From the IMG/VR virus record IMGVR_UViG_3300022689_000178, positions 1 through 64,000 of that record: a stretch of DNA of 64,000 nt; one strand, given 5' to 3'. The notes below the pieces were generated by a model, which was given only the letters and a program-made list of their open reading frames with translations, was not told the DNA's origin and searched no databases. Numbering within the stretch: position 1 is the stretch's first letter; the number at the start of each line of letters is the position of its first letter. Below are positions 1-64,000 of the stretch, in pieces. The position numbers and the translations under genes were made by a program. This DNA is from a virus.

Positions 1-132
1 GATAGAATAATTACTTGCTATATTCAAGAATTTGATGTAAATACAGGAGCAGGAATATTAGCAGATTCTAATATTACTGTTACTGATATTATTAGTGATG
101 AAGGAATAACTGATTTTTATGATAGAATTTAG
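1..132 (+). CDS. 3' end of a gene cut by the window edge, probably tail-fibre/receptor-binding module
   Basis: Frame 1 open from base 1 (DRIITCYIQEFDVNTGAG...FYDRI) to TAG at 130-132; lies next to tail genes. Confidence 0.55.
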   Translation, partial: DRIITCYIQEFDVNTGAGILADSNITVTDIISDEGITDFYDRI

Positions 133-151
133 ATAATAAAAATAAAACAAA

Positions 152-736
152 ATGAATAAAATTGATTTTAAAATAACAAGTAATACTGATATAAAAACTT
201 TAGATGGTATACAAAGTATACCAAATACTGTTTATAAAATCAAGCAAATAGTAGTAAGAAATAACTCTCTAATTATTGAAAGTGCTGGTTATCAATCAGA
301 AGACACTATTACTACTTCTATACCACTTGAAGATGGTGATGGTTGTATTCAAAATATAAGTTTAAAAGAAGGTGTTCATCATTTAATTCCAAAGGTAATT
401 AAGAATCTTGAATCTAAAGGATATACTGTTGATATTTCTTATATGATGAAAAATATAGAATGGCCAGCAGAAGAAAAATTGGTTGATTCTGTTTATGAGG
501 ATACTATTTATAAAAATAGACATGAAAGAGTGTTAATTCTGAAAGATAATTTATTAGATTTAATATTAGATTATCCTTCTTTAGTAACTTATATTAAGAA
601 TAACAATATACCTCTCATAAAGTATGGATTTGGAATTATTCTTTATTTTGAAGAAATTTATAATACCACAGAAGCTCCTCATAGAACTATTTTAGAGAAT
701 TATACACCAGTAAGTTGTTTTGAAATAAAAAAGTAA
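152..736 (+). CDS. hypothetical protein (tail-fibre-associated module)
   Basis: 194-aa ORF with A-rich leader; contains no CpG, unlike downstream genes. Confidence 0.6.
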   Translation: MNKIDFKITSNTDIKTLDGIQSIPNTVYKIKQIVVRNNSLIIESAGYQSEDTITTSIPLEDGDGCIQNISLKEGVHHLIPKVIKNLESKGYTVDISYMMKNIEWPAEEKLVDSVYEDTIYKNRHERVLILKDNLLDLILDYPSLVTYIKNNNIPLIKYGFGIILYFEEIYNTTEAPHRTILENYTPVSCFEIKK

Positions 737-922
737 ATGAGAATAAATAAAAGAAAGAACGGATATAAGATAAATATAATCGTATCAATGATTATATTTA
801 TCTTGTTTTCGGTATCAATGATTAGTAAAGAAATAATTATTTGTATAACTTCTTTTGATGTTATTATTGTTTTTTTATCGGTATTTTTAGTGTGTTTTAA
901 TATTTATAAAAATTTTGAATAA
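737..922 (+). CDS. small membrane protein (2 TM)
   Basis: Basic N-terminus and two hydrophobic stretches; abuts both neighbours. Confidence 0.55.
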   Translation: MRINKRKNGYKINIIVSMIIFILFSVSMISKEIIICITSFDVIIVFLSVFLVCFNIYKNFE

Positions 923-1266
923 TGCAAAGTATAGATAAGATAGTAATAAATGGATTTGCTGATTTTTTTCAACATGTAAATCCATTGTTTGTTGCAACAT
1001 ATTTAGTTTTAACGTGGTTAATAGTTACGTGGTTAAAAGCGGATAATGTTATGCAAGGTCAACAAACACGAATGAGAAAAAGATATATTGTTTTAATTGT
1101 GGCTATATTGTATGGTATTGCCTATTATATTTTTCAAGGAATATTTACCAAACATGAGATATTTAAAATGTTTGTAAGTATTTTATTTACTATATTTATA
1201 AATGAAATGTTTGGTATAAGTGATTTTTTTGACAGAATTTTTAAAATTACTCATAAAAAAAAATAA
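922..1266 (+). CDS. membrane protein, holin-like (3 TM)
   Basis: Three hydrophobic segments and a basic C-tail (THKKK). Confidence 0.5.
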   Translation: MQSIDKIVINGFADFFQHVNPLFVATYLVLTWLIVTWLKADNVMQGQQTRMRKRYIVLIVAILYGIAYYIFQGIFTKHEIFKMFVSILFTIFINEMFGISDFFDRIFKITHKKK

Positions 1267-2847
1267 ATGTTAGTAAATACCGGATTTAAAAATATTGGAG
1301 ATAGTTTAACCATTGTTTTAGAAGCAATAGTTGATGCAATTTCGTTTCAAGATTTTGTCGATGTTACGGATGAGGTTGTAGATAGGTATTTTGATAAATA
1401 TTTCCGGTTTTCACAAGATGATCAATTTACATATACGGATTGGATTGAATTAACACAATCTAATTTACAGGCACAAACTTTGAATTCATTGCGTATTATA
1501 TGGATGGAAGTGAAATATATAAGACAGGGAAGTAATTCGACCGGAATATTAAATTGGAATTATTTTGAGTTACAAGTAAATGTGGATATTGATCAGGTTA
1601 AAACATTATATCCTATAATCTTTACAAATAGGAATCATATTTTTGGTCATATTGAAGTGAATGATGTCGATTGGCATACATACTGTATTAATTTGGCTAA
1701 AAAGTTATGGGCTGAAGGAATTTCTGCTAATTTTATTGATAGGACTAATGAATTTTGGTATTTTATAAAAACGATTGCATGTTATTTATCATTATATTAT
1801 CGTTATGCAATAGAATATGAACGTATTTTAGATAATGTTGTATTATTAAGGGATTGGTTAAAACAACGTGGTTTATATTTTTGTGGTAAAGAGGATTTGA
1901 CAGAATTAAGAAATATGGCTGCAAATTATTATGATAAGATACGAAAAAGAGGGACAATTGAGGCAAATGATGAAATTAAAAAGGTAATTTGTTATAATGA
2001 ATGTGATGAATTTATTTTTAATTTGATAAATAATAATCATTCTGGATGGTTTGTTGATGTTACAAGTCCAAATTATTTAAGTTTGGAGGGTGTTACAGAA
2101 ATAAATAAAATGCCAGGTATAAATGAATCAGTTGGAGAATTAGATGAATATGTTTTAGTCAATAGTTCATATATAGCATTAACAACCGATATTAATCCGG
2201 AGGGCGATATAAAAACAGTAATGAATATTACAAATGAATTACAAGATTGTGGTATTTATTATGACAAAATATTTGATATTGAGGATAATTTTATAATGAA
2301 TGTTGATCCGGAATTGAATTATGAAATTTCATTCATGGTAAAACAAATCAATAATTTGACTGAAATAGATTTCGGAGTTGATGTATATGATTGTTCCGGT
2401 AATCATATAGATTGTATAGATTTAGTAACGGGAGGTAATAATAATAGTTTTATTGATTTTGCTACGTCAATTGATATATATCCTAAGAATGAATACGTAA
2501 AATTTAGAGGTATTTTATTTAATAAGGATGAATCATTAAGAAGTTTGGCGGATGCACAATTGAATATTGGAGTTGGAAATTATTTAAAGATGCCGGCAAA
2601 TGCAGCATTTATTTATCCGAGAATTATATTTAAACCTGGTACCGTCAAAGATGTGAATATATATAATGTTCGGGTAGCATTGTTAGACCATAATATTCCT
2701 ATGGCGAGTTATATTTCTTTAGCTAAATATGTTTTATCTTATATAAAAAATAATAGTGTATCAAATTCAGATATGACAGTTAAAAATATTATTGACAAAT
2801 ATTTAATACCTTTGAAGGCATATTTTGATTTAAATTTATTAAATTAA
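1267..2847 (+). CDS. baseplate/tail structural protein
   Basis: 526 aa, acidic and beta-rich; co-transcribed with tail genes; call rests on context only. Confidence 0.55.
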   Translation: MLVNTGFKNIGDSLTIVLEAIVDAISFQDFVDVTDEVVDRYFDKYFRFSQDDQFTYTDWIELTQSNLQAQTLNSLRIIWMEVKYIRQGSNSTGILNWNYFELQVNVDIDQVKTLYPIIFTNRNHIFGHIEVNDVDWHTYCINLAKKLWAEGISANFIDRTNEFWYFIKTIACYLSLYYRYAIEYERILDNVVLLRDWLKQRGLYFCGKEDLTELRNMAANYYDKIRKRGTIEANDEIKKVICYNECDEFIFNLINNNHSGWFVDVTSPNYLSLEGVTEINKMPGINESVGELDEYVLVNSSYIALTTDINPEGDIKTVMNITNELQDCGIYYDKIFDIEDNFIMNVDPELNYEISFMVKQINNLTEIDFGVDVYDCSGNHIDCIDLVTGGNNNSFIDFATSIDIYPKNEYVKFRGILFNKDESLRSLADAQLNIGVGNYLKMPANAAFIYPRIIFKPGTVKDVNIYNVRVALLDHNIPMASYISLAKYVLSYIKNNSVSNSDMTVKNIIDKYLIPLKAYFDLNLLN

Positions 2848-2852
2848 ATGAA

Positions 2853-4640
2853 ATGGATTTTATAAAAACAAATATTGATCAGTTTATTGGAGGAATTGAA
2901 TTAAAACGAATTATCAGATCGCTTGGTGAAAGATATTCGCAATTGATTATACAATTTATAACGGATAATTATGGAATTGTAAAAAAAGATTCTGATAGTT
3001 CATTTGATAATTTAAAGGTGATTGCAGGTAGCAACGCAAATGATATTTCAATAAATTCCGGTTATGCTATAAATGATTCGGAAAAAATTATTCATATTGA
3101 GAATGATTTATTAGATTATTACCAAATTCCAAATACAGATACGTGGTATTATGTATATATTGAGTCCACAGAAACAAATGAAGAAGATGGAACAATTGAT
3201 ATTTCCGTTACTGGCCAAATAACAGGATTAAATACAGAATTTACAAAAGTTTTACGGGGTGGTTCAAATTTTAACATAAAAATTAAGTTTACTAATGCGG
3301 CATTAAATACAGATGAATATGAAGTTAATAGTGTTACAAGTGATATTGTTGCACAATTAGTTGGAACAAATTTTCAGGCAGAAACGGGTTTGAAATATAA
3401 AATAGTTGGAACATTTATGCAAGGTAAAATTATACCGGTATCAAAAAAGGATATTTTTCAATATGATAAATATACAATCATTATTAGTACAAATGATTCA
3501 TTGGAGGTTTTAGGCAGTAAATTTTTGTTGGCACGTGTAAAATTAAATGGAACTGTTCGTACAATAGAAGATATGCGAACACAATTATATTATTTGAATG
3601 CAGATTCAAAAATTGGCGATAGAGAATATACGGAACAAAATTATATAACAAATTATCAAAGTATAACGGATTCGTTGGATGAATTGGATATTGCTATTAA
3701 TGATATTGTGATAACATCTCCAAGTTTTGCAAATCAAACAGAGAATGAGCAGGGCGCAATTAGTGATAAAATTGTAAGTCCGTTAGGGAATCAATATCAT
3801 TATGACTATCAATTGACTCAAAATAAAACATTGACCGGTAATAGGATATTTGAGGGAAAAACTTCTTTTGATAATTTCACGGAATATGTTTATTTGGATG
3901 GGGGTAATATAAGACCGGCTGATGGCAGTCCGACTGTGGGAAGTTCACCGGAAACAATGCCTATTTTGTTTTTTAAAGATAATATAAGAGATACGGATAC
4001 AAGACGATTAATGTTTTTGATGCAAGCATCATGGGATGGGTGGAGGCATTTTTCATTCCTTAACATATATGGTATACAAACATCTACGATTAATCAATTT
4101 GATCAGGCAGGTATTGGATTTGATGGTATACGTTATTTACAATTTGTGGATAATAGTGGAATGGAAAGCGGAAAAATAGAAAGTGATGTAAATAATTTAG
4201 TCATAAAAGGATTAAAAAAAGACAATATTTCGTTTTCAATAGATGTAGCAAATGTTTCTAATGATGTTGAGGATATTCAATCGAGTACTGATTTTATTTT
4301 AACACGTTCGGGAGTTAATAGTATTTTATTGAAGGTTGTATTTATTGGTAAAATAAAATCTGGACGTGGTTCAAGTGTACGCATCAATATTGTATTAGAT
4401 GAAAGTATAAATTATCAATACCAACAAACAATAGTTGGAACAGTTGTAGATGCCGGAACAGATCCGTCCACTTATAATTTTAAGGATTTTGTGGCGTGTG
4501 CGTTTACAATAAGATCAGGAGGTAATATTAGGGCACATAAATTAGATGGGGTTAATTTTGAGGATGGTAAATATTATAGATTTGAATTTTCAGGTATGGT
4601 ATTATTGAATGGAGATAGTTATTCAGATATAACAGTATAA
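2853..4640 (+). CDS. baseplate wedge / tail-fibre-base protein
   Basis: 595 aa; LKVIAG..ISINSGYAI and FLLARV...IEDMR resemble tail-fibre attachment domains. Confidence 0.55.
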   Translation: MDFIKTNIDQFIGGIELKRIIRSLGERYSQLIIQFITDNYGIVKKDSDSSFDNLKVIAGSNANDISINSGYAINDSEKIIHIENDLLDYYQIPNTDTWYYVYIESTETNEEDGTIDISVTGQITGLNTEFTKVLRGGSNFNIKIKFTNAALNTDEYEVNSVTSDIVAQLVGTNFQAETGLKYKIVGTFMQGKIIPVSKKDIFQYDKYTIIISTNDSLEVLGSKFLLARVKLNGTVRTIEDMRTQLYYLNADSKIGDREYTEQNYITNYQSITDSLDELDIAINDIVITSPSFANQTENEQGAISDKIVSPLGNQYHYDYQLTQNKTLTGNRIFEGKTSFDNFTEYVYLDGGNIRPADGSPTVGSSPETMPILFFKDNIRDTDTRRLMFLMQASWDGWRHFSFLNIYGIQTSTINQFDQAGIGFDGIRYLQFVDNSGMESGKIESDVNNLVIKGLKKDNISFSIDVANVSNDVEDIQSSTDFILTRSGVNSILLKVVFIGKIKSGRGSSVRINIVLDESINYQYQQTIVGTVVDAGTDPSTYNFKDFVACAFTIRSGGNIRAHKLDGVNFEDGKYYRFEFSGMVLLNGDSYSDITV

Positions 4641-4643
4641 ATT

Positions 4644-5762
4644 ATGTTAAAAATATTATATAGTTCGGCATCTTTTGTAAGTTTTGATTATTTAAAACAG
4701 ACTGCCAAGTCAATAGGTGGTTTACCTACTAATGTACAGGTTTCAAAAGGAATTAATCGTTTATTTGGAACGGTTGCGATGTCCGATTTATCTGGTGGGA
4801 GTGAAACGTATAGATGTGTATTTTTGAAAAATGATAGTGAATCGCAAGAAATTCAAAACTTAGAATTGTATGTAGATATATTATTAGATACGTTAGGCGA
4901 AGGATTTGATCCGCAAACATTAACTCCGGTCGATGGTGATAAATATATTGTTCCGGTAAATGCGATTAATGAATGGGAGGGATATGATGGTAAAATTGCA
5001 ATGTGGAATGATATGGAAAGTGTATGGAAATTTACATTTGATAATTTTTTTAATTTTGAATTTGCAAAAGAAATACCGGCAGATATTACCGTAAATGATC
5101 AATTGTATGAACAATCACAAGTCCAAATTGTAAATGATATATATGATTCTCCTTATGGAATTGATTTTGTGCCGGCAAATACAGATGTTAATAAATTAAG
5201 TATAGGTAATATACAAGCCGGAAAACAAGTTGCCTTATGGATAAAACGTATTGTAGAAAAATATTTAGTTCAATTAATTGATTTTAATGTTGCGGGTATT
5301 AATATAGATGAGGGAGGAATTGTTTTAGGTAATGGACAAACAGTAGTTTTGAAATTTAGTTACATTCTAAAAACTTCATACCAATTTGTATTAGATGATA
5401 GTTATTCTGTTAATGTTTCTACTCCATTAGTGATAAATACCGAAATGAAAACAAATGAAATTGGAGAAGAGGGATATACTAATTTACGATGTAATGTATT
5501 ATTCAAAAAAGATAATATTATTGTAGGTTCGGGTATTGATATGGATGTTGTATTTATGGGCGATACATACAATAATGTTCAAAGTTTAGAATATTTTGGA
5601 TTAGTTGGAGGTTTTCTTGCAGGCATATCGTTTAATGAGTCCGCCAATATTACATTATCTTTTAATAGTGCTGGTGTATATGATATTGATATTGATATTG
5701 TGGATTTATTGAATGATGAAAATATTTTATATACCGGAAATATGCATGTAATAGTTAGTTGA
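4644..5762 (+). CDS. tail protein with DUF2793-like insertion
   Basis: PVDGDKYIVP..AINEWEGYDGKIAMWN..WKF matches the DUF2793 pattern; YRCVFLKN motif of tail proteins. Confidence 0.6.
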   Translation: MLKILYSSASFVSFDYLKQTAKSIGGLPTNVQVSKGINRLFGTVAMSDLSGGSETYRCVFLKNDSESQEIQNLELYVDILLDTLGEGFDPQTLTPVDGDKYIVPVNAINEWEGYDGKIAMWNDMESVWKFTFDNFFNFEFAKEIPADITVNDQLYEQSQVQIVNDIYDSPYGIDFVPANTDVNKLSIGNIQAGKQVALWIKRIVEKYLVQLIDFNVAGINIDEGGIVLGNGQTVVLKFSYILKTSYQFVLDDSYSVNVSTPLVINTEMKTNEIGEEGYTNLRCNVLFKKDNIIVGSGIDMDVVFMGDTYNNVQSLEYFGLVGGFLAGISFNESANITLSFNSAGVYDIDIDIVDLLNDENILYTGNMHVIVS

Positions 5763-5795
5763 AAATAATTAATATTTTATAATATTGTTTGTTAT

Positions 5796-5829
5796 AAAAA
5801 AGGTTATCAAAATTTGATAACCTTTTTTT
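5796..5829 (+). terminator. intrinsic terminator
   Basis: AAAAAAGGTTATCAA-AAT-TTGATAACCTTTTTTT after the tail operon. Confidence 0.85.
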
Positions 5830-5904
5830 GTGTTAATGGTAAAAATAATTTTTATAAATTTAATATGGCATGGTAATATGATGTTTAATTTTAAATTAAT
5901 AAAA

Positions 5905-6069
5905 ATGAAATTTGAATTTGTAAAGGCTACGGAAATAACTGAAATAGCTATGACAAATCCTGAATATAAGAAAAATGGTTATTTAAGGGTATTTATTTGT
6001 CCGGATGTATTGGATATATGGTTATTAAGAATATTAAGAGGATATGGTATTAATGATTTAAAACAATAA
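5905..6069 (+). CDS. small hypothetical protein
   Basis: ATG at 5905 after an A-rich leader (MKFEFVK...), in frame with the track ORF 5830..6069. Confidence 0.55.
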   Translation: MKFEFVKATEITEIAMTNPEYKKNGYLRVFICPDVLDIWLLRILRGYGINDLKQ

Positions 6070-6072
6070 ATT

Positions 6073-6477
6073 ATGTTTGATATACAAGAAAAAGAAGGAT
6101 TAATTGTAGTTTCGGTAAAAGATGGCAAACAATTACTGAGATTACAAAGTGATGGTACGGTTGAAAAATCTGTATCTGTGGATGAGGTGAAAGATGAAAT
6201 AAAAGAACATTTTAGGCAGGTTTTAATGATATCGCCTAAAATGTGGCAAGCCATTTTCACTTTGCGAGATATACGTGTAAATGAGAAACATGTAAAAAAA
6301 TTGTTTACAATGGATTTGTCGCGAACAATTTTATCGGAATTGTTTGAATTGGAAAGGGCAGAGTATTTATGGATAAAATATTTGGCAAATGATAAAAATT
6401 TGATTGAATTTTTGATTCGGGAATTAGAGAAAGATGAATTGCAAATATTTTTACATTATTTGAATAAAGAAATGTAA
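6073..6477 (+). CDS. hypothetical protein
   Basis: 134-aa ORF with operon spacing. Confidence 0.7.
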   Translation: MFDIQEKEGLIVVSVKDGKQLLRLQSDGTVEKSVSVDEVKDEIKEHFRQVLMISPKMWQAIFTLRDIRVNEKHVKKLFTMDLSRTILSELFELERAEYLWIKYLANDKNLIEFLIRELEKDELQIFLHYLNKEM

Positions 6478-6660
6478 AATAATACTATTTCCGAGTATTT
6501 GTATTGCGTATAACGCAAAGCACTGTAAAAAAGATAGATGTAAAATTTCAAATATCAAGGAATGTTGGCGATGATCAAAGAAATGAAATATTAAATCAGT
6601 TAAGGTTTTAAGTAAAGTGAAAATAAACATTGTATTATCAATGTTTTTTAAAAAAAACAT

Positions 6661-6668
6661 TAAATTTG
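6661..6668 (+). promoter_or_regulatory. Bacteroidota-type -7 promoter element
   Basis: TAAATTTG (TAnnTTTG) 27 nt before ATG 6696. Confidence 0.5.
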
Positions 6669-6695
6669 TTTATTTAAAATATAAATTAAGTTAAT

Positions 6696-7250
6696 ATGAG
6701 TTGTACGGCAATATTAGAAAAGTTTTCTATTCCAAAAAATTATACTGAGGATCAAAAAAAATGGATTACAAGAGCTATTATGGTAAAAACTGATCCGATA
6801 AAATATATGAAAAAAAAGAAAAAGCAAAGGCAGAAAAATGTAGTTAATAGTAATATTGCACCGGTCGAATGTGAAAAGGTTTTTGAAAAAGCAGTAAAGT
6901 ATTTTGAAATGTATGATTTAAAACCGGTTTTAATCACAGCCAGCATGTCAGTAAAAATACAATTGGAAAAGTCAGTAAGAAATTTAATCACATATAGACT
7001 CCCACGAATAGTTAATAATAAAATTGTAGGTAATTTGTATTTTAATGTGGTTAAAAATGATAATGATATTGAAAAACTGAAAATTGATCAGTTTGACATA
7101 AAAAGGGATAATTATGGACAGTTTAAAATTAATCGGATAACATTAGAGGATGTTTTAGAAATAATGACTGAAGAAAAGATTAGATATTTAAAAATTATCG
7201 CTAAACGAATAGATAATGAATATAGATATAATCAAAATAAGAAAACATGA
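6696..7250 (+). CDS. hypothetical basic protein
   Basis: 184-aa ORF overlapping the next gene (ATGA). Confidence 0.7.
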   Translation: MSCTAILEKFSIPKNYTEDQKKWITRAIMVKTDPIKYMKKKKKQRQKNVVNSNIAPVECEKVFEKAVKYFEMYDLKPVLITASMSVKIQLEKSVRNLITYRLPRIVNNKIVGNLYFNVVKNDNDIEKLKIDQFDIKRDNYGQFKINRITLEDVLEIMTEEKIRYLKIIAKRIDNEYRYNQNKKT

Positions 7251-7885
7251 AAAAATATAATGCTCAAAGAATAATTGAAATGATTAGTGATAAAGATAAA
7301 AAGGATTGTGTTATATTAAATTATGAAAAAAATGATACAATAAAAACGTTCCAGAAAATAGCAATTATAAAAAATGGAATAGTAAAATCTTTAAAAAATG
7401 ATAGAATCATAAAATTTTATAGACAAGATGATTTTATCAATTTAACCCACCTTTATAAATTTGAAAATACCCCAAAATTTATTTCTTGTAATGATTCTGA
7501 AATATTATATATACCAATATTAATAATGAAAAAATATATACAAGAAAACATATATTTTTCGGAATCTGTATTTGAATCGTATTTTAATGAAATAAATGAT
7601 TTACAAAATAGAATACAGGTTTTATCTACCAATAATGCAAAAAAACGAATGGCCGAAACATTTGTATCTATGCAAGAAAAATATCCTAATAAAGATATAC
7701 AGATGCCTATAAATGGGAATGATTGGGCGTGTTATATGGGTATGCGGACGGAAACATTTATTCGCAAATTGCAGGAGTTCAGAAATGATAATATTATTGA
7801 ATGTGAAAAACAGCAAAAATCTAATAATTATGGAGTATATCGCATCCTGAATATTGAATTTTTAAAAAAATTTATTTTGATATGA
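7247..7885 (+). CDS. Crp/Fnr-family transcriptional regulator
   Basis: C-terminal HTH INGNDWACYMGMRTETFIRKLQEF (Crp-type G.T.ET..R); N-terminal cNMP-like fold (YEKNDTI..IIKNGIVK); 212 aa. Confidence 0.85.
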   Translation: MKKYNAQRIIEMISDKDKKDCVILNYEKNDTIKTFQKIAIIKNGIVKSLKNDRIIKFYRQDDFINLTHLYKFENTPKFISCNDSEILYIPILIMKKYIQENIYFSESVFESYFNEINDLQNRIQVLSTNNAKKRMAETFVSMQEKYPNKDIQMPINGNDWACYMGMRTETFIRKLQEFRNDNIIECEKQQKSNNYGVYRILNIEFLKKFILI

Positions 7886-7925
7886 TAATTGTCATAAATA
7901 TTATATATACAAAACATTAAATTTG
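7883..7925 (+). promoter_or_regulatory. Crp/Fnr-type box plus -7 element
   Basis: TGATAATTGTCA 7883-7894, 23-nt spacer, TAAATTTG 7918-7925. Confidence 0.75.
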
Positions 7926-7943
7926 TCGAAAAAATAATAAGAT

Positions 7944-8369
7944 ATGGATTATATAAATGATGCAAAGGTATATATTCCTTGCAAATACAAAGATGTTGAG
8001 CCGGGTGTGTATGATATAGTAACTATTGGGCATGTAACAGATATTGGATATAATGAAGTAGAAATATTGTATAATAATTCTATTATAGAAGTAAATATAT
8101 TTATTTTTGATTGGAAAATAGACATTAAATTTCCGGTATTGGTTTATAATGGGTTTAATGGAATACCGAAAATGAAAGATACAATAATGAAAGATGAATT
8201 GTATTGCATTAATCCGAGCGAAATGACTGTTAAAGAATTTGTAGATTTTTGCGGATCGATTAAAAATGCTTATCAAAGAGCATATATAATGGAGTGGGCA
8301 ATATCTTTTGAGAATGATAAAGTTAAGGAAAAGAGATTTATAAAGTCAATTGAGAAAAAAATAAAATAA
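7944..8369 (+). CDS. hypothetical protein
   Basis: 141-aa ORF directly after the promoter. Confidence 0.7.
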   Translation: MDYINDAKVYIPCKYKDVEPGVYDIVTIGHVTDIGYNEVEILYNNSIIEVNIFIFDWKIDIKFPVLVYNGFNGIPKMKDTIMKDELYCINPSEMTVKEFVDFCGSIKNAYQRAYIMEWAISFENDKVKEKRFIKSIEKKIK

Positions 8370-8908
8370 TGGCTATAAATATAGATCAAATAGAAGATTT
8401 GGATAAATTATCCATAAAAGAACTTACTCCTTTATTTGAATATTTTTTAAAATCGGAACAGTTTAAAAAATATTTAACTAAAGTTAAAAAAAAGATAGTT
8501 AGTATACCTGCCAAATCGCATCCATCACATACTCCATGCAAAGAATTTTTCCTGCAATTCTATAAAAACAATAAACCAAATGAATTTTATTGGACACCCA
8601 AAGAGGCGGCATCTTTAAATAAATTGTTACAAAAAATAGAATATTTACTAGGTGCAAAGAAAACCGAAAAAAAGGTATTAGAGGCTTTTAAAAGATTATT
8701 AATAAAAATACCGGATGTTGATCCTTTTGTTTATAGAGAATTAAGTATTTCTTTAATTAATTCAAGGTTTAATGAGATAATATCAAAAATTAGACAGCAT
8801 GGAAATTATAAAATGGTCAAAGTTCGGCCAATGGATGGTGGCAAGGTGATATATATATCGTTAGATGATTATAAGGCAAAAAAACATTTTTATAAAATTG
8901 TTCCATGA
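8369..8908 (+). CDS. hypothetical protein, possibly replication-related
   Basis: 179 aa, basic and helical; overlaps the previous stop codon. Confidence 0.65.
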   Translation: MAINIDQIEDLDKLSIKELTPLFEYFLKSEQFKKYLTKVKKKIVSIPAKSHPSHTPCKEFFLQFYKNNKPNEFYWTPKEAASLNKLLQKIEYLLGAKKTEKKVLEAFKRLLIKIPDVDPFVYRELSISLINSRFNEIISKIRQHGNYKMVKVRPMDGGKVIYISLDDYKAKKHFYKIVP

Positions 8909-9035
8909 AAAATATAAGATTGAAATGAGGCAAGGCAAATACGTTGCTGTTGCTTTTAGATGGATTCATAGCGTAGAAGAGTTAACTCAAATTTACGAGA
9001 GCATAACACGAAAGAAAATAGATGAGTCGATTTAA
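8906..9035 (+). pseudogene. 3' fragment of a cassette gene
   Basis: Open frame EKYKIEMRQG...YESITRKKIDESI whose TAA lies inside the ATTTAAC end motif; C-rich codon style unlike its neighbours. Confidence 0.4.
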
Positions 9036-9092
9036 CGCTTGCAGTTAGTTTGCATTGTTGGCGTTTTAATGCCGTCCAACGCCCTGTTATGT
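9030..9092. mobile_element. degenerate attC-like cassette site
   Basis: ATTTAACG...GCAGTTAGT...GTTGGCGTTTTAATGCCGTCCAAC...TGTTATG; shares GCAGTTAGT, CGTTTTAATG and TGTTA with the site at 17000. Confidence 0.55.
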
Positions 9093-9118
9093 TTATATTT
9101 TTTTTATTCAATAGAAAT

Positions 9119-9279
9119 ATGAAAAAAGACTATATTACAAATCCTACATTATTTGGTAAACCTGAAATTATTGGTTTTGGCTCAATGGATTTTCATATAA
9201 AAGAAGTGGAAGAAAAAAAGCTAATCGGATAATCGTAAAAAATTATTATTCAAAAAAGTTTTATAATAAACTTGAATAA
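9119..9279 (+). pseudogene. truncated, frameshifted Mom-like DNA-modification gene
   Basis: MKKDY..PEIIGFGSMDFHIKEVEEKK, then after adding one A to the A7 run at 9213-9219 ANRIIVKNYYSKKFYN; resembles Mu Mom IVGYGSKELRV...ARTIIQTKHYSRRFVN as recalled from memory. Confidence 0.65.
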
Positions 9280-9312
9280 AAGATAAATAGATTAATTATA
9301 ATTTTAAAGCTT

Positions 9313-9642
9313 ATGTTTTTATTAAAAAGTATAATACAGATAATAAAAGATATTCCAAATGTGAATGATATGGCAAAGATGAAGGAATCTGATGTTTATA
9401 GTGCAATAAATAAGGCGGTTAATCTTTGTTTTGTTACTTTGAACAATAATATAAAAAAATTATGTGATGGAAAAGTAATTATAGGCCATTATGAAAGAAT
9501 GTTTATGATTTGGGATCAGGCAGTTTATAAATTAAACAAAGATGGAATATATATAATTAAAAAAGATGGTTTGAAAGATTTTATTTTGCATGAAAAACCA
9601 ACATTAAAGGCATTTTTTGATAATAAAAATTCAAAAGTTTAA
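9313..9642 (+). CDS. hypothetical protein
   Basis: 109-aa ORF. Confidence 0.65.
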   Translation: MFLLKSIIQIIKDIPNVNDMAKMKESDVYSAINKAVNLCFVTLNNNIKKLCDGKVIIGHYERMFMIWDQAVYKLNKDGIYIIKKDGLKDFILHEKPTLKAFFDNKNSKV

Positions 9643-9710
9643 TTAATATGTCAAAAATTAGATAAAATTATAAAGAAAATTGGTCATGATTGAATAATTA
9701 ATAAAATAGT

Positions 9711-10367
9711 ATGATAAATAATAAAACTCTATTTGGATATGTTCAAATCCCATCAATCGCATATACCAATACAGAAATAATAAAAAATATTATGGTATTG
9801 CATGGTATTGATAGATTTGATTTGGATTGTACATATTCAATTGGTAATTTTTGGAAAAAATTGCCACAACCAAAATTTAAAAGTGATATTGAACCGCAAA
9901 GAGAAAATATAATTAAAGCAGATAGCAAAAACTTACCTTTTGAAAATATATCATTGAAAAGTATTATGTTTGACCCTCCTTTTATAATTGCAGGTACAAC
10001 TTATATGCAAAATAAAAAAGGGAGTAGTATAATTGCTAAACGGTTTGGTGCATATAAAAATTTTGATGATTTAAGAAGTCATTATAAAGAATCATTGAAA
10101 GATATTTATAGGGTATTAAAAAACAATGGTATATTGGTGTTTAAATGCCAGGATATTGTTTCAAATAGTAGAAATTATTTCACACATTGTATAGTTATGA
10201 ATATGGCCGTAGAAATTGGATTTTATCCTAAAGATTTATTCATTTTAATAACACGAAATAAAATAAATTCTTTTAATGGTGGAAGATGGAATAAACAATA
10301 CCATGCAAGGAAATATCATAGTTATTTTTGGGTGTTACAAAAGACTAAATGTAAAGTAATATATTGA
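9711..10367 (+). CDS. DNA amino-methyltransferase (phage type)
   Basis: DCTYSIGNFW SAM-binding motif, FDPPF catalytic motif, RVLKNNGILVFKCQD. Confidence 0.85.
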   Translation: MINNKTLFGYVQIPSIAYTNTEIIKNIMVLHGIDRFDLDCTYSIGNFWKKLPQPKFKSDIEPQRENIIKADSKNLPFENISLKSIMFDPPFIIAGTTYMQNKKGSSIIAKRFGAYKNFDDLRSHYKESLKDIYRVLKNNGILVFKCQDIVSNSRNYFTHCIVMNMAVEIGFYPKDLFILITRNKINSFNGGRWNKQYHARKYHSYFWVLQKTKCKVIY

Positions 10368-10376
10368 ATTTATAAT

Positions 10377-10856
10377 TTGAATTTAATGAAAAACAGGAAT
10401 CTTGATCATAAAGACCATTGGGCTACTCCTCCGGTATTCAAAGATAAAATTTATAAACAGTATAATATTGATTTTGATCCGTGTCCATATATGCACGATT
10501 TAACAAAATGGAATGGATTATATATAGAGTGGTGCAATAGAAATTATATTAATCCTCCATATTCTCGAAAGTTAAAAGAGGCATTTATAATAAAGGCATT
10601 AAAAGAAAGTAAAAAAGGAAAATTATGTGTATTATTATTGCCGGTTTCAACCAGCACAAAAATTTTCCATGATATTATTTTATATAATGCAACAAAGATC
10701 GAATTTATCAAAGGCCGTATACCATTTATCGGAATTAATTCTAAAGGACAGTATGTAAATTGGCATTTATGGAATAAGCCTGTACCTAAAAATATGGAAC
10801 AAATAAAAAATAGTGGTATGCACGATAGTATGATTGTTATATTTGGTAAAATATAA
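10377..10856 (+). CDS. phage Dam-like N6-adenine methyltransferase
   Basis: WATP, FDPCP, W..NYINPPYS, LLPVSTST and IKGRI motifs. Confidence 0.9.
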   Translation: MNLMKNRNLDHKDHWATPPVFKDKIYKQYNIDFDPCPYMHDLTKWNGLYIEWCNRNYINPPYSRKLKEAFIIKALKESKKGKLCVLLLPVSTSTKIFHDIILYNATKIEFIKGRIPFIGINSKGQYVNWHLWNKPVPKNMEQIKNSGMHDSMIVIFGKI

Positions 10857-10868
10857 AATATAAAATGT

Positions 10869-12719
10869 ATGAAAAAAGAAATTAATGGTTTTGAGATAGA
10901 TAAATATAATGTTCATGGTTTTGATTTATCCAATAAAGAGGAGGGTAAAACAACGTCAATATGTGTTTTTTGTTCTAAAGATAGAAAACCACAAAATCAA
11001 AAGCAAAAATGTGTTGAAATTGATTTGAATATTGGATGGTTTACATGTCAGCATTGTGGCGAGTCTGGTCAATTGCATACATTTAAAAAAAAGAAAATAG
11101 ATTCAAAAAGAAAAGTATTTAAAAAGCCGGAATGGAAAAATATAACGAATTTATCCGAGTCAGTTGTAAAATGGTTTGAAAATGAACGTAAAATATCACA
11201 AAATACATTAAAGAATGCAAGGGTGGGTAGTGGTATAAAAAAAATGCCGCCTGAATGGAATAAATCAAAAGTGATATGTTTCACATATTTCCGGTTCAAT
11301 GAATTGATAAATATAAAATATCGTTCACGTTCTAAGGATTTTATGTTATATACCGGAGCGGAATTAATTTTATATGGCTATGATAATATAATTCAATCAA
11401 CAGAATGTATTATTGTTGAGGGTGAAATTGATCAATTGACTTGGCTTGATGCCAGATATAATTATTGTGTATCTGTTCCAAATGGTGCTACTTTAAAACG
11501 TATAAATACTGAATATTTAGATAGTGCCATAGAAGATGGCATTTTTGAAAACAAAGAAAAAATATATATAGGAACGGATAATGATGAGGCCGGAATAATA
11601 TTGAGGGATGAGCTTGTAAGAAGGTTAGGTGCGGAACGATGCTATAAATTGGATTTTGGAGATTATAAAGATTCTAATGCTTTATATGTAGATAGTTGTA
11701 ATAAATACGGAAAGGAAAAAGCAAGAGAAATATTATTGGAGGTAAAAAATAATGCAAAAACTTTTCCTATACAGGGTGTAATTGAATTGTCAGACGTTGA
11801 GTCCGATTTGGACGTATTATATGAAGAAGGATTAAAAAAAGGCCTTAGTTTGCCATTTGAGGATTTATCCATAACGGTCGATTTGGGGAGGATTTTAACG
11901 ATTACAGGCATACCCGGACATGGTAAAACCGCAGGGGTGCATCAAATTTTATCCTATTTTTCTACTGTTTATGATTATAAAGCTGGCATATTTACTCCAG
12001 AATCATATCCACCAAAATTGTTTTTTTCATTAGCTATTGAAATAATATGCGGTTGTAAATTTAATAGCAAATATTTAAAAAAACAGGATTATATACAAGC
12101 AAAAGACTTTATAAAATCATATTATAAGTTTATATATCCAGAATCATTTTATTTGGATGATATATTAGAATCTGCCAGACAGCTAGTATATAGAGTAGGT
12201 ATTAAAATATTGGTGATAGATGCTTATAATAATGTTTTACACAAAATGCAAAAGTTTGAACGTGATGATTTATACGTTGAACGGTTTTATATTAAATTGC
12301 ATGAATTTGCTAAAAGATATAATATTTTAATAATTCTTGTCGCTCATCCGGTTAAGATTGAAAGGAGAAAAGATGGTTCATTTAATATTCCTACTGCTTA
12401 TGACATAAAAGGTGGTTCGGCTCATTATGAGAAAAATGATTTTATAATGTGTTTTTATCGGAATTATAAAGAGAAATTAACCGATGTAATAGTACAAAAA
12501 ATAAAATTCAGACATCTTGGAGAGGTGTGTTCAAAAAGCTATAAATTCAATGGATATAATAGTAGGTTTTATTTATCTACAATGGATAAAGATAATAGTA
12601 ATTGGATAAAAAATCCACCGATATTAGAAAGTGAAAACATGGAATTTGATGGACATTTAATTAATAATAATGATGGAGACATATTTGATAGAATGGAAGG
12701 AGATGAAGCTCCATTTTAA
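10869..12719 (+). CDS. primase-helicase (T7 gp4/Twinkle-like)
   Basis: Zn finger (CVFC...CQHC), TOPRIM (VEGEID, TDND.AG), Walker A GIPGHGKT, VIDAYN, LVAHP; acidic tail. Confidence 0.93.
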   Translation: MKKEINGFEIDKYNVHGFDLSNKEEGKTTSICVFCSKDRKPQNQKQKCVEIDLNIGWFTCQHCGESGQLHTFKKKKIDSKRKVFKKPEWKNITNLSESVVKWFENERKISQNTLKNARVGSGIKKMPPEWNKSKVICFTYFRFNELINIKYRSRSKDFMLYTGAELILYGYDNIIQSTECIIVEGEIDQLTWLDARYNYCVSVPNGATLKRINTEYLDSAIEDGIFENKEKIYIGTDNDEAGIILRDELVRRLGAERCYKLDFGDYKDSNALYVDSCNKYGKEKAREILLEVKNNAKTFPIQGVIELSDVESDLDVLYEEGLKKGLSLPFEDLSITVDLGRILTITGIPGHGKTAGVHQILSYFSTVYDYKAGIFTPESYPPKLFFSLAIEIICGCKFNSKYLKKQDYIQAKDFIKSYYKFIYPESFYLDDILESARQLVYRVGIKILVIDAYNNVLHKMQKFERDDLYVERFYIKLHEFAKRYNILIILVAHPVKIERRKDGSFNIPTAYDIKGGSAHYEKNDFIMCFYRNYKEKLTDVIVQKIKFRHLGEVCSKSYKFNGYNSRFYLSTMDKDNSNWIKNPPILESENMEFDGHLINNNDGDIFDRMEGDEAPF

Positions 12720-12732
12720 AAAAAATGATATT

Positions 12733-13614
12733 ATGGAATTAACAAAACAAGATAAAATAAAAGCATTGAAATATTTCAAAGATATGGAGTATGACAAAAA
12801 AAAGTCATATAACGAATTATCAATGGTAGAAAAATTGAAGTGTGCGGCAAAATTAATGAATAGTTCTGTTTTTGTTAATACATTTAAAATACAGTTAGAA
12901 AAAGACTGTTTTGTGAAAAAAGAAAAGGATTATTGGACAGATGATTTATATTTATTTTTGCTTGATTTGAAATATGATAAGGATATTAATTTTAATTTGT
13001 TTTGCGATCATGATAAAGCATTGAATTATTTTAAGAAAATAGAAGCGAAAGATTTATTTTTCCCATATTTTAGAATTGAAGTAAAAGAAGGATTAATTCG
13101 GGGTGTTTGGTGTATAAGGGCAATAAAAAAGAAAATAAAAGGTGCTGATAAAATAGATAAACGAACATTAGAACAATTAGAAGATGAATTGTCCCAAAAA
13201 GCAATTGATATAAATATGGTTTATAATTATAAACAAATTAGATTAAAAAAATTAGCCAATTCATTTGTTTGTTATGATTATAATAAACAATTAAATAGTG
13301 GCATATATGAAAACATGTTAATACCGGAAGATCATGAAGTGGGTATGTGTTTTAAATATTTAGGGTATGTTCATACAGTTAAAGAATTAAAGACAAAAAA
13401 AGGAAATCCGTATCAAAGAATTGATGTAGAAGGGAAAACGGATAATCATAAGTTTATGATATGGGATAACATGGGTTTAAAGTTTAAGCCAAATACTGCA
13501 TATATATTTTTTATGAAAATTATATCAAAAAAAAACAAAAGAACTGGTATTGCTGGTAAAGAATTGAAAATTGTCGATGCAAAAAGAATATTAAAAAACA
13601 CAGAGGTATATTGA
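12733..13614 (+). CDS. degenerate DNA polymerase III alpha C-terminal-like protein (HhH/OB fold)
   Basis: GLIRGVWCIRAI resembles DnaE GL..IKG; GYVHTVKELKTKKGNPY resembles the DnaE OB fold; likely start MELTKQ at 12733. Confidence 0.5.
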   Translation: MELTKQDKIKALKYFKDMEYDKKKSYNELSMVEKLKCAAKLMNSSVFVNTFKIQLEKDCFVKKEKDYWTDDLYLFLLDLKYDKDINFNLFCDHDKALNYFKKIEAKDLFFPYFRIEVKEGLIRGVWCIRAIKKKIKGADKIDKRTLEQLEDELSQKAIDINMVYNYKQIRLKKLANSFVCYDYNKQLNSGIYENMLIPEDHEVGMCFKYLGYVHTVKELKTKKGNPYQRIDVEGKTDNHKFMIWDNMGLKFKPNTAYIFFMKIISKKNKRTGIAGKELKIVDAKRILKNTEVY

Positions 13615-13654
13615 TAATTGTCATAAAATATTATATTTAATTAATTTAATTTTG
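13612..13654 (+). promoter_or_regulatory. Crp/Fnr-type box plus -7 element
   Basis: TGATAATTGTCA 13612-13623, 23-nt spacer, TAATTTTG 13647-13654. Confidence 0.75.
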
Positions 13655-13674
13655 TAGTATAAAAAAAAGGAAAT

Positions 13675-14253
13675 ATGGATTTAAAAAGATGTTATATAGA
13701 TGTTGAAACAACCGGTGTAAAGCATTGGAAAAATTGTGTCATACAATTAGCTGGCATTATTGAGATAAATAATAAAATTAAAGAAATATTTGAGTTTAAG
13801 CTTGCCCCTCATCCTAAAGCTAAAATTGAACCTTCCGCATTAGAAGTGAGTGGTTATACATTAGAACAAATAAAAAAATTTCCTGATAGATTTATTTCAT
13901 TCAATCAATTTACCGACATATTAAATAAATATGTTGATAAGTATAATAAAAAAGATAAATTCTTTTTTGTTGGATATAATTCATCTTTTGATGTTAATTT
14001 CATACGGGGTTTATTTAAGCAATGTAATAATGATTATTATGGTGCATATTTTTGGTCAGGGAGTATTGATATAATGGCATTGAGTTTATATGGATTAGCG
14101 AATGAAAGATATAAAATGTCAAATTTTAAATTAATGACAGTTGCAAGGCAATTAGGGATTCAAATAGATGAATCAAAATTACATGATGCCTTATATGACA
14201 TTCAAATTACACGAGATATATTTTTAATATTTGAACGATCTATAATTAAATAA
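13675..14253 (+). CDS. DEDDh 3'-5' exonuclease (DnaQ-like)
   Basis: IDVETTG, GYNSSFD, LHDALYD. Confidence 0.92.
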   Translation: MDLKRCYIDVETTGVKHWKNCVIQLAGIIEINNKIKEIFEFKLAPHPKAKIEPSALEVSGYTLEQIKKFPDRFISFNQFTDILNKYVDKYNKKDKFFFVGYNSSFDVNFIRGLFKQCNNDYYGAYFWSGSIDIMALSLYGLANERYKMSNFKLMTVARQLGIQIDESKLHDALYDIQITRDIFLIFERSIIK

Positions 14254-14279
14254 AATTTATAAATTAAAATTTTAATACC

Positions 14280-15107
14280 ATGAATAAAGAATCACGTAGA
14301 GAAAGAAGGCGTAAAAATTTATCAGGCCAAACTATTCCAACACTTGATATAATATCACGGTTTTCTGTAAAGGAAAATGGAGGAAAACCCAAATTCCGTT
14401 ATTGGAATAGAGATAATGGCGATAAGGGGGAAGAGGTTTTTTTTAATAATCAAATTGAAGGAATATTAATAGGTGAGGCGATGCAATTTAGCGCTTATGA
14501 TAATGAAAATGAAGTAATGTATAATAGTTCAATGTATTTACGGAAAAACAATAAAATTGCTTTATTTAAAAAAGGTAATAAGGTTGCAAGTGGTACATTG
14601 GAAAATTTGGAGAAATATCTTGTTAGTGAAGGGGTTTCACAAATAAAGAAAAGATGGATATATATAATTTTAACAAAAACCGGATTAATATCAGTTGAAA
14701 CAAATGTATCTATTGCCATTGATCAAATAAAGCAAATTAAGAAAAATAATAAAGATGCTTTTATTGATAATTTCATTGTTTTAAAACCGGATGTATATGA
14801 TCCTGATGATAAATATTTCTCACAGGGATTACATAAAAGAATGAAAATTACAAAGGCTAAGAAAAACTATCCATTTTTTGCACGTATTGAAGTTGGCGAT
14901 GAAATTTCGGAAAATGATTTTGATGAGTATAATGAAGAGTTTTATGCGGAACAATTTACCGAATGGACGGATTTTATCATGGCCGATGGATATGAAAAGG
15001 TAGATAATGATGGTGAAACTTATAATGAAAATAGTAAGTCGAAAGATTCTTTTGTAGAAAATGGAGATGATATGGAATCAGACGAGACGGATGATTTGCC
15101 ATTTTAA
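14280..15107 (+). CDS. putative single-stranded DNA-binding protein
   Basis: Acidic tail ending DDLPF; located in the replication module. Confidence 0.6.
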   Translation: MNKESRRERRRKNLSGQTIPTLDIISRFSVKENGGKPKFRYWNRDNGDKGEEVFFNNQIEGILIGEAMQFSAYDNENEVMYNSSMYLRKNNKIALFKKGNKVASGTLENLEKYLVSEGVSQIKKRWIYIILTKTGLISVETNVSIAIDQIKQIKKNNKDAFIDNFIVLKPDVYDPDDKYFSQGLHKRMKITKAKKNYPFFARIEVGDEISENDFDEYNEEFYAEQFTEWTDFIMADGYEKVDNDGETYNENSKSKDSFVENGDDMESDETDDLPF

Positions 15108-15119
15108 TTTTATGCAAAT

Positions 15120-15398
15120 ATGGTAGAGGCAGTTGCAAGATTCATAAAATTATACTTTCAAGAGTTTAATGGTGGAAAAAATAGCAGAGTATTAATTCGG
15201 TTATATATAAAAGATTTGAAATCATTTATATTAACTAATAAATGCGATAATGAATGGATGGATGTGGATATGTATGTTTCTTTTAATTTGCGGTATCATA
15301 TAAAATTGTTCAAGAAAAATGATCCGGTTAAAGTGCGATTTATGTTTAGTCATAAATATAAAGATTTTCAATTGTTGAATATTTCTATTTATAATTAA
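15120..15398 (+). CDS. small OB-fold-like hypothetical protein
   Basis: 92 aa; FKKNDPVKVRF pattern. Confidence 0.5.
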   Translation: MVEAVARFIKLYFQEFNGGKNSRVLIRLYIKDLKSFILTNKCDNEWMDVDMYVSFNLRYHIKLFKKNDPVKVRFMFSHKYKDFQLLNISIYN

Positions 15399-15399
15399 A

Positions 15400-15819
15400 A
15401 TGATTAAAGAATATTTTGCAGTTAGAAATGAATCGGAAAAACGGAATTTATACAGATCATTGAAAAATACAGAATTTCCTTTTTGTGTTGTCATTCGGAA
15501 TATAGAGAATGTACGATCAGTAAAAGAAAATTCTTATTTGTGGGGAGTTGTTTATGCTTATATTTCAGATTATACCGGACATACTATAGAATTTATTCAT
15601 AAATTTTATAAAAAATTGTTTTTACAAAAACTTGAAGTATTGTCCGGTAAATTAGTTTTAACGAATGCAAGCACTAAAGATATAAGTACATATATGTTTA
15701 ATTATTATATTGAACGTGTAAAAGCACATGCGTTATTGGAGTTGGATATATATATACCTGATCCAAATGAATTATTAAATGATAGTGAAACATTGAGCTT
15801 ACAGTTAAAATATGAATAG
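15400..15819 (+). CDS. NinB/YbcN-like recombination protein
   Basis: RSVKENSYLWGVVY..ISDYTG..H...STKDIST..F..YIE..IYIPDP. Confidence 0.75.
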   Translation: MIKEYFAVRNESEKRNLYRSLKNTEFPFCVVIRNIENVRSVKENSYLWGVVYAYISDYTGHTIEFIHKFYKKLFLQKLEVLSGKLVLTNASTKDISTYMFNYYIERVKAHALLELDIYIPDPNELLNDSETLSLQLKYE

Positions 15820-15828
15820 AAACTAAAA

Positions 15829-16440
15829 TTGATTAAAATGCAAAAAAAAGATTTTTATTTTAAGGGAGTTAAATTATTGCAAGAAAAAGGCAAATCGGTA
15901 GTATACTATGATGAACGGATTGTAATAAAAAATGAAAGTGGCGAGAATGAAGAGAAGTATATTTACACTACTTGTATGCCACCGTATTTCCCACACGATG
16001 ATTTAAAAATGGAATTTAAACGATTAATTCCGTTGTATGCTAAAATGTGTAAAAGGCACGAATCTGAAGTAAGAGTTACATATTTAGGCATAGAGAAAAA
16101 GAAGGAAAATATGATTTATGTTTTACGTGGTGTGGTAAGAGAACCGGCTGGATACTATAATTCTTATAATCCGCATAAATTAAATGAAAAACTTAGAGAA
16201 TATTATGATGAGAATAATATTTTACATAAGATTGCAGAAAAAATCATTAAGGAAACATTTGATTGGGTAACAGGCAAGAAAAATAGTAATTCAAATATTC
16301 AACGATTGTGGGAAGAAGAGGATTTAAAAATAGCTCATGAAGGTATTCCAATTGAAGGTATATCGGATATTTTAATGGAAGAAGATGTAAGTTTTGAAAC
16401 TGAAACTCAAATTGAATCTGAACCTGAATCCGAATCCTAA
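15829..16440 (+). CDS. hypothetical protein with acidic tail
   Basis: 203-aa ORF followed by a terminator. Confidence 0.7.
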   Translation: MIKMQKKDFYFKGVKLLQEKGKSVVYYDERIVIKNESGENEEKYIYTTCMPPYFPHDDLKMEFKRLIPLYAKMCKRHESEVRVTYLGIEKKKENMIYVLRGVVREPAGYYNSYNPHKLNEKLREYYDENNILHKIAEKIIKETFDWVTGKKNSNSNIQRLWEEEDLKIAHEGIPIEGISDILMEEDVSFETETQIESEPESES

Positions 16441-16452
16441 ATTGAAAAATAA

Positions 16453-16484
16453 AAAAACCGTCTTTATTTATAAAGACGGTTTTT
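16453..16484 (+). terminator. intrinsic terminator
   Basis: AAAAACCGTCTTTA-TTTA-TAAAGACGGTTTTT. Confidence 0.85.
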
Positions 16485-16558
16485 AATGCTCTTTGAATTT
16501 GAACGATTAATACAATACAAAAATAATAAATAATTTTCAATAAAACAAAGTTTTAATT

Positions 16559-16825
16559 ATGGAATTAATTCATGTATCAATTATCGTTTTAATTTTAGTT
16601 GTTATTAATATGATTGTATATAAATTATTGAAAACAACAAATAAAAAATGGAAAGATAAAAATTCGTGCGAAGTAAGTAAAATAAAAAGAGAATTTGGAC
16701 ATAACCATACAGCATATATGCCGGGTTATCATAGGATAGAAAGTATTTGTGTATATTTTAATTTTTTTGGATTTATATTATTTATCATTTTATTGATTTT
16801 ACAGATTGTTAATTACATTATTTAG
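16559..16825 (+). CDS. membrane protein (2 TM)
   Basis: Hydrophobic N- and C-terminal segments. Confidence 0.65.
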   Translation: MELIHVSIIVLILVVINMIVYKLLKTTNKKWKDKNSCEVSKIKREFGHNHTAYMPGYHRIESICVYFNFFGFILFIILLILQIVNYII

Positions 16826-16833
16826 TTATAATT

Positions 16834-16983
16834 ATGGACAAAGAAAAGATACAAAAACAGATTGACAAGAACAGGGCACTGATTGAGAAAGCTCTTGAAA
16901 TGAACGATACCGAAATGATGTACTACATAGTGCGAAGATTAGCCAAAGACAATGAAAGATTAATAGAAAAGCTAAAGAAATAA
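16834..16983 (+). CDS. 49-aa coiled-coil protein (not in the ORF track)
   Basis: MDKEKIQKQIDKNRALIEKALEMNDTEMMYYIVRRLAKDNERLIEKLKK; typical leader. Confidence 0.65.
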   Translation: MDKEKIQKQIDKNRALIEKALEMNDTEMMYYIVRRLAKDNERLIEKLKK

Positions 16984-16994
16984 TTTTTTATTAT

Positions 16995-17048
16995 TGGTAG
17001 CAGTTAGTATAACACACCGTTTTAATGTGTGTTATACATTGTTAGCTG
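16995..17048. repeat. attC-like site 1 (partial)
   Basis: GTATAACACAC/GTGTGTTATAC hairpin 17007-17037, then TTGTTAGCTG. Confidence 0.6.
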
Positions 17049-17090
17049 ACTGGTGCGGATAATTTAGTACAAATCTTAATAAATGAACGA

Positions 17091-18074
17091 ATGATAGTAA
17101 AAGAAAAAATAGGGAGGGGGTTTTTATATTTTATGGACGTATTGGAGGGTTTAAAATTACTACTTGACAATAGCCAAGATTTAATAATAGTTGACCCACC
17201 TTATTACAAGACTGTAAATGAGAAATGGGATAAACAATGGAAGACCGAAAAAGAATATTTAGACTGGTGTAGATTATGGTTTGCTGAATGCGTAAGAGTA
17301 CTGAAAGACACAGGTAGTTTTTATTGCTATGGAAACTTTGACATACTGAGCAAACAAAAAGTATTGATATTTGATGATGCGCTGAACTTTAGGCAAAACA
17401 TTACATTAAACAAAGGATTGAAAAGTATTGCTGGAAGAACAAGCGACAAACTTAGAATGTTCCCGACTGCAAGTGAATACTTGGTGTTTTACACTAAACA
17501 AGAAATGTGGTTTGAAACACCCTTTTCAATTATTATGAAAAGACAAATGAAAGAAAAGGGATTAACTCAGATTGATATTTCTAAACTTATACTTTCACGA
17601 AATGGTAATTTAACTGGATGGGTGCATAATAAGATTAAGGGCATACAATTGCCAACAGCAGAGCAATGGAACAAAATATGCAATTTGTTTGAAATTAAAA
17701 ATGAATATGATTTATTGTGTGAAAGCTACGAAGAACAAAGGTTTACTTTTAACCTACCAACAGGACAAACCGATGTTTGGGATTTTACGCCCGACAAAGT
17801 TAGATTTGGAAATAAGACACAGAAACCACAAGACATAAGTAGAAGAATTATAAAAGCAAGTAGTAACGAAGAACAAAGTGTATTGATACCATTTGCAGGG
17901 AGTGGAAGTGAATGTGAAGCTTGCGAAGTATTGGGTAGAAATTGGACTGCGTTTGAGAATGACCAATTTAGCATTGACATTATACACGAACGATTTAAAA
18001 ACCTTAAAGCTTTTGAAAAAAGCAAAGAGCGTGGGCTTTTTTCTTTTACGGATGAACAGAACAAAGCTGATTAA
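17091..18074 (+). CDS. beta-class DNA amino-methyltransferase with an internal HTH-like insert (cassette gene)
   Basis: VDPPY, RVLKDTGS, TQKP, PFAGSGS; insert MKEKGLTQIDISK...GIQLPTAEQWNKICNLF. Confidence 0.9.
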   Translation: MIVKEKIGRGFLYFMDVLEGLKLLLDNSQDLIIVDPPYYKTVNEKWDKQWKTEKEYLDWCRLWFAECVRVLKDTGSFYCYGNFDILSKQKVLIFDDALNFRQNITLNKGLKSIAGRTSDKLRMFPTASEYLVFYTKQEMWFETPFSIIMKRQMKEKGLTQIDISKLILSRNGNLTGWVHNKIKGIQLPTAEQWNKICNLFEIKNEYDLLCESYEEQRFTFNLPTGQTDVWDFTPDKVRFGNKTQKPQDISRRIIKASSNEEQSVLIPFAGSGSECEACEVLGRNWTAFENDQFSIDIIHERFKNLKAFEKSKERGLFSFTDEQNKAD

Positions 18075-18094
18075 ATGCACCAACGTAGCACTTG

Positions 18095-18181
18095 CAGCTA
18101 ATGAAAATACACTTGCATAGTTTGATTTTTTGTGTAGTGCAACGGAACAAAAAACAAATTATGTCAAGTGTAATGTTATGA
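18095..18181. repeat. attC-like site 2
   Basis: CAGCTAAT-GAAAA-TACACTTGCATAGTTTGATTTTTTGT...ACAAAAAACAAATTATGTCAAGTGTA-AT-GTTATGA. Confidence 0.8.
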
Positions 18182-18222
18182 GTATTTTTATTTATTTTTC
18201 CGTTGTGCCATATAATATCAAA

Positions 18223-18447
18223 ATGAAAAATACAATAACGATAAATAATATAGAATTTGAAATAGGAACTATAAGTATAAATGAATTTGGCGGGCAAACA
18301 GTGTCCTCATTAATTGTTGGTGTTTATGCTGAAAACAAGGATCAGAATATATTTGTAAAACATAATGTATTCAACAGTACAATAAAAAACTTAGAATTAT
18401 TGAAAGATATTTTAACCGTTTTAACTACAAAAAAATATGATTTTTAA
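18223..18447 (+). CDS. hypothetical protein (cassette gene)
   Basis: ATG 18223 (MKNTITIN); the longer track start runs through the hairpin site. Confidence 0.6.
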   Translation: MKNTITINNIEFEIGTISINEFGGQTVSSLIVGVYAENKDQNIFVKHNVFNSTIKNLELLKDILTVLTTKKYDF

Positions 18448-18508
18448 AACAGGTTTTTCAAATAAATTAATGTCGAAAAAGAAAATATAAACTTTTAAAT
18501 AAATAAAA

Positions 18509-18853
18509 ATGGAAAGTATAAAAATAGAAATTGATAGAAAAAACATTCTTGATATTGTAAATAATAAAGTGTCGGAAAATATTTTATCTTATATGGACAA
18601 AAATATGGAAGATATTAATAAAAGTATTGAGAAATATTTTAAGTTATCTTTTTTTCAGGATAAAAAAACACAGTTTGAAAATGCACTCGATTGGACAATT
18701 GAAGATGCTTTTAGAGAAGGAATAAAGACAGCTATGGAGGATTTAAAATTCAAAGAACTTATTGCCGAAAAAGCAAAAGAAATTTTAACAAATGATGATT
18801 TTATTAAAGAATTAGCTGTTGCAAAAGTCAAAAGTTCGCTTGGTTTACATTAA
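18509..18853 (+). CDS. hypothetical helical protein (cassette gene)
   Basis: 114 aa; stop codon directly followed by CCATAAC. Confidence 0.7.
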   Translation: MESIKIEIDRKNILDIVNNKVSENILSYMDKNMEDINKSIEKYFKLSFFQDKKTQFENALDWTIEDAFREGIKTAMEDLKFKELIAEKAKEILTNDDFIKELAVAKVKSSLGLH

Positions 18854-18982
18854 CCATAACGGCTACTTGTAAGAATAGTAGCAGAATTGAAACACGAATA
18901 TTGAAATAATTACAAACTTAAATACAATGGTAGCAGCTAAAAAGACCCTATAACCTGCTATTATTTTTACAAATTGTTATAG
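18854..18982. repeat. attC-like site 3
   Basis: CCATAAC-GGCTAC-TTGTAAGAATAGTAGCAG...CTGCTATTATTTTTACAA-ATT-GTTATAG. Confidence 0.8.
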
Positions 18983-19001
18983 GGCGTTTATTTTAAAAAT
19001 T

Positions 19002-19199
19002 ATGATTGCAAAAAAAAAAGGAATAGAAATATTTCACAAACATTGGGATGAAGGATTATCTGATAGACAAGCAAAGGAATGTGCCTTAATAAGTGTTGGT
19101 GAAATTATTAAAGAATATGACGAAGAAATATTGGAATCTAACGATGTATATCGACAGCAATATTGGATAGAAGTAAGGGATTATTTAAATGCCCTATAA
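19002..19199 (+). CDS. hypothetical protein (cassette gene)
   Basis: 65 aa (AKECALISVGEII...YWIEV); flanked by GTTATAGGGCGTTTA and TAAATGCCCTATAAC. Confidence 0.75.
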   Translation: MIAKKKGIEIFHKHWDEGLSDRQAKECALISVGEIIKEYDEEILESNDVYRQQYWIEVRDYLNAL

Positions 19200-19294
19200 C
19201 GACAGGGGTTGGAGGCGGTTTTTTGCTTTGCAATTTTGCGAAGTGAAACGAGCAAATGTAAAGTTTAAAACTGACTTCCAAACCTCTGTTAGCA
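19194..19294. repeat. attC-like site 4
   Basis: CTATAAC-GAC-AGGGGTTGGAGGCGGTTTT...AAAACTGACTTCCAAACCTCT-GTTAGCA. Confidence 0.8.
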
Positions 19295-19343
19295 ACACTT
19301 TTTTTTATCTTATCGAAATACAAACATTTTAAATATAAATATT

Positions 19344-19670
19344 ATGAATACAGAATTGTACGATAAAGCATGGGAATTACTTGAAAGAAAAGGCTTAAAA
19401 CTTGGCGAAAGAATAATGGTAAGAAGTTGTTTTGCAGGTGCTTACAAAAATGATTATCCTTTCATTGCCGCTAAACATAAAAAAGGCGAAGTTGAATATT
19501 ATCATTCTCAAATAAAAGAAATAAACAATTTAATGTTTAAATCTAAAAATGAAGTAATAATGGCAAATGCTATTTATGAAAACACAAAAGAGAATTTCAA
19601 TCAAAATGATTTTATTCAGCATTTAAAATTTACTTTTAGAATTTTGGGTGTTAGTAGCGACTGGTGTTAG
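19344..19670 (+). CDS. hypothetical protein (cassette gene)
   Basis: 108 aa; flanked by GTTAGCAACA and TGTTGCTAAC. Confidence 0.75.
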   Translation: MNTELYDKAWELLERKGLKLGERIMVRSCFAGAYKNDYPFIAAKHKKGEVEYYHSQIKEINNLMFKSKNEVIMANAIYENTKENFNQNDFIQHLKFTFRILGVSSDWC

Positions 19671-19674
19671 TTGT

Positions 19675-19742
19675 TGCTAACGTAATTTGCTTTATTTCTG
19701 TTTTTGATGTATGAAAAAATTAAATTAAAGCAAATGATATGA
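19675..19742. repeat. attC-like site 5 (core mutated GTT>GAT)
   Basis: TGCTAAC-GTA-ATTTGCTTTA...TAAAGCAAAT-GATATGA. Confidence 0.7.
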
Positions 19743-19793
19743 GTATTTTTATTTATTTCATTTGCAAGTTTTAAAAATAAATAAATTTCGTAA

Positions 19794-20339
19794 ATGGATA
19801 TACCGGAAAAAATAAAGGCATCCGATTTTCAAGAAATGATTAGTAAGGGAATCATTAATGTAGATGGCAAAAGAATAACACAAACTAAATTATTGCCCGA
19901 ATATGAAAAGTATATTGAAAAAGAAAATCAATGTAAACAATCAGAAACAAATAAATACTTATTGATTGAATTTGAGGTATATCTTGAAAAAAAATATGAA
20001 TGGAAAAAAAAGAAAGGACAAACAGTTGAAGTATTATTTAACGTCTTAGGTAATACAAAAAGAAAATTTAGAGCAGATTATTACATTCCAGAAATAAAAA
20101 CAATTATTGAAATAAATGGTGGAGAATTTGGTTACCCGGTTGTATGTAATAATTGCGGAAATCATGTTAAAAATAAAAAAGGGAAACAAGTATTTTCTCA
20201 AGGTGGACGGCATACCAGAGGTGGCGGAGGCTATGAGAATGATTTATATAAAATGAATTTGTCTCAAAAAATGAATTTAAAGTATTATCAATTTACATAT
20301 AAGCAATTAAAACAACGAATTTATAAAAAATTTATATAA
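19794..20339 (+). CDS. PD-(D/E)XK endonuclease, DUF559/Vsr-like fold, with a CxxC insert
   Basis: RKFRADYY..KTIIEINGG...GGRHTRG..YENDLYKMN. Confidence 0.75.
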   Translation: MDIPEKIKASDFQEMISKGIINVDGKRITQTKLLPEYEKYIEKENQCKQSETNKYLLIEFEVYLEKKYEWKKKKGQTVEVLFNVLGNTKRKFRADYYIPEIKTIIEINGGEFGYPVVCNNCGNHVKNKKGKQVFSQGGRHTRGGGGYENDLYKMNLSQKMNLKYYQFTYKQLKQRIYKKFI

Positions 20340-20379
20340 TGATTAGTGATGAATATTTAGACAAATTTTTTAACAAGAA

Positions 20380-21138
20380 ATGGCAAGAACAATCATAACT
20401 GATCCATTTTATACGCCTAAAGGTAAGGCACGGGAATATACAGGAAAAGATAATATAGGGCTAAATGTATATAAATATTGTCCAAATGGATGTATTTATT
20501 GCTATTGTCCTTTTATGTTGTGTAAAAAACCTATTGAATTTTATAATGAGCCGGATTATACCGATAATATAATCGCACGTGTAAAATTATATGCTTATAG
20601 ATATGCCAGAAAAGAAGTATTTTTAAGTTTTATTGGCGATATTGGAATTATCGATAAAAATAATTATTTTGTGCAAATATTAGAAATATTTAAAAATCAT
20701 AATATAAGACCAAGAATTTTAACGAAATCAAATATTCATAATTTATTACCATTGTTGAAAGAATGTAATGCTATATTAGGTTGTACAATTGTTACTATAA
20801 AAGAATCAATAAGGGAAAAAAATGAGCCATTTGCATCCACAATTTCAGAAAGATTACAATTATTGAATGAAGCGAAATGTAATGGCATAAAAACATGGAT
20901 TAGCATTGAACCAATTATAGATGTTTATGAAATTTTAACAATTGTAAGATATACACAGAAATATATTGATTATTATTTTATCGGAAAAATGAATTATAAT
21001 GATATTGGAAGTAATGAAACTAAATTAAAGGAAGTTTTGCCAATGGTATATGAATTTTTATCTATGGCAAAGATATCTTTTACTTTTGGAGAAGATACGA
21101 AATTATTAATAAATAAGTGTGGATATACCAAAGTTTAA
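20380..21138 (+). CDS. radical SAM protein (SPL-like subgroup)
   Basis: LNVYKYCPNGCIYCY (CxxxCxxC), ILTKS, EP.AS...ERL, WISIEP. Confidence 0.88.
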   Translation: MARTIITDPFYTPKGKAREYTGKDNIGLNVYKYCPNGCIYCYCPFMLCKKPIEFYNEPDYTDNIIARVKLYAYRYARKEVFLSFIGDIGIIDKNNYFVQILEIFKNHNIRPRILTKSNIHNLLPLLKECNAILGCTIVTIKESIREKNEPFASTISERLQLLNEAKCNGIKTWISIEPIIDVYEILTIVRYTQKYIDYYFIGKMNYNDIGSNETKLKEVLPMVYEFLSMAKISFTFGEDTKLLINKCGYTKV

Positions 21139-21757
21139 ATATAATGAAAAATTAATATGTGAATTGATTTTTTATAATCGTAGGAAATTTGGTTATATTA
21201 CCAAATATACAGCATTAGTAATATGGCAAATGTGCCAGAAAATTATTCAAAGGGGTGTATATTTGTATAAAAAAAATGAATACAAGCATAAAACGAAATC
21301 AATATTTACCGAAGATGATATAAAAATTGATTTATATGAGTCAGTATTTTGTAATGTATTAATAAAATTTGATAAGAATAAAGGAACTTTTAGATATTTG
21401 TTAAATAAGTCTATAAATTACAGAATACTTCGCTTAAAAGAATTAAATAGGGTAAAAAATAATATATCCGTAAAATTAAATGGACAGGATGAAACAAAAG
21501 GTAATGAAAGTATATTAAACGAAGATTATAGAGTTTTATCCGGAACTGATTTTAATAGGGATTTAATAATATTTGGTTTAAAGAATTATGGTTTTACGGA
21601 TAATGAGATTAATGTGATAAATGATATTATAGATGGGTATAAAACAAGTAAAGAAGACAATATAAATGATGATATTTGTATACGAAATAATATTAGTTAT
21701 TTTGAATACCAACAAATTAAAAAAAAATTTAAAAAAATTATACATAACTTAATTTAA
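21119..21757 (+). CDS. putative phage sigma factor (sigma70 region-2-like)
   Basis: EDDIKIDLY...IKFDKNKGTFRYLL resembles region 2; C-terminal FTDNEINVI...DICIRNNIS HTH-like. Confidence 0.55.
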   Translation: MDIPKFKYNEKLICELIFYNRRKFGYITKYTALVIWQMCQKIIQRGVYLYKKNEYKHKTKSIFTEDDIKIDLYESVFCNVLIKFDKNKGTFRYLLNKSINYRILRLKELNRVKNNISVKLNGQDETKGNESILNEDYRVLSGTDFNRDLIIFGLKNYGFTDNEINVINDIIDGYKTSKEDNINDDICIRNNISYFEYQQIKKKFKKIIHNLI

Positions 21758-21763
21758 AGAAAA

Positions 21764-22420
21764 ATGGATAAAGAATCAATACGTAAAGAATTAGAGAAAA
21801 AAATATATTTTCATAAACAGTTTAATATGGTTTCCATGAAAGCATATTCTTTAAATGGAAATTTGTCAAAAGAATATGAATATTTATGCGAAATCTATGC
21901 CGATACTGACAAGTATTATATTGGTAATTGGTATAAAGAACCAGAAATATCTGTTTTGTTTCCTAAAAAAGTTACTTATCCGGTAACTGAAATGTTTAAA
22001 TATAAAGTAAAAAAAGCAATTAAAAAAAATGATATTAATTATATAAATTTGGTGGGAATAGAATATAAACCCATGCCGGAAATAGAGGTAATTTATAAAA
22101 AATTAATTGGTCTAAAAGCAGCCGATCAAAAAGATGTACTTAGTTTATCATTTGAAAAATCAAATGAATATTTTAAGTATGTATATCGACAAAAGAATAA
22201 CATTGATTTATTATGGGTATTGAATAACTGGGAGCAAAAAATATCGTGGCGATTATTGGACGTAAATTCATTATTATTTGGACAATATTTAAAGGATTGT
22301 ATAGATAGAGAAAAAATAGATATAAGAACTAATACAATAAAACAGATGCATGTTGAACGAAATAAAATAATATTATTATTAAAAGAAAATATCCATGATA
22401 AGCAAACAGCAAATAATTAA
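21764..22420 (+). CDS. hypothetical protein
   Basis: 218-aa ORF. Confidence 0.7.
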   Translation: MDKESIRKELEKKIYFHKQFNMVSMKAYSLNGNLSKEYEYLCEIYADTDKYYIGNWYKEPEISVLFPKKVTYPVTEMFKYKVKKAIKKNDINYINLVGIEYKPMPEIEVIYKKLIGLKAADQKDVLSLSFEKSNEYFKYVYRQKNNIDLLWVLNNWEQKISWRLLDVNSLLFGQYLKDCIDREKIDIRTNTIKQMHVERNKIILLLKENIHDKQTANN

Positions 22421-22676
22421 GATTATTCCAAAATGTTTTTCATTGATTATAGTATCAATGTTATCAGCAAATAAAGATAAAGAATATTGGATTGGAACAT
22501 TAATAGCTAAAACAGATTATACTGATTTTTATCAAGTAGATGGTATTGATATTTCGGATATTGTATATAGTTCATTGAGTCATGTAGAACAGGAGGCCAG
22601 AATATTAAAATTATTGACAGAAGAGGAGTATTTAAGTGTTAAAATTTATGGTTATGTGCAATTGCAAGAGTATTAA
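22395..22676 (+). CDS. hypothetical protein
   Basis: 93-aa ORF. Confidence 0.6.
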   Translation: MISKQQIIKIIPKCFSLIIVSMLSANKDKEYWIGTLIAKTDYTDFYQVDGIDISDIVYSSLSHVEQEARILKLLTEEEYLSVKIYGYVQLQEY

Positions 22677-22920
22677 TAAATTTAAAGTTGGACAAAAAGT
22701 GATAGCTAAAAAATTAGCTTGGTCGGGAGATGGCAATCAAACACCATTTCATAAAATTGATGTTGAGGGTGAAATAACATCAATAAAAGGAATATCGGAT
22801 AAACATAATAGTATGTATAAATATGAATTTACTTGGCATAAAGGACGGATGTATACAAATGGAAATCCACATAATTCGGGTGAAATTACAGGCAAATTAA
22901 TTCCGGCAAATAATAAATAG
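22636..22920 (+). CDS. hypothetical protein (SH3/KOW-like)
   Basis: KFKVGQKV motif; the true start may be a downstream ATG. Confidence 0.6.
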   Translation: MLKFMVMCNCKSINKFKVGQKVIAKKLAWSGDGNQTPFHKIDVEGEITSIKGISDKHNSMYKYEFTWHKGRMYTNGNPHNSGEITGKLIPANNK

Positions 22921-22940
22921 TAATAAATTAATAGGGAGAA

Positions 22941-23162
22941 TTGAAAATGAGAATTAAGATTAATTTTAAAATAATTCAAGCAGGAAAAAATGAGGTGGGT
23001 TCTGTTGAATTAGATTTAAGCAATTATGCAATTACTAAAAAAGAATGGAATATGATACGTGAAGATCAAAAAAAGAAATTACTTGAGGATTATATAGTGC
23101 TATGTTATGATACGATAGATTATGATTCAATAGATAATATCAATTATTATGAAATTAAATAA
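22941..23162 (+). CDS. hypothetical protein
   Basis: 73-aa ORF. Confidence 0.6.
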   Translation: MKMRIKINFKIIQAGKNEVGSVELDLSNYAITKKEWNMIREDQKKKLLEDYIVLCYDTIDYDSIDNINYYEIK

Positions 23163-23168
23163 AAAAAT

Positions 23169-23594
23169 ATGGATATATGTATTGATTTTGATGGAACATG
23201 TGTATCACATGAATTTCCAAAAGTAGGTAAGGATATTGGAGCAGTTCCGGTATTGAAAAAATTACTTAAAAATGGACATAGATTAATTCTATATACCATG
23301 CGAAGTAATATTAGTAAAGTTAAGACAATAGATAATAATATTTGTGATAAGCCAGATAATTATTTAACTGATGCTGTAATGTGGTTTTGTGAAAATAAAA
23401 TTGAATTGTATGGAATAAATAAAAATCCTACTCAACATGGATGGACTAATAGCCCAAAGGTATATGGGCAATTATATATTGATGATTCAGGGTTAGGTAT
23501 TCCATTAACATATAATTCTGAAATTTCATTAAAACCGTATGTTAATTGGAAAATTGTTGAAAAAATGCTAATAAATAAAGGTTTAATAAAATAA
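23169..23594 (+). CDS. HAD-superfamily phosphatase (BT0820-like)
   Basis: IDFDGT, LILYTMR, KVYGQLYIDD. Confidence 0.88.
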   Translation: MDICIDFDGTCVSHEFPKVGKDIGAVPVLKKLLKNGHRLILYTMRSNISKVKTIDNNICDKPDNYLTDAVMWFCENKIELYGINKNPTQHGWTNSPKVYGQLYIDDSGLGIPLTYNSEISLKPYVNWKIVEKMLINKGLIK

Positions 23595-23603
23595 TATTAA
23601 TTT

Positions 23604-24365
23604 GTGAAAGATAAAAGAAATAAATTAGATAAATTTTATACTCCTAAAATAGTAGCTAAAAAATGTATTGATTTGACTTATGCAATATTTAATAATTTTT
23701 CTGAAATTATTGAACCATCGGCAGGGAATGGAAGTTTTAGTTTACAAATAAAAGATTGTATAGCTTATGATATTGATCCAGATCATGAAACAATTATAAA
23801 GCAGGATTTTTTAAAATTAAATTTATTATATAAAAAGGATAGGCTTGTAATTGGAAATCCTCCATTTGGAGAAAGAAGTAATTTAACACGAACGTTTTAT
23901 AAAAAATGTATTCATATATGCGATTATATTGGTTTTATATTATCTATTGGATTTTTAAATAATATAGATAGTTTATATGAATTTGATTTAATTAAAAGTA
24001 TTGATTTGGGTATTTTGAGTTATTCAAATATAAAAGTTCATTGTTGTTTTAATTTATATAAAAGGCCAAAACAATTAAATAGAAAACCTGTTTATGACAA
24101 AAAAGTTATTATATATGATGAAAGGCAAAAAAATTATGCGAATGTAAATTATGATTTTGCTATTTATAGGCGTGGTAGTAGTGTTGGTAAATTAAGAAAT
24201 AAAAATTTACATACACAAACTTATAAAATTTATGTCAAAAATCGTTCGGAAGTGGAAAATATTAAAAATAAAATTTTATCTACTGATTGGTTAAATTATA
24301 GGCTTTTCCCTTCTATTCCTTATATTACAAAAAATGATATATATAAAATGTTAAATAAAAATTAA
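23604..24365 (+). CDS. gamma-class DNA amino-methyltransferase
   Basis: DKFYTP, IEPSAGNGSF, IGNPPFG. Confidence 0.9.
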   Translation: MKDKRNKLDKFYTPKIVAKKCIDLTYAIFNNFSEIIEPSAGNGSFSLQIKDCIAYDIDPDHETIIKQDFLKLNLLYKKDRLVIGNPPFGERSNLTRTFYKKCIHICDYIGFILSIGFLNNIDSLYEFDLIKSIDLGILSYSNIKVHCCFNLYKRPKQLNRKPVYDKKVIIYDERQKNYANVNYDFAIYRRGSSVGKLRNKNLHTQTYKIYVKNRSEVENIKNKILSTDWLNYRLFPSIPYITKNDIYKMLNKN

Positions 24366-24809
24366 ATGAAAATTATGAAAAACTTATTTAAAAGAAAAAG
24401 AACGTGTGAAAGCTTAGACAGAAAGCATAAAGCATATTTTATTAATATGGCATTGCAAAATATGGGATTAATGGAACGTATGGATTCTGTATTTAGGAAT
24501 TTAGATAAAATGGCCGGACAGTTTAGAAAAAATAATATGAGCCGGGATAAATTACAAAAAGTATTAATAGAGTATGTAAAAAAAATCGATCCTATATTAA
24601 ATGAATTTGATGCAATTAAAAAAGAAACTCCTAATTTATTGTTAATTACTCTTAGCTTAATGGATTCAAAATTCATTAAAAATAATGTAGTACATGAAAA
24701 TCCTAAAACGGATAGACAGAATTATGAAAATTTTGAAGCAATAAGAAATTTTGCCTTACAATATGTAGAAGAAAATATGCCTAAAACTCTAAAATTGAAA
24801 AAAGTTTAA
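24366..24809 (+). CDS. hypothetical protein
   Basis: 147-aa ORF. Confidence 0.7.
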   Translation: MKIMKNLFKRKRTCESLDRKHKAYFINMALQNMGLMERMDSVFRNLDKMAGQFRKNNMSRDKLQKVLIEYVKKIDPILNEFDAIKKETPNLLLITLSLMDSKFIKNNVVHENPKTDRQNYENFEAIRNFALQYVEENMPKTLKLKKV

Positions 24810-24896
24810 AATTGATCAAATCAAATTAAGTATATATATTTTTCCGATCAATCGGTATTTTATGTATAGTTTATATTAAAGCAGATTTTATAATAT

Positions 24897-25040
24897 TTTT
24901 TTGTACAAAGAATTATACAAATATAGAATCAAAGAGTATTTTCCATAACATTATTTTTTTTATTTTCGTTAAATGTAATGTAATTAGGCTTTTAATCAAT
25001 ATGTCTTTGATCAATATTTGATTTTTCTTTGTACAAAAAA
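24897..25040. repeat. long imperfect inverted repeat (candidate ncRNA or packaging-related site)
   Basis: TTTTTTGTACAAAGAA 24897-24912 pairs with 25025-25040; inner stems CAAATAT/ATATTTG and ATCAAAGA/TCTTTGAT. Confidence 0.7.
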
Positions 25041-25136
25041 GTATGGTATATGTTTGTAAGTTAGAATTTTATAAATTTAATTTGGTGATAATTTTGGGCA
25101 ATAATGGATATGTGGTTTAACTAAAAGTTATTAAAA

Positions 25137-25793
25137 ATGTCAAGATGTAAAGAAGAGGCAAAACAATATGCAAAGGAGTTGTATATGACATTAGATGAGT
25201 ATGGAAATCCCGCATATACGCAAACAGATATAATAAAACGTGTACAAAAAAAGTTCGGTAGAAAGAAAGGAATTACACGAGGAACATTGGTAGGATTGAT
25301 CAGGAGTGAGGACTGGCAATTGAAATTAAATAATTTACGGGCTGCCATTCAATTAAAAGGTTTTGCTTCTTTTGAAAAGATTGTAGATAGTGATGGTTGC
25401 GAGATAGATGACGCTTTATTATTATCAAAATTAGATTCTGAATTAAAGGTAGCAAATGGAGAAAGTTTTAATGAGATTGTAAAAGAGATTATACAAAATA
25501 GGAGTAATTTAGTTGTTAATGCCGGTATGATAGCTACTGAAATGAGTCATGTGGGAATGATTATAATACGTGTTCAGTTAGTCCGGTTTTTACAAGAATT
25601 ACAAAAAAAACCTATTGAGGAGGTTGATCCAAATAAATTCTTTAAAATACCGGATGCAATTAATATGATTGGTCAGTTGAATAATTTTGTAACTAAAATT
25701 AATCAAATTAATGTAAATCAAACTAATTTGCAAATATTACCATCCGAGCAAAGAGAACAATTATTGGATATGATTAAAGGATTTGATATATGA
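25137..25793 (+). CDS. putative terminase small subunit
   Basis: N-terminal HTH-like region (AKELY...TQTDII...TRGTL...EDW) with helical C-terminus, upstream of TerL. Confidence 0.6.
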   Translation: MSRCKEEAKQYAKELYMTLDEYGNPAYTQTDIIKRVQKKFGRKKGITRGTLVGLIRSEDWQLKLNNLRAAIQLKGFASFEKIVDSDGCEIDDALLLSKLDSELKVANGESFNEIVKEIIQNRSNLVVNAGMIATEMSHVGMIIIRVQLVRFLQELQKKPIEEVDPNKFFKIPDAINMIGQLNNFVTKINQINVNQTNLQILPSEQREQLLDMIKGFDI

Positions 25794-26128
25794 TAGATAA
25801 AGACAGCATATTAACACAAATAGCAAATGATATTCATAAAAAACAAATTGAAAAAGGATTTTGGGACGAACCAAAAACATTTGAATTTTTAATAATGTGT
25901 TGTATTATAGAATTGTCTAAATTATCAGAATCGCATTATGAACAAAAATATGTAAATGATTTTAGCAATAAAAAAGATGAATATAAAAACCAAGAATGGT
26001 TCAAAGAAAAAATAAAAAATAGTTTTGAAAGCAGGATAGCTAAATTGTTTATAAGGTTATTTGACATTTGTGGTTTTTTAGGAATAGATATAGATTTTTA
26101 TATTGAGTTGGAAATATTTAAAAAATGA
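25790..26128 (+). CDS. MazG-like NTP pyrophosphohydrolase, degenerate active site
   Basis: IH....EKGFWD, ELSKLSE, SRIAKLFIRLFD (canonical ELSEALE / ELAD..IR..D). Confidence 0.6.
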   Translation: MIDKDSILTQIANDIHKKQIEKGFWDEPKTFEFLIMCCIIELSKLSESHYEQKYVNDFSNKKDEYKNQEWFKEKIKNSFESRIAKLFIRLFDICGFLGIDIDFYIELEIFKK

Positions 26129-26310
26129 TATTAAGAAAAAATTGGAAATAAACGAAAATTGATGCTTATTCGGAGTTTAATAACCCTGTTATAATTGAAG
26201 AAGTAAAAAAAGGGAAAGATTAAATGTAATTATTGTAGAAGAACGGGTAAACATCAAAAATCGTAGAGTAGAAATATTAATTAGAAATTATAATAATAAA
26301 TTAACTTTAT

Positions 26311-28386
26311 TTGATCAAAAATTTAATGGAAATAAATAAATCAAATATATCACAAATAAAAGATGTTGAATTATTAAGATTATTAAAGGGTGAGGTTTCT
26401 AAAAGTTTATATGTGTTTGTACAATTTGTTTTCCGGATATTACTTCCAAATGAGAAATTTCAAACAAACTGGCATATAAAATATATTTGTGATATTTTGC
26501 AAAAAGAAACTGAGCGAATTGTACAGCAAAAACCAAAAGATAAAAATATACTTATTAATGTGCCCCCACGTAGTTTGAAATCAATTATATGTAATGTAGC
26601 ATGGCCAGCATGGAGTTGGATAAAATCACCTTCGTTAAAATGGATTAGCTCATCTTGCCGTAAAGATTTATCCTTAAAAATGAATGTAGATTGTAGAAAA
26701 GTAATAGAAAGTACATTATATAGAACATTGTTTCCGGATTTAATGATTGCACACGGCCAAAACCAAAAATCAAGATTTGAAAATTTATATGGAGGCAGTA
26801 AATTAGCATGTTCAACGGAATCCGGTGTTGTAGGTGAAGGTGCTGATATTATAATTTTTGATGATCCATTAGAACCAAAAAAACGAAGATCAGATTTGGA
26901 ACGTGAAAAAGCAATTGAACATGTAAAGCAATTGTCAACACGTTTAAATGATTCAAAAGTTGGATTAATAGCCGGTATAATGCAGCGATTACATGAAACT
27001 GACCCATCCGGTTATTTGTTGAAAAATAAAAGTGATTCATGGTTTCATATATGTATACCGGCTGTTCTGACAAGTAAAGTAAAGCCTAAAGAATTAGAAA
27101 AAAAATATATAGATAAATTATTTTTTCCGGATAGGTTTCCGGAGCTTGTATTGAAAGAAAAGGAATATGATTTGGGAGTGGTAGATTATGAAGGACAATT
27201 TTTGCAAAACCCATCTCCGGTTGCTGGTAATATAATAAAACGTGAATGGTTTCCTTTTATATCGTATGAGAAATTCACTGTATTATTAAAAAAAGCAAAA
27301 AATGCACAAAAGATATATATTACTGATAGTGCTTTAACAGAAGAAAAAGAAAATGATGCAACTGGAACAATAGGAGGAGTATTAATAAATGGATATTGTT
27401 ATATATTTTGTGCCGAAAAAGTTAGATTAGAATTTCCTGAATTAATAGAATACATTCCGCTTTTTCTTGAAAGAAATGAATATGATTATAAAAGTATTTT
27501 ACAAATAGAACCTAAAGTAAATGGCCATTCTATTGTCCAACAATTAAAAAAAGATACAACTATTAATGTAATGAAGTTAAAAGCTCCTACCGATTCAAAA
27601 GAAGAACGGTTGCAAACAAGGAGTTATGTGATTAAAACAGGGCGAGTTATTATAGTAACGGGCGTGTGGAATGAAGAATTTATAGATGATATTGTAGGTT
27701 TCCCATATAGGGATGATAAAGAATTTGTAGATTGTTTATGTTATTTAATAGATGCTTGTTTTGATGAATCATTGAAAAAAATATTTACGTATGATACATT
27801 AATTATATCATTATTTGGAATGGATAATGATATATTTTATAATATTATAAAAGATTGTCCGAGATGGGATAGTTTTGAGTATATCATAATGTCAATTTAT
27901 GAAGGTTATGATGGTTCAGATTATAATATTATATCTGTATTTGGAATTGATAAAGATAATACGTTTTATTTAATAGCATTTAAACGTATTAAATGTAATC
28001 CATTAGAATTTTCAAAAAGAATTATGGCATTATATACCAATTTTCAACCAAATTATGTAATTACATTAAATAACAGTTTAATGCAAATACAAGATTATTT
28101 TAAAAACCAAGAAATTCGTATAATATCTGAGAAAGAAAGTAGATATAAATTATCATTAATTGAAAGTTTAGATGTAATTGCTGTTTGGTGGAAACAAGGC
28201 CGGATAAAATTACCGAATGGTAGTAAATATGCACGGGAACAAAGTGAAATTATAATGCAAGAATTTAATCAATTAAATTATATTGATATAAAAGATAAAA
28301 AACTGTTTATAAAGAAGGGTATTATAAACACATTCTGGCTTGCATTTAAAGGTTTATATATAGTTAATAATGACATACAATTTTAA
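26311..28386 (+). CDS. terL: terminase large subunit with C-terminal extension
   Basis: NWHI, INVPPRSLKS (Walker A), IIFDDP (Walker B), IMQRLHETD, YITDSA nuclease domain. Confidence 0.93.
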   Translation: MIKNLMEINKSNISQIKDVELLRLLKGEVSKSLYVFVQFVFRILLPNEKFQTNWHIKYICDILQKETERIVQQKPKDKNILINVPPRSLKSIICNVAWPAWSWIKSPSLKWISSSCRKDLSLKMNVDCRKVIESTLYRTLFPDLMIAHGQNQKSRFENLYGGSKLACSTESGVVGEGADIIIFDDPLEPKKRRSDLEREKAIEHVKQLSTRLNDSKVGLIAGIMQRLHETDPSGYLLKNKSDSWFHICIPAVLTSKVKPKELEKKYIDKLFFPDRFPELVLKEKEYDLGVVDYEGQFLQNPSPVAGNIIKREWFPFISYEKFTVLLKKAKNAQKIYITDSALTEEKENDATGTIGGVLINGYCYIFCAEKVRLEFPELIEYIPLFLERNEYDYKSILQIEPKVNGHSIVQQLKKDTTINVMKLKAPTDSKEERLQTRSYVIKTGRVIIVTGVWNEEFIDDIVGFPYRDDKEFVDCLCYLIDACFDESLKKIFTYDTLIISLFGMDNDIFYNIIKDCPRWDSFEYIIMSIYEGYDGSDYNIISVFGIDKDNTFYLIAFKRIKCNPLEFSKRIMALYTNFQPNYVITLNNSLMQIQDYFKNQEIRIISEKESRYKLSLIESLDVIAVWWKQGRIKLPNGSKYAREQSEIIMQEFNQLNYIDIKDKKLFIKKGIINTFWLAFKGLYIVNNDIQF

Positions 28387-28387
28387 A

Positions 28388-28406
28388 CAGTAATATTTTT
28401 TATAAA
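28388..28406 (+). promoter_or_regulatory. putative late promoter CAGTAATATT followed by an AT-rich TAAA block
   Basis: The same 10-mer occurs upstream of eight late/structural units (28388, 37444, 38970, 44975, 47507, 51609, 52644, 55881), with a variant at 49890. Confidence 0.7.
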
Positions 28407-28474
28407 TTTGTAGCGATTAGATAAAAAAACAAATTAAATCCAATGAAAAAAAAAAGAATATACTAAAACGATTT

Positions 28475-30154
28475 GTGAGTCTTTTCAAAAAATCAAATAA
28501 GTTTTATACTCCTACGTATACACCCACATTAAAAAAAACAATTATTACACCGGAACAGCGAATAGTTGAAGAGGAGATGGTATTACAAAAAGCAATTAAT
28601 AGCCAAAATCCTGAATTAATTGCAAAAGCATTACAAAATATAGAAAATAATTCCAATTTACAAGTAGAATCTAAAGGTAAAAAAATCAATCCTTTAGATT
28701 TTATTACTTTTTCCGGCTATAAAGAAAAATGGCAAGAACCATCATGGGAATTATTAGATGTAATGGGCAGACAAGAAAATGTTAATGCCATTAAAAAAGT
28801 AAGGAAAAATCAAACAATTCCTTTTACTCAAAGACAAAAGGATAAATTCAGTATTGGCTACACAATTAATAAAAAAGATAATTCAAAAATTACAAAAGTA
28901 GAAGAAAAACAAATTGAACAATTATATAATTTCTTTGACAATTGTGGTTTTAATGAATATTCTGTATTGATTGGAAGTAAATTGGTTAAGAAAAAAAGAA
29001 GAGCTAAATTTTCAGATTGGATGAAAACAATGGTAGATAATAGTTACACTTATGATCATGCTCCCTATGAAATTGTTTTAAATAGTTTAGGTGAACCGAT
29101 TTATTTTACAACTCTTGATGCAAAAACTATTAGACAAGCGGATTCTTATTTTGAAGAAATTTATTCAGGTTCAAGGGAACAGAAAAATGGAGAATATCCT
29201 AAATGGATTCAAATTATTAATGATGTTGAAGTATCGGCTTTTTATGAGGATGAAATAGATGTTGTTATCCGAAATCCACAAGAAAACATATATAATTATG
29301 GATATGGCCGATCTGAATTGGAGGATTTAATTAAGGTAGTTACTAATTTGATAAATGCTTATAAACATAATTCACGGGCTTTTTCTGAAATATTAGCTGA
29401 CAGAATAATTAACATAAAAGGCAATACCACTACTCCCCGTTTAAATGAATTTAGACAATTAGTTAGAGCTACTTTAATGGGTACAAATAATTCTCATGGC
29501 AATTTAATTACTGCAAGCGAGAAAGGAATGGAAATAATTAAATTGAATGAGAATAATAAAGATATGGAATATAGTCAATGGATTCGGATATTAGTATCTT
29601 TATTGTGTTCATTATATACCATTGCGCCTGAAGAGATAAATTTTGAATCCGTAAAAAGTGCCGCCGCCCCGTTAAATGAAAAAAATAATGAAAAATTATT
29701 AAAATATTCTAAAGATTTAGGTTTACGCCCCATTCTTAAAACATTAGAAGATAGTTTAAATAATAAAATAACATGTAAATTTTTTGATAGCAAATATCAA
29801 TTAAATTTTGTTGGATTGGATGCGGATTCACCGGAACAATACTTGCAAAATCAAAAATTAAAATTAGAAACTACCTATACAATTAATGAAATAAGGGCTG
29901 AGGATAATAGACCACCGATTGAGGGCGGAGATATTATATTAAGTCAAGTATTTACAGGTTATTTACAAGGATTACAACAATCACAACAAAATGACAATCA
30001 AGACCAGCAAAATAAAGAAGGTGAAGAACAATTGAAGGAACAAAATATAGAAACAGAACAGCAAGAAAAAGCATATAAAGCATTTAATACCGAAAATATA
30101 TATCAAAATCTAATTGTTAATTATTTGAATAAAATTGAAGAAAATAATGTGTGA
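28475..30154 (+). CDS. portal protein
   Basis: After TerL; IRNP..YGYGRSELE, KDMEYSQW, IAPEEIN, GLRPIL, TINEIRAE..PIEGGD. Confidence 0.92.
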   Translation: MSLFKKSNKFYTPTYTPTLKKTIITPEQRIVEEEMVLQKAINSQNPELIAKALQNIENNSNLQVESKGKKINPLDFITFSGYKEKWQEPSWELLDVMGRQENVNAIKKVRKNQTIPFTQRQKDKFSIGYTINKKDNSKITKVEEKQIEQLYNFFDNCGFNEYSVLIGSKLVKKKRRAKFSDWMKTMVDNSYTYDHAPYEIVLNSLGEPIYFTTLDAKTIRQADSYFEEIYSGSREQKNGEYPKWIQIINDVEVSAFYEDEIDVVIRNPQENIYNYGYGRSELEDLIKVVTNLINAYKHNSRAFSEILADRIINIKGNTTTPRLNEFRQLVRATLMGTNNSHGNLITASEKGMEIIKLNENNKDMEYSQWIRILVSLLCSLYTIAPEEINFESVKSAAAPLNEKNNEKLLKYSKDLGLRPILKTLEDSLNNKITCKFFDSKYQLNFVGLDADSPEQYLQNQKLKLETTYTINEIRAEDNRPPIEGGDIILSQVFTGYLQGLQQSQQNDNQDQQNKEGEEQLKEQNIETEQQEKAYKAFNTENIYQNLIVNYLNKIEENNV

Positions 30155-31322
30155 AATTTGTAAAGCATATAAGGATTTTGAACATTCTATTAAAATACAT
30201 AATGCAAATAAGCAAAAGGAACATTTATATCAAAGCGAATTTCCGGTTGTTAATGAATATGAACGTAAATTTAAAAATTATTTCGCAAATTTAGCCGGCA
30301 AAATAATGGATGATTTGGTTAAAGAAGCATTCAAAATAATAAAGGAAAAGAGTAAAATAAAAAAAGCATTGGTAATGGATATAAACGAAATTGACAGATT
30401 AAGACAAATAATAGATAAAAATGTATTGTCTTTTATATCCCAAAATTTTGGGGTAGAACAATTAACTGATAGTGAAAAAGAATTTTTGTTAAAACATAAC
30501 ATTAATCCCTATGAATTATCAAAAGAACAATTATCTATTATTGATATTGCTTTTAAACACGGGATGTATCTACAAGATGCCGGCAGAGATAATGCAAAAA
30601 AAATTAACTTACATACATTTGAACAAAAATTGAAAAGCAATAAATTCTTACCTTTAAGTGAAAAAGAAAAAGCGGCATTAAATTCTGTTAAATTAGAGAG
30701 TGCAAAACATATTAAAGGTTTAGGAAATAGATGGAATGATCAAACTCAATCTATATTAATTGAGGCGGATAAAAAGAAACGTAAAGAATTAGAACGTGTT
30801 ATTACTGATAAAACAAAAGAGGCAATTGTTAACAGATCGACTGTACAGGAATTTGCAAGCGATTTGGGACATGCAACTGGTCAATGGAGCAGGGATTTAA
30901 TCCGAAATTCTCAATATATATTGCATGATGCACATGAACAGGGTTCGGCACATGAGGCCGAAAGACTAAATGGAGGTGATGCTAAAGTATATAAAAGAGT
31001 ATATACAGGTGCATGTAAACATTGTGAACGATTATTCCTTACGAATGGAATAGGTAGTAAGCCAATTGTATTTACATTATCTAAATTGAGAGATAATGGT
31101 AGTAATATAGGGAAAAAAGTAGACCAATGGCAGGCAACTATTTCTCCGGTACATCCTTATTGTCGTTGTGAATTGGTAGTATTAGAAGATTGGGAAATAT
31201 GGGATGAAGAAAAAGGCAAATTTGTTACTAAGAAAAAATCTAAAGATGAATTGGAACAAAAAAAGCAAGAAATAAGAAGGAAAATACTTGAAAAAAGAAA
31301 AAAAGAGAGATTAAATGTGTAA
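30147..31322 (+). CDS. minor head morphogenesis protein (Mu gpF/SPP1 gp7-like)
   Basis: GACKHC...PVHPYCRC; follows the portal gene. Confidence 0.85.
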   Translation: MCEICKAYKDFEHSIKIHNANKQKEHLYQSEFPVVNEYERKFKNYFANLAGKIMDDLVKEAFKIIKEKSKIKKALVMDINEIDRLRQIIDKNVLSFISQNFGVEQLTDSEKEFLLKHNINPYELSKEQLSIIDIAFKHGMYLQDAGRDNAKKINLHTFEQKLKSNKFLPLSEKEKAALNSVKLESAKHIKGLGNRWNDQTQSILIEADKKKRKELERVITDKTKEAIVNRSTVQEFASDLGHATGQWSRDLIRNSQYILHDAHEQGSAHEAERLNGGDAKVYKRVYTGACKHCERLFLTNGIGSKPIVFTLSKLRDNGSNIGKKVDQWQATISPVHPYCRCELVVLEDWEIWDEEKGKFVTKKKSKDELEQKKQEIRRKILEKRKKERLNV

Positions 31323-31385
31323 AATAGTATATTATATTTTACGAAATTAATATAGATATAAATTTAAAACTAAACTATATTAATT

Positions 31386-31694
31386 ATGAAAACTAAAGCG
31401 ATTTGTTATCGCCCAAATGATAAAGACAATTTATTAAATGTTCCAAATTCATTAAATTTAGGACAAATAGAAGTAAATAATAAGGAAATAAGGATTGAAA
31501 CATTTGACAATAAAGTCGTGGGATTTGCTTATGTATTTAAACACAAAGATCAATTAACAACTGTAATTGAATATAAAGATGATATTGAATTAAATGAATA
31601 TGATATAATTTTAGATTTTGAAATAAAGGATAGAAAGTATATTTCTAAAAAAATATATTTGACTCATAAGAAATTTTACAATATGACATTATGA
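31386..31694 (+). CDS. hypothetical protein
   Basis: 102-aa ORF. Confidence 0.6.
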   Translation: MKTKAICYRPNDKDNLLNVPNSLNLGQIEVNNKEIRIETFDNKVVGFAYVFKHKDQLTTVIEYKDDIELNEYDIILDFEIKDRKYISKKIYLTHKKFYNMTL

Positions 31695-33667
31695 ATAGAA
31701 TTTATATAACAAAAGGCAGAAAACCATCGCCGGAAGGAACTATTAGTGGCAATTTTAAAAAAGTTAAAGGTAAATGGATTCGTATATCAGGCGGAAATGG
31801 AAAAAGTAAAAGCACAAAGAAAAAAGAAAACCGGCCTAAAAAAAATGAATTATTAGAACTTCATAAGGATAAACCGGAATTGGTTAGTATAATGAAATTG
31901 CCAAAAACGGAATGGGAACAAATAGAAAAAAAGGATGATATTACAAATAAAACAAGAAAGGTTTGGATATTAAAAAATAAAAGTATTCAAAATGAAATCA
32001 TAGATAAATATTATCCGATTTTTTTACATAAATCGGATAATATTGCCGGTGAAATTGGATTATCTAATGAAGATGTAATAGAGCTAAAAGCAGTCGCAAT
32101 GTCATTATTAATTAATGGTATTGGAACGTATGGTAAAACACATGATCCTGATAACCCTAAAGATATATTAAGACATATTCATCAACAATTATTGCCTATT
32201 CGTTATGAGGCTACAAAATTAAAAAATGGTGATATAACCTTACCACAAAATATAATCCGATATACAAATAAATATAAAAAAGCAGTAGAAAAAGCTAATA
32301 GTACAGACCCACAAGAAGTATATAAACAAATAAATTGGACGATAGGCGATATACATCCGGATTTAAAAAGTTATGATATTGGTGCAATGAAAGTACCATA
32401 TAAAGATTTTCAATTATTTGAAATAAGCCTGGCCGTAAAAGCAAAAAAAGAGAAACAAATAAAAAAAGTGAAAGATAGGTTTCAGGAGATAAAAGAAATT
32501 GTATCAAAAAAACAATCAAATAGTAAAACAGATAATCAAAAATTAATCAATTCAAAAAAAAAGCTAAATAGTGCTTTAGAATCAGAAATAAAAAAAGAAC
32601 AAAAAATAATACAAGAAAGAATTGATAAGAAAAAGAGTCTATTTAAAAAAGAGATTCCACAAATAATACAAAATGATATTAAAAAATTAGAAGAGCAAAA
32701 ATCAAATCCAACAAACCCGAAAATTAAGCAAATCATAGAAAATTTAAAGGATATTGATAAACAATTGCAGCGAGGAGGAGGCATTACTAATATTTATGAT
32801 AAAGTAAATGATTTTTTAGATACTAAAGAATCTGAGTTTTTAAATAAAATTGAAGATCAATATAAATTAGAAAAAAAACGTAGGGGGGCAAATTCTGTTT
32901 TTAAAGAGCTTGATAGCTATATAAACAAAAGAAAAAAATCAATAGATGATGGTACATATACTAAAGATGGTGAATTTATTCCATCTTTTACAATACATGA
33001 TACCGATTCTATTATTTCTGACCCGGATTATATGGAGGTAAATATAACACATGCAAATAGATTAAATTATTTAATAAATGAGATAGTGCCTGAACAAAAA
33101 GATGTAATGAAGCTATTTTTTGGCACAAGTGAAAAAAGTCCGGATTTAGGTTTTGAGGAAAAAGTTAATTATGGAGAGCCTTTAAATAAAGTAAGTGAAA
33201 TAATAAATCAATTATCGGATGATTATTTCACAAGAAAGGATGACAAGCCAAAAACAAGTTATTTGTTAGATAGGGTAGATGCAAAACAATGGTTTAAAAA
33301 TCCAAATTATCAAGCAGAAAAAAAGAAATATGAAGAGAAAAAAGAAGCGATAAAAAATAAAGGCATTAATTTAAAAGAATGGAAAAAGAGTAATCCCGAA
33401 CCATTGAAAACGTTTCATAAAACATCTAAGGAGGGACAAAAATTGTATAAAAAAGAACGGGATGAGGTGTATAAAAAAACGGTCAAAGAGGCAAAACGTA
33501 AAGGAAAACCATTATCCGAAAAAACTAAAGCAGCAAAAGTATTATCGGATATACGAACAGCAAAGAAAAAGATATATAAAAATATACATTTGTTTATAGA
33601 TAATCCATTCTTTTATGAACAAAATGAAATATTAAAAAAATCATTTAAAGTTGTTTTTAGAAAATAA
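31691..33667 (+). CDS. large Lys-rich protein, probable internal head protein
   Basis: 658 aa; N-terminal YITKGRK...GKWIRI motif shared with the 1598-aa protein; C-terminal ILKKSF. Confidence 0.6.
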   Translation: MNRIYITKGRKPSPEGTISGNFKKVKGKWIRISGGNGKSKSTKKKENRPKKNELLELHKDKPELVSIMKLPKTEWEQIEKKDDITNKTRKVWILKNKSIQNEIIDKYYPIFLHKSDNIAGEIGLSNEDVIELKAVAMSLLINGIGTYGKTHDPDNPKDILRHIHQQLLPIRYEATKLKNGDITLPQNIIRYTNKYKKAVEKANSTDPQEVYKQINWTIGDIHPDLKSYDIGAMKVPYKDFQLFEISLAVKAKKEKQIKKVKDRFQEIKEIVSKKQSNSKTDNQKLINSKKKLNSALESEIKKEQKIIQERIDKKKSLFKKEIPQIIQNDIKKLEEQKSNPTNPKIKQIIENLKDIDKQLQRGGGITNIYDKVNDFLDTKESEFLNKIEDQYKLEKKRRGANSVFKELDSYINKRKKSIDDGTYTKDGEFIPSFTIHDTDSIISDPDYMEVNITHANRLNYLINEIVPEQKDVMKLFFGTSEKSPDLGFEEKVNYGEPLNKVSEIINQLSDDYFTRKDDKPKTSYLLDRVDAKQWFKNPNYQAEKKKYEEKKEAIKNKGINLKEWKKSNPEPLKTFHKTSKEGQKLYKKERDEVYKKTVKEAKRKGKPLSEKTKAAKVLSDIRTAKKKIYKNIHLFIDNPFFYEQNEILKKSFKVVFRK

Positions 33668-33690
33668 TAGTATTCCATTTATAATAATTT

Positions 33691-33719
33691 AAAGCCTGTT
33701 ATTAAAGACAGGCTTTTTT
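33691..33719 (+). terminator. intrinsic terminator
   Basis: AAAGCCTGT...ACAGGCTTTTTT. Confidence 0.8.
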
Positions 33720-33725
33720 GTTTTG

Positions 33726-33774
33726 TGTTAAATAGATTTATTTATTTCACAAATTTATAATATAGTGCAATAAA
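33726..33774 (+). repeat. 49-bp direct repeat, copy 1 (putative early promoter)
   Basis: 45/49 identical to 34237-34285; each copy lies between a terminator and a gene. Confidence 0.75.
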
Positions 33775-33861
33775 ATTATAAGAGTAACCCGAAAATCTTA
33801 TATTAAATAGAGTAAGGTATTCGTTAAAGCTGTAAAACGAAGAAAAATAAACAGCGACATT

Positions 33862-34173
33862 ATGACAAATTTAAAAGTTTATGAATTTTCAGGATTTGGA
33901 AATTATTCTCAATCTTTTGGTTGGGATAACGGTTTGAGTTGTTCTCTTGGCGAAAGTACAACTCTTAAAAGAGCATTGGAAGCCGAAACCGCCTTATCGG
34001 CGTATAATGGATGGTCTTATGGTTTGCCAGAAAGACCAGTACGTGGGGTTTATTACACGCTCAATGAGCATGGTGGAAGCCGTGAAGTTGAAGGGTTTGT
34101 TATAACTCGCTCACGCAGGGATGCGAGGCGTTTATTAGCCTCGTTAGAAGCATCCTTTATGGTTGTTGACTAA
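33862..34173 (+). CDS. hypothetical accessory protein (higher GC)
   Basis: 103-aa ORF, visibly more GC-rich than core genes. Confidence 0.7.
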   Translation: MTNLKVYEFSGFGNYSQSFGWDNGLSCSLGESTTLKRALEAETALSAYNGWSYGLPERPVRGVYYTLNEHGGSREVEGFVITRSRRDARRLLASLEASFMVVD

Positions 34174-34185
34174 AAGGAGGTTAAA

Positions 34186-34235
34186 TAAATAAACAGTTTG
34201 TATCTTTTATTTTGTATAGACTGTTTATTTGTTTT
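34186..34235 (+). terminator. hairpin/terminator
   Basis: AAATAAACAGTTTGTA...TATAGACTGTTTATTT. Confidence 0.6.
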
Positions 34236-34236
34236 A

Positions 34237-34285
34237 TGTTAAATAGATTTATTTATTTAACAAATTTATATAATAGTGAAATAAA
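34237..34285 (+). repeat. 49-bp direct repeat, copy 2
   Basis: TGTTAAATAGATTTATTTATTTAACAAATTTATATAATAGTGAAATAAA. Confidence 0.75.
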
Positions 34286-34316
34286 TAAATTTATTAATCT
34301 TAAAATTATTATTATT

Positions 34317-35126
34317 ATAAAAAAAAAAATTAAATGGGATGTTGAAGAAATGAAAATTTTCAACAAAAACGGTAACCCAATCCCAGGTTACAAACAATTG
34401 AGCCGTTCAGATAACGGCAATTTATTGAATGTTTGCAAGGAGTCATATACTCCGATGCCAAACGAAATTTTTGAAGAGAGTGTTGAAAAACTTTCAGAGA
34501 TTACCGGCTACAAAATTAAAGAATATCACGATTTAGTTGGCGGCAATATTATACTTGCATATTTAGATGCCAGTATAGTAAAATGGAATGGAGAAAAGGT
34601 ACAAAGATTTATGGTCGTAGGTAACAGCCATAATGGGAAAAGTGCTTTTTTTATCGGTGAACATACAGTTATGATCCGATGCGAAAACCAATTCAACTTG
34701 ATTAGACAAGGGCTTAAAGTATACCATACGCAGAACTATCAGGTGAATACGAATTCACTAATGACAAATATTAATGAATTTAAAAAATTGACAAAATCCA
34801 CTGACAAAAAGATGTTGGATTTTGCAAGGGTGAAAATTACCCCCCAAATGATAGATGCCGGAATAAAGTATTTACTGCAATTACCACAAAACGAAACACA
34901 GAAAACCATTAGCACCCGTAAAAGAAATATTTGGGGTGAGATGGAAAGCGCAATTAATAAAGAAACTAAAGCGCTTGGTAGGAATTTATTTGGTTTCTTT
35001 AACGGTGTTACATATTACACCAGCAATATCCGAAAAGTTAAAGACTCTAATTATAACAGCTATTTTGGGAGTAACGCACGTTTAAATAACCATGCCATTG
35101 AATATTGTGAAACGGTAATGCAATAA
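34317..35126 (+). CDS. DUF932-family phage/plasmid protein
   Basis: W.VE, R.DNG..L...SY.P..N, GNSHNGKS, IRCENQ, H.T, FNGVT.Y; start uncertain (ATA 34317 or ATG 34350). Confidence 0.75.
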   Translation: MKKKIKWDVEEMKIFNKNGNPIPGYKQLSRSDNGNLLNVCKESYTPMPNEIFEESVEKLSEITGYKIKEYHDLVGGNIILAYLDASIVKWNGEKVQRFMVVGNSHNGKSAFFIGEHTVMIRCENQFNLIRQGLKVYHTQNYQVNTNSLMTNINEFKKLTKSTDKKMLDFARVKITPQMIDAGIKYLLQLPQNETQKTISTRKRNIWGEMESAINKETKALGRNLFGFFNGVTYYTSNIRKVKDSNYNSYFGSNARLNNHAIEYCETVMQ

Positions 35127-35136
35127 TTGATAATTT

Positions 35137-35179
35137 AATAGCAGGGTAAAAAAATATAATTTATCCTGCTATTTATTTT
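35137..35179 (+). terminator. intrinsic terminator
   Basis: AATAGCAGGGTAAA...TTTATCCTGCTATT followed by a T-rich tail. Confidence 0.7.
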
Positions 35180-35269
35180 AATAAACAATAAAAAAATTAT
35201 TTTAATATATTATTTTGTGATTATAAGATATTATCAATTCACAAATTTAATGGATATAAAAAAAGCATT

Positions 35270-35557
35270 ATGGAAGTACACCAATATATAATAAAACACA
35301 ATTTAGACTCATCAATCGAATTTAACAAAATAGCTAAAACAGCATTTTGCAATGATTTGAATGATGAATTTAATGAAAAAATTGTATTTTGGGACGCAAA
35401 AAATAGCTATATTAATTTCCAAATAGCTGTTCAGAGCATCCGGAATAAATGGGATGCAATTAACAAAAAAACTGGAAAATTATCTGAGCTGTTTTGGGGA
35501 TATTTTTATGCAAGCAATATAGTCCCTAAAAGAAAAAAGTTCTTTGGAAATTATTAA
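35270..35557 (+). CDS. hypothetical protein
   Basis: 95-aa ORF. Confidence 0.7.
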   Translation: MEVHQYIIKHNLDSSIEFNKIAKTAFCNDLNDEFNEKIVFWDAKNSYINFQIAVQSIRNKWDAINKKTGKLSELFWGYFYASNIVPKRKKFFGNY

Positions 35558-35569
35558 TCTTAATTTTAT

Positions 35570-35758
35570 TTGAAAATGGAGAAAGTAGCAAAAATAATAA
35601 TAATATCTTCATGGATATTAAGTCTTCTATTGTTAATGATTAGTATAGGACAATACATAATGTTAAAACAAGTTGAATGGATATATATCAGTATATTTGT
35701 ATTATGTATCAATACAGCAATATTAAATTGGATTTATAAACTTAAAAAACATAAATAA
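35570..35758 (+). CDS. small membrane protein (2 TM)
   Basis: Two hydrophobic helices. Confidence 0.65.
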   Translation: MKMEKVAKIIIISSWILSLLLLMISIGQYIMLKQVEWIYISIFVLCINTAILNWIYKLKKHK

Positions 35759-36129
35759 TGTATATAGTAGCATATCAGTATGGAAAAACTCATTGTAAGG
35801 GAAATAATGGTCATGAAAATTGTATTTATTGGCCGGTTAAAAAAACAAGTTTAGAACTTGCAGAACTTGAATTGTTGAGGGCAGCTAACAGAACAAAACA
35901 TTTAATTCCTATAATGGACGAAGATTGTTCAAAGGAATATAAAGTTAAATGGAAAGATTTATATATGATATATGATAAAGAAAAAAATTATATTGTATGG
36001 ACGAGTGGTAATGAAAAATTGCCATTATCCAAAGATATAGATGTTGTGATAATACCTGAGAATAAATTTAAAAAATACAATTTAAAACCAGATAAACTTC
36101 ATCAAAATTTAGGAGCATATAAAGAATAG
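35758..36129 (+). CDS. hypothetical protein
   Basis: 123-aa ORF. Confidence 0.65.
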   Translation: MYIVAYQYGKTHCKGNNGHENCIYWPVKKTSLELAELELLRAANRTKHLIPIMDEDCSKEYKVKWKDLYMIYDKEKNYIVWTSGNEKLPLSKDIDVVIIPENKFKKYNLKPDKLHQNLGAYKE

Positions 36130-36155
36130 ATTTATTAACTTTAAAAATTATTATT

Positions 36156-36647
36156 ATGAAAAAAAGAATAGTGTTTAGACAAGGAAGCAAAGATCGATTA
36201 ATTTCAGAAATAATCACAAATCGCATTAAAATAATTATAATTGCGGATTCTGAAATAAAAGACAGTATAGAAATCGGACGTGTATATGAAACTGAATTAA
36301 AACCTATGCGAAATGGCAATGGATATATCGCAAAACAAGTTAAATTAATAACAAAAGATGAAATTTCATTTATCCAAAGTAAAGATGAAATAAATATTTT
36401 AATAAACAAAAAAGAAACCGGAATTAAATGGAAACCGGAACAAAGTGATGAGTATATAAAAAAGTTAATTGCCGAAATAAAATATTATATCAAATATAAT
36501 AATATCATAATACAAGGTAATGAATTTGATATATTTAGACAATCATTAACTGCTGCAATTAATGAAATGTATGATAAATATACAAGGAAAATTATTAAGT
36601 CATATACAAAACAAAAAAAAGAAAGAAAAATTGGAGTACTATGTTAG
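36156..36647 (+). CDS. hypothetical protein
   Basis: 163-aa ORF. Confidence 0.7.
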   Translation: MKKRIVFRQGSKDRLISEIITNRIKIIIIADSEIKDSIEIGRVYETELKPMRNGNGYIAKQVKLITKDEISFIQSKDEINILINKKETGIKWKPEQSDEYIKKLIAEIKYYIKYNNIIIQGNEFDIFRQSLTAAINEMYDKYTRKIIKSYTKQKKERKIGVLC

Positions 36648-37342
36648 TAATTAATAAAAATAAAATATTGTTCCTTGCAATAAAAACTTGCCCTATATAC
36701 CAATATGAAAACTTACCTAAAGTATTAAGCATAGATTGGGATAGGGAAAGTAAATATATTGCTAATGAACAAAATTTATCCAAGAAAGAAATCTATGATA
36801 AATTTGCATCATATAATTCAAATTTTGCTAAAGTGATATTAATTTCATTAGCAAAATGGGAAGATGATAATATTGTTGTAAAAAATTATCACGGTTCGGA
36901 TAAATTAAGCAGATTTGGGAAGGACATAAGACATATATCATTAAAGCAATATGATATTTTAGCCTATAACGGATTTACGTTTGAATATCCTTTTTTAGCG
37001 CAAAGAATGTTAATGAATAAAATCCGTATACCGGAGGTTTTAAATTTATTTGGATTGAATATATGGCAATATCCGAAAAGATTATTAGATTTGCATAATT
37101 GGTTTAGCTGTGGTAATCATAAAAACAAATATAGTCTGCTATCATTATGTAATAATTTCGGTTTAAATATTGAAAACTATAATATTTTACAACAAGATTG
37201 TATAAATGAATTTTACTTTAATAAAAAAGAAAATTCATTCAAAGCAATTGTTCAAAGCAATATAATAGAATTACAATTGTTAGTAAAATTGCTCTTAATA
37301 ATAAATCGGAAAAACATAAATTTCAACATAACGTATAAATAA
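36641..37342 (+). CDS. PolB-exonuclease-related protein with degenerate catalytic residues
   Basis: ILFLAIKTCP (canonical ILFLDIETVP), AYNGFTFEYPFL..RML (canonical HN...FD.P), SL..LC..FG. Confidence 0.65.
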   Translation: MLVINKNKILFLAIKTCPIYQYENLPKVLSIDWDRESKYIANEQNLSKKEIYDKFASYNSNFAKVILISLAKWEDDNIVVKNYHGSDKLSRFGKDIRHISLKQYDILAYNGFTFEYPFLAQRMLMNKIRIPEVLNLFGLNIWQYPKRLLDLHNWFSCGNHKNKYSLLSLCNNFGLNIENYNILQQDCINEFYFNKKENSFKAIVQSNIIELQLLVKLLLIINRKNINFNITYK

Positions 37343-37388
37343 TCGTTTCATATAATAGTTTTTTTTTCATAATAATAATTTTAAAGAT

Positions 37389-37421
37389 AAAAGGTCGAAT
37401 TTTAATATTTGGCCTTTTTTT
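37389..37421 (+). terminator. intrinsic terminator
   Basis: AAAAGGTCGAAT...ATTTGGCCTTTTTTT. Confidence 0.75.
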
Positions 37422-37560
37422 ATTTTTTATATATAAAATTTATCAGTAATATTTAAATTAAATTGATACTATGCAATTAGTGAAAGTTATAAAAGAAGGT
37501 AAATTTTATGAATTACCGGAAATAATAGCTACAATATATTTATAATAATCCTTTTTTATT

Positions 37561-38004
37561 ATGAATAAGTTTAAATTGACGCATTCATATACTTTATTGT
37601 TTATTAGTTTATCATATAAATTACAGGCATATATTTGTAATGAAATTAATAATAAATATATAGTCGGTAAAAATTATGTATTAACAAGTACTTATATAAA
37701 AATAGATAAAGGTTATAAATGGGATGGTTGTAGTCCTAAATGGAAAATTGGCAAGTATATCATAGGTACACCGGACGGTAAAATAAATAAACAAGATAAT
37801 TTACCTAAATTGTATTATCCAAGTTTAATTCACGATGTTTTATATGATAGTTTTGAAAAACATGGATTAACAAGGAAAATATGTGATTTATTATTTTATG
37901 AATTAGCAAAAGAATATGATTTTCATTTTGCAAAGATTTACTATATTTTTGTGCAAATTTTGGGGGGAGTTTATCATAAATTAAGAAAAAAGAGAATAGC
38001 ATGA
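37561..38004 (+). CDS. DUF1353-like protein
   Basis: GYKWDGCS, SLIHDVLY, RKICDLLF. Confidence 0.75.
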   Translation: MNKFKLTHSYTLLFISLSYKLQAYICNEINNKYIVGKNYVLTSTYIKIDKGYKWDGCSPKWKIGKYIIGTPDGKINKQDNLPKLYYPSLIHDVLYDSFEKHGLTRKICDLLFYELAKEYDFHFAKIYYIFVQILGGVYHKLRKKRIA

Positions 38005-38522
38005 ATATTTTATATATATTATTAGAGGTAGGAAAACAAGCGGTAAAAGCAATTGAAGGTACATATAATCCAGATAGTACTTCTGATGTATTTAAGTTAG
38101 TTATAATTGTGATTAGTTCTATTATTAGTGGTTTAATAGGATTAAATATGTATTGGACAAAAAGATATATCAATGAAAATAAAAAATTTAATGAAACATT
38201 AAACGGTAAATTTGAAATATTTGCCGATAAAATGAAAACTGATATATTTGGAGTAAAATTGGATAGTAAACAGTTAGAAAAAGAGATAGAAAGAATAGAC
38301 AAACAAAATAATGTGGATAGGCAAAATAGTACTGAGAGAATAAATAGACATTCAAACGAAATAAAAAAGTTATTATCCAATTATGCTGTTTTACAAAATA
38401 TATTGGAACGGGTAGAAACTACAATTATAAACGTATCTAATGATATTAAACATACCGGAATACTTTCAGAATCTATACGATCACTTCAAGAGCAAATAAA
38501 AGAGTTGAAATCAAAACAATAA
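38001..38522 (+). CDS. membrane-anchored coiled-coil protein (possible lysis accessory)
   Basis: One TM segment followed by a long coiled coil. Confidence 0.6.
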   Translation: MNILYILLEVGKQAVKAIEGTYNPDSTSDVFKLVIIVISSIISGLIGLNMYWTKRYINENKKFNETLNGKFEIFADKMKTDIFGVKLDSKQLEKEIERIDKQNNVDRQNSTERINRHSNEIKKLLSNYAVLQNILERVETTIINVSNDIKHTGILSESIRSLQEQIKELKSKQ

Positions 38523-38537
38523 TCAATTACATAGATA

Positions 38538-38897
38538 TTATTTTGTAATATCATTTAAAATAACTTTTGGTTTCCAAATTCTTTGTGATGAATGTTGGTT
38601 TTCTTGCCAATGAATAGTACAATTTTTAGTTATTCGTATTGAAATAAATCTAATGAATTTAATAATATCTGAATCTTTTTTCAATTCTATTGGTGGCCAT
38701 AACCAATTTGATTTGTTTTTTATATATGGATTATAATATCCTGCAATAATTTCATTATCCCTTAAAGTAATTATTAAATCATATTCAAAATTATTATAAA
38801 TTATACTTTCATATAATCTTTGTTTTAATTCTCGGATTATATCAAAATTTGTTTTATTATAAGTAGAATAAGATTTGTGTTTAAATAAATGAAACAT
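38538..38897 (-). CDS. hypothetical protein (minus-strand moron-like gene)
   Basis: Fills an intergenic gap and has its own minus-strand promoter. Confidence 0.7.
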   Translation of the reverse strand: MFHLFKHKSYSTYNKTNFDIIRELKQRLYESIIYNNFEYDLIITLRDNEIIAGYYNPYIKNKSNWLWPPIELKKDSDIIKFIRFISIRITKNCTIHWQENQHSSQRIWKPKVILNDITK

Positions 38898-38928
38898 TTT
38901 AATTAATTATTAATTTTTCTAATTAACA

Positions 38929-38971
38929 CAAAATTAAAATAAATATTTATTTGCACTTATGATAATTGTCA
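38929..38971 (-). promoter_or_regulatory. Crp/Fnr-type box plus -7 element
   Basis: Box 38960-38971, 23-nt spacer, minus-strand TAATTTTG at 38929-38936. Confidence 0.75.
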
Positions 38972-38998
38972 GTAATATTTTAATAAAAATTTTATAAT

Positions 38999-41900
38999 AT
39001 GAAAAAATATATGGTTAAATACATTAATGAAAAAGTAATACTTTGTCATACTACATTAAATAAATCCTTTTTTTTATCACATGAATTAGAAGTAGTTGAA
39101 ACGAATAATAAAATAATTTCAACTATAAAAAAAGCAAATGCACCCACTAATATATCTACCCCCAAACAAGGTTCTTCATGGTCAGTTGAATTATTGAGAA
39201 ATAATCCAGGTTCAAGATGGATTACATTCAGGGGACATAAAGTATTAATAAGGGGTAATGCTGATGGTACGGCCACAGTCGTATATAGTGGAAATCCTTC
39301 ACATGAACATTTACGAATTATTCCTAAAGAACATAAAGAATATGCAAAAATAAAAGAAGCAAAACAAAAAAGTAATGAACAAAAAGCCGGTGATAGTACA
39401 GAAGTTAAAAGAACAATTACAGAAGTAGGTAAAAAAATTACCAAACAAAAACAAAATTTAATAGTAAATAAAATTACCGAAGGTGAACCATCGGGTGTGG
39501 AAAAAGACATACCAAAAATAGGTAATGAAAAAATTGATATACCAAGCATAAAAAAAGAGGATATACCAGAAAAAAATAAAAATTTTACAAAAGAATTTGA
39601 TAAACTCAATGATAAAGAAAAACAGAAAACTCTCGATGAGTTATTAGATCATGCTAAAAATAAAATAACACAAGATCATGAAGATTCTGTAAAATATTCG
39701 GATTTTGATTCACATAAAAAAGTGAATATTAAAAGTCAAAATCCTTTATTAGATGGAATGGAGATTGACAAGGAAACTGCAATAAATATTGTGGGACATG
39801 AGTTAGCTGCAAAACAAATAAAAAAAGAAGCTGTAAAAGACATCAAAAAAAATGATATTACAAGTCTTGGCAATATAGGTATTACTGATTATGACTTGGA
39901 GGCATTACCATCTGATCCGGTTGCAATAACAGAAACCGTTTTACGTGAAAAGGAAAACAGGATTCGTGCAGAAAAAAATACACAATTTTATAATAATTTA
40001 GATAAAAAATTAGAAGGCCGGTCTAAGCAAATTTCAAATGAAATTACAAAAGGCGCTCATGCCGAATTATATGCGATGTCCAGTTTAATAATGGATGGAA
40101 ATGGTTTTTCTAAAGATATGTTAAAATTTTTGGGTATTGATAATGCCACAAAAATTTTAGCTTCATTAATAGATAAAAAAACAGATAGAGATAAAATAGA
40201 AAAAGATTTAGAAAAAGTTTTATCTAAAAAAAATCAAATTATTGTTAATAACACCTTAGATGCCTACCAACAACAAAATGATATTATTAATGCTTATAAA
40301 GAACAATCAAAGGATATTTATGACGAAAACGGAAATTTAGTATCAAAAAAAATGTTAGCGGCTGCAACTGCTAATGCTAATATTGCGCGTGTTACTAAGG
40401 AACAAAATAAAGAATTAGGAAACGCAACCGGATCGCTACAAACGGCTGCAAGTTTATTAGAAAACATACGTGAAATAAAAGATACTGGTTCTAACGACAT
40501 GGTTTTAGATGGAGGATTAAGCAAAAGAAGTTTGATTCATAAATTGAAAAAATTTGGATTAATAGATTCAGTTAATATAGAAAAAGGAGAAGATGGCAGA
40601 TATAAAGTAACAATCCCAAAAAATCAATTTAATAAAATACTTTCTAATAATACAACAAATGCTAAAATAGATGAAAAAGTAAAAAAAATAAAGGAGGGTG
40701 CAACAGTACGATATGGTAAAGATAGTTTGGCTGCCGGTCAACCTGATTCATTTATTGATTTTATGACTGAAAAAGAATTTAATAAGAACAATGACAAATT
40801 AAATCAAATAAGGCGCAAACAAGCTAATGGAACAAATTTGACAGAAGAAGAGGAGAAATTTTATAATAAATATAATGGATATAATAAGTATGTTAATACA
40901 AAAGGTGAGGAGGGATATACAAGTTCTCAAAAAGAAGGAACAATATTATATGGTAAAAAAATGAAGGCAAGGCTTGATCCTCACCAACAGAAAGCTGTTG
41001 CTATGGCTAATAGTCAAAAACGTTATATAATGGATTTTGGTGCTGGTACTGGGAAAACAATTGCACATTTAGCTTCAATTTCAGATTTGAAAGCAAAAGG
41101 AAAATTGCATAGTGTTGCTGTTATGAGTCCACCATCAAGATTAGTAAAAGAGTTTTTTAAAGATCAAGAAAAATTTTTCCCAAATTTAAAAATGTTAAAT
41201 TTAGATGAGGTTAAAGGAGGGATCGAGGCTAAAAGAAAAGCGATTGAAGATGTTAAAAAAAACGGATATGATATAATAATATCTGGTCATGATTCAATTA
41301 AAAGTGGCATGTTAAAAAATGACAATCCTACTGATTTTGTCGATAATAAGATGAAAGAATTAAGTAAAGCAATAAATACAAATCATGTAAGGAGAACTAA
41401 AAAACAAAAAGAATTGGTAAGTAAATATAAAAGCATTTATTCTAAAAAAGATGGAATAAATCAAATGCGAGAATTATTTAATAAACAATTTGAGGATAAT
41501 AAAGGTTTACCGGAAATAATAGCAAATGTAAAACCATCTTATTTGGGAGTAGATGAGGCACATGAAGTATGGGGTGAAAAAACACAAAGTCAAAAATCTG
41601 AATCTTTACGAAAAATGGCTGATAGTGCAAATCATTTTGTTCCATCGACCGGTACATTAATGAGATCGGGTATAGGAGATTTTGCTAATATTATGAATTT
41701 AACACGGCCAGATTTAGTTCCGGATGTTGATGAATTTAAAAATAAATATGCGCAAGGTATAACCGGAAATGTAACAGAAGGCATCATTAATAATGAAATG
41801 GCAAAAGAAGTAGATGCTGGCATATTAACACATAAAACAGATATTACTCCACAAAAAAAACGAAATATTGATAATCCAGAACATGAAAAATTAGACTTAT

Positions 41901-43795
41901 CATTAAATCAAAAAATTGCGTATGCAAATAATGAAAATATGTATAGGCAAGACAGAAATTTTAATAAAAAAAATGGATTAAATAGAAGTTTTGGTGTATG
42001 GGATATTGAAAAGAATAGATTAATTACACATCCAAACGGAAATATTAAAGATATTAAAGAATTGCGAAATCATGATACATTACAAGTAAATGAATCGGAT
42101 AGTGCAAATCAAACAAAAGAAGCATTACAAGAATTAAAAAAAGCAGGTTATAAAAATGCAGATAAATATAAACTAGTTGAATTGGGTGGTACAGGTGCGG
42201 CTGCCCGGAGAGATTCAATGCACGATAACATTATTAATAACGGTGATTATAAAAATAATGTTAAAGTTCAAAATATGCTACAAGATATTGAGGAGAATCC
42301 AGATCATAATCACGGTGTATTTTATACAAATAGGAAAACAAAAAATACAATTACTGATGCCTTATTGTCTAAAGGATACAAAAGAGAAGATATTGCATTC
42401 ATAGATGCCGATAATAATAAAAAACAAAATAATCAAATATTATCGGATTATATGACAGGCAAGAAAAAAATATTAGTTGGTTCACAGGTTGCAATGACAG
42501 GTTTAAATATTCAAAAAATGGATACTATACATTTTATCGGAGTACCTAAAACATATAATCAGGAGCAACAGGCAGAGGCACGGGCACACAGAAAAGGCAG
42601 AGAAAATTATGCAAATGAATCTAATCCGGCGGCTGATGTAAGAATATTACACCATGAAACAAATACAGTAATTGACAATAATGCAAGAAAAAATATTACA
42701 AGGCAAAAAAAAGAGGCTGCAAAAATAAAACAATATGAAGAAAATTATGGACTGAAACAAGAGGCGCAAGTAAGTAAATCTTATATAAGTAAATCAATTA
42801 TAAATAAAAAAAGAAATATTAAATACATAATAAAAGGAAGAAAGGCTGCTTCCATAGGAGCTAAAAGTCCTGATGGAAAACGTATTAAAATTGCTAATGA
42901 ATGGATTCCTGTTAAAAATGTAAAATTAACAAAAATTGATTATAATAAACTTTTAAATGCGAAAAAAGCAATACAAGCTCAACCAGTATTAAGAAATGAC
43001 CCGAATGCAAAAGGACAAACTGCATTAAAAAAAGAATCATTACCTGAAAAATATGTTTTTCGGAAAACAACCGGAAAAAAGAAAGTTGAACGAGTAATGC
43101 AAGAGTTTAAAGAAGGTAATTTGAAAGATAAATATGGTAAAATTATTACTAATAGAAAACAGGCAATTGCTATTGCACTAAACGAAGCCGGGTTATCTAA
43201 AGATATTGTAAATGAATATGAACAATGGCAAAATGATAATTTAGACAAAAATATAATAGATTTTATCGATCAACGAAACAATCAATTATTTATAAAAAAT
43301 ATTGCTATTGGTCGTAAATACAAAGATGGTCAAAATATAAAAACATTACAAGGCCGGAAAAAAATAAATCCGTTAAAACAAGAATTAAAAAAATACACAG
43401 CTAATAGTAATGTTAATATAAAACAATTGCCAGAAAACATAAAAAATCAAATTATTGATATAATGGCAAAAAATCCATTTTTAACACCACAGCAAGCATA
43501 TAATAAATTAAAGATTACTAAAGGTCATAAAGATCAATTTCAGGGACAAATTTTGCAAACCGGAATTATTGATGGATGGGATATTAATAATATATTCAAA
43601 TTTGATTCTAATGCAATAGATTGGAAAAATATTAAGGTATTAAATACGCAAGAAAATAATAGTTTAAAACAATTTATTGATAGGATAAAAAATATTAAAG
43701 ATTGGAATAAGCTCAAAGATATTGCAAGAAAAATGATTAATAGGAATGATTGGTATAAATTCATAAAACTATATTTTAATTATGGCAAAAGATAA
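38999..43795 (+). CDS. 1598-aa multidomain protein with SF2 (SNF2-like) helicase core; probable virion-packaged protein
   Basis: LDPHQ, DFGAGTGKT, VDEAH, STGT, TGLNIQ, QAEARAHRKG; DUF6496-like KVERVMQEFKEG...RKQAIAIAL; located among head genes. Confidence 0.85.
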   Translation: MKKYMVKYINEKVILCHTTLNKSFFLSHELEVVETNNKIISTIKKANAPTNISTPKQGSSWSVELLRNNPGSRWITFRGHKVLIRGNADGTATVVYSGNPSHEHLRIIPKEHKEYAKIKEAKQKSNEQKAGDSTEVKRTITEVGKKITKQKQNLIVNKITEGEPSGVEKDIPKIGNEKIDIPSIKKEDIPEKNKNFTKEFDKLNDKEKQKTLDELLDHAKNKITQDHEDSVKYSDFDSHKKVNIKSQNPLLDGMEIDKETAINIVGHELAAKQIKKEAVKDIKKNDITSLGNIGITDYDLEALPSDPVAITETVLREKENRIRAEKNTQFYNNLDKKLEGRSKQISNEITKGAHAELYAMSSLIMDGNGFSKDMLKFLGIDNATKILASLIDKKTDRDKIEKDLEKVLSKKNQIIVNNTLDAYQQQNDIINAYKEQSKDIYDENGNLVSKKMLAAATANANIARVTKEQNKELGNATGSLQTAASLLENIREIKDTGSNDMVLDGGLSKRSLIHKLKKFGLIDSVNIEKGEDGRYKVTIPKNQFNKILSNNTTNAKIDEKVKKIKEGATVRYGKDSLAAGQPDSFIDFMTEKEFNKNNDKLNQIRRKQANGTNLTEEEEKFYNKYNGYNKYVNTKGEEGYTSSQKEGTILYGKKMKARLDPHQQKAVAMANSQKRYIMDFGAGTGKTIAHLASISDLKAKGKLHSVAVMSPPSRLVKEFFKDQEKFFPNLKMLNLDEVKGGIEAKRKAIEDVKKNGYDIIISGHDSIKSGMLKNDNPTDFVDNKMKELSKAINTNHVRRTKKQKELVSKYKSIYSKKDGINQMRELFNKQFEDNKGLPEIIANVKPSYLGVDEAHEVWGEKTQSQKSESLRKMADSANHFVPSTGTLMRSGIGDFANIMNLTRPDLVPDVDEFKNKYAQGITGNVTEGIINNEMAKEVDAGILTHKTDITPQKKRNIDNPEHEKLDLSLNQKIAYANNENMYRQDRNFNKKNGLNRSFGVWDIEKNRLITHPNGNIKDIKELRNHDTLQVNESDSANQTKEALQELKKAGYKNADKYKLVELGGTGAAARRDSMHDNIINNGDYKNNVKVQNMLQDIEENPDHNHGVFYTNRKTKNTITDALLSKGYKREDIAFIDADNNKKQNNQILSDYMTGKKKILVGSQVAMTGLNIQKMDTIHFIGVPKTYNQEQQAEARAHRKGRENYANESNPAADVRILHHETNTVIDNNARKNITRQKKEAAKIKQYEENYGLKQEAQVSKSYISKSIINKKRNIKYIIKGRKAASIGAKSPDGKRIKIANEWIPVKNVKLTKIDYNKLLNAKKAIQAQPVLRNDPNAKGQTALKKESLPEKYVFRKTTGKKKVERVMQEFKEGNLKDKYGKIITNRKQAIAIALNEAGLSKDIVNEYEQWQNDNLDKNIIDFIDQRNNQLFIKNIAIGRKYKDGQNIKTLQGRKKINPLKQELKKYTANSNVNIKQLPENIKNQIIDIMAKNPFLTPQQAYNKLKITKGHKDQFQGQILQTGIIDGWDINNIFKFDSNAIDWKNIKVLNTQENNSLKQFIDRIKNIKDWNKLKDIARKMINRNDWYKFIKLYFNYGKR

Positions 43796-44048
43796 GAATA
43801 CTATACGGTTAAATAATGTAATGCGGGTAACAGCGGCACATGATATAAAAACTAAAAAACATATTGACGATATGATTGCGCAAAATGAATTATTTACAAA
43901 AGAATATGATAAAAAAATGAAACAATTAAAACAAATTGATTCAAAACAATATCCAAAAGAATATTTAAGGTTAAGTAATGAAATTACAGATATGGCTGTT
44001 GCTATTAAAATGAATGAAAATACTATTAAAGAATTACAATTAACATAA
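43782..44048 (+). CDS. hypothetical coiled-coil protein
   Basis: 88-aa ORF. Confidence 0.65.
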   Translation: MAKDKNTIRLNNVMRVTAAHDIKTKKHIDDMIAQNELFTKEYDKKMKQLKQIDSKQYPKEYLRLSNEITDMAVAIKMNENTIKELQLT

Positions 44049-44059
44049 TACAATTTGAT

Positions 44060-44968
44060 ATGAATACAACGGCACAATTTATAAATCCTGAAAGTGAATT
44101 TAATTTTAATGTTAATGCTGATATAATTAAATCGGATGGCAATAAAATTGAGAAAGAAGCGGATTTGGATTATAACAATATGTGGATTCAGGGTGTGGCA
44201 TCCGATAATACTAATGATGCGGAGGGTGAATCCTTATCACCAAAAACTTTTCAATTAGATTATTTTATGAAAGTTGGTAAAATAACCTATGAACATGGAC
44301 ATAAAGAAACTCCGACAAAAGCAATTGGTGAACCAAGAAAAGCAATTATAACACCACAAAATCAATTTTTCGTAAAGGCTATATTGTATTCAAGTAGTGA
44401 TTTGGCCAAAGATGTATATAAACAAACTTGGATATTACAAAATGACCCAAACTCAACACGAAGAATGCAATGGAGTATTGAAGGAAAAAGAATATGGGAA
44501 AATAACAAAGTCGTTGGTGCAATTATCACTCATGTTACTTTAACACAAAATCCAATTAATTATAAAAATACCTATGCAGAGGTTGTGAAAAAAGCATTTA
44601 ATATAAATTCAGATAAACCGGAACAATTAAATACTGATGATGAAATTCAAAAATCAATTAAAGAATCTGAATTAATGTTATGGTTACATAGTATTGATTC
44701 AAATATTTATAGTCAAATACAAAAGGCAGAAAAATATTGTGAAATATTAATGTACTGTGAAAAATATCCAAATTATAAACAATATTTTACAAATAATACA
44801 ATTGATAAATTAAATCAATTGGTACAATTAAATGATATTAAAAAAAGCTATCAATATATTGATATTATATTCGGATTAATAAATAAATATCCCTCCGCAA
44901 GTGATTATTTCAATAAAGATATTGTCAAAAAAACAAATGAAATAATTACACGGGCAGAAAATCAATAA
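44060..44968 (+). CDS. prohead protease
   Basis: IQGVAS...DAEGE, ITYEH, IGEP, WSIEG, VTLTQNPIN. Confidence 0.88.
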   Translation: MNTTAQFINPESEFNFNVNADIIKSDGNKIEKEADLDYNNMWIQGVASDNTNDAEGESLSPKTFQLDYFMKVGKITYEHGHKETPTKAIGEPRKAIITPQNQFFVKAILYSSSDLAKDVYKQTWILQNDPNSTRRMQWSIEGKRIWENNKVVGAIITHVTLTQNPINYKNTYAEVVKKAFNINSDKPEQLNTDDEIQKSIKESELMLWLHSIDSNIYSQIQKAEKYCEILMYCEKYPNYKQYFTNNTIDKLNQLVQLNDIKKSYQYIDIIFGLINKYPSASDYFNKDIVKKTNEIITRAENQ

Positions 44969-45013
44969 AATAAACAGTAATATTTTTTTAAAAATAATTA
45001 AAAATCAAGAATC

Positions 45014-45814
45014 ATGAATTTAGAGGAAAAGATTGAAAAAGCATTTGCAAATATAATTGATGAGAACATCAAAAAAGCAGAGGATGGAGAAAACATAGAA
45101 AATCAAAATGTTGAAAATCCCGAATCTGATGAGGATAAAAATGTCGAAATGGCTTTATCTTTTTTGAAAAAAGGCAATTATAAAAATGAAAATGAAATGA
45201 TTGCTGCAATGAAAAAAGAAGGTTATGATAAGGCTATTTGTAAAAAAGCCATTATGAAGTATAATACCGGTAAAATGAAAAAATCAATTGATGAAAATTT
45301 ATCGGTACAAGAAACAAAAGAAGATATTAAAAAATCTTTTGATTCGGAAAAAGATTCGGAAATAGATGTTACTGAATATCTGGAAAATTTGCCCGGCTTA
45401 TTTGACAATTTTGAAACAAATATTGTTAAATCAATGCAAGAAGGTCGTGATGTTAATATTGCAATTGCTAAAGGAATGAAAATTATTGGCCATGCCATTG
45501 CAGACATTAATGAAAGGATAAATGAAGTGAATGATATTGTAAAAGCATTTGCCAAACAGCCTATACAAAAAGGAGTTAAAGGTGGTATAATTGAAAAAAG
45601 TTTTGATAAATCCGAAAAGGATGATAAAGAAGTAAAAGATGATAGCATTTTAAAATCATCTGATTCCATAGAAATTCAACAAGCATTACTAAAAATTAAT
45701 ACTCCGGAATCACGTGAAACATTACGAAAATTTTCCACTAATGCAAATTTTGAATTATTGAAAAATTTCCGTAATGAAATAGAAAGCCATACCGGAAAAA
45801 AAATGCCGGCATAA
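45014..45814 (+). CDS. scaffolding protein
   Basis: Between protease and capsid genes; many [ILMV]xK[ASG] motifs. Confidence 0.7.
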   Translation: MNLEEKIEKAFANIIDENIKKAEDGENIENQNVENPESDEDKNVEMALSFLKKGNYKNENEMIAAMKKEGYDKAICKKAIMKYNTGKMKKSIDENLSVQETKEDIKKSFDSEKDSEIDVTEYLENLPGLFDNFETNIVKSMQEGRDVNIAIAKGMKIIGHAIADINERINEVNDIVKAFAKQPIQKGVKGGIIEKSFDKSEKDDKEVKDDSILKSSDSIEIQQALLKINTPESRETLRKFSTNANFELLKNFRNEIESHTGKKMPA

Positions 45815-45867
45815 TTGCAAACAAATAAAACAGTAAATAAAGTAATAAACACTAAAATATTAAAAAA

Positions 45868-47430
45868 ATGGATTACAATAGCTTTAAAAAATTAGTACTC
45901 AGCAAAAATAATTCAGAAGATATTGATCAATTATTGAAAGCAGTTGAAACTGAATATGAATTGGGGAGTAGTACAAGTGCGACCGGACTTGACCCGTTAA
46001 AACTTGAAAATTTATCGGCATACATGGCATCTATTGTTGCCGATAATGAAACAATTAAATTATCAAAATCATTAAAACGAATTCCATGTACATCAAATAT
46101 GTACGAAGTACCAAGACATTTAACACATGGAACTTGGTTTGGTAATTATGGTAATTTCGGAGAACAATTAGGGCTTGGTGATAACCAAGAAACCGATCAT
46201 GATCGTGCATTAGTTAAAATTAAATATCAGGTTGAAAATAGAGAAGTATCAATTGCTGCAAGTTTAATTAATTTATACGGTGGACAGGGAACAAATAAAA
46301 CAAGTGGTGGCCGAATTGATGGAAAAGCATATAATCAGGCATTGGAAATTGAAACAACCAGTGGTTTGCAAGAAATGGCTATTAATGAAAATAAAGGATT
46401 ATGGTTTGGTAATTCAAGTGTTGATCCTCGTGCTTTTGATGGCATATTAGAATTACATAAATACAAAAAACAAGGCGATCCTACATCAAAGCATACACCG
46501 GAAGAATATAGTCAATTGAAAAATGTATTTGACTTGCGGGGTTCTAAATTAACGTATGGCAAATTAAATGAAGTACAACGTGCAATTATGAGTCAATGGG
46601 GTATGGCCAATTCATTCTTTGGCGCACCTTCAATAATTGACGATTTATCCAGTGCTGATTTAGAATTGATTCGTAGGATAAATCAAAATGAACCTAAACA
46701 ATTAGAAAATTTAACAGTTGGACAAAGTATTTCGGCATTTAATAGTCAACTTGGAGGTAAGATAGCATTAAATTGGGACTTTCATTTAGAACGGCATGTT
46801 GAAGGCACAGGTACAGGTGAAAATTATGGGGATAGTTGGAAAATAAATGATCCAAATCAAAACATTAGAACCAATGCACCTGCAAGTCCTGGTACTACTT
46901 CAAATACAGCCGTTGGTGATGCATTATCTAAATTTGGAGCTACTGATGCCGGCGATTATTTTTATGCGGTTGCCGCCGTTGGAGATTATGGATTATCAAA
47001 ACTTGTATTAATGAATGCAACTGCCGTAACAGTAGCGGCTGGACAATCAGTTGATTTAGTATTTGCTGATGGTGCTGGCACCTATCCGACCAGAGGTTAT
47101 GTAATTTATCGTTCGGAAAAAGATGCACCAGACGCAACAGGTTATTTTTATCCAATTTTTGAAATTAGCACTTCTGAACTTGCCGCAGGTTATGATGGAG
47201 GCGCTGCAACAGTAGTGAGAGATAGGAATAGAACGTTAGTACATACCCAGGATGCTGTAATGTTTTATAATGATCCTCGCATTATACATGTACCGGAATT
47301 ATTGCCATTAACACGTATTCCATTAGCACGTACTCAATTAAGTGATAAATTTGCATTAGCCCATTTTTACGCTTTAGCAATGCCAACACCACAAAAAATT
47401 GCGATTATACGAAATGTTGGTAATTCCTAA
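45868..47430 (+). CDS. major capsid protein
   Basis: LLKAV, PLKLENL, LWFGNS...FDG; SPO1/Twort-like layout; biased codons; strong terminator after it. Confidence 0.88.
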   Translation: MDYNSFKKLVLSKNNSEDIDQLLKAVETEYELGSSTSATGLDPLKLENLSAYMASIVADNETIKLSKSLKRIPCTSNMYEVPRHLTHGTWFGNYGNFGEQLGLGDNQETDHDRALVKIKYQVENREVSIAASLINLYGGQGTNKTSGGRIDGKAYNQALEIETTSGLQEMAINENKGLWFGNSSVDPRAFDGILELHKYKKQGDPTSKHTPEEYSQLKNVFDLRGSKLTYGKLNEVQRAIMSQWGMANSFFGAPSIIDDLSSADLELIRRINQNEPKQLENLTVGQSISAFNSQLGGKIALNWDFHLERHVEGTGTGENYGDSWKINDPNQNIRTNAPASPGTTSNTAVGDALSKFGATDAGDYFYAVAAVGDYGLSKLVLMNATAVTVAAGQSVDLVFADGAGTYPTRGYVIYRSEKDAPDATGYFYPIFEISTSELAAGYDGGAATVVRDRNRTLVHTQDAVMFYNDPRIIHVPELLPLTRIPLARTQLSDKFALAHFYALAMPTPQKIAIIRNVGNS

Positions 47431-47461
47431 AGATTAAATTCATTTTTTTAAAAATATTTTG

Positions 47462-47494
47462 GCCTTCAATTTTTTAATTGAAGGCTTTTTTTTT
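47462..47494 (+). terminator. intrinsic terminator
   Basis: GCCTTCAATT-TTTT-AATTGAAGGC followed by a T run. Confidence 0.85.
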
Positions 47495-47549
47495 ATCATT
47501 TATTTACAGTAATATTATAATAAATTATTAATTTTTAAAATTTAACACC

Positions 47550-47789
47550 ATGCTAATTAAACGAAAAAGTACATATTTGCGAAAAAAATCAATTATTGGA
47601 AATCGTGAAATAAATTGGTTGAATGAACCGGTAGAATTTTCTGCTAAAGAGGGAAAAGAATTAATCAAAAATTTTCCGGATCGTTATGAAGAGGTTATAT
47701 CTAAAGATATTAAATCTAATGAAAATGAACCTAAAAAAATAACACAAAAAACTTTGAAAAAAAAGACATCTAAAAATTTTACTGAATAA
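47550..47789 (+). CDS. small basic protein
   Basis: 79 aa, directly after a late-promoter motif. Confidence 0.65.
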   Translation: MLIKRKSTYLRKKSIIGNREINWLNEPVEFSAKEGKELIKNFPDRYEEVISKDIKSNENEPKKITQKTLKKKTSKNFTE

Positions 47790-47792
47790 AAT

Positions 47793-48557
47793 ATGGAATT
47801 AGATTTAGAAATAACATGTAAAATTGATAATACTCTTGCAATGAGTTGTGATGAGTTAAAAACAACTTATGCAACAGATATTGCTTTTGAGGGATTAGGT
47901 GGACAAAGATTGACATGCTCAACAGTTGAAAATAAAATTAAAACTGAGCAAGTCAAATTGGAAAACATGTTGGATATAAAAATTGTAAAACAACAATTAA
48001 AAGAACAGCAAGAATACTATCGAGAACAATTCCGAGAATGGGGCTATATAAAAGTGCATAATAATATATCCGAAGTTATTTCTGTTAATGGTTATGTAAA
48101 TAATAACAAAGTAATTGAATTAGAATTAACTGATTTATCAATTAAACAACAAATTGATAAATTCAGGAATATATATATAATGCCGGCGGGTATTGGATTA
48201 TGGCAAACTACATTATGGCCATTTATATTCCGGTATGGTTACCGGACAGATTATATTCCAAATTTTTGGCATATTGAATATATATCCGGTTTTGACCAAA
48301 TACCGGAAGATATAAAAGAGGCAATTGGAAAAAAAACAATGTTACAAGTATATAATATTTTAGGTAACATATTATTTGGAACTGGTATCGCATCAACCTC
48401 CAAATCAATAGATGGATTAAGTCAATCAGTCGGTACAACACAATCGGCTACAAATGCTTTATTCGGAGCATCTATTAATCAATTTCAAGATGAATTAAAG
48501 CAAGAAATCCCTGCTTTAAAAGATAAATATAGAGGTATCACCGCACTAAAATTATAA
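47793..48557 (+). CDS. head-tail adaptor (neck) protein
   Basis: IEYISGF..IPEDI, GIASTSKSIDGLSQS; position. Confidence 0.75.
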   Translation: MELDLEITCKIDNTLAMSCDELKTTYATDIAFEGLGGQRLTCSTVENKIKTEQVKLENMLDIKIVKQQLKEQQEYYREQFREWGYIKVHNNISEVISVNGYVNNNKVIELELTDLSIKQQIDKFRNIYIMPAGIGLWQTTLWPFIFRYGYRTDYIPNFWHIEYISGFDQIPEDIKEAIGKKTMLQVYNILGNILFGTGIASTSKSIDGLSQSVGTTQSATNALFGASINQFQDELKQEIPALKDKYRGITALKL

Positions 48558-48562
48558 AACAC

Positions 48563-49318
48563 ATGCGAAGTAAGCAACAATTAAGGAGCGATTTTGATAC
48601 TATTGGTTTTGAAAATCTTGTTTATCAAAATGCAGCCAAAATAAAACTTGAAAAAGCTATACTTTGTCCATGTGGACGAAAAGATAACCAACATTCAAAA
48701 CGTTGCATTAATTGTAATGGTACAGGATTTTTCTTTGATGAGTATTCTCAAAATATTTGGGGTATGATAACAAGTTTAAATTATAACCAAATATTAGGGT
48801 TAACACGTGAGGAGCTTAATGCAACGGCTAATTTAACATTATCTAAAACTTATGATGCACGGTTACAAGTGTATGACAAATTAACTATATTAGATGGAAA
48901 AGGAATTACCACCTACAAACAAATATTCCCTGAAATAAGGGAGAATAATTTAGGAATTGATGTATTGGATGTGCAAGTAAATCAAAAGATACAATCTATT
49001 GAAATGATTTATTTATATATTGATGATAAAACACCACTGCAAAAATTAAATGAATCCGATTATAGTTATTATAACAATATCATTCAATTTTCAGATGTAT
49101 TAAAAAATCAATTACAACAATCCGGAAATGATTCTTATAGTATGACTGTACGATATAGATATTTGCCTACATATCAAGTTATGCGAACAGAACATAATAT
49201 AAGACAAACAAGAATTTTGCAAACTGGTGGAATAGAAGCATTAGAATTTTTACCATTAATGTATTTAATTCAAGAATCATGGTATTTTGCCCAAAATACC
49301 GGATATGAAAATAATTAA
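48563..49318 (+). CDS. neck / head-closure protein
   Basis: CPC...CINCNGTG motif typical of SPO1-like neck proteins. Confidence 0.7.
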   Translation: MRSKQQLRSDFDTIGFENLVYQNAAKIKLEKAILCPCGRKDNQHSKRCINCNGTGFFFDEYSQNIWGMITSLNYNQILGLTREELNATANLTLSKTYDARLQVYDKLTILDGKGITTYKQIFPEIRENNLGIDVLDVQVNQKIQSIEMIYLYIDDKTPLQKLNESDYSYYNNIIQFSDVLKNQLQQSGNDSYSMTVRYRYLPTYQVMRTEHNIRQTRILQTGGIEALEFLPLMYLIQESWYFAQNTGYENN

Positions 49319-49497
49319 ATATTTTCCATATCAATATTACCTTCACATTTAGGACAAAGTAATTTATCAAATTTTTTATCTGTCAATAAATTTTCAATAT
49401 CATTTGTTTCAAAATCACAATTCAAACAATAAAACGTAAAATTAATATTAGCATCCTGTATGCTACCATCTATATTAATTATTATATCATTTTCCAT
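49315..49497 (-). CDS. small Zn-ribbon protein
   Basis: CLNC...CPKC. Confidence 0.65.
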   Translation of the reverse strand: MENDIIINIDGSIQDANINFTFYCLNCDFETNDIENLLTDKKFDKLLCPKCEGNIDMENI

Positions 49498-49501
49498 GAT
49501 C

Positions 49502-49846
49502 TCAATATTTAAAATTATTTTTTGTTTTCATTACTACTTCAAAAAATTCAGTAAATCTATTTTGTAATTCAGTAAATAAATATTGTTTCAATCGTGCATT
49601 AATATCATGCGAAATCATAGCAAAAATGGACATATTAAATTCAATTGTATCTTCTGTAATAACATTTTTTGTAAAAATATTATTTAATTGGGTTTCATTA
49701 ATCCGTTTACGTTTTATTTCAGGATGGTTAATATGAATCCATTTTCCTTTATGAATTACTTCAACCGGATTAATAATATTAATGATACAATTAGAATCAT
49801 TTAAAGTTATTTCACCATACACTAAATTATATTTTTTTTCAGTCAT
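49502..49846 (-). CDS. hypothetical protein (minus-strand moron-like gene)
   Basis: 114 aa with its own promoter. Confidence 0.7.
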   Translation of the reverse strand: MTEKKYNLVYGEITLNDSNCIINIINPVEVIHKGKWIHINHPEIKRKRINETQLNNIFTKNVITEDTIEFNMSIFAMISHDINARLKQYLFTELQNRFTEFFEVVMKTKNNFKY

Positions 49847-49877
49847 TATATATTATTATTTATTGTTAATAATAAGG

Positions 49878-49920
49878 CAAAGATATTAATAGTAATATTA
49901 AATATAAATGACAATTATCA
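49878..49920 (-). promoter_or_regulatory. Crp/Fnr-type box plus -7 element
   Basis: Minus-strand TGATAATTGTCA (49920-49909), 23-nt spacer, TATCTTTG (49885-49878). Confidence 0.75.
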
Positions 49921-49933
49921 TAAACTTAAAATT

Positions 49934-50818
49934 ATGGTTATACAAGAAATAAATTTAGGAGATTATATATATGATATTGGTTTAAATGCGCAAGAAATTG
50001 AAGAAATTACTAAATTAACAGTACAACAAATAACCAATAAAATAAAAAAGAATATTGTAGAAAAAGCCAGCAATGAATTATTTAGAACTAAATCCAATTA
50101 CATAAAAAATGTAAACACTCAATTTTCAAATGATGGATTAAAGGGATATATTTTTCTTGCAAATAAAAAAGCATTAATGATTGAAGAAGGATTATCTCCT
50201 TTTGATATGAAAACCGGTTTTGCTAATTCTGAAAAAGCAAAAAGGACTGAAACAAATAAAGAAAAATTGCAAAAAAAAGGTAAACAAAAATGGATGGAAA
50301 AAGGATGGCATCTAACCATTCCATTTAGATTAGGTGTACCGGAATCAATTGGTGAAGAATTTTCCGGTAATTTGAATGATAGTATATACAATATTGCTTT
50401 ACGTGATTTGGAAAAAAAAGTATCACAACGGGCAGAAAATACGAAAACCGGAGAATCATTTATAAAAAATAAATATAGTGGAATAGGTATAAATCAATTA
50501 GCGAACTTAAATAAAGGATATGAAATTCCTTCAATAAATAGGAGGGACAAATGGACATCACCTGCTCCTCCTATATATACACATAAATCCGCAATGTTTG
50601 AGGGTGTAACTAAAATAGAAGAGGTTTATAAAAAAACAGTACAAAGTACATATTTAAAATTTAGACGTGTAAGTAGTAATTCCGATCCGAATTCATGGAT
50701 GCATCCTGGCATAAAAGCTCATAAATATTTTGATAAAGTAATGCAAGAAATAGATTTTGACCAAGAAACATCAAATTACATAGATAAAGTATTGTTACAA
50801 TTAGGATTTATTGAATAA
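49934..50818 (+). CDS. neck/tail-completion protein
   Basis: IEEG.SPFDMK, LTIPFR, FRRVS.NSDP.SWMHPG. Confidence 0.75.
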   Translation: MVIQEINLGDYIYDIGLNAQEIEEITKLTVQQITNKIKKNIVEKASNELFRTKSNYIKNVNTQFSNDGLKGYIFLANKKALMIEEGLSPFDMKTGFANSEKAKRTETNKEKLQKKGKQKWMEKGWHLTIPFRLGVPESIGEEFSGNLNDSIYNIALRDLEKKVSQRAENTKTGESFIKNKYSGIGINQLANLNKGYEIPSINRRDKWTSPAPPIYTHKSAMFEGVTKIEEVYKKTVQSTYLKFRRVSSNSDPNSWMHPGIKAHKYFDKVMQEIDFDQETSNYIDKVLLQLGFIE

Positions 50819-51518
50819 TATTTTTATCCTTAAAATGTTCTAATGTCCATGTGTCAAAATCAAAATTGATATAATCATTTTCTTGTAAATATGTTTCAAT
50901 TATTTGAGCAATTTGTTTCCGATTCCCATCTTTAGTTTTATTAAATCTGCCTTTTATATAATAATAATAAGCAATTTTATATATTTGACATTCCTTATCA
51001 TTATATTTATTACTATTAGTTACTTTTTGTAATTCATTATACTTTTCAGTTAATTCTATTAATTGATTATTCTTTACTTTAATCAAACTATTTAATTTAT
51101 CAATTTCATATTTACTACTATTATTTACTTTTTTTGTTTTTTGTCTAACAAAACCAACACCTAAAGTAACTAATATAGTAAAAAATGAGTACAATATAGA
51201 TACATATTCAATTCGTTTAGTTTCTTCTATTAATGTATTGTACCATAAAAAAATTACTAATCCATCAAATATGGCAAAACAAAATTTCAATAAAAAGTCA
51301 TTACTTCTTTTTTCAAATATTTTATTTTGTGCGATTACATAAATTGTTGCTGCCGAATAACAAAAAGCAAATATAGCATTTGCAATATTTTCTATTAAAT
51401 CGTTGACCGTTTCAAAATTTGCAGCCCAAAATATTAATCGTGTATTACTGATTAATAAATGAAACAATAAGGAAATTAAAATGATAATTGAAAAGTGTTT
51501 TGTCATAAAATTTTTCAT
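50808..51518 (-). CDS. multi-pass membrane protein with coiled coil (moron-like)
   Basis: Four TM segments followed by a coiled coil. Confidence 0.7.
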   Translation of the reverse strand: MKNFMTKHFSIIILISLLFHLLISNTRLIFWAANFETVNDLIENIANAIFAFCYSAATIYVIAQNKIFEKRSNDFLLKFCFAIFDGLVIFLWYNTLIEETKRIEYVSILYSFFTILVTLGVGFVRQKTKKVNNSSKYEIDKLNSLIKVKNNQLIELTEKYNELQKVTNSNKYNDKECQIYKIAYYYYIKGRFNKTKDGNRKQIAQIIETYLQENDYINFDFDTWTLEHFKDKNIIQ

Positions 51519-51567
51519 AATAATAGTATTTGAAAAGTTATTAATTATATTTAAAAAACAACATTTG

Positions 51568-51610
51568 CAATAATAAAGTAATTTAAAACTAATCTTTATG
51601 ACAAAAATCA
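51568..51610 (-). promoter_or_regulatory. variant Crp/Fnr-type box plus -7-like element
   Basis: TGACAAAAATCA 51599-51610, 23-nt spacer, minus-strand TATTATTG at 51568-51575. Confidence 0.6.
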
Positions 51611-51645
51611 GTAATATTGAAATAAATAATAAATTTTAAAAAAAT

Positions 51646-52632
51646 ATGATAGTATTACCGGAAATTGCAATAAAGAAAAATTTAGATATATTATTAAAAA
51701 AGTATTATACTGAATATAAAGATACTAATCAAGCTAATCAAATAGGTACAATATCATTGAAAAATGGATATGATTGGAGCGCAAATAATGAGGCAATTAA
51801 TATTAATGGTACAGATATTATATTCAATCAAAATAATGGTTCTATAACAGATGTAATTACACATTTCAATACTCAATTATCATTAGCAGGTATAAATAAT
51901 ATTTATGTATATGATGCGGGTGTTGGTCGTGTTGGATTACAAACTAATGTAAAAACAGAAAGTGTTCAATCATATACTCTATCCGATCCAATATCTGGAA
52001 ATTCTGCTATTAGCACATTTGGTTTTAGAGTAGGAACATTTACCGGAACATTGGACAAATATTATAGTAGATTGTATTTATTATTTGCAGGGTTAGAATA
52101 TGATAATTATATATGGTTAGATGAAATTGTCAAAATTTTAAAAGATACATATACAACTAAAAAACGACCAATAAAAATTTATCAAAACTATAATCGTATA
52201 CCTAAAGAATCGCCACCATTAATTATTATTACTTTTTCAGGCGAACAGCAAGATCAAAGGAATATTGGTATATCCGCTCGTGCTATACATTCACAAGATA
52301 AATCAATAAGTGAATGCTATTTTGAACATTACAAGGCAAATTTCTCATTACATATAATATCCGATAATAACAATGAATGTGCTTTATTATATAATTTTTT
52401 AAAATGTGTTATTAGGTCTAATCTTGCACAATTTAGAAGGGATGGATTACATGAATTTGAAATTAGCGGTGGAAATACAAATGTAGAAACCCAAATGCCA
52501 AATTTATTTGATTGGATAATAAATTTATCATTCAGTTATGATTATAATATTCCATTTGGTTTTGAAAGAAATATATCACCGGAAACATTTGAACAAAATT
52601 TTGACAAAATCAATGGACAGGTGATTATATAG
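51646..52632 (+). CDS. tail terminator / completion protein
   Basis: Position before the sheath gene; contains an inserted beta-rich domain. Confidence 0.6.
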   Translation: MIVLPEIAIKKNLDILLKKYYTEYKDTNQANQIGTISLKNGYDWSANNEAININGTDIIFNQNNGSITDVITHFNTQLSLAGINNIYVYDAGVGRVGLQTNVKTESVQSYTLSDPISGNSAISTFGFRVGTFTGTLDKYYSRLYLLFAGLEYDNYIWLDEIVKILKDTYTTKKRPIKIYQNYNRIPKESPPLIIITFSGEQQDQRNIGISARAIHSQDKSISECYFEHYKANFSLHIISDNNNECALLYNFLKCVIRSNLAQFRRDGLHEFEISGGNTNVETQMPNLFDWIINLSFSYDYNIPFGFERNISPETFEQNFDKINGQVII

Positions 52633-52670
52633 TTTTAAATAAACAGTAATATTTTAATAAAATTTTTGTT

Positions 52671-52841
52671 ATGGCTAATACTCCAAACAAGTCTAAAAAG
52701 ACAGAACGTAAATTTACTCATATTGATTATATTGATACATTAAATATACCGATTGAAAAAAGAAATATGTTTAAACGACAATATAATTATTTATCAAAAG
52801 AAGTTAAAACTTTAACTGAATGGTCTAAAATCATAAAATAA
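52671..52841 (+). CDS. 56-aa protein preceding the sheath (not in the ORF track)
   Basis: MANTPNKSKKTERKF...TLTEWSKIIK, after a late-promoter motif. Confidence 0.65.
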   Translation: MANTPNKSKKTERKFTHIDYIDTLNIPIEKRNMFKRQYNYLSKEVKTLTEWSKIIK

Positions 52842-52848
52842 TTGAATC

Positions 52849-54498
52849 ATGCCACAAATAGTAAATTTTGACAATAAAACATTTATAGAACCGGTTGTAT
52901 ATTCCAGAATTATTTCCGGTATTATTAATCCTCCAATTCCGCAAGAGTATGGAACAATTTTAATTATAGATACTGGTTTGGGGGCAAATTATGGAGGCGG
53001 CAAAGGTGTAAAAACAGGAGGTTCTGTTAATACTTTACAAGATTTTATTTACCAAATTAATAATGTGCAAGAAATATTGTCATTATTTAAAGGTGGAGCG
53101 CTTTATGACATATCTAAGAAATTTTACAATCCTGTACCAGGTGTGGCCGGTGCAAATAAAATTTTTGTTGCCCGTGCATCAGATACAACACAGGGCACTC
53201 TTACGTTAACCTTCACAGATACAAAACAAATAGTACAAAAAACAAGAGATGAGGGTATTATCGCAAATGGAGATATTACTACTATAACAGCGAAATTGTT
53301 AAAAGGATATGCCTGTAAACTTGTGGCTGGTACAATTGATCCTACTAAATTTAAAATCCAATATTGGATTGGCACATATAAAGGCAAAGATACAAACGGA
53401 TATTATTACAGTAAAGAAGATGAAAATACTGCTGCCGATAGCCCTCAATTATTAATAGAAAGTGATGAATTTACAGATTTTCAAGATTTTATTGATTGGG
53501 CAGTAAACAATGAAACATATAACGAATGGTTTGAACTTGATACATTAAATACAGATACGGATGGGGTTGTGGCAACCGCCGATTTAACTTTATTAGCTGG
53601 ATTTAATGTATTTGCAGGAGGGACGGAAACTTATGATGCAAGTGCTTTAACCGCTGTATTAAATGCTATTGAAGAACTGGAATATACTTTCATTTTTTCT
53701 ACTGAAATTGGAGCTACTACAAATAATATTACAATTTTAAATCATATCCTTAATGATACCAAAAACTACAAGAAATTTTTGTATGTTGGAGGTTTTGCGA
53801 CTAAAGATGAACGGGGTAATGCAAGTTCTACTGGCAATACTACAAGTATTGGAGCAGCAAAATTATTTGATTCTGAATATGCAAGCGTTGTTCATGGAGC
53901 TATTTATGAACCAGATTACAGAAATCAATCTGCTTTTCCTACGATTAAAGTACAAAAGAATGCAATGTATAAAACCGCAATGTTGGTAGGGAGAAAGGCC
54001 GGAGCAAATCCAAATACAACAATGACTTATAAAACGTTAGGTATTTTAATGGAAGTTGATCCATTAGAAAAACAAACAGATAGGGAATTGTTGTTATTAT
54101 ATGGTGTATTACATACAAGACAAATATCGGAAGGTAATGTTGTTAACATGGACATTAACACATTACAAGGTAATAAAAACAAATACTTGTTTAATCCTAA
54201 TGGTAGTTCTTATCAAAATTCAGTAATGCAAATTGAAGAACAAGTTAATAAAACATTAGTATTCAATTTGACTCCTAAAATTATTGGTCAATCCCGATCT
54301 TCTTTATCAAAAGCAGAAATTATTGAGGCTGTAAATTTAGAACTTACAGCATTATCTAATATTAATTTGATTATTGCTTTTGGTAATATAACAGCGGAAC
54401 GAAATGGCACAAAATGGTTTATTAATTATGAATTAGAAGTAGATACACCGTATGATGGTGCATTCATTACTGGCGTTGTATTAGATACTGGAAACTAA
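52849..54498 (+). CDS. tail sheath protein
   Basis: IEPVVYSRI N-terminus, FAGGT, MTYK.L, LL.YGV; 549 aa directly before the tube gene. Confidence 0.88.
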   Translation: MPQIVNFDNKTFIEPVVYSRIISGIINPPIPQEYGTILIIDTGLGANYGGGKGVKTGGSVNTLQDFIYQINNVQEILSLFKGGALYDISKKFYNPVPGVAGANKIFVARASDTTQGTLTLTFTDTKQIVQKTRDEGIIANGDITTITAKLLKGYACKLVAGTIDPTKFKIQYWIGTYKGKDTNGYYYSKEDENTAADSPQLLIESDEFTDFQDFIDWAVNNETYNEWFELDTLNTDTDGVVATADLTLLAGFNVFAGGTETYDASALTAVLNAIEELEYTFIFSTEIGATTNNITILNHILNDTKNYKKFLYVGGFATKDERGNASSTGNTTSIGAAKLFDSEYASVVHGAIYEPDYRNQSAFPTIKVQKNAMYKTAMLVGRKAGANPNTTMTYKTLGILMEVDPLEKQTDRELLLLYGVLHTRQISEGNVVNMDINTLQGNKNKYLFNPNGSSYQNSVMQIEEQVNKTLVFNLTPKIIGQSRSSLSKAEIIEAVNLELTALSNINLIIAFGNITAERNGTKWFINYELEVDTPYDGAFITGVVLDTGN

Positions 54499-54512
54499 AA
54501 AACTTATAAAAA

Positions 54513-55019
54513 ATGACTGAAGTAGATGTTTTACATAGTGCGCTTTTAAAAATCAAAATTGACAATGAAGTTGTAGGCGCTGCAACTGGTCTTACCTTCA
54601 ATGAAGGTTTTAATATTATTGAAGCTAAAGGAATTGGTGATTTTTACCCTCAAGAATTAATTAAAACAGGTGGAACTATTCGGGTAACTGCAAATGTTTT
54701 TTATATTGAAGCATTGGAGAATCATCCATTTACCAAAAAATCTTTAAAAAGAGATACGGGTTTGGGTAGAGAAGGTGTGGAAAAATTTATAAATAATCAA
54801 TTATTTAATACAAAAAATGTTGCTATTGAAATTTACCGGAAAATTGGTGAAGAAATTGATGCCGATGGAAATGTTATTGCAGAAGAAGAATCACTTTTCA
54901 CAATTGACGGTTTGATTATGGAAAGTAATGATTGGTCAATAAATGTTGATCAAATGATTACTGGCAGTTGTACATTCAGGGGTAAAAATCCAATTGTTCG
55001 ACCAGTGGTGAAAGAGTAA
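54513..55019 (+). CDS. tail tube protein
   Basis: 168 aa after the sheath; VG.A.G....GIGDFYPQE. Confidence 0.85.
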   Translation: MTEVDVLHSALLKIKIDNEVVGAATGLTFNEGFNIIEAKGIGDFYPQELIKTGGTIRVTANVFYIEALENHPFTKKSLKRDTGLGREGVEKFINNQLFNTKNVAIEIYRKIGEEIDADGNVIAEEESLFTIDGLIMESNDWSINVDQMITGSCTFRGKNPIVRPVVKE

Positions 55020-55047
55020 TTTTTTCATATAATTATAATTTTTAGAT

Positions 55048-55080
55048 AAAAAGGAATATATTTGTATATTCCTTTTTTTT
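55048..55080 (+). terminator. intrinsic terminator
   Basis: AAAAAGGAATATA-TTTG-TATATTCCTTTTTTTT. Confidence 0.85.
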
Positions 55081-55114
55081 CATGTAGAATATTTACAAAT
55101 TAAAACATAATAAA

Positions 55115-55567
55115 ATGAATGAGAATGAAAAAATAAAAATCGTATTTGAAACGAATGGGGCAAAATGCGAATTTAATTTAACATTAGGAACAAAAATAAA
55201 AGATGTACGGAATATTGAATTAAATACAGTAAGAATTGCACCGGATTTACTTCAATATCCTACAACGAATGAAGGTAATTTTCTTTTTAGATTATTAAGA
55301 GGTTGCGTGGTATTTTATTCATTAACAAAAAATGAAAAATCACAAGAAAGTGAATTTAGTAGTTTTTTTTGGACTAACAAAGATGCAATGATTAAATGGC
55401 TTCAAGATGGCGATTTTGATATTACAGATACAATAGCGAATCAAATTGTCAAACAATATGATTCATATTCTATACATAGAAGTAAAATTATAGAAACTGA
55501 TGGATTGTATTTTTTTCGTAGACAGCCGGACAAATCAAAAACAAAGATTGATAAACCCGGCAAATAA
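55115..55567 (+). CDS. tail assembly chaperone
   Basis: Between tube and tape-measure genes. Confidence 0.65.
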   Translation: MNENEKIKIVFETNGAKCEFNLTLGTKIKDVRNIELNTVRIAPDLLQYPTTNEGNFLFRLLRGCVVFYSLTKNEKSQESEFSSFFWTNKDAMIKWLQDGDFDITDTIANQIVKQYDSYSIHRSKIIETDGLYFFRRQPDKSKTKIDKPGK

Positions 55568-55862
55568 AAAAGAATCAATTGCATATTTCAATAAAAAATT
55601 TGTAAGACAAATAAATCGGTTTGTTGAATATTGGAATAAATTGTATTATTTTGATTATTTTTATCGTAAAGAATTTAAAATACCAGCGTTTTGTAAAAAA
55701 CATTTAAAAACAGATATACGAAATATTTTGTTTTGGTATAAAGAAACATTGTATTATAAAGAGATTGAAAATAGAAATAATCCAAACTATATAACTGATG
55801 AGCAAAAAGAATCAGCGTTAAATGAAGCCAAAAGACTAATAGGAAACAAAAAAAAGGGATAA
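55500..55862 (+). CDS. second tail assembly chaperone (possible frameshift extension)
   Basis: Overlaps the upstream ORF across a T7 run; precedes the tape-measure gene. Confidence 0.6.
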   Translation: MDCIFFVDSRTNQKQRLINPANKKESIAYFNKKFVRQINRFVEYWNKLYYFDYFYRKEFKIPAFCKKHLKTDIRNILFWYKETLYYKEIENRNNPNYITDEQKESALNEAKRLIGNKKKG

Positions 55863-55875
55863 TATCCCTTTTTTT
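55849..55875 (+). terminator. hairpin terminator
   Basis: AAAAAGGGAT-AAT-ATCCCTTTTTTT. Confidence 0.65.
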
Positions 55876-55908
55876 GTTTTCAGTAATATTGATATAAAAT
55901 AAAACAAT

Positions 55909-58179
55909 ATGGCAGAAAAAAAAATAAATATTACCGGAGATTCGCAACAATACCAACAAGCAATAAAAGATGCTCAAAATGCACAAAAACAAGCATCGGA
56001 AAGTTACGTAAATGAAACTAATAAAAGAATACGTAAATTATCGGAGGAGCAAAAAATTTTAGATGATCAAAAAAAAAATTCACAAGATTTACAAAACACA
56101 CAACAAAATTTAATAGGCAAATTAGATAATGATACTACTAAAAGAATTGATAGTTTACAAAAAGAAAAACAATTAGTATCCGATATAACAAGAGAAAATC
56201 AAAAATTATCGGATTCTTTGCGTAAAAATATGTCTATTGAAGACAAAGATAGATCTAAAACAGCATCGGATAGAATCAAAGAAAGTAATTATAATGCACG
56301 TAAAAAGGTACAAGAAACTGAAACAAGTGAACAGCAAAAAGAGATACAAAAACAAACAAAAGAAGAAATACAGAATAAAGAAAAATTACAACAAATAGAA
56401 CAAAAAAAACAAAGACAAAGAAGAAGGGAACAGCGGAGCGGAGGAGGTGTTGGTCAGGTGGCCGAAACCGGATTAAATACTACTATTGCACGAATGGGGC
56501 AAGCCATACAAACAGGAAAACCGGCTGAGGCATTAATGGGTGCAATGGGGGGTATGACAGGTTCATTATTAAGTATGATACCGGGTGTTGGTGGTTTATT
56601 AGGTGGAATTACCAATACTATTACAAGTGTGGCAACATCCGCAATGGGAGCAGCATCCGAACGTTCAATGCAAAATTTATTAACAAAAAATTTAACTGGT
56701 GAATCATTAGAAGGAATATCCGGTTTAATGACTGCTACTGATGCAGCACCTTATATACGTAGTATATCAAAAGAGCGAGGACGTGCTGGTCAAGGTGAAA
56801 TACAAGAACAATTACTTTTAGAACGAAGGACAGGGCAAGATTTTGGAACATTCAGTCCATTAAATCGTTTTGAACAAATGTATGAGACGGAAGATATGAG
56901 TGCCGCAAGGTTAATGCAAAAGTTTTTAGAAAATGCCGCTAATAGTAAATTATGGAATATTGATAAAGGAGATTTTTCTGCTTTAGGTGATAAATTACAA
57001 ATACAAGCTCAATTAATGCAAAGAGAAGCGGAATTGTCTGAAAATATAACAGGTGATAGAGCAATGGCAATTCAGATGGCTTTTGGTGCAATAGGTGGAG
57101 GTTTTGCAGATAATAGGTCTCAAGAACGTATTAGGAATATTGACGAGGCAATAAGAAATCCTACAAATAAATATATGCAAAATGTTGTACGTAGTGCAAT
57201 AATGGCAGAAAATCCGGATGTTAGTTTATCTGAATTAAAAGATATACAAGCCGGAGGATTATTAAGTCCCCGTGTATTTGGTCGTGTATTACAAAATATT
57301 AGTACTTTGCCGGCCGAACAGCAACATTTATTTTTACAAACTATGATACCATCTTTTGTAGGTAACAGAGAGGCACGGGAATTATTATTAGAAAATAAAG
57401 ATTTATTTATGGGTGATTTTACACCGGAAGAAATCACAGAAAAAATTACTGCAAGGGTAGGAGGTGGAGAAAAAGAAAGAAAAAAAATTGAGGATATTGT
57501 AAGTAAAACAACATCTACTCCCGCCGATGATTATCGTAGAAAAATGGTAACATTATTAGAACGGATTGGATTTTACCTTAATGATAAAATTTATCCAATT
57601 TTAGAATCCGTTCTACGTGTTGTTACTGTAATTGGTGAAATGTCAGGAGAAGATTTTATTCATAAATTAATTGGCAAATCAAGTTTAGCCGGGTTTGGTT
57701 TTGAATCTGTTAGAGATTGGGTGGGTGATAGAGATTTTGGCGATGCTATGTATGAAGCAGTTTTTGGAGAAAGAGCACCAAGTTTTAAAGGAACACCCAC
57801 TAAAGAAGAAACTGAAAAAATGGCCGGAAGTATAACCGGAGGTAAAGTAAATATGGTATTAGACCCTGAAACAGGATCGTATATACCTGAACATTTAGTT
57901 AATGTATTAATACCTGAAGCAATGGGAATAAAAGACCCAGTAGGTCGTAAAAAAGAATTATCACAAACATTAAAAAAAGGTTTTGAAGGTTATTCTGAAT
58001 ATGAATCTATAAAACTTGAAAAAGAATTAACAACTATCAAAGATGTATATAAAGAAAATACAGAATTAACAAAATTAATTAGTAAATTACTTATAAAAAT
58101 TGATGGATATATGGAAAAACAAAAATTTGACGAGACTAAAGGAAAAACAGATATGGGTACACCAAATATATATAGATAA
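55909..58179 (+). CDS. tape measure protein
   Basis: 756 aa; coiled coil plus Gly/Ala-rich hydrophobic segment; canonical position. Confidence 0.8.
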   Translation: MAEKKINITGDSQQYQQAIKDAQNAQKQASESYVNETNKRIRKLSEEQKILDDQKKNSQDLQNTQQNLIGKLDNDTTKRIDSLQKEKQLVSDITRENQKLSDSLRKNMSIEDKDRSKTASDRIKESNYNARKKVQETETSEQQKEIQKQTKEEIQNKEKLQQIEQKKQRQRRREQRSGGGVGQVAETGLNTTIARMGQAIQTGKPAEALMGAMGGMTGSLLSMIPGVGGLLGGITNTITSVATSAMGAASERSMQNLLTKNLTGESLEGISGLMTATDAAPYIRSISKERGRAGQGEIQEQLLLERRTGQDFGTFSPLNRFEQMYETEDMSAARLMQKFLENAANSKLWNIDKGDFSALGDKLQIQAQLMQREAELSENITGDRAMAIQMAFGAIGGGFADNRSQERIRNIDEAIRNPTNKYMQNVVRSAIMAENPDVSLSELKDIQAGGLLSPRVFGRVLQNISTLPAEQQHLFLQTMIPSFVGNREARELLLENKDLFMGDFTPEEITEKITARVGGGEKERKKIEDIVSKTTSTPADDYRRKMVTLLERIGFYLNDKIYPILESVLRVVTVIGEMSGEDFIHKLIGKSSLAGFGFESVRDWVGDRDFGDAMYEAVFGERAPSFKGTPTKEETEKMAGSITGGKVNMVLDPETGSYIPEHLVNVLIPEAMGIKDPVGRKKELSQTLKKGFEGYSEYESIKLEKELTTIKDVYKENTELTKLISKLLIKIDGYMEKQKFDETKGKTDMGTPNIYR

Positions 58180-58182
58180 AAA

Positions 58183-60375
58183 ATGAAAACAAAAATACTA
58201 CATACAAAATTAATTATTGACTCATTAGAAAATCAAATTATTGCTGAATATGGAGTTAATTCAAATGATTTAGATAAAATTGATATATCCGTTGATGATA
58301 TTTTTAATTTAGAAATCAATGGTATTAAAGTTAATCAACAAAATATTTTAGCAAAATATAATGAACGTGAAAAAAAACAAAACAATCAACAGGCACAACC
58401 AGAATATATAAAAAGTGGGAGTACAATAACTATTCCGGCTGATTTTGATAAAAAAATAAAAACAATACAAAAACAAAAAACAGACACAGAGTGGCAATTA
58501 AAACAATATGGTTCAGTTTCGGAATTTTTACCACAAAAAATAAAAGATTTATTAGAAGATCAAAAAAATAGACCTATTTATGATCAATCTGAATTTTTAT
58601 CTGGTTCAAGTAGAAATTTATCATTCGATGTAAAAAATATTTCTATTAGAATATTTGCAATATGTAAAAGTTTAAATGAAAAAGTAGTTAATATAAGTCC
58701 ATATATAATAACTTGTAATTGGAATACTACAATGGAAGGGGGTAATTTTTCATTAACAATAGCAAGTCCAACAGCCAGTTATGATAATCCTAAAACAAAT
58801 GCAATACTAACTAATAGGGCGCATTGGCAAAAAAATAATACTCAAACATATATAGCAAATAATGAATTAAATTTTCAATTTACAGATAGTGTTAATTATT
58901 CACAAGATGTCGATGGTCAAAATCGGAAAACTAACAGATATAAAAATTTTTATTTTGAGAAAATATTGCAATGTAATGATATTGTATTTATACGTGGTGA
59001 ACGTATGTTAAACGAAGAAATTGAGAATACCGAAAATATTGATATATTAGAATATTGTGAACCAAAAGATTTAAAAGGGCGTGTTTGGGATATGATTGGA
59101 TTAATTGATACAATTACAATTAGTCAAAATAATGCTGCCGGTGTTGTTACAATAAATGTAACTGGAAGAGATTTAATGAAAATATTAATTGAAGATAATC
59201 AATTGATATATCCAGAACTAATTAAATCAGATGGCACTACCGATATTGAAGCATTTTTACCCAATAAAATAATCAATTCACAAAACATGAAACAATCACA
59301 GGTATATAAACGATTGTTAGGTGAAATAATGGATATTACATTACAAACAAAACAAACAGTCAATAGATTAATTAATTATATTTTTGATGTGATGGCTAAT
59401 ATTCAAGTTACATATAAACCAGAAACATTAAAAGCATTTGAAGAAGATCAAATATTTGTTTCTTATAATGAAAGACAAAATATATCAAAACGTATTGGAA
59501 TATGGAATTTACATGAAGTATTCATAGATGAAAGTGTGAAAAATAGATATGTACAAGATAGTTCAATTGGTACGGCGGGGGGTAATATACTTTCATTTAT
59601 AAAAAAAGTATGTATGCCACCATTAGTTGAATTTTATACAGATACGTATAATGATAGATTTTATTGGATAGTAAGACAAACTCCGCATGATTACAAAAGT
59701 TATAAAGAAAATTTAAATTATGAATTTCAAACAATTACTGATAAACAGGTATTAAATTTTGATATAAATATGAGTGGTGAAGATTTTTATTCTTTGTATA
59801 AATTTGATCCAAAAACATATATTTTCGGAGATGAGGATGAGGCTATTTATAAATTTCCTGCTGTATTTTTTAAAGAAATTGCAGAAATATACGGTATACG
59901 CTCATTAGAAATACCAAGCGATTACATGATAAATGATGACCAAATTGCAAATTCAGAAAAACAAGCTATAAATGATTTACGTTACTTAATAGAAACATAT
60001 TTATATAAACCATTTACCCGAAAAGGTTCTATAACACTAACAGGTGATAGGAGATTCAAAAAAGGAATGAATTGTTATTTTGAGGCTACTGATGAAATGT
60101 TTTATATTACAGGTGTATCTAATCAATACAATATATCAAATTCAGAAACAAGTAGAGTAACGGTTTTAAATGTTGAACGTGGTATGATAATAAAACATTA
60201 TGATAAATATTTTAATATTGTAGATTTTTCCGGTAACCCGGCCAATAATCCTATTACTAAAAAACAACAAAAAGAATGGAAAATAAATACACCGATTTGG
60301 GAATTTTTTCTGCAAAAAAAACAATTTGATCCAATAAATTTATATAATGATTTACCATTACCAAATAAAAAATAA
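58183..60375 (+). CDS. baseplate hub protein
   Basis: GLID...VTGRD..K, EFY.D, GSITLTGDRR.K.G..FYITGV. Confidence 0.7.
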   Translation: MKTKILHTKLIIDSLENQIIAEYGVNSNDLDKIDISVDDIFNLEINGIKVNQQNILAKYNEREKKQNNQQAQPEYIKSGSTITIPADFDKKIKTIQKQKTDTEWQLKQYGSVSEFLPQKIKDLLEDQKNRPIYDQSEFLSGSSRNLSFDVKNISIRIFAICKSLNEKVVNISPYIITCNWNTTMEGGNFSLTIASPTASYDNPKTNAILTNRAHWQKNNTQTYIANNELNFQFTDSVNYSQDVDGQNRKTNRYKNFYFEKILQCNDIVFIRGERMLNEEIENTENIDILEYCEPKDLKGRVWDMIGLIDTITISQNNAAGVVTINVTGRDLMKILIEDNQLIYPELIKSDGTTDIEAFLPNKIINSQNMKQSQVYKRLLGEIMDITLQTKQTVNRLINYIFDVMANIQVTYKPETLKAFEEDQIFVSYNERQNISKRIGIWNLHEVFIDESVKNRYVQDSSIGTAGGNILSFIKKVCMPPLVEFYTDTYNDRFYWIVRQTPHDYKSYKENLNYEFQTITDKQVLNFDINMSGEDFYSLYKFDPKTYIFGDEDEAIYKFPAVFFKEIAEIYGIRSLEIPSDYMINDDQIANSEKQAINDLRYLIETYLYKPFTRKGSITLTGDRRFKKGMNCYFEATDEMFYITGVSNQYNISNSETSRVTVLNVERGMIIKHYDKYFNIVDFSGNPANNPITKKQQKEWKINTPIWEFFLQKKQFDPINLYNDLPLPNKK

Positions 60376-60378
60376 ATT

Positions 60379-60684
60379 ATGTTTGCTCAAGTAAAAATAA
60401 TATTAAATTACAGGGAAATAGATGATGCCAGAGAACAAAAAGAAATCAATAATATTAATATAACAATACCAAAACCATTATACGATTATGATGATTTTTA
60501 TTTTAATATCATAGATGTTCATTCATTCCGAATAAACGAAAAAAGAAAAGAAATTATTATAAAAATGAATAATAATGATATTCATATATGTAAATATAAT
60601 AAACAATTAAAAAATTCATTAATTGAATTTTTTAAAAAAAATGATCCGGTTGTAATAAATGAAATCAAACTAAATGGAAACTAA
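60379..60684 (+). CDS. hypothetical protein
   Basis: 101-aa ORF. Confidence 0.6.
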   Translation: MFAQVKIILNYREIDDAREQKEINNINITIPKPLYDYDDFYFNIIDVHSFRINEKRKEIIIKMNNNDIHICKYNKQLKNSLIEFFKKNDPVVINEIKLNGN

Positions 60685-61580
60685 TGAATACGTATGAATC
60701 ATATATAGTAATACCAAAAAATGTAGATAGAAATGATTTTGTTAAACGTTGTTTAAATAACAATGAAGTAGCGATCGGAAATCCGTATGGTTCATATCGT
60801 ATTGCAAAAGATGCTGCAAGCATGGTTAATGATAATGATGGTATTATATCTACATTGGATTTTCCGGCCACATATAAAGAAATTGGTTCAAAAGTTATTG
60901 TTTTAGAATTACCATATTTCAAAATTCCGCTTGTATTTTTAACCGGAAATGTAAAAAATCGATTTACTGCAAGTGAAGAAAAACAAATTAAATTATTTAA
61001 GCAAGGTGATGACAATAATAATGGATTAATTGATATACGTGGCTTAAAAGGTATAATGGATTTGTCAGTATTATCCAATGTGGAAAATGGAGGTAAAATT
61101 AATATTGAGGCAATAAATAATAATAAAGATATTGATAGTGAAATTAAAATAAAAGCAAATGTAGTTAATCATATTGTAACAATACTAAATACAACAGTAG
61201 AAAATTATTATTCATTAATAATTCGGAATAGTGAAAAAAAAGATGGATTCATGGAGTTGAAATATGAATTGGAAACCGGATTATCTTTTATAGATGAATT
61301 TAATAATCAAATTATTCAGATTGAGGATTATTTACAATTATTGCATCAAAAAAAAATAATATTTGGAGATGGAAATGAACCTTTATTATTAGGTGATACA
61401 ACGGTAGATTTTATGAAAGACTTTTTAGAAACAATTAGAGACACTTATGCGGCTTGTACTGTTCCAACTGCTTTAGGTTTATCCGGAACTCCGGTAAATG
61501 CTCCTACTTTTGTAACGAAAATAAATGATTTATTAGCACAAATTAATGAAATTAAATCACAATATACATTTACAGACTGA
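60684..61580 (+). CDS. baseplate central spike (gpV/gp5-like)
   Basis: EPLLLGD...TVPTALGLSGTPVN C-terminus. Confidence 0.7.
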   Translation: MNTYESYIVIPKNVDRNDFVKRCLNNNEVAIGNPYGSYRIAKDAASMVNDNDGIISTLDFPATYKEIGSKVIVLELPYFKIPLVFLTGNVKNRFTASEEKQIKLFKQGDDNNNGLIDIRGLKGIMDLSVLSNVENGGKINIEAINNNKDIDSEIKIKANVVNHIVTILNTTVENYYSLIIRNSEKKDGFMELKYELETGLSFIDEFNNQIIQIEDYLQLLHQKKIIFGDGNEPLLLGDTTVDFMKDFLETIRDTYAACTVPTALGLSGTPVNAPTFVTKINDLLAQINEIKSQYTFTD

Positions 61581-62047
61581 TGCCATTAGATTTTAAAAAA
61601 ACAAAAATAGAATTAAGAAAATTTATGGATAATGAATATGAAAATTTTGTAGATTATCCAAGATCGGATGAAGAGGCAGCCGAAAAATGGGCTAATGCTG
61701 TAAATGAAGGCGCAAAAGGTGTTATACCAATTTCATTAAATAGTGAAATAGCAAAAGAATCTTTTTATACAGCATTATTAGCTGCAATAAAAAGTAAAAC
61801 AGTTTTAACGTTATTTCCAAGTATTTTTCAAATATATGCAGTACAATTGGCGGCGGGTATGACAACACCGGATAAAACAGGAAATCCACCACCAGTAGCA
61901 ATTGTTTTTATGCCTGTATATATTTTAGGTTTTGCAGGTGCAAAACAAATAGATTGTATTAATGCAATGATTCCGATCATAGATACATGGTTTAAAACTG
62001 GCTTTGTGGTTAATAATAGTACGGGTGTAACTATAATATGGCAATAA
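61580..62047 (+). CDS. baseplate-associated protein
   Basis: 155 aa; position. Confidence 0.55.
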   Translation: MPLDFKKTKIELRKFMDNEYENFVDYPRSDEEAAEKWANAVNEGAKGVIPISLNSEIAKESFYTALLAAIKSKTVLTLFPSIFQIYAVQLAAGMTTPDKTGNPPPVAIVFMPVYILGFAGAKQIDCINAMIPIIDTWFKTGFVVNNSTGVTIIWQ

Positions 62048-62060
62048 AATAAATAATAAT

Positions 62061-62777
62061 ATGGCAACAATAATACAACAAGCGGAAGATACAAGGCAAG
62101 CTTTATATAATGTTGGAGAGGCATTTGCACATGCTTTGTTTCCAAACCAGTTTGAATATTACTTTTTTGCATTTGAATTGGAGGATGATAAACAAGTTAC
62201 GGATAGATTTATTTTTCCTATTTCACCTAAAAGTATAAGTATATCTGAATCAAAAATTGCAAATGTTCAAAAAACAAGTGGAGGTGTGGTAAATTTATTT
62301 AATACAAGTTACAATCCTTTAACTATTACAATACAAGGTAATTTCGGAAGAGACTTTAAGTTATTTTATGCAAACAAAAAAAATGCAGATACTAACTTAA
62401 TTTCAAATGAAAGTGAGTCAACATGGGTAGATATATTTAATTTTATTAAACCGTTTGTAAATGAATTTTTATATACAGGTTTTGGCGCTTTTAATGAATT
62501 AAAAAGAATCATTAGAAAAAGTACACAATTAACTCCGACCGGTAAACCTTACAAATTAATATTTTATAATTTAGCTTTTTCGGAAATATATTTAGTTCAA
62601 ATATTGAATTTTAATCCTACTATGACAAATGAAAATAATTATATACATGAATTTTCATTAAGCATGCAGGCAATTTCATATTATAATTTTTATGATGCCA
62701 TAACTGAAAAATATAATAATTTATCTAATAGTATTAAATCAGTAGCTACACGGCTAAAAACTGCAATAAATAGTTAA
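62061..62777 (+). CDS. tail-tube initiator-like baseplate protein
   Basis: FIFPISP.SI, KTSGG, ITIQGNFG, LIFYN. Confidence 0.65.
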   Translation: MATIIQQAEDTRQALYNVGEAFAHALFPNQFEYYFFAFELEDDKQVTDRFIFPISPKSISISESKIANVQKTSGGVVNLFNTSYNPLTITIQGNFGRDFKLFYANKKNADTNLISNESESTWVDIFNFIKPFVNEFLYTGFGAFNELKRIIRKSTQLTPTGKPYKLIFYNLAFSEIYLVQILNFNPTMTNENNYIHEFSLSMQAISYYNFYDAITEKYNNLSNSIKSVATRLKTAINS

Positions 62778-62780
62778 GAT

Positions 62781-63695
62781 ATGTTAGCAAATGAGACAAT
62801 AGAAACATTTAAGAAATTTATAAATTTTGACATTGAAAGTTATTTTAATGACTTTATAAATTTCAATGAATCAGAATTAATAAAATTAGAATCTTTTTAT
62901 TTAGGAAAAAGTGAAACAAAAGATACTAAGGCACAAACTGAATTAAATAGATTGTTGAAATTAGGTATTGAATTAGATACATTATGTCAACAAAAATTAC
63001 ATAACTTTGAAAGAGGTGATTATGTGAATTTAATGGAATATATTGATGAGGTTTTTTATACTTTAAAAAAAATAAATTTATTGTCAGTATTTTTACGCTC
63101 TGTATTAACTGAAAAAATGCAAAGTAGTACAATTGTTTCGGATAGATTTGTTCGGAATTATGAAACTCCGGAAAAAGTGGTTGAAAAAGAACAAAATGAT
63201 TGGATGGATAGCTGGGTAGATATTTACATTAAAAATCGTAAATTAGAAACTGACTATAAAGTAAATGAAGGTTACTATATTCAATTAAATAAGTCAATAT
63301 TTACAAACTTTAATCTAAATTCAGTCATTGATAATTTAATAGGTGAAAATTTATATGGTAAGGATATTCGTAAAAATATTGATATTGAAAATAATGATTT
63401 TATTACTTTAAATGGAAAGGAAACATTATTACAATCAGTTGAGATATTATCAAATTTAAAACGTGGGGATATTCCACAATATCCAAATATTGGTATTGAT
63501 GAGACATTATTGAAAGGTAATTTTGAGATAAATTTTCCTTTAATTGTCCGGTCTAAACAAAAAGATTTTTCAATAGATGATACATTATTGGGATTTTCAA
63601 TAACTGATATACAAAAACAAAATGGTCAATTAAAAATCACATTTGAAGTTCAATCATTTTATTCTACGATAGTTAACGAAGAAGTGGTTTTATAA
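62781..63695 (+). CDS. baseplate protein with C-terminal gp25-like wedge domain
   Basis: LLQSVEIL..KRGDIPQYPNIG. Confidence 0.65.
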   Translation: MLANETIETFKKFINFDIESYFNDFINFNESELIKLESFYLGKSETKDTKAQTELNRLLKLGIELDTLCQQKLHNFERGDYVNLMEYIDEVFYTLKKINLLSVFLRSVLTEKMQSSTIVSDRFVRNYETPEKVVEKEQNDWMDSWVDIYIKNRKLETDYKVNEGYYIQLNKSIFTNFNLNSVIDNLIGENLYGKDIRKNIDIENNDFITLNGKETLLQSVEILSNLKRGDIPQYPNIGIDETLLKGNFEINFPLIVRSKQKDFSIDDTLLGFSITDIQKQNGQLKITFEVQSFYSTIVNEEVVL

Positions 63696-63724
63696 TTTGT
63701 CATAGTTTTATATTTTAATTAATA

Positions 63725-63753
63725 AAAGCTGTATTTATGTTACGGCTTTTTTT
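63725..63753 (+). terminator. intrinsic terminator
   Basis: AAAAGCTGTA...TACGGCTTTTTTT. Confidence 0.75.
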
Positions 63754-63822
63754 GTGATAAATAGCATATTATATTTTACATTTTCAATGTGCAATAAATG
63801 TTAAACTTAAATTGTACTAAAA

Positions 63823-63972
63823 ATGAGAACTACAACGATTTATTTTAATGATTGCACGACTATTAGTATGAGTGCTAATAGTAAATATAAAAGCAAAATA
63901 TTGGATTTTCTATTGCGGTTATATAAAGGGCGGGTAAAAAAAGTGGAAAATAATTGCAGTAATAAGAAATAA
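63823..63972 (+). CDS. 49-aa hypothetical protein
   Basis: MRTTTIYFNDC...NKK after an A-rich leader. Confidence 0.45.
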   Translation: MRTTTIYFNDCTTISMSANSKYKSKILDFLLRLYKGRVKKVENNCSNKK

Positions 63973-64000
63973 TTATTTACATAAAAGGGAACAAAATTAA

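Follow-up and report, generated by a model that had tools for sequence, protein, structure and literature searches.

Fnr-type proteins bind TGAT-N4-ATCA cores and activate transcription from about position -41.5; FNR itself reads the half-site TTGAT with a recognition helix that carries the motif E--SR. At class II promoters, an activator dyad centred about 41.5 bp before the start overlaps the -35/-33 region. In Bacteroidota, the -7 element recognized by sigma-A is TAnnTTTG. FixK2 of Bradyrhizobium is produced under the control of FixLJ and is in turn subject to redox and protease control. VqmA-Phi of vibriophage VP882 is a phage homologue of a host regulator, from a different protein family, that senses a ligand for the lysis-lysogeny decision and can use the DNA site logic of the host regulator for phage genes. 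T4 MotA/AsiA and Mu Mor are phage-made activators dedicated to middle genes, the promoters of which form a class of their own between the early and the late ones; they work through promoter elements specific to the phage or by appropriating sigma. Records of Crp/Fnr regulators encoded by phages are very scarce: PHROGs contains no Crp/Fnr regulator family, and among 50,697 catalogued phage records, just 3 have anything that resembles an FNR-like protein of flavobacteria.

The phage described here (IMG/VR virus record IMGVR_UViG_3300022689_000178) is 76,824 bp in length (approximately 77 kb) and has a host in the Bacteroidota, probably in the Flavobacteriales. The window, the whole stretch of DNA that was analysed, comprises the first 64,000 nucleotides of this record. 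It encodes a 212-aa protein of the Crp/Fnr family (P0001; 7247-7885, plus strand), and this gene comes with a complete, readable set of candidate target promoters, the design of which can also be read in the host phylum. We propose, with an even chance of being right, that P0001 binds the boxes in these promoters and activates from -41.5 whether or not oxygen is present, and that a host FNR can probably read the boxes as well. Unlike VqmA-Phi, P0001 has apparently lost its sensor, and its putative targets are replication and moron-like genes; unlike MotA/AsiA and Mor, it would serve a promoter class that copies the class II design of a host regulon. The locus offers a testable case of a virus reusing the circuit of a host global regulator, either tying infection to oxygen or escaping that signal.

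The assignment of the 7247-7885 product to the Crp/Fnr family in the initial annotation stands. Pfam HTH_Crp_2 matches residues 134-208 of P0001 (E 2.3e-8, 34.3 bits against a cut-off of 27) and was also recovered by a six-frame search of the record (35.3 bits). Among PDB sequences, the only significant matches are FNR-type chains, which align to residues 39-184 (E 5e-4), and the Crp/Fnr-family protein 2gau. The structure predicted by AF2 (pLDDT 92.3, from an alignment of 111 sequences) contains an N-terminal eight-stranded beta-barrel, whose strands span residues 22-90, then a long dimerization helix (residues 102-128) and a winged helix-turn-helix. Foldseek matches this model over its full length to GlxR, FNR, 2gau, MtbCRP, FixK2 and NtcA (TM 0.75-0.85), with TM 0.78-0.85 for FNR, GlxR and 2gau; scores are 0.77-0.81 for FNR of Escherichia coli and Aliivibrio fischeri (PDB 5cvr, 5e44) and 0.75-0.80 for FixK2 (PDB 4i2o). 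P0001 is a true full-length Crp/Fnr-fold protein. Its sequence identity to FNR is only approximately 16%, and unlike FNR it is phage-encoded.

Despite this likeness in fold, the features with which FNR senses oxygen are missing from P0001. Cysteines occur at residues 21, 81, 162 and 186 only: there is no N-terminal CxxC, and a Leu is aligned to the equivalent of FNR C122 (in 'SMVCEIP'), so that, as judged from the alignment, P0001 cannot hold a [4Fe-4S] sensor in the manner of FNR. The autoregulated FNR-like regulators of Flavobacteriales (for example, the 232-aa protein of Cellulophaga baltica, L176:1849-2544) differ from P0001 in having four conserved cysteines (an N-terminal CxxC, GVFCVR and EVCFIP), all of which are missing from the phage protein, and approximately 20 more residues at the N-terminus. 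They also have a clear Pfam cNMP_binding match (63 bits for a host FNR-like protein), whereas no match was found in P0001 at E <= 0.01. Because both the four cysteines and the cyclic-nucleotide signature are missing, P0001 looks sensor-less and FixK-like, and there is no support for the earlier suggestion that it possibly senses a ligand or redox state. FixK2 is a cellular protein, but P0001 as proposed here would resemble it in being a cofactor-less family member that activates FNR-type boxes as the output of a cascade.

The DNA-reading residues are conserved. The recognition helix of P0001 (TETFIR) has the form E--IR, keeping the Glu and Arg of E--SR and replacing Ser with Ile. This Ile is also found in the host FNR-like proteins, which share the pattern T-E-S/T-x-I-R, and E--IR occurs in about half of 144 homologues; the helix is therefore compatible with, rather than diagnostic of, specificity for the phage box. 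Alignment shows E169, I172 and R173 to be invariant among P0001, its phage kin (P0002 and P0003) and four FNR-like proteins of hosts; the genes of these four host proteins are each preceded by the same box.

Five intergenic TGAY-N4-RTCA boxes are present in the window (at 7883, 13612, 38960, 49909 and 51599), all at the positions given in the initial annotation. Four of the five match TGATAATTGTCA exactly, in one orientation or the other; shuffled sequences are expected to contain 0.06 such words, and four or more were reached in none of 100 shuffles. Each box is followed, after a spacer of exactly 23 nt, by a TAnnWTTG element pointing into the adjacent gene, and the window contains five such composites compared with 0.01 expected. 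Composite promoter 1 (7883-7925, plus strand) consists of the box at 7883-7894 (TGATAATTGTCA) and the -7 element TAAATTTG at 7918-7925, with a predicted start at approximately 7930; the TGA of this box is the stop codon of the regulator ORF, as had been noticed earlier. In promoter 2 (13612-13654, plus strand), the box lies at 13612-13623 and its TGA likewise serves as a stop codon, that of ORF 12670-13614; the -7 element is TAATTTTG at 13647-13654, and the start is predicted at approximately 13659. The remaining three are on the minus strand: promoter 3 (38929-38971; box 38960-38971, TAATTTTG at 38929-38936, predicted start approximately 38924), promoter 4 (49878-49920; box 49909-49920, TATCTTTG at 49878-49885, predicted start approximately 49873) and promoter 5 (51568-51610; box 51599-51610, which reads TGATTTTTGTCA on the minus strand, TATTATTG at 51568-51575, predicted start approximately 51563). 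The plus-strand word TAGTAATATT (49890-49899) sits within the promoter 4 spacer. Two composites are directed toward plus-strand genes (7944 and 13675) and three toward minus-strand genes (38897, 49846 and 51518), with 26-57 nt between the first T of the -7 element and the gene start at all five sites. A motif scan extended to all 76,824 bp of the record, with a tolerance of one mismatch and of 22-24 nt for the spacing, yielded no further intergenic composites. Other TGAY-N4-RTCA matches in the window (22523, 23774, 46848 and 61968) are intragenic, have no -7 element and were dismissed as chance occurrences.

The predicted starts above were derived from the F. psychrophilum start-site map, in which the -7 box occupies positions -12 to -5 (PMC9723704). 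With this placement, the phage boxes would lie at -47 to -36 and be centred on -41.5, bearing out the activator position proposed earlier. The arrangement resembles that of FNR at class II promoters, with a TGA-N6-TCA core at -41.5, but the phage half-site is aTGAY and not TTGAT. It is very improbable that the dyad is read by a phage or host factor from outside the Crp/Fnr family, or that it is a promoter-upstream element with no protein reader and the Crp/Fnr gene a bystander: a TGA-N6-TCA dyad at -41.5 is the signature geometry of the family, and the same site precedes host Crp/Fnr genes and classic FNR targets.

The regulator itself is probably not expressed from a composite promoter. A -7-type TAAATTTG at 6661-6668 (plus strand), 35 nt before ORF 6696, is probably the promoter of a two-gene unit comprising a 184-aa ORF with no family match (6696-7250, plus strand) and the regulator gene (7247-7885); no box-like word was found 22-24 nt upstream of this element. 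Because the 3' end of the first ORF overlaps the regulator start by 4 nt, the two are probably co-transcribed. P0001 made from this box-less promoter would, as a dimer, bind all five dyads and bring about class II activation, in a reuse by the phage of the host low-oxygen promoter design (a TGAY-N4-RTCA dyad at -41.5, 23 nt before a sigma-A TAnnTTTG).

The plus-strand targets of P0001 would be two operons with replication, recombination and methylase functions. The operon of promoter 1 (7944-13614, plus strand, its extent suggested by tight gene spacing) has PHROGs matches to DNA methyltransferases (9711 and 10377) and a primase/helicase (10869); its remaining ORFs are 7944, 8369 and 9313, which have no assigned function, and 12670 (314 aa). 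The operon of promoter 2 (13675-16440, plus strand) encodes a DnaQ-like 3'-5' exonuclease (13675) and a NinB/Orf recombination mediator (15400), along with ORFs 14280, 15120 and 15829. A terminator-like hairpin is visible near 16,450-16,490, 3' of this operon. On the opposite strand, within the late region, the targets would be three small-gene units: ORF 38538-38897 (119 aa, no assigned function) behind promoter 3; ORFs 49502-49846 (114 aa) and 49315-49497 (60 aa, with two CxxC pairs) behind promoter 4; and ORF 50808-51518 (236 aa, with four hydrophobic segments) behind promoter 5. The initial annotation had named replication operons and morons as targets; the former description holds for the plus strand, and the minus-strand units are moron-like.

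Two of the minus-strand boxes abut late-type motifs on the plus strand. CAGTAATATT at 38970-38979 precedes the gene of a 1598-aa DarB-like helicase (38999), and CAGTAATATT at 51609-51618 precedes ORF 51646; in each case, the CA of the motif forms the final two bases of the box (boxes 3 and 5, respectively). Since box and motif adjoin at these sites, occupancy by P0001 may modulate the two late promoters. A dimer bound there would lie approximately 20 nt upstream of a transcription start set by the late motif, a typical position for repression, and it could be argued that P0001 is a repressor or competitor at the boxes, as part of a temporal switch, shutting off host-FNR-driven phage promoters, the host low-oxygen regulon or the late promoters at boxes 3 and 5. 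The degenerate sensor domain of P0001, and the fact that activation contacts are not readable from its sequence, agree with such a role. Nevertheless, all five boxes have the exact activating geometry toward a -7 element, which is needless for repression alone, and neither plus-strand box has a late motif to repress; we regard repression as distinctly improbable.

The composite design is not private to the phage. The same box, spacing and -7 element were found in cellular genomes, with at least 120 exact matches (117 of 120 in Bacteroidota). The genes downstream include hemN, ccoS, ccoN, Usp, cytochrome c, Cu nitrite-reductase-like and Crp/Fnr genes, the last encoding cysteine-bearing proteins; in Flavobacteriales, the identical 12-mer box with the 23-nt spacing precedes the genes of the FNR-like regulators themselves as well as hemN, ccoS, Usp and cytochrome c. 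Each of five genomes has 5-19 such sites, compared with 0-1 for a reversed-pattern control in four of them and 5 versus 5 in the fifth (G006), and the spacing is 23 nt in 45 of the 66 sites. These downstream genes mark the design as the FNR-type low-oxygen promoter architecture of Bacteroidota. In the searchable literature, we found no description of the FNR-type box, the fixed 23-nt spacing or the low-oxygen core regulon that this analysis defines, as a by-product, for Flavobacteriales and other Bacteroidota. The phage promoters fit this design and would be members of the regulon in vivo.

Lacking the four cysteines of the host type and the cyclic-nucleotide signature, P0001 would act without a signal, as FixK does, freeing its target genes from oxygen control, and the host FNR-like protein can probably fire the same phage promoters at low oxygen. 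An extended form of this proposal, which we consider unlikely, is that P0001 is a constitutive, sensor-less mimic of the host oxygen regulator that, in addition to turning on the middle genes of the phage, also binds the 10-20 FNR-type promoters of the host and toggles the two late promoters that share boxes, placing an aerobic cell in a 'pseudo-hypoxic' state. If so, the outcome would be expression of the high-affinity cbb3 oxidase, oxygen-independent haem synthesis and stress proteins, and P0001 would represent viral takeover of a global host regulon via transcription-factor mimicry.

That a host Crp/Fnr protein could be the reader had been raised in passing in the initial annotation; because the design belongs to the FNR-type promoters of Bacteroidota, this becomes a serious rival, although in its strict form we hold it to be somewhat unlikely. 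Were the host FNR-like regulator the sole reader of the five boxes, expression of the phage genes downstream would depend on oxygen, with replication genes and moron-like minus-strand genes boosted at low oxygen, and P0001 would serve some other purpose (for example, at a different DNA target, in control of host genes or in interference with host FNR). That a widespread host regulon uses an identical box, spacing and -7 element argues for this, as does the distribution of such promoters among other phages: G001, a 41-kb phage record with terminal repeats, carries three composite promoters, and a Crp-like gene was not detected in it, so that a host factor alone can serve such promoters. Intergenic copies also occur in viral contigs L088/L115/L105 and L095, and no Crp-like gene was found in the records of L088, L095 and L105, which were those checked. 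Moreover, in a quick tree P0001 falls outside the clade of the host FNR-like proteins. Its identity to these proteins is only 19-21%. However, host FNR as sole reader would leave essential replication genes partly dependent on a host signal, and leaves unexplained a lineage-conserved Crp/Fnr gene directly adjoining box 1. It also conflicts with the conservation of the DNA-reading E, I and R in P0001 and with the phage intergenic DNA, in which no other enriched perfect dyad was found as an alternative candidate site.

Activation by P0001 is in keeping with its occurrence in related phages. No composite sites were found in four cultured Flavobacteriales phages without such a regulator gene. The two nearest kin phages also encode the regulator (P0002 and P0003, 25-36% identity), and in the quick tree these three phage proteins do not group within the clade of host FNR; the 'captured' origin proposed earlier is accordingly doubtful. 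The two nearest TerL relatives (45% identity) are on contigs of 101,941 and 32,080 bp, which match the P0002 and P0003 contigs in size and source, indicating that the regulator is kept within the phage lineage.

The five TGAY-N4-RTCA boxes at 7883 and 13612 (plus strand) and at 38960, 49909 and 51599 (minus strand) lie where the initial annotation had placed them, and four are indeed exactly TGATAATTGTCA, against an expectation of 0.06; none of 100 shuffles reaches four. The claimed fixed spacing also holds: there are five copies of the composite of box, 23 nt and -7 element TAnnWTTG, where 0.01 would be expected. All five sites are intergenic and face the adjacent gene, with 26-57 nt between its start and the first T of the -7 element. 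The remaining four TGAY-N4-RTCA words in the window are intragenic and have no -7 element, and a motif scan of the whole record, which had been proposed as a check, returned no weaker intergenic copies. No other perfect dyad is enriched in the phage intergenic DNA, where a de novo search gave A/T-rich low-complexity words only. The TTG of the box was considered as a Bacteroidota -33 element and rejected: the usual -33/-7 spacing is approximately 17-23 nt, and this TTG, at 26 nt from the -7 box, is too far away.

At both plus-strand sites, the TGA of the box doubles as the upstream gene's stop codon (7883-7885 and 13612-13614), the first being, as previously noted, that of the putative regulator ORF 7247-7885. 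The plus-strand FNR-type promoters are packed straight onto gene ends with no terminator between. Promoters 1 and 2 are internal, have no terminators upstream, and are predicted to serve a methylase and primase/helicase operon (7944-13614, plus strand) and an exonuclease and NinB operon (13675-16440, plus strand), respectively. A terminator-like hairpin at approximately 16,450-16,490 (stem ccgtcttt/aaagacgg, then a T run) ends the second of these operons. Promoters 3 to 5 point the opposite way (minus strand) inside the late region, toward a 119-aa ORF, a pair of 114 and 60 aa, and a 236-aa protein with four hydrophobic segments; no family match was found for any of these genes.

A second promoter class, CAGTAATATT, is present in nine copies in the window (0.56 expected). 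Every intergenic copy is on the plus strand, in eight places before structural genes (28388, 37444, 38970, 44975, 47507, 51609, 52644, and 55881), with a variant at 49890; the distance to the ATG is 25-42 nt, except for the portal gene (85 nt). As TAATAT is part of the motif and no upstream partner accompanies it, its reader could possibly be a phage-specific sigma or late factor. The two promoter classes touch: in the copies at 38970 and 51609, the CA also forms the end of box 3 and box 5, respectively, and the variant at 49890 lies inside the promoter 4 spacer. A dimer on box 3 or 5 would sit approximately 20 nt upstream of the start fixed by the late motif, making a switch between a leftward FNR-type promoter and a rightward late promoter plausible.

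The window covers bases 1-64000 of an IMG/VR virus record. This record (76,824 bp, 27% G+C, estimated completeness 72%) encodes tailed-phage replication and modification functions (primase/helicase, DnaQ-like exonuclease, NinB/Orf mediator, and three methyltransferases) as well as a large terminase, portal, head protease, major head protein, tail-fibre-like protein, and 1598-aa DarB-like helicase. A radical SAM ORF and three DNA methyltransferase ORFs are located in the early/middle region (20380-21138; 9711-10856; 17091-18074). Within IMG/VR, only a distant group of TerL relatives (approximately 490 aa) was found. The nearest cultured relatives of the terminase infect Riemerella, Chryseobacterium, Croceibacter, and Cellulophaga, and the closest counterparts of the head protein are in Bacteroides phages; these relationships make a Bacteroidota host likely, probably one of the Flavobacteriales. 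Past the window, at 64-77 kb, the record has many small genes and long gaps bearing repeats. A repeat of approximately 37 nt beginning TAAATTTGTGAAATAAATAAATC has two copies, at window position 33757 and genome position 65991 (minus strand).

The same promoter design is found in bacterial genomes. A scan for TGATAATTGTCA, 23 nt, and TAnnWTTG in one genome per prokaryote species gave at least 120 loci; among the matches listed, 117 of 120 are from Bacteroidota, mostly Flavobacteriales. Nearly all of the 80 host loci examined are promoter-like, with an ATG 13-30 nt downstream. Genes behind these boxes include tandem Usp (six loci), HemN-type radical SAM proteins (five), cytochrome c (five), metallo-beta-lactamase with rhodanese (four), CcoS/FixS (four), and a Crp/Fnr regulator with an N-terminal CxxC (four: Cellulophaga, Maribacter twice, and Arenibacter), and also CcoN, a copper nitrite-reductase-like protein, an MFS transporter, a peroxiredoxin, and a CBS protein. 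Judging from this gene content and from the cysteine pattern of the regulator, the host sites are an autoregulated low-oxygen regulon of the FNR/Anr/FixK type. In a published flavobacterial map of transcription starts, TAnnTTTG is found at -12 to -5, and the study also reports that cbb3-oxidase and haem synthesis are strongly induced when oxygen is limiting (PMC9723704). With the -7 element so placed, the box spans -47 to -36 and its centre is at -41.5, which is the classic class II position and agrees with the activation distance of about -41.5 initially suggested; the phage starts are predicted near 7930 and 13659 on the plus strand and near 38924, 49873, and 51563 on the minus strand.

With a relaxed pattern, between 5 and 19 sites are found per genome in five whole Flavobacteriales genomes (G006-G010), compared with 0-1 for the reversed-pattern control in four of them; G006, at 5 versus 5, shows no enrichment. 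Spacing over 66 host sites in the five genomes is exactly 23 nt in 45 and 24 nt in 10, and the consensus of 21 further sites near anchor matches is TGA[CT]AA[TA]T[AG]TCA, then T. The host regulon is conserved in Flavobacteriales and other Bacteroidota (host loci L121-L240; genomes G006-G010): box TGAYAAWTRTCA and TAnnTTTG, separated by 23 nt, precede hemN, ccoS, ccoN, Usp, cytochrome c, MBL-rhodanese, nitrite-reductase-like genes, and the regulator's own gene. Flagellimonas sp. S174 has seven FNR-type sites within 53 kb (G010:3,016,303-3,069,744). No description of a Flavobacteriales or Bacteroidota FNR-type regulon was found in the searchable literature.

The product of ORF 7247-7885 (P0001, 212 aa), initially annotated as a Crp/Fnr regulator, scores above the curated cut-off of Pfam HTH_Crp_2. 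In the PDB, significant sequence similarity is limited to FNR-type chains and 2gau, a Crp/Fnr family member from Porphyromonas gingivalis; the FNR match spans residues 39-184. A single-sequence AF2 model (pLDDT 41.6) was replaced by an AlphaFold model based on a 111-sequence alignment (pLDDT 92.3), which aligns structurally along its entire length with GlxR, FNR, 2gau, MtbCRP, FixK2, and NtcA (TM 0.75-0.85). By these results P0001 is a genuine Crp/Fnr-fold protein with barrel, dimer helix, and winged HTH, in keeping with the original assignment. The accompanying suggestion of ligand or redox sensing is not supported: in alignments with FNR and the host proteins, P0001 has no N-terminal cysteine cluster and has Leu at the position equivalent to FNR C122, and it has no Pfam cNMP_binding match (a host FNR-like protein scores 63 bits). 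P0001 is thus not an FNR-type sensor.

Relatives of this protein are rare. A word-indexed search of a 90%-identity protein collection finds only P0001 itself, and no loci related to P0001, to its relatives P0002 and P0003, or to their alignment were found in viral and metagenome contigs. Exhaustive HMMER searching recovered 144 relatives, the best two being P0002 (196 aa, 36% identity; JGI contig of 101,941 bp) and P0003 (193 aa; Logan contig of 32,080 bp), which are equally short and likewise lack the FNR-type cysteines. The two closest terminase homologues (45% identity) are on contigs of the same sizes and sources, from which we infer that both nearest kin phages carry the regulator. In a quick tree the three proteins form one clade (SH-aLRT 87-93) outside the host FNR clade, with deep nodes unsupported. 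PHROGs has no match to P0001, nor even to a typical host FNR-like protein, and no INPHARED record matches P0001. A flavobacterial FNR-like protein has tblastn matches in only 3 of 50,697 INPHARED records, MT837446.1, OR846589.1 (Enterococcus phage Efs 1-1-1), and MW302330.1 (Stenotrophomonas phage TS-12), all lacking annotation or labelled hypothetical; no composite site is present in MT837446.1 or in a faecal contig carrying a Crp-like ORF. Apart from the kin of P0001, the Crp/Fnr family is almost absent from phage records, and neither a flavobacterial FNR box nor a phage Crp/Fnr regulator is described in the literature searched.

Several observations favour the phage protein as reader of the phage boxes: the end of its gene lies on box 1; the Glu, Ile, and Arg seen in host FNR-like proteins behind an identical box are retained in its recognition helix (T-E-T-F-I-R); the phage intergenic DNA offers no other enriched dyad; and 230 kb of four cultured Flavobacteriales phages without such a gene contain no composite sites. 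Reading by host FNR alone would fit the facts that phage sites cannot be told from host sites, that many family members have the E--IR helix, and that the tree does not put the three phage proteins inside the host FNR clade, although it leaves the position of the regulator gene against box 1 and the retained Glu, Ile, and Arg to be accounted for. It would also fit the other phage record G001 (41 kb, terminal repeats), where three composite promoters are present but neither a profile nor a six-frame Pfam search finds a Crp-like gene, and the single intergenic copies on several other viral contigs. Weighing both sets of points, we put at about even probability that the phage protein binds and activates, with host FNR also able to bind; that host FNR is the sole reader is possible, if rather unlikely, and a role of the phage protein as repressor or competitor is improbable.

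The IMG/VR pattern scan gave 35 single matches. Those with the perfect palindrome TGATAATTATCA are inside ORFs and were discounted as chance, and L103 (L103:11306-12062) was rejected as an FNR site: it is a cI/cro-type divergent operator beside a tyrosine integrase, with repeated GTTGACAA words and a weak, generic HTH match. Intergenic FNR-type composite promoters are present at the viral loci L102 (IMGVR_UViG_3300027985_000861, the G001 region), L088/L115/L105, and L095. No Crp-like gene was found in the records of L102, L088, L095, and L105, so Bacteroidota phages may repeatedly have placed some of their genes under low-oxygen control by the host. Read in promoter orientation, four of the five phage boxes and 3/3 in the unrelated G001 (G001:14598, 22552, and 23155) have the asymmetric form TGAT-N4-GTCA, the GTCA half lying on the promoter side. 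Among non-anchor host sites this form is less frequent (about 13 of 61), which amounts to an orientation bias in phages.

Among known systems, P0001, as seen in its sequence and model, would work most like the cofactor-less FixK-type members, and its circuit resembles class II FNR activation in mode. It is not a cAMP receptor, nor, because it failed the cysteine test, an FNR orthologue. The phage feature has parallels in host regulators copied by phages and in dedicated middle-gene activators, but its promoter design is the host regulon's own.

Follow-up and report, generated by a model that had tools for sequence, protein, structure and literature searches.

Vibrio VCR arrays are sedentary chromosomal integrons that carry homogeneous attC sites. 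Clusters of attC sites without an integrase are termed CALIN (PMC4889954). A 2023 study predicted attC-like sites in P12002L, a virulent phage of Polaribacter, and one of them served IntI1 as a single-stranded recombination substrate; among six tested sites, P12002L_attC1, which was called attC by HattCI, was the one without verified IntI1 recombinants (PMC9892861). In T4-type phages, PeSL-mediated gene shuffling and mini-circles have been documented; PeSLs are direct repeats of one common motif and act by homologous recombination (PMC2839356, PMC4122927).

The locus described here lies within a 64,000-nucleotide stretch of viral DNA (IMGVR_UViG_3300022689_000178:1-64000; hereafter, the window), taken from a phage record of 76.8 kb that is ~72% complete. 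We consider it likely that three or four mobile gene cassettes form a short array at positions 17007-19681 and belong to an integron-like system common to Bacteroidota and their phages. This system is barely described, and the value of the window array is that, as a clean member, it ties the published prediction of phage attC-like sites to a much larger family.

Organization of the array

In each cassette, a junction module precedes the gene unit, in which GTT-X lies just upstream of the start codon and X'-AAC lies at or just past the stop codon. The junctions are contiguous from 17041 to 19681, and four or five AAC-module-GTT junctions occur within 2.7 kb in the absence of a recombinase. The features, with hairpins folded as single-stranded DNA, are as follows:

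17007-17037, + strand: hairpin module A, an 11-bp stem with the loop CGTTTTAAT (-11.4 kcal/mol, z -3.9)
17041-17059, + strand: 5' arm of the methyltransferase cassette (unit 1), GTTAGCTG followed by the inner shell motif ACTGGTGCGG
17091-18074, + strand: cargo of cassette 1, an N6/N4 DNA methyltransferase of 327 aa (PF01555, E 2e-28; phrog_67)
18075-18102, + strand: 3' shell of cassette 1, with CAGCTAAT at its end
18108-18172, + strand: hairpin module B, between cassette 1 and the GTT at 18175 (-18.1 kcal/mol; z: + strand -2.6, - strand -2.4)
18175-18860, + strand: possible decayed cassette 2, from GTTATGAGTATT to ATTAACCATAAC, with two ORFs (weak evidence, a reading of the sequence)
18861-18975, + strand: module D, a conserved structured junction module that begins directly after an AAC
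18976-19200, + strand: canonical cassette unit 3, arms 18976-18990 and 19186-19200, 65-aa ORF 19002-19199
19202-19289, + strand: hairpin module E, long and imperfect, between units 3 and 4 (-19.0 kcal/mol, z -3.25)
19288-19681, + strand: cassette unit 4, arms 19288-19297 and 19672-19681, 108-aa ORF 19344-19670
19682-19793, + strand: junction to the phage backbone, with a hairpin and the motif ATGAGTATTTTTATTTATTT; cassette arms are absent beyond it
19685-19735, + strand: hairpin F (z -2.5)

The three complementary end pairs that the first-pass annotation located here are indeed present at those coordinates. In unit 3, GTTATAGGGCGTTTA (18976-18990) and TAAATGCCCTATAAC (19186-19200) form 14/15 Watson-Crick pairs; since the sole exception is a G.T at position 11, the helix is continuous. 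This unit meets the full family rule (see below), including the 14-bp helix and the position-11 G/T on the gene strand, and it is the only strict canonical unit in the window, the other strand having none. That just one canonical unit is found in the window counts against the cassette model. In unit 4, GTTAGCAACA (19288-19297) and TGTTGCTAAC (19672-19681) are paired at 10/10 positions and represent a variant arm without the position-11 G.T; the same arm type occurs at L023 3114-3456 and in L015. In the methyltransferase cassette, GTTAGCTG (17041-17048) and CAGCTAAT (18095-18102) are paired at 7/8 positions, with an additional terminal G.T. The arm variants of both 17041-18102 and 19288-19681 are also found elsewhere. 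When the upstream region of each gene was scored against its own downstream region, with all mismatched gene pairs as the control, the end pairs of units 3 and 4 were significant (p=0.0007 and p=0.013, respectively), and the methyltransferase pair, at p=0.09, fell short of significance on the window alone. Once other contigs are compared, all three pairs, this one included, are solid.

Stop codons had been said to fall in or just before the TAAC end. The TAA of unit 3 (19197-19199) lies inside CCCTATAAC, within the 3' arm; the TAG of unit 4 (19668-19670) and the TAA of the methyltransferase gene (18072-18074) precede the arm end, in the latter case the end of CAGCTAAT, by 11 and 28 nt. The AAC ends thus fall at +1, +11, and +28 nt relative to the stop, and the commonest spacings in the family are +1, +11, and +13. 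In the possible cassette 2, whose 3' arm fits AT-N6-Y-AAC, 9/12 arm positions are paired and position 11 is T/T; its ORFs (18223-18447 and 18509-18853) have no family matches in Pfam or PHROGs and no relatives among the fetched loci. Neither Pfam nor PHROGs assigned a function to the 74-, 114-, 65-, and 108-aa ORFs, and for the 108-aa cargo of unit 4 there was no homologue in GenBank phages and nothing above chance in the protein atlas.

The first-pass annotation further held that the intergenic hairpins differ in sequence and share a structure. The general hairpin form is common to them; a common structure was not confirmed. In form, hairpin A is an attC-like junction site: at its 3' side come ATT and then the GTT with which the next unit begins. 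It is 95% identical to positions 2161-2198 of Tenacibaculum phage JQ, where it also lies just upstream of a methyltransferase gene, and it is of the same module type as P12002L_attC1 (PMC9892861), with the same loop and ATT-GTTAG 3' of the loop; that this published site gave no verified recombinants with IntI1 speaks against the cassette model. Hairpin E folds well only on the gene-sense strand, as the - strand reaches merely -11.0 kcal/mol (z -0.24).

Module D occurs once in the window. Its box AATAGTAGCAG (18874-18884) pairs with CTGCTATTATT (18955-18965), an additional copy of the arm CCCTATAAC lies at 18946-18954, and its conserved loop extends to the GTT at 18976. The module is 75% identical to its counterpart in Cellulophaga phage phi19:3, its 22-nt loop is found in 35 IMG/VR contigs, and the long-range box helix spans 9-12 bp in 29/33 copies and covaries. 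Folded as a whole, 18846-18992 is not unusually stable. Module D has no Rfam match, and inspection by eye revealed no convincing match to the canonical Bacteroidota promoter (TTG ... TAnnTTTG). Arms identical to those of unit 3 enclose, in the contig L020, an 87-aa ORF that is not homologous to the 65-aa ORF of the window. Such identical arms around unrelated ORFs and the third arm copy in module D speak against the cassette model, as a simple integron model predicts neither. At the other end of the array, the junction motif ATGAGTATTTTTATTTATTT recurs at 18177-18197 (repeat D1, 45 nt, 80% identical), and the 181-aa ORF beyond 19681 has no recombinase domains.

The absence of CCGG from the region was also borne out, as none occurs between 16721 and 19803. 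The window contains 165 CCGG sites (2.6 per kb), and this gap of 3,082 nt is its longest (the second longest is 1,720 nt), which makes it unusual against the phage's own rate but not against plain base composition, from which 1.2 sites are expected. Coincidence with the longest CCGG-free stretch of the window fits an imported origin of the array. Restriction avoidance as a cause of the gap was rejected because the rest of the phage is CCGG-rich.

A scan of 14000-23000 against Rfam (E<=5) gave only chance-level matches, the best being a plastid 3' UTR model on a terminator at 16453-16484. ARAGORN found no tRNA, and a sigma-70 promoter scan, which is not meaningful for Bacteroidota promoters, gave no excess over shuffled sequences.

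Covariation and exchange in related contigs

End-to-end complementarity with covariation is conserved in dozens of other phage contigs. The family follows a simple rule: the 5' arm GTT-R-N6-GT and the 3' arm AT-N6'-Y-AAC form a 14-bp helix whose middle part is hypervariable yet paired. A set of 51 non-identical units has GTT/AAC at positions 1-3, A-T or G-C at position 4, and 36 different sequences, ~97% Watson-Crick, at positions 5-10; position 11 is G/T in 46/51 and position 12 is T-A in 49/51 units, and pairing ends after position 14. In 144 methyltransferase-anchored loci, all 86 units that fit the strict pattern lie on the gene strand. A tally of position 11 in 87 units, in which seven pair types were tested, gave G/T in 86, all on the gene strand, and T/T in one; neither a Watson-Crick pair nor A/C was encountered. 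The background of the strict pattern is 2 units in 656 kb of primase-kin phage loci. The same architecture, again with covariation, is present in more than 130 units elsewhere and never in antisense.

YAAC and GTTR are invariant in the family, and the next three positions are free and do not obey the RRR-Y of the classical integron core boxes (R'' RYYYAAC and R' GTTRRRY); the units of the window start with GTTAGCT, GTTATGA, GTTATAG, and GTTAGCA. The start of a unit is complementary to its own end over 8-15 nt, which is longer than in integrons. Arrays reach ~12 units in phages; the inspected bacterial loci have 2-5. Arm pairs that enclose little or no ORF also exist, for example L123 4085-4190 (106 nt) and a 109-nt shell that ends a block in L011 (see below).

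Gene exchange at the GTT/AAC junctions is demonstrated among relatives, not in this phage. Relatives of the methyltransferase, 70-86% identical, are found in many metagenome contigs. In seven of them, conservation extends exactly from GTTAGCTG to CAGCTAAC; the upstream genes and the downstream sequence are unrelated, and the cassette occurs in at least 6 different contexts. Homology ends directly after the 3' motif, beyond which the sequences are unrelated. In the methyltransferase cassettes of L065, L066, L069, L070, and L107, the right edge of homology is ...CATAAC in four independent pairs. The cassette in the window ends in AAT; as its relatives carry CAGCTAAC, a C-to-T change in the invariant AAC has occurred in the window.

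Two further cases were found. L025 and L035 have 937 bp in common at 99.7% identity, from just past an AAC to the block's own AAC, between unrelated flanks; this block represents a recent transfer. The phage contigs L011 and L029, which are 99% identical, differ by the precise presence or absence of a 1,460-bp block that begins right after ...ACTAAC and ends with ...TTTACAAC, only AAC being repeated at its ends. Because the common blocks span an AAC, a module, and the gene's own AAC, the site-bearing module appears to lie 5' of the gene. At least 4 module types are found upstream of the methyltransferase gene among the relatives; thus, the module does not always travel with the gene, and the unit of movement is not cleanly defined, which counts against the cassette model.

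Cassette movement with breakpoints at the core site is therefore documented in related contigs only, and recombination in this phage itself has not been demonstrated. Searches with the radical-SAM protein and the 108-aa cargo revealed no close relatives of the phage, and the nearest primase/helicase relative is only 43% identical. Since no close relative was found, an empty site or cassette polymorphism could not be shown for the array itself.

Recombinases, proposed mechanism, and alternative explanations

The first-pass annotation inferred that the recombinase is encoded by the host or elsewhere in the phage and suggested a search for a co-occurring tyrosine recombinase. The 76.8-kb record contains no PF00589/tyrosine-family recombinase, so that within the record itself the array resembles an integrase-less attC cluster (CALIN); nor was one found in two other phage genomes with arrays, both rated 100% complete. 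This lack speaks against the cassette model. The search was successful in other phages and in Bacteroidota chromosomes, where a small Xer-like tyrosine recombinase gene is located ~50-85 nt past the last cassette in several contigs. In L123, L124, and L150, a 271-288-aa tyrosine recombinase is encoded on the same strand ~50 nt past the AAC of the last cassette; the same recombinase is present in L125 (where units were not scanned), lies 3.4 kb from the array in L126, and is broken in L014. In bacteria, recombinases were detected by a whole-genome HMM search, as pattern searches of the viral and genome collections gave few loci. A homologue at E<=1e-60 is present in 69/401 sampled Bacteroidota genomes, and a canonical unit lies at most 1.5 kb from the recombinase in 10 of the 30 best bacterial loci. 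In five chromosomal loci, 2-5 units end ~85 nt ahead of the recombinase gene, with 0 antisense units.

The array recombinases have the domain layout PF13495 + PF00589. They match TIGR02249 (integron integrase) with 74-92 bits (cut-off 265) over the N-terminal half only, and their best family is NF040815 (archaeal XerA/integron-integrase group) with 126-147 bits (cut-off 220). The 418-aa tyrosine recombinase gp036 near the phi19:3 units was not counted because it is only marginally similar to the enzymes at array ends.

That the units are integron-like cassettes whose ends are halves of one folded site, as was originally suggested, is supported by the conserved covarying complementarity, the exchange at junctions, and the recombinase at related arrays. 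The mechanism itself is inferred. The arms would pair in a single-stranded or circularized cassette, in the canonical form over 14 bp with a fixed G.T at position 11, and would thereby restore a single folded site for recombination, whose loop holds the module. The small Xer-like tyrosine recombinase would then cut and rejoin at or next to AAC, the exact crossover point being likewise inferred. The folding strand is probably the gene-sense strand, in which position 11 would be a tolerated G.T rather than an A.C mismatch. In this phage, any activity is conjectural: the cassettes were probably acquired by means of an enzyme that came from the host or from a phage infecting the same cell. The array is small and probably inactive, and it appears partly decayed, given the AAT end of the methyltransferase cassette and the degenerate arms of unit 2.

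Another explanation, unlikely in our assessment, is that the arms and modules are conserved expression signals ("shells" of promoter, leader, and terminator) and that co-infecting phages swap genes there through homologous recombination, be it general or phage-encoded, for which PeSL shuffling and mini-circles in T4-type phages (PMC2839356, PMC4122927) provide a precedent. Module D, 75-95% conserved across otherwise unrelated phages and with mosaic edges of its own, is in line with such exchange, as are the identical arms and modules around unrelated ORFs, the module that varies independently of the methyltransferase gene, and the frequent lack of a tyrosine recombinase in array-bearing phages, this one included. 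However, neighboring units differ in their arms and have in common only YAAC/GTTR and two or three bases, which is too short for homologous exchange, and the L011/L029 block is bounded by nothing more than a 3-nt AAC repeat. Nor do expression signals explain inverted-complement arms with a never-corrected G/T at position 11, or the specific recombinase family at the array end in both phages and bacteria.

The strand bias could also point to RNA. It is conceivable, though quite improbable, that the arms form panhandles in mRNA around small ORFs, where they would control processing, stability, or translation, with mobility being incidental. All non-Watson-Crick features fit the sense strand only, with a G.U at position 11 (86 vs 0), and the folding of hairpin E on the + strand alone agrees with this; these gene-strand asymmetries are equally compatible with RNA structure. 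The arms reach up to the start codon and include the stop codon, and the covarying helices of module D have a pseudoknot-like order, as in structured RNA. Panhandles leave unexplained, however, why homology edges and gain or loss fall exactly at AAC and why a recombinase is found at array ends. Arm pairs with little or no ORF inside, a 14-bp helix beside the start codon, which would be expected to hinder initiation, and the lack of an Rfam family match are further arguments against them. A function in RNA could coexist with DNA recombination.

Ordinary terminators combined with chance complementarity in AT-rich intergenic DNA can hardly account for the array. In favor of this explanation, the methyltransferase pair alone is not significant, shuffling the whole window yields GTT...AAC pairs of at least 11 nt just as often, and plain terminator hairpins are found in many other intergenic regions of this phage. 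The significance of the canonical pair argues against it, and it is already refuted by the covarying family signature with its strand counts and by the coincidence of the methyltransferase pair with the exact conservation edges among relatives.

We thus return to the cassette reading and, somewhat more cautiously than for the array itself, favor a broader proposal: Bacteroidota and their lytic phages may possess a second, independently organized integron-like system, with a small Xer-like recombinase, a site whose two halves, arms of 14 bp, lie on either side of the gene, a position-11 G.T that is never repaired and would set the reactive strand, and cassettes with their own expression module, through which phages would trade anti-defense genes (e.g., methyltransferases) using a host-borrowed enzyme. 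If this mechanism is true, site-specific cassette exchange extends beyond the IntI integrons of Proteobacteria, and marine and gut Bacteroidota phages would routinely gain and drop accessory genes, particularly anti-restriction methyltransferases. It would also provide a molecular basis for the mosaicism of phage "ORFan" early regions, a simple rule (GTT-R-N6-GT ... AT-N6'-Y-AAC) by which mobile genes could be delimited in metagenomes, and a natural experiment on how an Xer-type enzyme that lacks the IntI-specific domain can act on folded DNA. As a determinant, the invariant G.T lends itself to direct testing.

Comparison with known systems

The array is similar to integrons and CALIN in several respects. 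Single-gene units stand in a row, separated by ...YAAC, hairpin, GTTR... junctions; the start of each unit is complementary to its own end, and the AAC-side box contains the stop codon. The sites are conserved in structure but not in sequence, methyltransferases are frequent cargo, and a tyrosine recombinase of the Xer/IntI superfamily is located at one end of complete arrays. In contrast to classical integrons, IntI is absent from the window array and from related arrays, and 14-bp arms with an invariant G.T replace the 7-bp core sites and L boxes with extrahelical bases. Moreover, the module appears to travel 5' of the gene, so that the genes apparently face opposite to those of classical cassettes; the recombinase gene is downstream of and co-directional with the cassette genes, and neither attI nor a Pc promoter was identified here.

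As in Vibrio VCR arrays, near-identical site sequences surround unrelated ORFs, and chromosomal arrays adjoin a recombinase gene; however, the arrays described here are short, and the site is split around the gene instead of being compact at one end. With PeSLs, the system has in common small accessory ORFs that lie where lytic phage genomes are plastic, conserved non-coding borders that include stem-loops, and genes that are gained, lost, or replaced at border motifs. It differs in its unit-specific inverted arms, in neighbors with almost no common sequence, and in its dedicated recombinase; the PeSL criterion of one direct-repeated promoter/stem-loop motif per ORF is not met, as the junction modules of the window differ from one another. 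The recombinases themselves are closest to Xer/dif and NF040815 enzymes in family match, size, and domain layout, but the match remains under the family cut-off, and the enzyme is tied to cassette arrays rather than to a single chromosomal dif site.

The cassette array and its setting in the phage

The record is that of a tailed phage, a viral contig of 76.8 kb (IMG/VR) with a completeness rating of 72%; its first 64 kb, the window, has a GC content of approx. 27% and carries almost all of its genes on the + strand. The array lies in a stretch of small genes, with replication genes on one side and a radical-SAM gene on the other.

Features of the array and of the surrounding phage genes (window coordinates)
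10869-12719, primase/helicase
17007-17037, hairpin module A
17041-18102, cassette 1, methyltransferase, ends in a mutated AAT
18108-18172, hairpin module B
18175-18860, possible decayed cassette with two ORFs, arms paired at 9/12 positions
18861-18975, module D
18976-19200, canonical cassette, 65-aa ORF (phrog_21441, unknown function)
19202-19289, hairpin module E
19288-19681, cassette 4, 108-aa ORF
from 19682, phage backbone
20380-21138, radical-SAM gene
26311-28386, large terminase
28475-30154, portal
45868-47430, major head protein

Each gene unit begins with an arm GTT-X and ends with a complementary arm X'-AAC, AAC being the core. The three arm pairs named by the first-pass annotation were all recovered at the positions it had assigned: GTTATAGGGCGTTTA (18976-18990) pairs with TAAATGCCCTATAAC (19186-19200), with G.T as the sole non-Watson-Crick position, GTTAGCAACA (19288) with TGTTGCTAAC (19672-19681), and, around the methyltransferase, GTTAGCTG (17041) with CAGCTAAT (18095-18102). 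Its further claims, that stop codons fall within the AAC ends or shortly before them, that the units are separated by hairpins and that the region lacks CCGG, were equally borne out. Folded as single-stranded DNA, the hairpins reach z values of -2.5 to -3.9, and hairpin E (19202-19289) folds well on the gene-sense strand only. In a window scan, CCGG is absent from 16721-19803, which is by far the longest such gap of the phage, since the motif occurs elsewhere at 2.6 per kb. When the upstream sequence of each gene was scored against its own downstream sequence, with all mismatched gene pairs as the control, the pair 18976/19186 was a clear outlier (p=0.0007), 19288/19672 was marginal (p=0.013), and the methyltransferase pair 17041/18095 alone was not significant (p=0.09).

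Only one unit in the window, 18976-19200, satisfies the strict pattern (GTT-R-N6-GT ... AT-N6'-Y-AAC). No homologues were found for the 108-aa ORF of cassette 4. No AAC arm is present upstream of module A; thus, the methyltransferase cassette is the first of the array. The array has a mutated core and a decayed unit, and no tyrosine recombinase is encoded in the 76.8-kb record; on these grounds, it has the look of imported cargo that has since become largely fixed.

Several other features of the window were recorded. A 45-nt direct repeat (18153-18197 and 19714-19758, 80% identical, ending in ATGAGTATTTTTATTTATTT) lies upstream of ORFs 18223 and 19794 and marks the last array junction with the backbone; it may be a promoter. 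Directly before the small-gene region, a perfect palindromic hairpin of 14 bp (16453-16484) is flanked on either side by T/A runs and has the sequence of a putative bidirectional terminator-like site; its match to the Rfam model of the plastid psbA 3' UTR element was only at chance level, and that assignment was rejected. The motif TGATAATTGTCATAAA recurs in intergenic regions at 7886-7943, 13615-13674, ~38960 and ~49905 (reverse), and CAGTAATATT in those near 28390, 37440, 44975, 47510, 51620 and 55880; the two motifs resemble separate classes of phage promoter or operator. Over window positions 1-64000, CTAG (3 seen vs ~56 expected from trinucleotides), CGCG (2 vs 13) and TCGA (36 vs 66) are depleted, and CCGG is frequent (n=165, ratio 1.3). 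The strong avoidance of CTAG and CGCG may reflect host restriction or repair pressure.

Arms, modules and the methyltransferase in other phages and contigs

The 22-nt conserved loop of the 18861-18975 module (module D) is present in 35 IMG/VR contigs. In most of these contigs, the 16-nt stretch that begins at GTT is best complemented downstream over 13-16 nt, and this complement ends 1, 11 or 13 nt past the stop codon of the first ORF; these first ORFs encode 49 to 151 aa. A scan of the loop-bearing loci for ORF-anchored GTT...AAC pairs revealed tandem arrays of up to ~10 units. Across 51 non-identical units, the arm helix spans exactly 14 positions. It opens with GTT/AAC (positions 1-3), followed by A-T or G-C (position 4) and a stretch that is ~97% Watson-Crick paired (positions 5-10). 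Position 11 has a 5'-arm G facing a 3'-arm T in 46/51 units, position 12 is T-A, and pairing ceases after two further pairs. Positions 4-10 comprise 36 different sequences. Unrelated ORFs also lie between identical arms, with only 1 homologous pair among 71 unit ORFs.

The strict pattern was also applied to 144 loci chosen as relatives of the window's methyltransferase, in which gene orientation was known beforehand. It retrieved 86 units on the gene strand and 0 on the other. With seven pair types tested at position 11, 86 of 87 units had G/T and 1 had T/T; none had a Watson-Crick pair or A/C. As background, 656 kb of loci from phages related to this one through their primase contained only 2 strict units; chance is therefore negligible, and this phage lineage is mostly without strict units.

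The methyltransferase has metagenome relatives at 70-86% protein identity, whose contigs were taken from the JGI collection. When seven of these were aligned with the window, conservation began precisely with (T)GTTAGCTGACTGG... and stopped precisely with ...GCAGCTAAC; outside these limits, the sequences are unalignable on both sides. These limits, which fall at the arms, settle the methyltransferase pair, the weakest of those first proposed. Upstream genes and downstream sequences vary among the relatives, as do the upstream hairpin modules, of which there are at least four kinds, so that modules are able to change independently of the gene. The 3' end of cassette 1, AAT in the window, is AAC in all relatives. 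The arms are of a second type, with an 8-bp outer helix, a small internal loop and a short inner helix surrounding the motif CTGGTGCG. Further relatives of the 17091-18074 protein (P0037, P0065; 65-67% identical) occur as annotated proteins in Clostridium perfringens and also in viral contigs L043-L046, where the flanks carry a GGGAGG motif directly before the start codon and plain terminator-like hairpins; cassette arms are absent from the flanks in L043-L046. The methyltransferase family thus circulates both in and outside the cassette system, and across phyla.

A nucleotide search of GenBank phages with window 15000-22000 returned only two short intergenic pieces. The hairpin at 17007-17044 is 95% identical to a copy in Tenacibaculum phage JQ that is also directly upstream of a methyltransferase, itself flanked by GTTACCCTTA and TAAGGGTAAC. 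Positions 18855-18997 share 75% identity with Cellulophaga phage phi19:3, in which the homologous module precedes a 65-aa ORF that is not homologous to that of the window. The three arm copies covary between the two phages (CACCTTAAC, GTTAGGGTG and CACTCTAAC in phi19:3; CCCTATAAC, GTTATAGGG and CCCTATAAC in the window). The third copy, CCCTATAAC at 18946-18954 within module D, pairs locally with the 5' arm GTTATAGGG (18976-18984), and a long-range, covarying box helix joins AATAGTAGCAG (18874-18884) to CTGCTATTATT (18955-18965), measuring 9-12 bp in 29/33 copies. The two helices are interleaved in a pseudoknot-like order, and single-stranded stretches, among them TAAAAAGAC, show conservation in most of the module-D contigs inspected. 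No Rfam match was obtained for 18861-18984; module D may act as promoter and leader, as RNA element or as accessory binding site, or combine several of these roles.

Exchange of units and the array-end recombinase

Two unrelated contigs (L025 and L035) have in common a 937-bp block at 99.7% identity, which starts just after the AAC of the upstream neighbor and ends with its own X'-AAC. In five contigs (L065, L066, L069, L070 and L107), a methyltransferase of a different family is conserved at ~90-93% identity over 1.05-1.19 kb; the right homology edge falls at ...CATAAC in four independent pairs, and the left edge lies ~11-18 nt before GTT or at the upstream AAC. Moreover, contigs L011 and L029, 99% identical over >10 kb, differ by one 1,460-bp block (L011 3378-4837). 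The empty form reads ...ACTAAC|AACCG...; in the filled form, the block is inserted right after ACTAAC and ends ...TTTACAAC, so that only AAC is repeated at its two ends. It contains a 127-aa cassette and two more ORFs, of 88 and 131 aa, and is closed by an ORF-less, 109-nt pair of arms of the second, methyltransferase-shell type. Gain or loss at the junctions, the comparison called for by the first-pass annotation, is thus seen in relatives of the cassette family rather than in relatives of this phage.

Some arrays end in a tyrosine recombinase of 271-288 aa with domains PF13495 and PF00589. In three contigs (L123, L124 and L150), its gene starts ~50 nt after the last cassette AAC on the same strand. 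L125 (outside the unit scan) has this recombinase as well, at 65% identity to the L123 protein, and in L126 the gene is located 3.4 kb past the end of the array. In L014, the units are followed by a broken copy (3027-3812; open frame of only 75 aa, tblastn similarity over ~260 residues), which suggests enzyme decay in some phages. The best NCBIfam match is an archaeal XerA/integron-integrase model, below the cut-off; the integron-integrase model scores 74-92 bits (cut-off 265) over the N-terminal half only, and the enzyme is thus Xer-like, not IntI.

A search of 401 sampled Bacteroidota genomes with a profile of four array-end recombinases detected homologues (E<=1e-60) in 69 of them. Among the 30 best bacterial loci, 10 have a strict cassette unit within 1.5-kb flanks. 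Five chromosomal loci, extended by 12 kb, carry 2-5 units that end ~85 nt before the recombinase gene, with no antisense units. At three loci (L248, L252 and L260, in genomes G385, G301 and G240), the adjacent canonical unit is instead convergent with the recombinase, rather than upstream on the same strand; the recombinase frame is a longer form of 378-386 aa in L248 and L252 and 286 aa in L260, and these loci may represent a different sub-arrangement. The platform thus extends to chromosomes of the host phylum, so that supply of the recombinase by the host is plausible for this phage. Two array-bearing phage genomes rated 100% complete likewise contain no tyrosine recombinase.

Inferred mechanism and comparison with integrons

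The anatomy of the units, their covariation, strand specificity and breakpoints, and the adjacency of the recombinase have been demonstrated; the steps of movement are inferred. The mobile unit would comprise a module and the gene unit behind it, beginning immediately past the preceding AAC and closing with the AAC of the unit itself. In an excised circle or single strand, X'-AAC and GTT-X of the same cassette would pair around the module to form one folded site, as in integron attC. That the gene-sense strand is the one to fold is suggested by the position-11 G.T and by hairpin E, which is stable in the sense orientation only. In attC sites, unpaired bases play a strand-choosing role, and the fixed mispair at position 11 could take over this function.

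The integron-like reading is supported, and it is considered probable. The strongest alternative, regarded as improbable, is that modules are shuffled at conserved shells without an enzyme; neighboring units have in common only YAAC/GTTR and two or three further bases, so homologous recombination is an unlikely cause. A purely RNA-level role of the arms comes next and is rated slightly lower still. Modules that change independently of the gene, identical arms around unrelated ORFs, and the third arm copy and interleaved helix of module D do not fit neatly.

No paper was found on 14-bp split arms, a position-11 G.T or an array-end Xer-like recombinase. A screen of 10,705 phage genomes with IntegronFinder and HattCI has revealed integrase-less attC clusters in virulent phages, e.g., Polaribacter phage P12002L, whose cluster encodes methyltransferases (PMC9892861). 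P12002L_attC1 consists of X'-AAC, GGCTAC, a stem, the loop TCGTTTTAATG, the return stem, ATT and GTTAGGC; window 17007-17048 has the same module type, the same loop and the same ATT-GTTAG. Of six sites, P12002L_attC1 was the only one without verified IntI1 recombinants (PMC9892861). The R' box of P12002L_attC2, a site located after the last methyltransferase cassette, is reverse-complementary to the 3' arm of this cassette; with attI1, P12002L_attC2 recombined as one strand only (PMC9892861). By analogy, this precedent supports the general idea and, as read here, the inferred orientation; it is no demonstration for the window's site.

In the strict sense, the array falls outside the integron family. 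Under the inferred mechanism, the cassette layout read on the opposite strand would equal that of a classical cassette whose gene is inverted. Such an inversion would account for the need of every cassette for a module on the 5' side of its gene, and for the shared direction of recombinase and genes.

Follow-up and report, generated by a model that had tools for sequence, protein, structure and literature searches.

The imperfect hairpins that lie between small accessory genes in this viral DNA are probably recombination sites that resemble attC and serve an integron-like cassette system, present in both Flavobacteriales and their phages and run by an Xer-like enzyme. The window is the 64,000 nucleotides that we analyzed, positions 1-64,000 of IMGVR_UViG_3300022689_000178; the full record is 76.8 kb and is an estimated 72% complete. 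The record has 4-5 sites at 17.0-19.7 kb, where they separate the cassettes listed in Table 1, and a further 14 at 67.5-76.4 kb. Neighboring cassettes are joined by an imperfect hairpin with the flanks TAACG...TGTTA, and every cassette is bounded by inverted ends of 9-10 nt that are its own (GTT + ~6 nt ... ~6 nt + AAC).

Table 1. Hairpin sites (A0 to A4) and cassette bodies of the array at 17.0-19.7 kb, in window coordinates.
Feature	Position	Strand	Composition
A0	17007..17043	+	short hairpin GTATAACACAC / GTGTGTTATAC (17007-17037), loop CGTTTTAAT, then ATT + GTT (17041-43)
Methyltransferase cassette	17041..18102	+	end GTTAGCTG (17041), ORF 17091-18074, end GCAGCTAAT (18094-18102)
A1	18100..18177	+	AAT 18100-02, 5 nt, 25-bp imperfect stem 18108-18133 / 18150-18175, 2 nt, GTT 18175-77 (GTTATGA)
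Cassette body	18175..18860	+	small ORFs 18223-18447 and 18509-18853; no family matches
A2	18858..18978	+	AAC 18858-60, GGCTAC (6 nt), stem 18867-84 / 18955-72, ATT (3 nt), GTT 18976-78
Cassette body	18976..19200	+	end GTTATAGGGC, ORF 19002-19199 (65 aa), end GCCCTATAAC; exact 10-nt inverted ends
A3	19198..19290	+	AAC 19198-200, GAC (3 nt), long imperfect stem-loop, 0 nt, GTT 19288-90 (GTTAGCA)
Cassette body	19288..19681	+	end GTTAGCAACA, ORF 19344-19670 (108 aa), end TGTTGCTAAC
A4	19679..19738	+	AAC 19679-81, GTA (3 nt), stem 19685-19705 / 19715-35, 0 nt, GAT 19736-38 (decayed GTT)

An earlier reading from the sequence only had counted, at the four complete sites (A1 to A4), exactly three more nucleotides between AAC and the stem than between the stem and GTT. 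Both the sequence and constrained folds give the same result (5/2, 6/3, 3/0, and 3/0). That reading was also right that the sites end in (T)AACG...TGTTA and that their cores (GTTATGA, GTTATAG, and GTTAGCA) break GTTRRRY. Only A2 and A3 retain both AAC and GTT (the AAC of A1 reads AAT, and the GTT of A4 reads GAT). In this genome, an excess of three is the mode (13 of 18 sites), but "exactly" does not hold: in wider sets the excess ranges from +2 to +4 (70 of 73 sites), so that the arm is kept and the fixed size is not. Similarly, bulged bases were said to lie mainly on the 3' arm, which is true of this genome (~13 vs 3) but not of 31 sites from 12 contigs (12 vs 10). In a set of 31 sites, GTT is followed by A (26 sites) or G (5 sites) and then by variable, cassette-specific bases.

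Several of the hairpins have relatives. A0 lies ahead of the methyltransferase cassette, and its loop, (T)CGTTTTAATG, recurs with different, compensated stems upstream of the methyltransferase of another locus, L031 (83% identical), and in attC1 of Polaribacter phage P12002L. The A1 hairpin family also includes two sites in the second array (B1 at 68344 and B9 at 74033), and a 20-nt leader, ATGAGTATTTTTATTTATTT, is common to the downstream sides of A1 and A4. The stem of A2 has two conserved G.T pairs, and its loop contains CCCTATAAC (18945-53), a complement of the downstream end GTTATAGGG. This A2 module is kept in Cellulophaga phage phi19:3 and in 4 IMG/VR contigs while the flanks and ends vary, and in 5 of 6 loci the loop copy and the downstream end covary.

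The cassette ends are a signature in themselves. Exact end pairs (GTTA+5...5+TAAC, with at least two G/C) occur 12 times in the 76.8-kb genome, every one within the two arrays, as compared to 1.29 ± 1.12 in block shuffles (maximum 5 in 300). Pairs with one mismatch were mostly chance matches, so we restricted the counts to exact pairs; also, an automated scan for AAC...GTT hairpins was too noisy and was replaced by sites anchored on cassette-end pairs. The signature was present in 6 of 6 loci that carry the A2 module and in every related locus that we examined, including P12002L and a locus with at least 14 such cassettes in succession (L004). A G.T wobble had been reported for the end pair at 18976/19186. 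The wobble is there, but at the 11th position: the ends at 18976 and 19191-19200 form a perfect 10-mer. As in classical attC cassettes, the inverse core at the 3' end of a cassette is matched by a complementary sequence at the start of that cassette.

The methyltransferase ORF encodes an N6/N4 DNA methylase (Pfam PF01555, 2e-28), and the AAC at the far end of its cassette has decayed to AAT. The same cassette in L031 is bounded by GTTAGCTG...GCAGCTAAC and is followed by a different hairpin. The body at 18175..18860 is probably two fused cassettes because its ends do not match (GTTATGAGTA vs TTAACCATAAC); TACTCATAAC, the partner of the first of these ends, is found at genome positions 75841-50. 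The 65-aa ORF matches phrog_21441 (unknown function) and has a single partial homologue in the protein collection; no relatives were found in viral contigs or phage records.

The sequence-only reading suggested that the crossover might be mapped from cassette polymorphisms, and this places it in TAACG, 5' of the hairpin, on the AACG..TGTT strand. Homologous methyltransferase cassettes occur in four unrelated contexts, and the block that they share starts after the upstream ...AAC and ends after its own ...AAC, so the hairpin is inherited with the downstream gene. In particular, the block GCCTACGG..hairpin..GTTGTACGCA..methyltransferase..TGCGTACAAC is present in L020, L021, L022, and L023, where the flanks turn unrelated exactly after ..AAC on both sides, and two other loci (L016 and L018) repeat this pattern of breakpoints. 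In these comparisons, the upstream 70 nt are conserved (scores of 56-70) and the downstream 70 nt are not (4-15). Homology between the window and either L031 or metagenome contigs (small parts of one seawater DNA run, used solely for homology breakpoints) breaks at 17040 and 18101. Thus, the exchangeable unit is the hairpin, the downstream body, and the ...TAAC of that body. Judging from the sequence, this unit would be a classical cassette read on the bottom strand, with its gene flipped. Two observations count against the mapped unit. First, the nearly identical hairpins of B3 and B5 lie after cassettes with the same ends and before unrelated cassettes, as if the hairpin were paired with the upstream cassette. 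Second, the A2 module is found with six different downstream cassettes.

The AACG..TGTT strand, or "polar" strand, folds better than its complement in 87 of 91 sites, which were drawn from this genome, from other phages, and from Flavobacteriales chromosomes, so the strand bias noticed in the window is not lost in wider sets. At all four window sites, the + strand folds better than the − strand both as single-stranded DNA and as RNA (for A1, −14.8 vs −13.3 kcal/mol as DNA; for A3, −15.8 vs −9.0 as DNA and −42.2 vs −21.3 as RNA), and the G.T wobbles lie on the coding strand, as had been claimed. Across the 18 sites of this genome, the coding strand is better in 17 (sum of −176.3 vs −139.2 kcal/mol), with 36 vs 6 G.T pairs. 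The polar strand is also better in 31 of 31 end-anchored sites from 12 contigs (−373.8 vs −287.1 kcal/mol; 56 vs 20 G.T pairs), in 20 of 20 sites next to phage recombinases (45 vs 17 G.T pairs), and in 19 of 22 bacterial sites with genes on the opposite strand (60 vs 29 G.T pairs). Because the polarity is kept in bacterial arrays with genes on the other strand, it is a property of the DNA site, not of the mRNA or of genome skew. We considered GC skew as a source of the G.T bias and rejected it: the whole window favors the + strand only mildly (mean of −13.7 vs −11.1), and the bias remains on the C-rich strand of the bacterial arrays.

In the phages, the genes are co-oriented with the polar strand at 28 of 31 sites. 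The sequence-only reading offered, as one explanation, that the genes are inverted relative to the sites, and three results agree. First, the hairpin travels with the downstream gene, as seen for the methyltransferase cassettes in their four contexts. Second, the polar strand is the one that carries the G.T pairs and folds at lower energy, a trait of the bottom strand in classical attC sites (Nivina et al., 2016, PMC5027507). Third, chromosomal arrays of the same site family in Flavobacteriales have the classical orientation, with genes on the other strand. The classical arrangement of a gene on the top strand with its attC downstream is thus seen in the bacterial relatives but not here: genes are sense on the presumed recombined strand in the phages and antisense in bacterial arrays and classical integrons.

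The position of the extra bases does not fit this scheme. In attC, the spacer of the stable strand is symmetric (5-6 nt), and the arm across from the 5' AAC bears 2-3 extrahelical bases (PMC5027507). The sites described here do not have that layout; instead, the stable strand has its 2-4 extra nucleotides on the AAC arm, beside AAC. The marks of asymmetry therefore conflict: stability, G.T pairs, and the side of the crossover indicate the bottom strand, but the position of the extra bases indicates the top strand. (Judged solely by extra-base position, the stable strand is the classical top strand.) This conflict offers a handle on how strand choice is read by an enzyme other than IntI.

The other explanation on offer, a different recombinase family, is supported by genetic linkage in relatives and not by this record. 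One phage (G002) encodes a 288-aa Xer-like recombinase 360 bp past its last cassette, and all 23 homologues compared retain the catalytic residues R, K, H-x-x-R, H, and Y. At ~10 of 12 phage loci with these homologues, arrays lie directly upstream on the same strand, as compared to 0 of 12 control loci with other tyrosine recombinases. The Xer-like recombinases are ~270 aa, and in phages they sit at the array's far end, preceded by a conserved TAAC/TATAATTAAA junction. Among Flavobacteriales genomes, 59 of 301 have a homologue (157-196 bits only, against the phage profile), with arrays adjacent in 6 of 8 loci inspected, and IntI (TIGR02249) is above the cut-off in 0 of 301. The array-linked recombinase itself scores 73.7 bits against TIGR02249 (cut-off of 265), over the N-terminal half only.

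The 76.8-kb record has no PF00589 match and no tyrosine recombinase, and a profile of the array-linked enzyme also finds nothing in it. Thus, it has the TAACG...TGTTA flanks, the 5'-arm excess, and the cassette-specific 9-10-nt ends of the Xer-linked arrays, but not the recombinase that those arrays have on the polar strand at their 3' end. A tyrosine recombinase is also missing from two complete phages with arrays (P12002L and G001). When all ORFs of the genome were compared to five array-bearing phages by tblastn, only methyltransferases and one other ORF were shared, so this comparison yields no common phage-encoded enzyme. A search of the window for attI-like motifs gave matches at chance level only. 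We also considered gp036 of phi19:3 (418 aa) as an array enzyme, but it is a different tyrosine recombinase that has only the catalytic fold in common with the array-linked clade.

We propose that the AACG..TGTT strand would fold as single-stranded DNA and be cut in the 5' AAC, like the bottom strand of attC. Recombination between two such sites would release a circle, in which the two cassette ends may pair as a 10-bp box beside the hairpin, and the circle could re-insert at another TAACG. The enzyme would be a short Xer-like tyrosine recombinase rather than IntI; for this record, it would be supplied in trans by the host or a co-infecting phage, or be encoded in the 28% of the genome that is unsequenced. 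A more detailed reading is only tentative: there could be one system, run by an Xer-like enzyme and shared by Flavobacteriales and their phages, with a mirror version in phages. In that version, the recombined strand would be the sense strand for the genes and for any recombinase present, and hairpin loops could supply leaders and start codons. Unrelated phages, most without an enzyme of their own, might then trade anti-defense genes such as DNA methyltransferases during infection, with the enzyme borrowed in trans. A strand-specific Xer-family reaction has a precedent in phages of the CTX-phi type, whose whole genome integrates at the chromosomal dif site as folded single-stranded DNA via the host XerCD. 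In that case, as proposed here, an Xer-family tyrosine recombinase acts on a hairpin in one strand of phage DNA, but here there are many small cassettes, in arrays beside a dedicated short recombinase.

An alternative is that there is no dedicated enzyme and that replication stalled at hairpins leads to template switching or short-homology recombination at TAACG between co-infecting phages. This would suit complete phages that lack a recombinase and array-bearing phages that have almost no genes in common, and all of the breakpoints do have the 5-nt microhomology. There is also a resemblance to the promoter-stem-loop cassettes of T4-type phages, in which homologous recombination occurs between nearly identical early-promoter stem-loops. 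Those too lie between small accessory genes in variable regions, with shuffling of modules; however, here the hairpin sequences vary, the breakpoints are exactly at TAACG, and the ends are cassette-specific. Recombination without an enzyme seems unlikely because it leaves several features unexplained: inverted 10-nt ends that are specific to a cassette and maintained by covariation, a single polarity throughout an array, the 2-4-nt asymmetry, which is conserved, and the array ends with their recombinase and TAAC/TATAATTAAA junction.

It is quite unlikely that the hairpins instead act in RNA, as terminators, RNase III-type processing sites, or stems that pair mRNA ends. G.U pairing would explain the coding-strand bias, and the + strand does fold far better as RNA at the four window sites. 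Also, T-rich leaders follow many of the downstream ends, and the A2 loop copy together with the downstream end makes a hairpin followed by a T run. However, the polarity and the G.T bias are kept at sites with genes on the opposite strand (the 22 bacterial sites, L010, and the site at 1250 of L016), which disfavors the RNA-level step that the sequence-only reading had allowed for. Neither the exact homology breakpoints at TAACG nor the linkage to a recombinase would be explained. Rfam at its gathering threshold and a tRNA scan found nothing. The hairpins do not look like intrinsic terminators: the stems are long and A+T-rich, the T runs begin 9-10 nt past the stem, and the true terminators in the window (5792-5830 and 16457-16484) differ in appearance.

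Single-strand transposition, by an IS200/IS605-type element or another HUH or unknown nuclease, would involve a cut 3' of TAAC that is guided by GTTA at the hairpin foot. Elements of the IS200/IS605 family and their palindrome-associated derivatives have two subterminal hairpins, and their cleavage site is recognized by pairing near the hairpin foot. The cassettes resemble these elements in being strand-specific, in having an imperfect hairpin near one end with pairing near its foot, and in inserting 3' of a tetranucleotide that lies outside the unit and of which a second copy ends it. We nevertheless consider transposition very unlikely: each unit has one hairpin, the ends pair as a regular 10-bp duplex, searches for a Y1 transposase (PF01797) gave no match in this record or in 5 further phage records with arrays, and the gene that does co-occur with the arrays is an Xer-type tyrosine recombinase.

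The similarity to integrons is substantial. As in attC cassette arrays, there are imperfect AAC...GTT hairpins (with inverted triplets), one site per cassette, a cassette start that is complementary to its own far end (the signature of a circular cassette), and a strand that is more stable and richer in G.T pairs, with the breakpoint in the AAC of that strand. With at least two attC-type sites within a few kb and no integrase nearby, the array could be called a CALIN, whose sites are attC-like by structure only. In contrast, classical attC sites have a 7-nt consensus (RYYYAAC/GTTRRRY) that the window cores do not follow, while the ends here are specific to each cassette and match over 10 nt; in these phages, the stable strand is the sense strand of the genes; and the place of IntI is taken by the ~270-aa Xer-like recombinase at the far end of the array. 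So, "distinct cassette system" is a fair description, but of a variant of the integron principle rather than of a new principle.

The only published overlap that we found in the literature on this system is a report of CALINs in virulent phages, including P12002L (Qi et al., 2023, PMC9892861); we found no published description of Xer-like-recombinase cassette arrays of Flavobacteriales and their phages. These CALINs are similar in having methyltransferase cargo and no integrase, but the arrays, the cassette-specific ends, the strand polarity, and the Xer-like enzyme are absent from that account. Only two sites were called in P12002L, in divergent directions, and they were treated as ordinary attC sites (Qi et al., 2023). 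P12002L_attC1 (TGCTAAC GGCTAC ... ATT GTTAGGC) has the 6-vs-3 geometry of A2, was detected by HattCI only, and gave no IntI1 recombinants (Qi et al., 2023). That the window sites are ordinary attC sites (CALIN) from bacterial integrons, used by classical IntI in the classical orientation, is hardly credible despite the AAC...GTT ends, the complementary cassette ends, the single-ORF cassettes, and those software calls, because the cores break GTTRRRY, the extra bases are on the wrong arm, the strand that is more stable and richer in G.T pairs is, relative to the genes, the opposite one, IntI was found in none of the 301 Flavobacteriales genomes, and P12002L_attC1, with the same geometry, was the sole phage site of six that IntI1 did not recombine.

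If an Xer-like enzyme does run these arrays, then a dedicated site-specific system that parallels the integron moves the accessory genes of marine flavobacterial phages as separate cassettes. The cargo here includes DNA methyltransferases, which typically shield phage DNA from restriction. Given the other recombinase clade and the different site geometry, attC-based tools would mostly miss such a system, and just the two sites were called in P12002L. The opposite gene orientations in phages and bacteria are testable in cultured systems (Polaribacter phage P12002L and Cellulophaga phage phi19:3). As to distribution, the A2-type pattern (TAACGGCTAC-N90-120-ATTGTTA) occurs in 401 Flavobacteriales genomes no more often than at the reversed-control rate, so this hairpin subfamily looks phage-borne. 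A scan of the genome collection identified one Flavobacterium MAG contig.

At 26% G+C and with a strongly positive GC skew, the window looks like a segment of a phage genome, and its + strand holds nearly all of the genes. The 76.8-kb IMG/VR record that contains it has an estimated completeness of 72%. Four hairpin sites (A1-A4, 18100-19738) separate small ORFs just 3' of a DNA methyltransferase gene. The sequence-only reading had described a 5' spacing (triplet to stem) exactly 3 nt longer than the 3' spacing (stem to triplet), and this is confirmed for all four sites, as are the ends (TAACG...TGTTA) and the cores that break GTTRRRY. The excess of 3 nt stands as the mode in this genome (13 of 18 sites) but not as an exact rule: across sets the AAC arm has an excess of +2 to +4, with +2 and +3 commonest in the wider sets. 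The proposed concentration of bulges on the 3' arm holds in this genome (about 13 vs 3) but not in the wide set, where the small upper-stem bulges show no arm bias (12 vs 10).

Features of the window around the hairpin sites (basal spacing, nt, is 5' arm/3' arm)
Feature	Position	Basal spacing	Details
Intrinsic-terminator-like hairpin	5792-5830		ordinary (G+C-rich stem, then T run); clearly unlike cassette sites
Intrinsic-terminator-like hairpin	16457-16484		as for 5792-5830
Methyltransferase cassette, bounds	17041; 18102		GTTAGCTG; CAGCTAAT
N6/N4 DNA methyltransferase gene	17091-18074		Pfam 2e-28
A1		5/2	AAT in place of AAC (decayed)
20-nt leader after A1	18178-18197		ATGAGTATTTTTATTTATTT
A2	18858-18978	6/3	
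A3	19198-19290	3/0	
A4		3/0	GAT in place of GTT (decayed)
20-nt leader after A4	19739-19758		ATGAGTATTTTTATTTATTT
Radical SAM domain protein	20380-21138		Pfam 7e-8; just 3' of array

Gene bodies between sites carry their own inverted ends. End GTTATAGGGC (18976) is complementary to GCCCTATAAC (19200) across the intervening gene, as GTTAGCAACA (19288) is to TGTTGCTAAC (19681), and the methyltransferase gene is itself a cassette. A second array of 14 sites lies at 67.5-76.4 kb of the same genome, outside the window. The whole genome has 12 exact cassette-end pairs (1.29 +/- 1.12 in shuffles), all 12 of them inside the two arrays. A related contig, L004, has at least 14 cassettes in succession, some of only 80 bp without an ORF. 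(On its minus strand, the ~80-bp cassettes at 2307-2387, 3349-3428, and 5406-5487 have perfect 10-nt ends and an internal hairpin.) In Polaribacter phage P12002L, sites of the window geometry flank the methyltransferase and Mom-like genes.

When both strands were folded, as the sequence-only reading had proposed, the + strand was better in all four window sites, both as DNA and as RNA. Across the 18 sites of this genome, oriented by coding strand, that strand was better in 17 (-176.3 vs -139.2 kcal/mol), and the coding-strand G-T wobbles noted earlier recur (G.T pairs 36 vs 6, including the AACG/TGTT defining pair). Other sets were oriented by the strand that reads AACG..TGTT (the polar strand), and the defining pair was left out of the G.T counts. 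The polar strand was better in 31 of 31 end-anchored sites from 12 contigs (-373.8 vs -287.1 kcal/mol; G.T 56 vs 20), in 20 of 20 sites beside phage recombinases (G.T 45 vs 17), and in 19 of 22 chromosomal sites of Flavobacteriales (G.T 60 vs 29).

Polarity belongs to the site itself. In bacterial arrays the genes lie opposite to the polar strand, which is slightly C-rich, and the same is true of L010 (a 4.1-kb Flavobacterium MAG contig whose array is probably bacterial, not phage). An RNA-level role of the hairpins, which had been suggested as an explanation, is disfavoured because the strand bias stays with the site in these arrays. As polarity is kept with the genes on the other strand and with a C-rich polar strand, neither GC skew nor the folding of mRNA can have produced it as a by-product.

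Crossovers could be mapped from cassette polymorphisms, as had been suggested. Homologous methyltransferase cassettes with ends GTTGTACGCA...TGCGTACAAC occur in four contigs (L020-L023). The block they have in common starts directly after the upstream ...AAC, takes in the hairpin, and stops directly after its own ...AAC; the four upstream cassettes are unrelated, and so are the four downstream sequences. L016 and L018 behave in the same way. Pairwise scores are 56-70 over the 70 nt upstream but 4-15 over the 70 nt downstream, and the window's methyltransferase cassette has the same breakpoints when compared with L031 and with metagenome contigs. As the breaks follow ...AAC on both sides, the exchangeable unit is the hairpin plus the downstream body. 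A classical cassette has this layout when it is read on the bottom strand, the strand in which the AAC is cut (Nivina 2016, PMC5027507).

In classical attC, the bottom strand is more stable by ~2.1 kcal/mol, has more G.T pairs (1.24 vs 0.39), and is cut within the 5' AAC, while cassette genes are on the top strand (Nivina 2016, PMC5027507). In the phage sites, stability, G.T pairs, and crossover side make the coding strand bottom-like. However, the classical spacer is symmetric (5-6 nt) and the classical bottom strand has 2-3 extrahelical bases on the arm opposite the 5' AAC (Nivina 2016, PMC5027507), whereas the extra bases of the phage sites are on the AAC arm itself, directly beside the triplet. 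The phage sites fit the classical model in neither orientation. Of six phage sites tested with IntI1, five recombined, and the exception was P12002L_attC1, whose 6/3 geometry is that of A2 (Qi et al. 2023, PMC9892861); beyond two sites in that study, our literature search found no published description of the system.

Which enzyme could act on these sites? The 76.8-kb record has no tyrosine recombinase and no Y1 transposase. In G002, another phage record, a 288-aa Xer-like recombinase lies 360 bp 3' of the last cassette. Its top NCBIfam match is XerA (126 bits, under the cut-off), and it scores 73.7 bits against the integron integrase model TIGR02249 (cut-off 265 bits). A profile was built from 23 homologues, none of which departs from the catalytic residues R, K, H-x-x-R, H, and Y. 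The profile retrieved 12 phage loci, and in ~10 of them an array lies directly upstream on the same strand, with the last ...TAAC adjoining a conserved TATAATTAAA ~55 nt ahead of the start codon. Such arrays were absent from all 12 control loci, which carry other tyrosine recombinases. Among 301 Flavobacteriales genomes, 59 encode a homologue and none has an integron integrase above the cut-off; of 8 Flavobacteriales loci inspected, 6 lie next to arrays with hairpins of the same family. P12002L and G001, both complete phages, carry arrays and no such Xer-like enzyme.

These results support the joint reading that the genes are inverted relative to the sites, that a different recombinase is used, and that this is a distinct cassette system. 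Inversion is supported by inheritance of the hairpin with the downstream body and by the bottom-like coding strand, and a different recombinase by the Xer-like enzyme beside arrays in other phages and in Flavobacteriales chromosomes and by the lack of IntI in those Flavobacteriales genomes. We propose that the polar strand would fold as single-stranded DNA, that cleavage would occur inside TAACG, and that the Xer-like enzyme may act in trans.

Two features are left outside this explanation. First, sites B3 and B5 of the second array match each other in the hairpin as well as in the end of the upstream cassette. Second, the last bases of A2-type loops repeat the complement of the end of the downstream cassette (CCCTATAAC with GTTATAGGG, 18945-18984). 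A2 is a conserved module that recurs in phage phi19:3 of Cellulophaga and in four IMG/VR contigs; it keeps two G.T pairs, and in no case are the genes around it or the cassette ends related. The loop copy co-varies with the downstream end in 5 of 6 loci (including the window, L001 at 4085-4135, L002, L004, and L005). Pairing of the copy with that end gives a small hairpin, a predicted alternative fold, with the 3' arm of the main stem inside it and a T-rich run after it. A seawater metagenome contig has a short-loop variant of the module, without 81 nt of loop (18877-18959).

Long hairpin loops have AACTTTCAAA and ACAAATG motifs in common (genome 72790-72830 and 73225-73260; L016, L018, and L021-L023). 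The conserved ACAAATG fits a link between the hairpin and the downstream gene, and the loop ATG may be the start of the downstream protein.

The leaders after A1 and A4 are identical, and a related one follows site B12 (genome 75413). Leaders or tails of ~10-25 nt are common to cassettes with unrelated ORFs, such as GTTATGGTTTTTA..AATCATTTCA (genome 70005 and 71210). The second array ends in junctions without a hairpin, TAACGATGGTTA and TAACGTGTTA (genome 76359-76425, outside the window), and phi19:3 and L005 have "empty" junctions of a similar kind (TAAC AAT GTTA).
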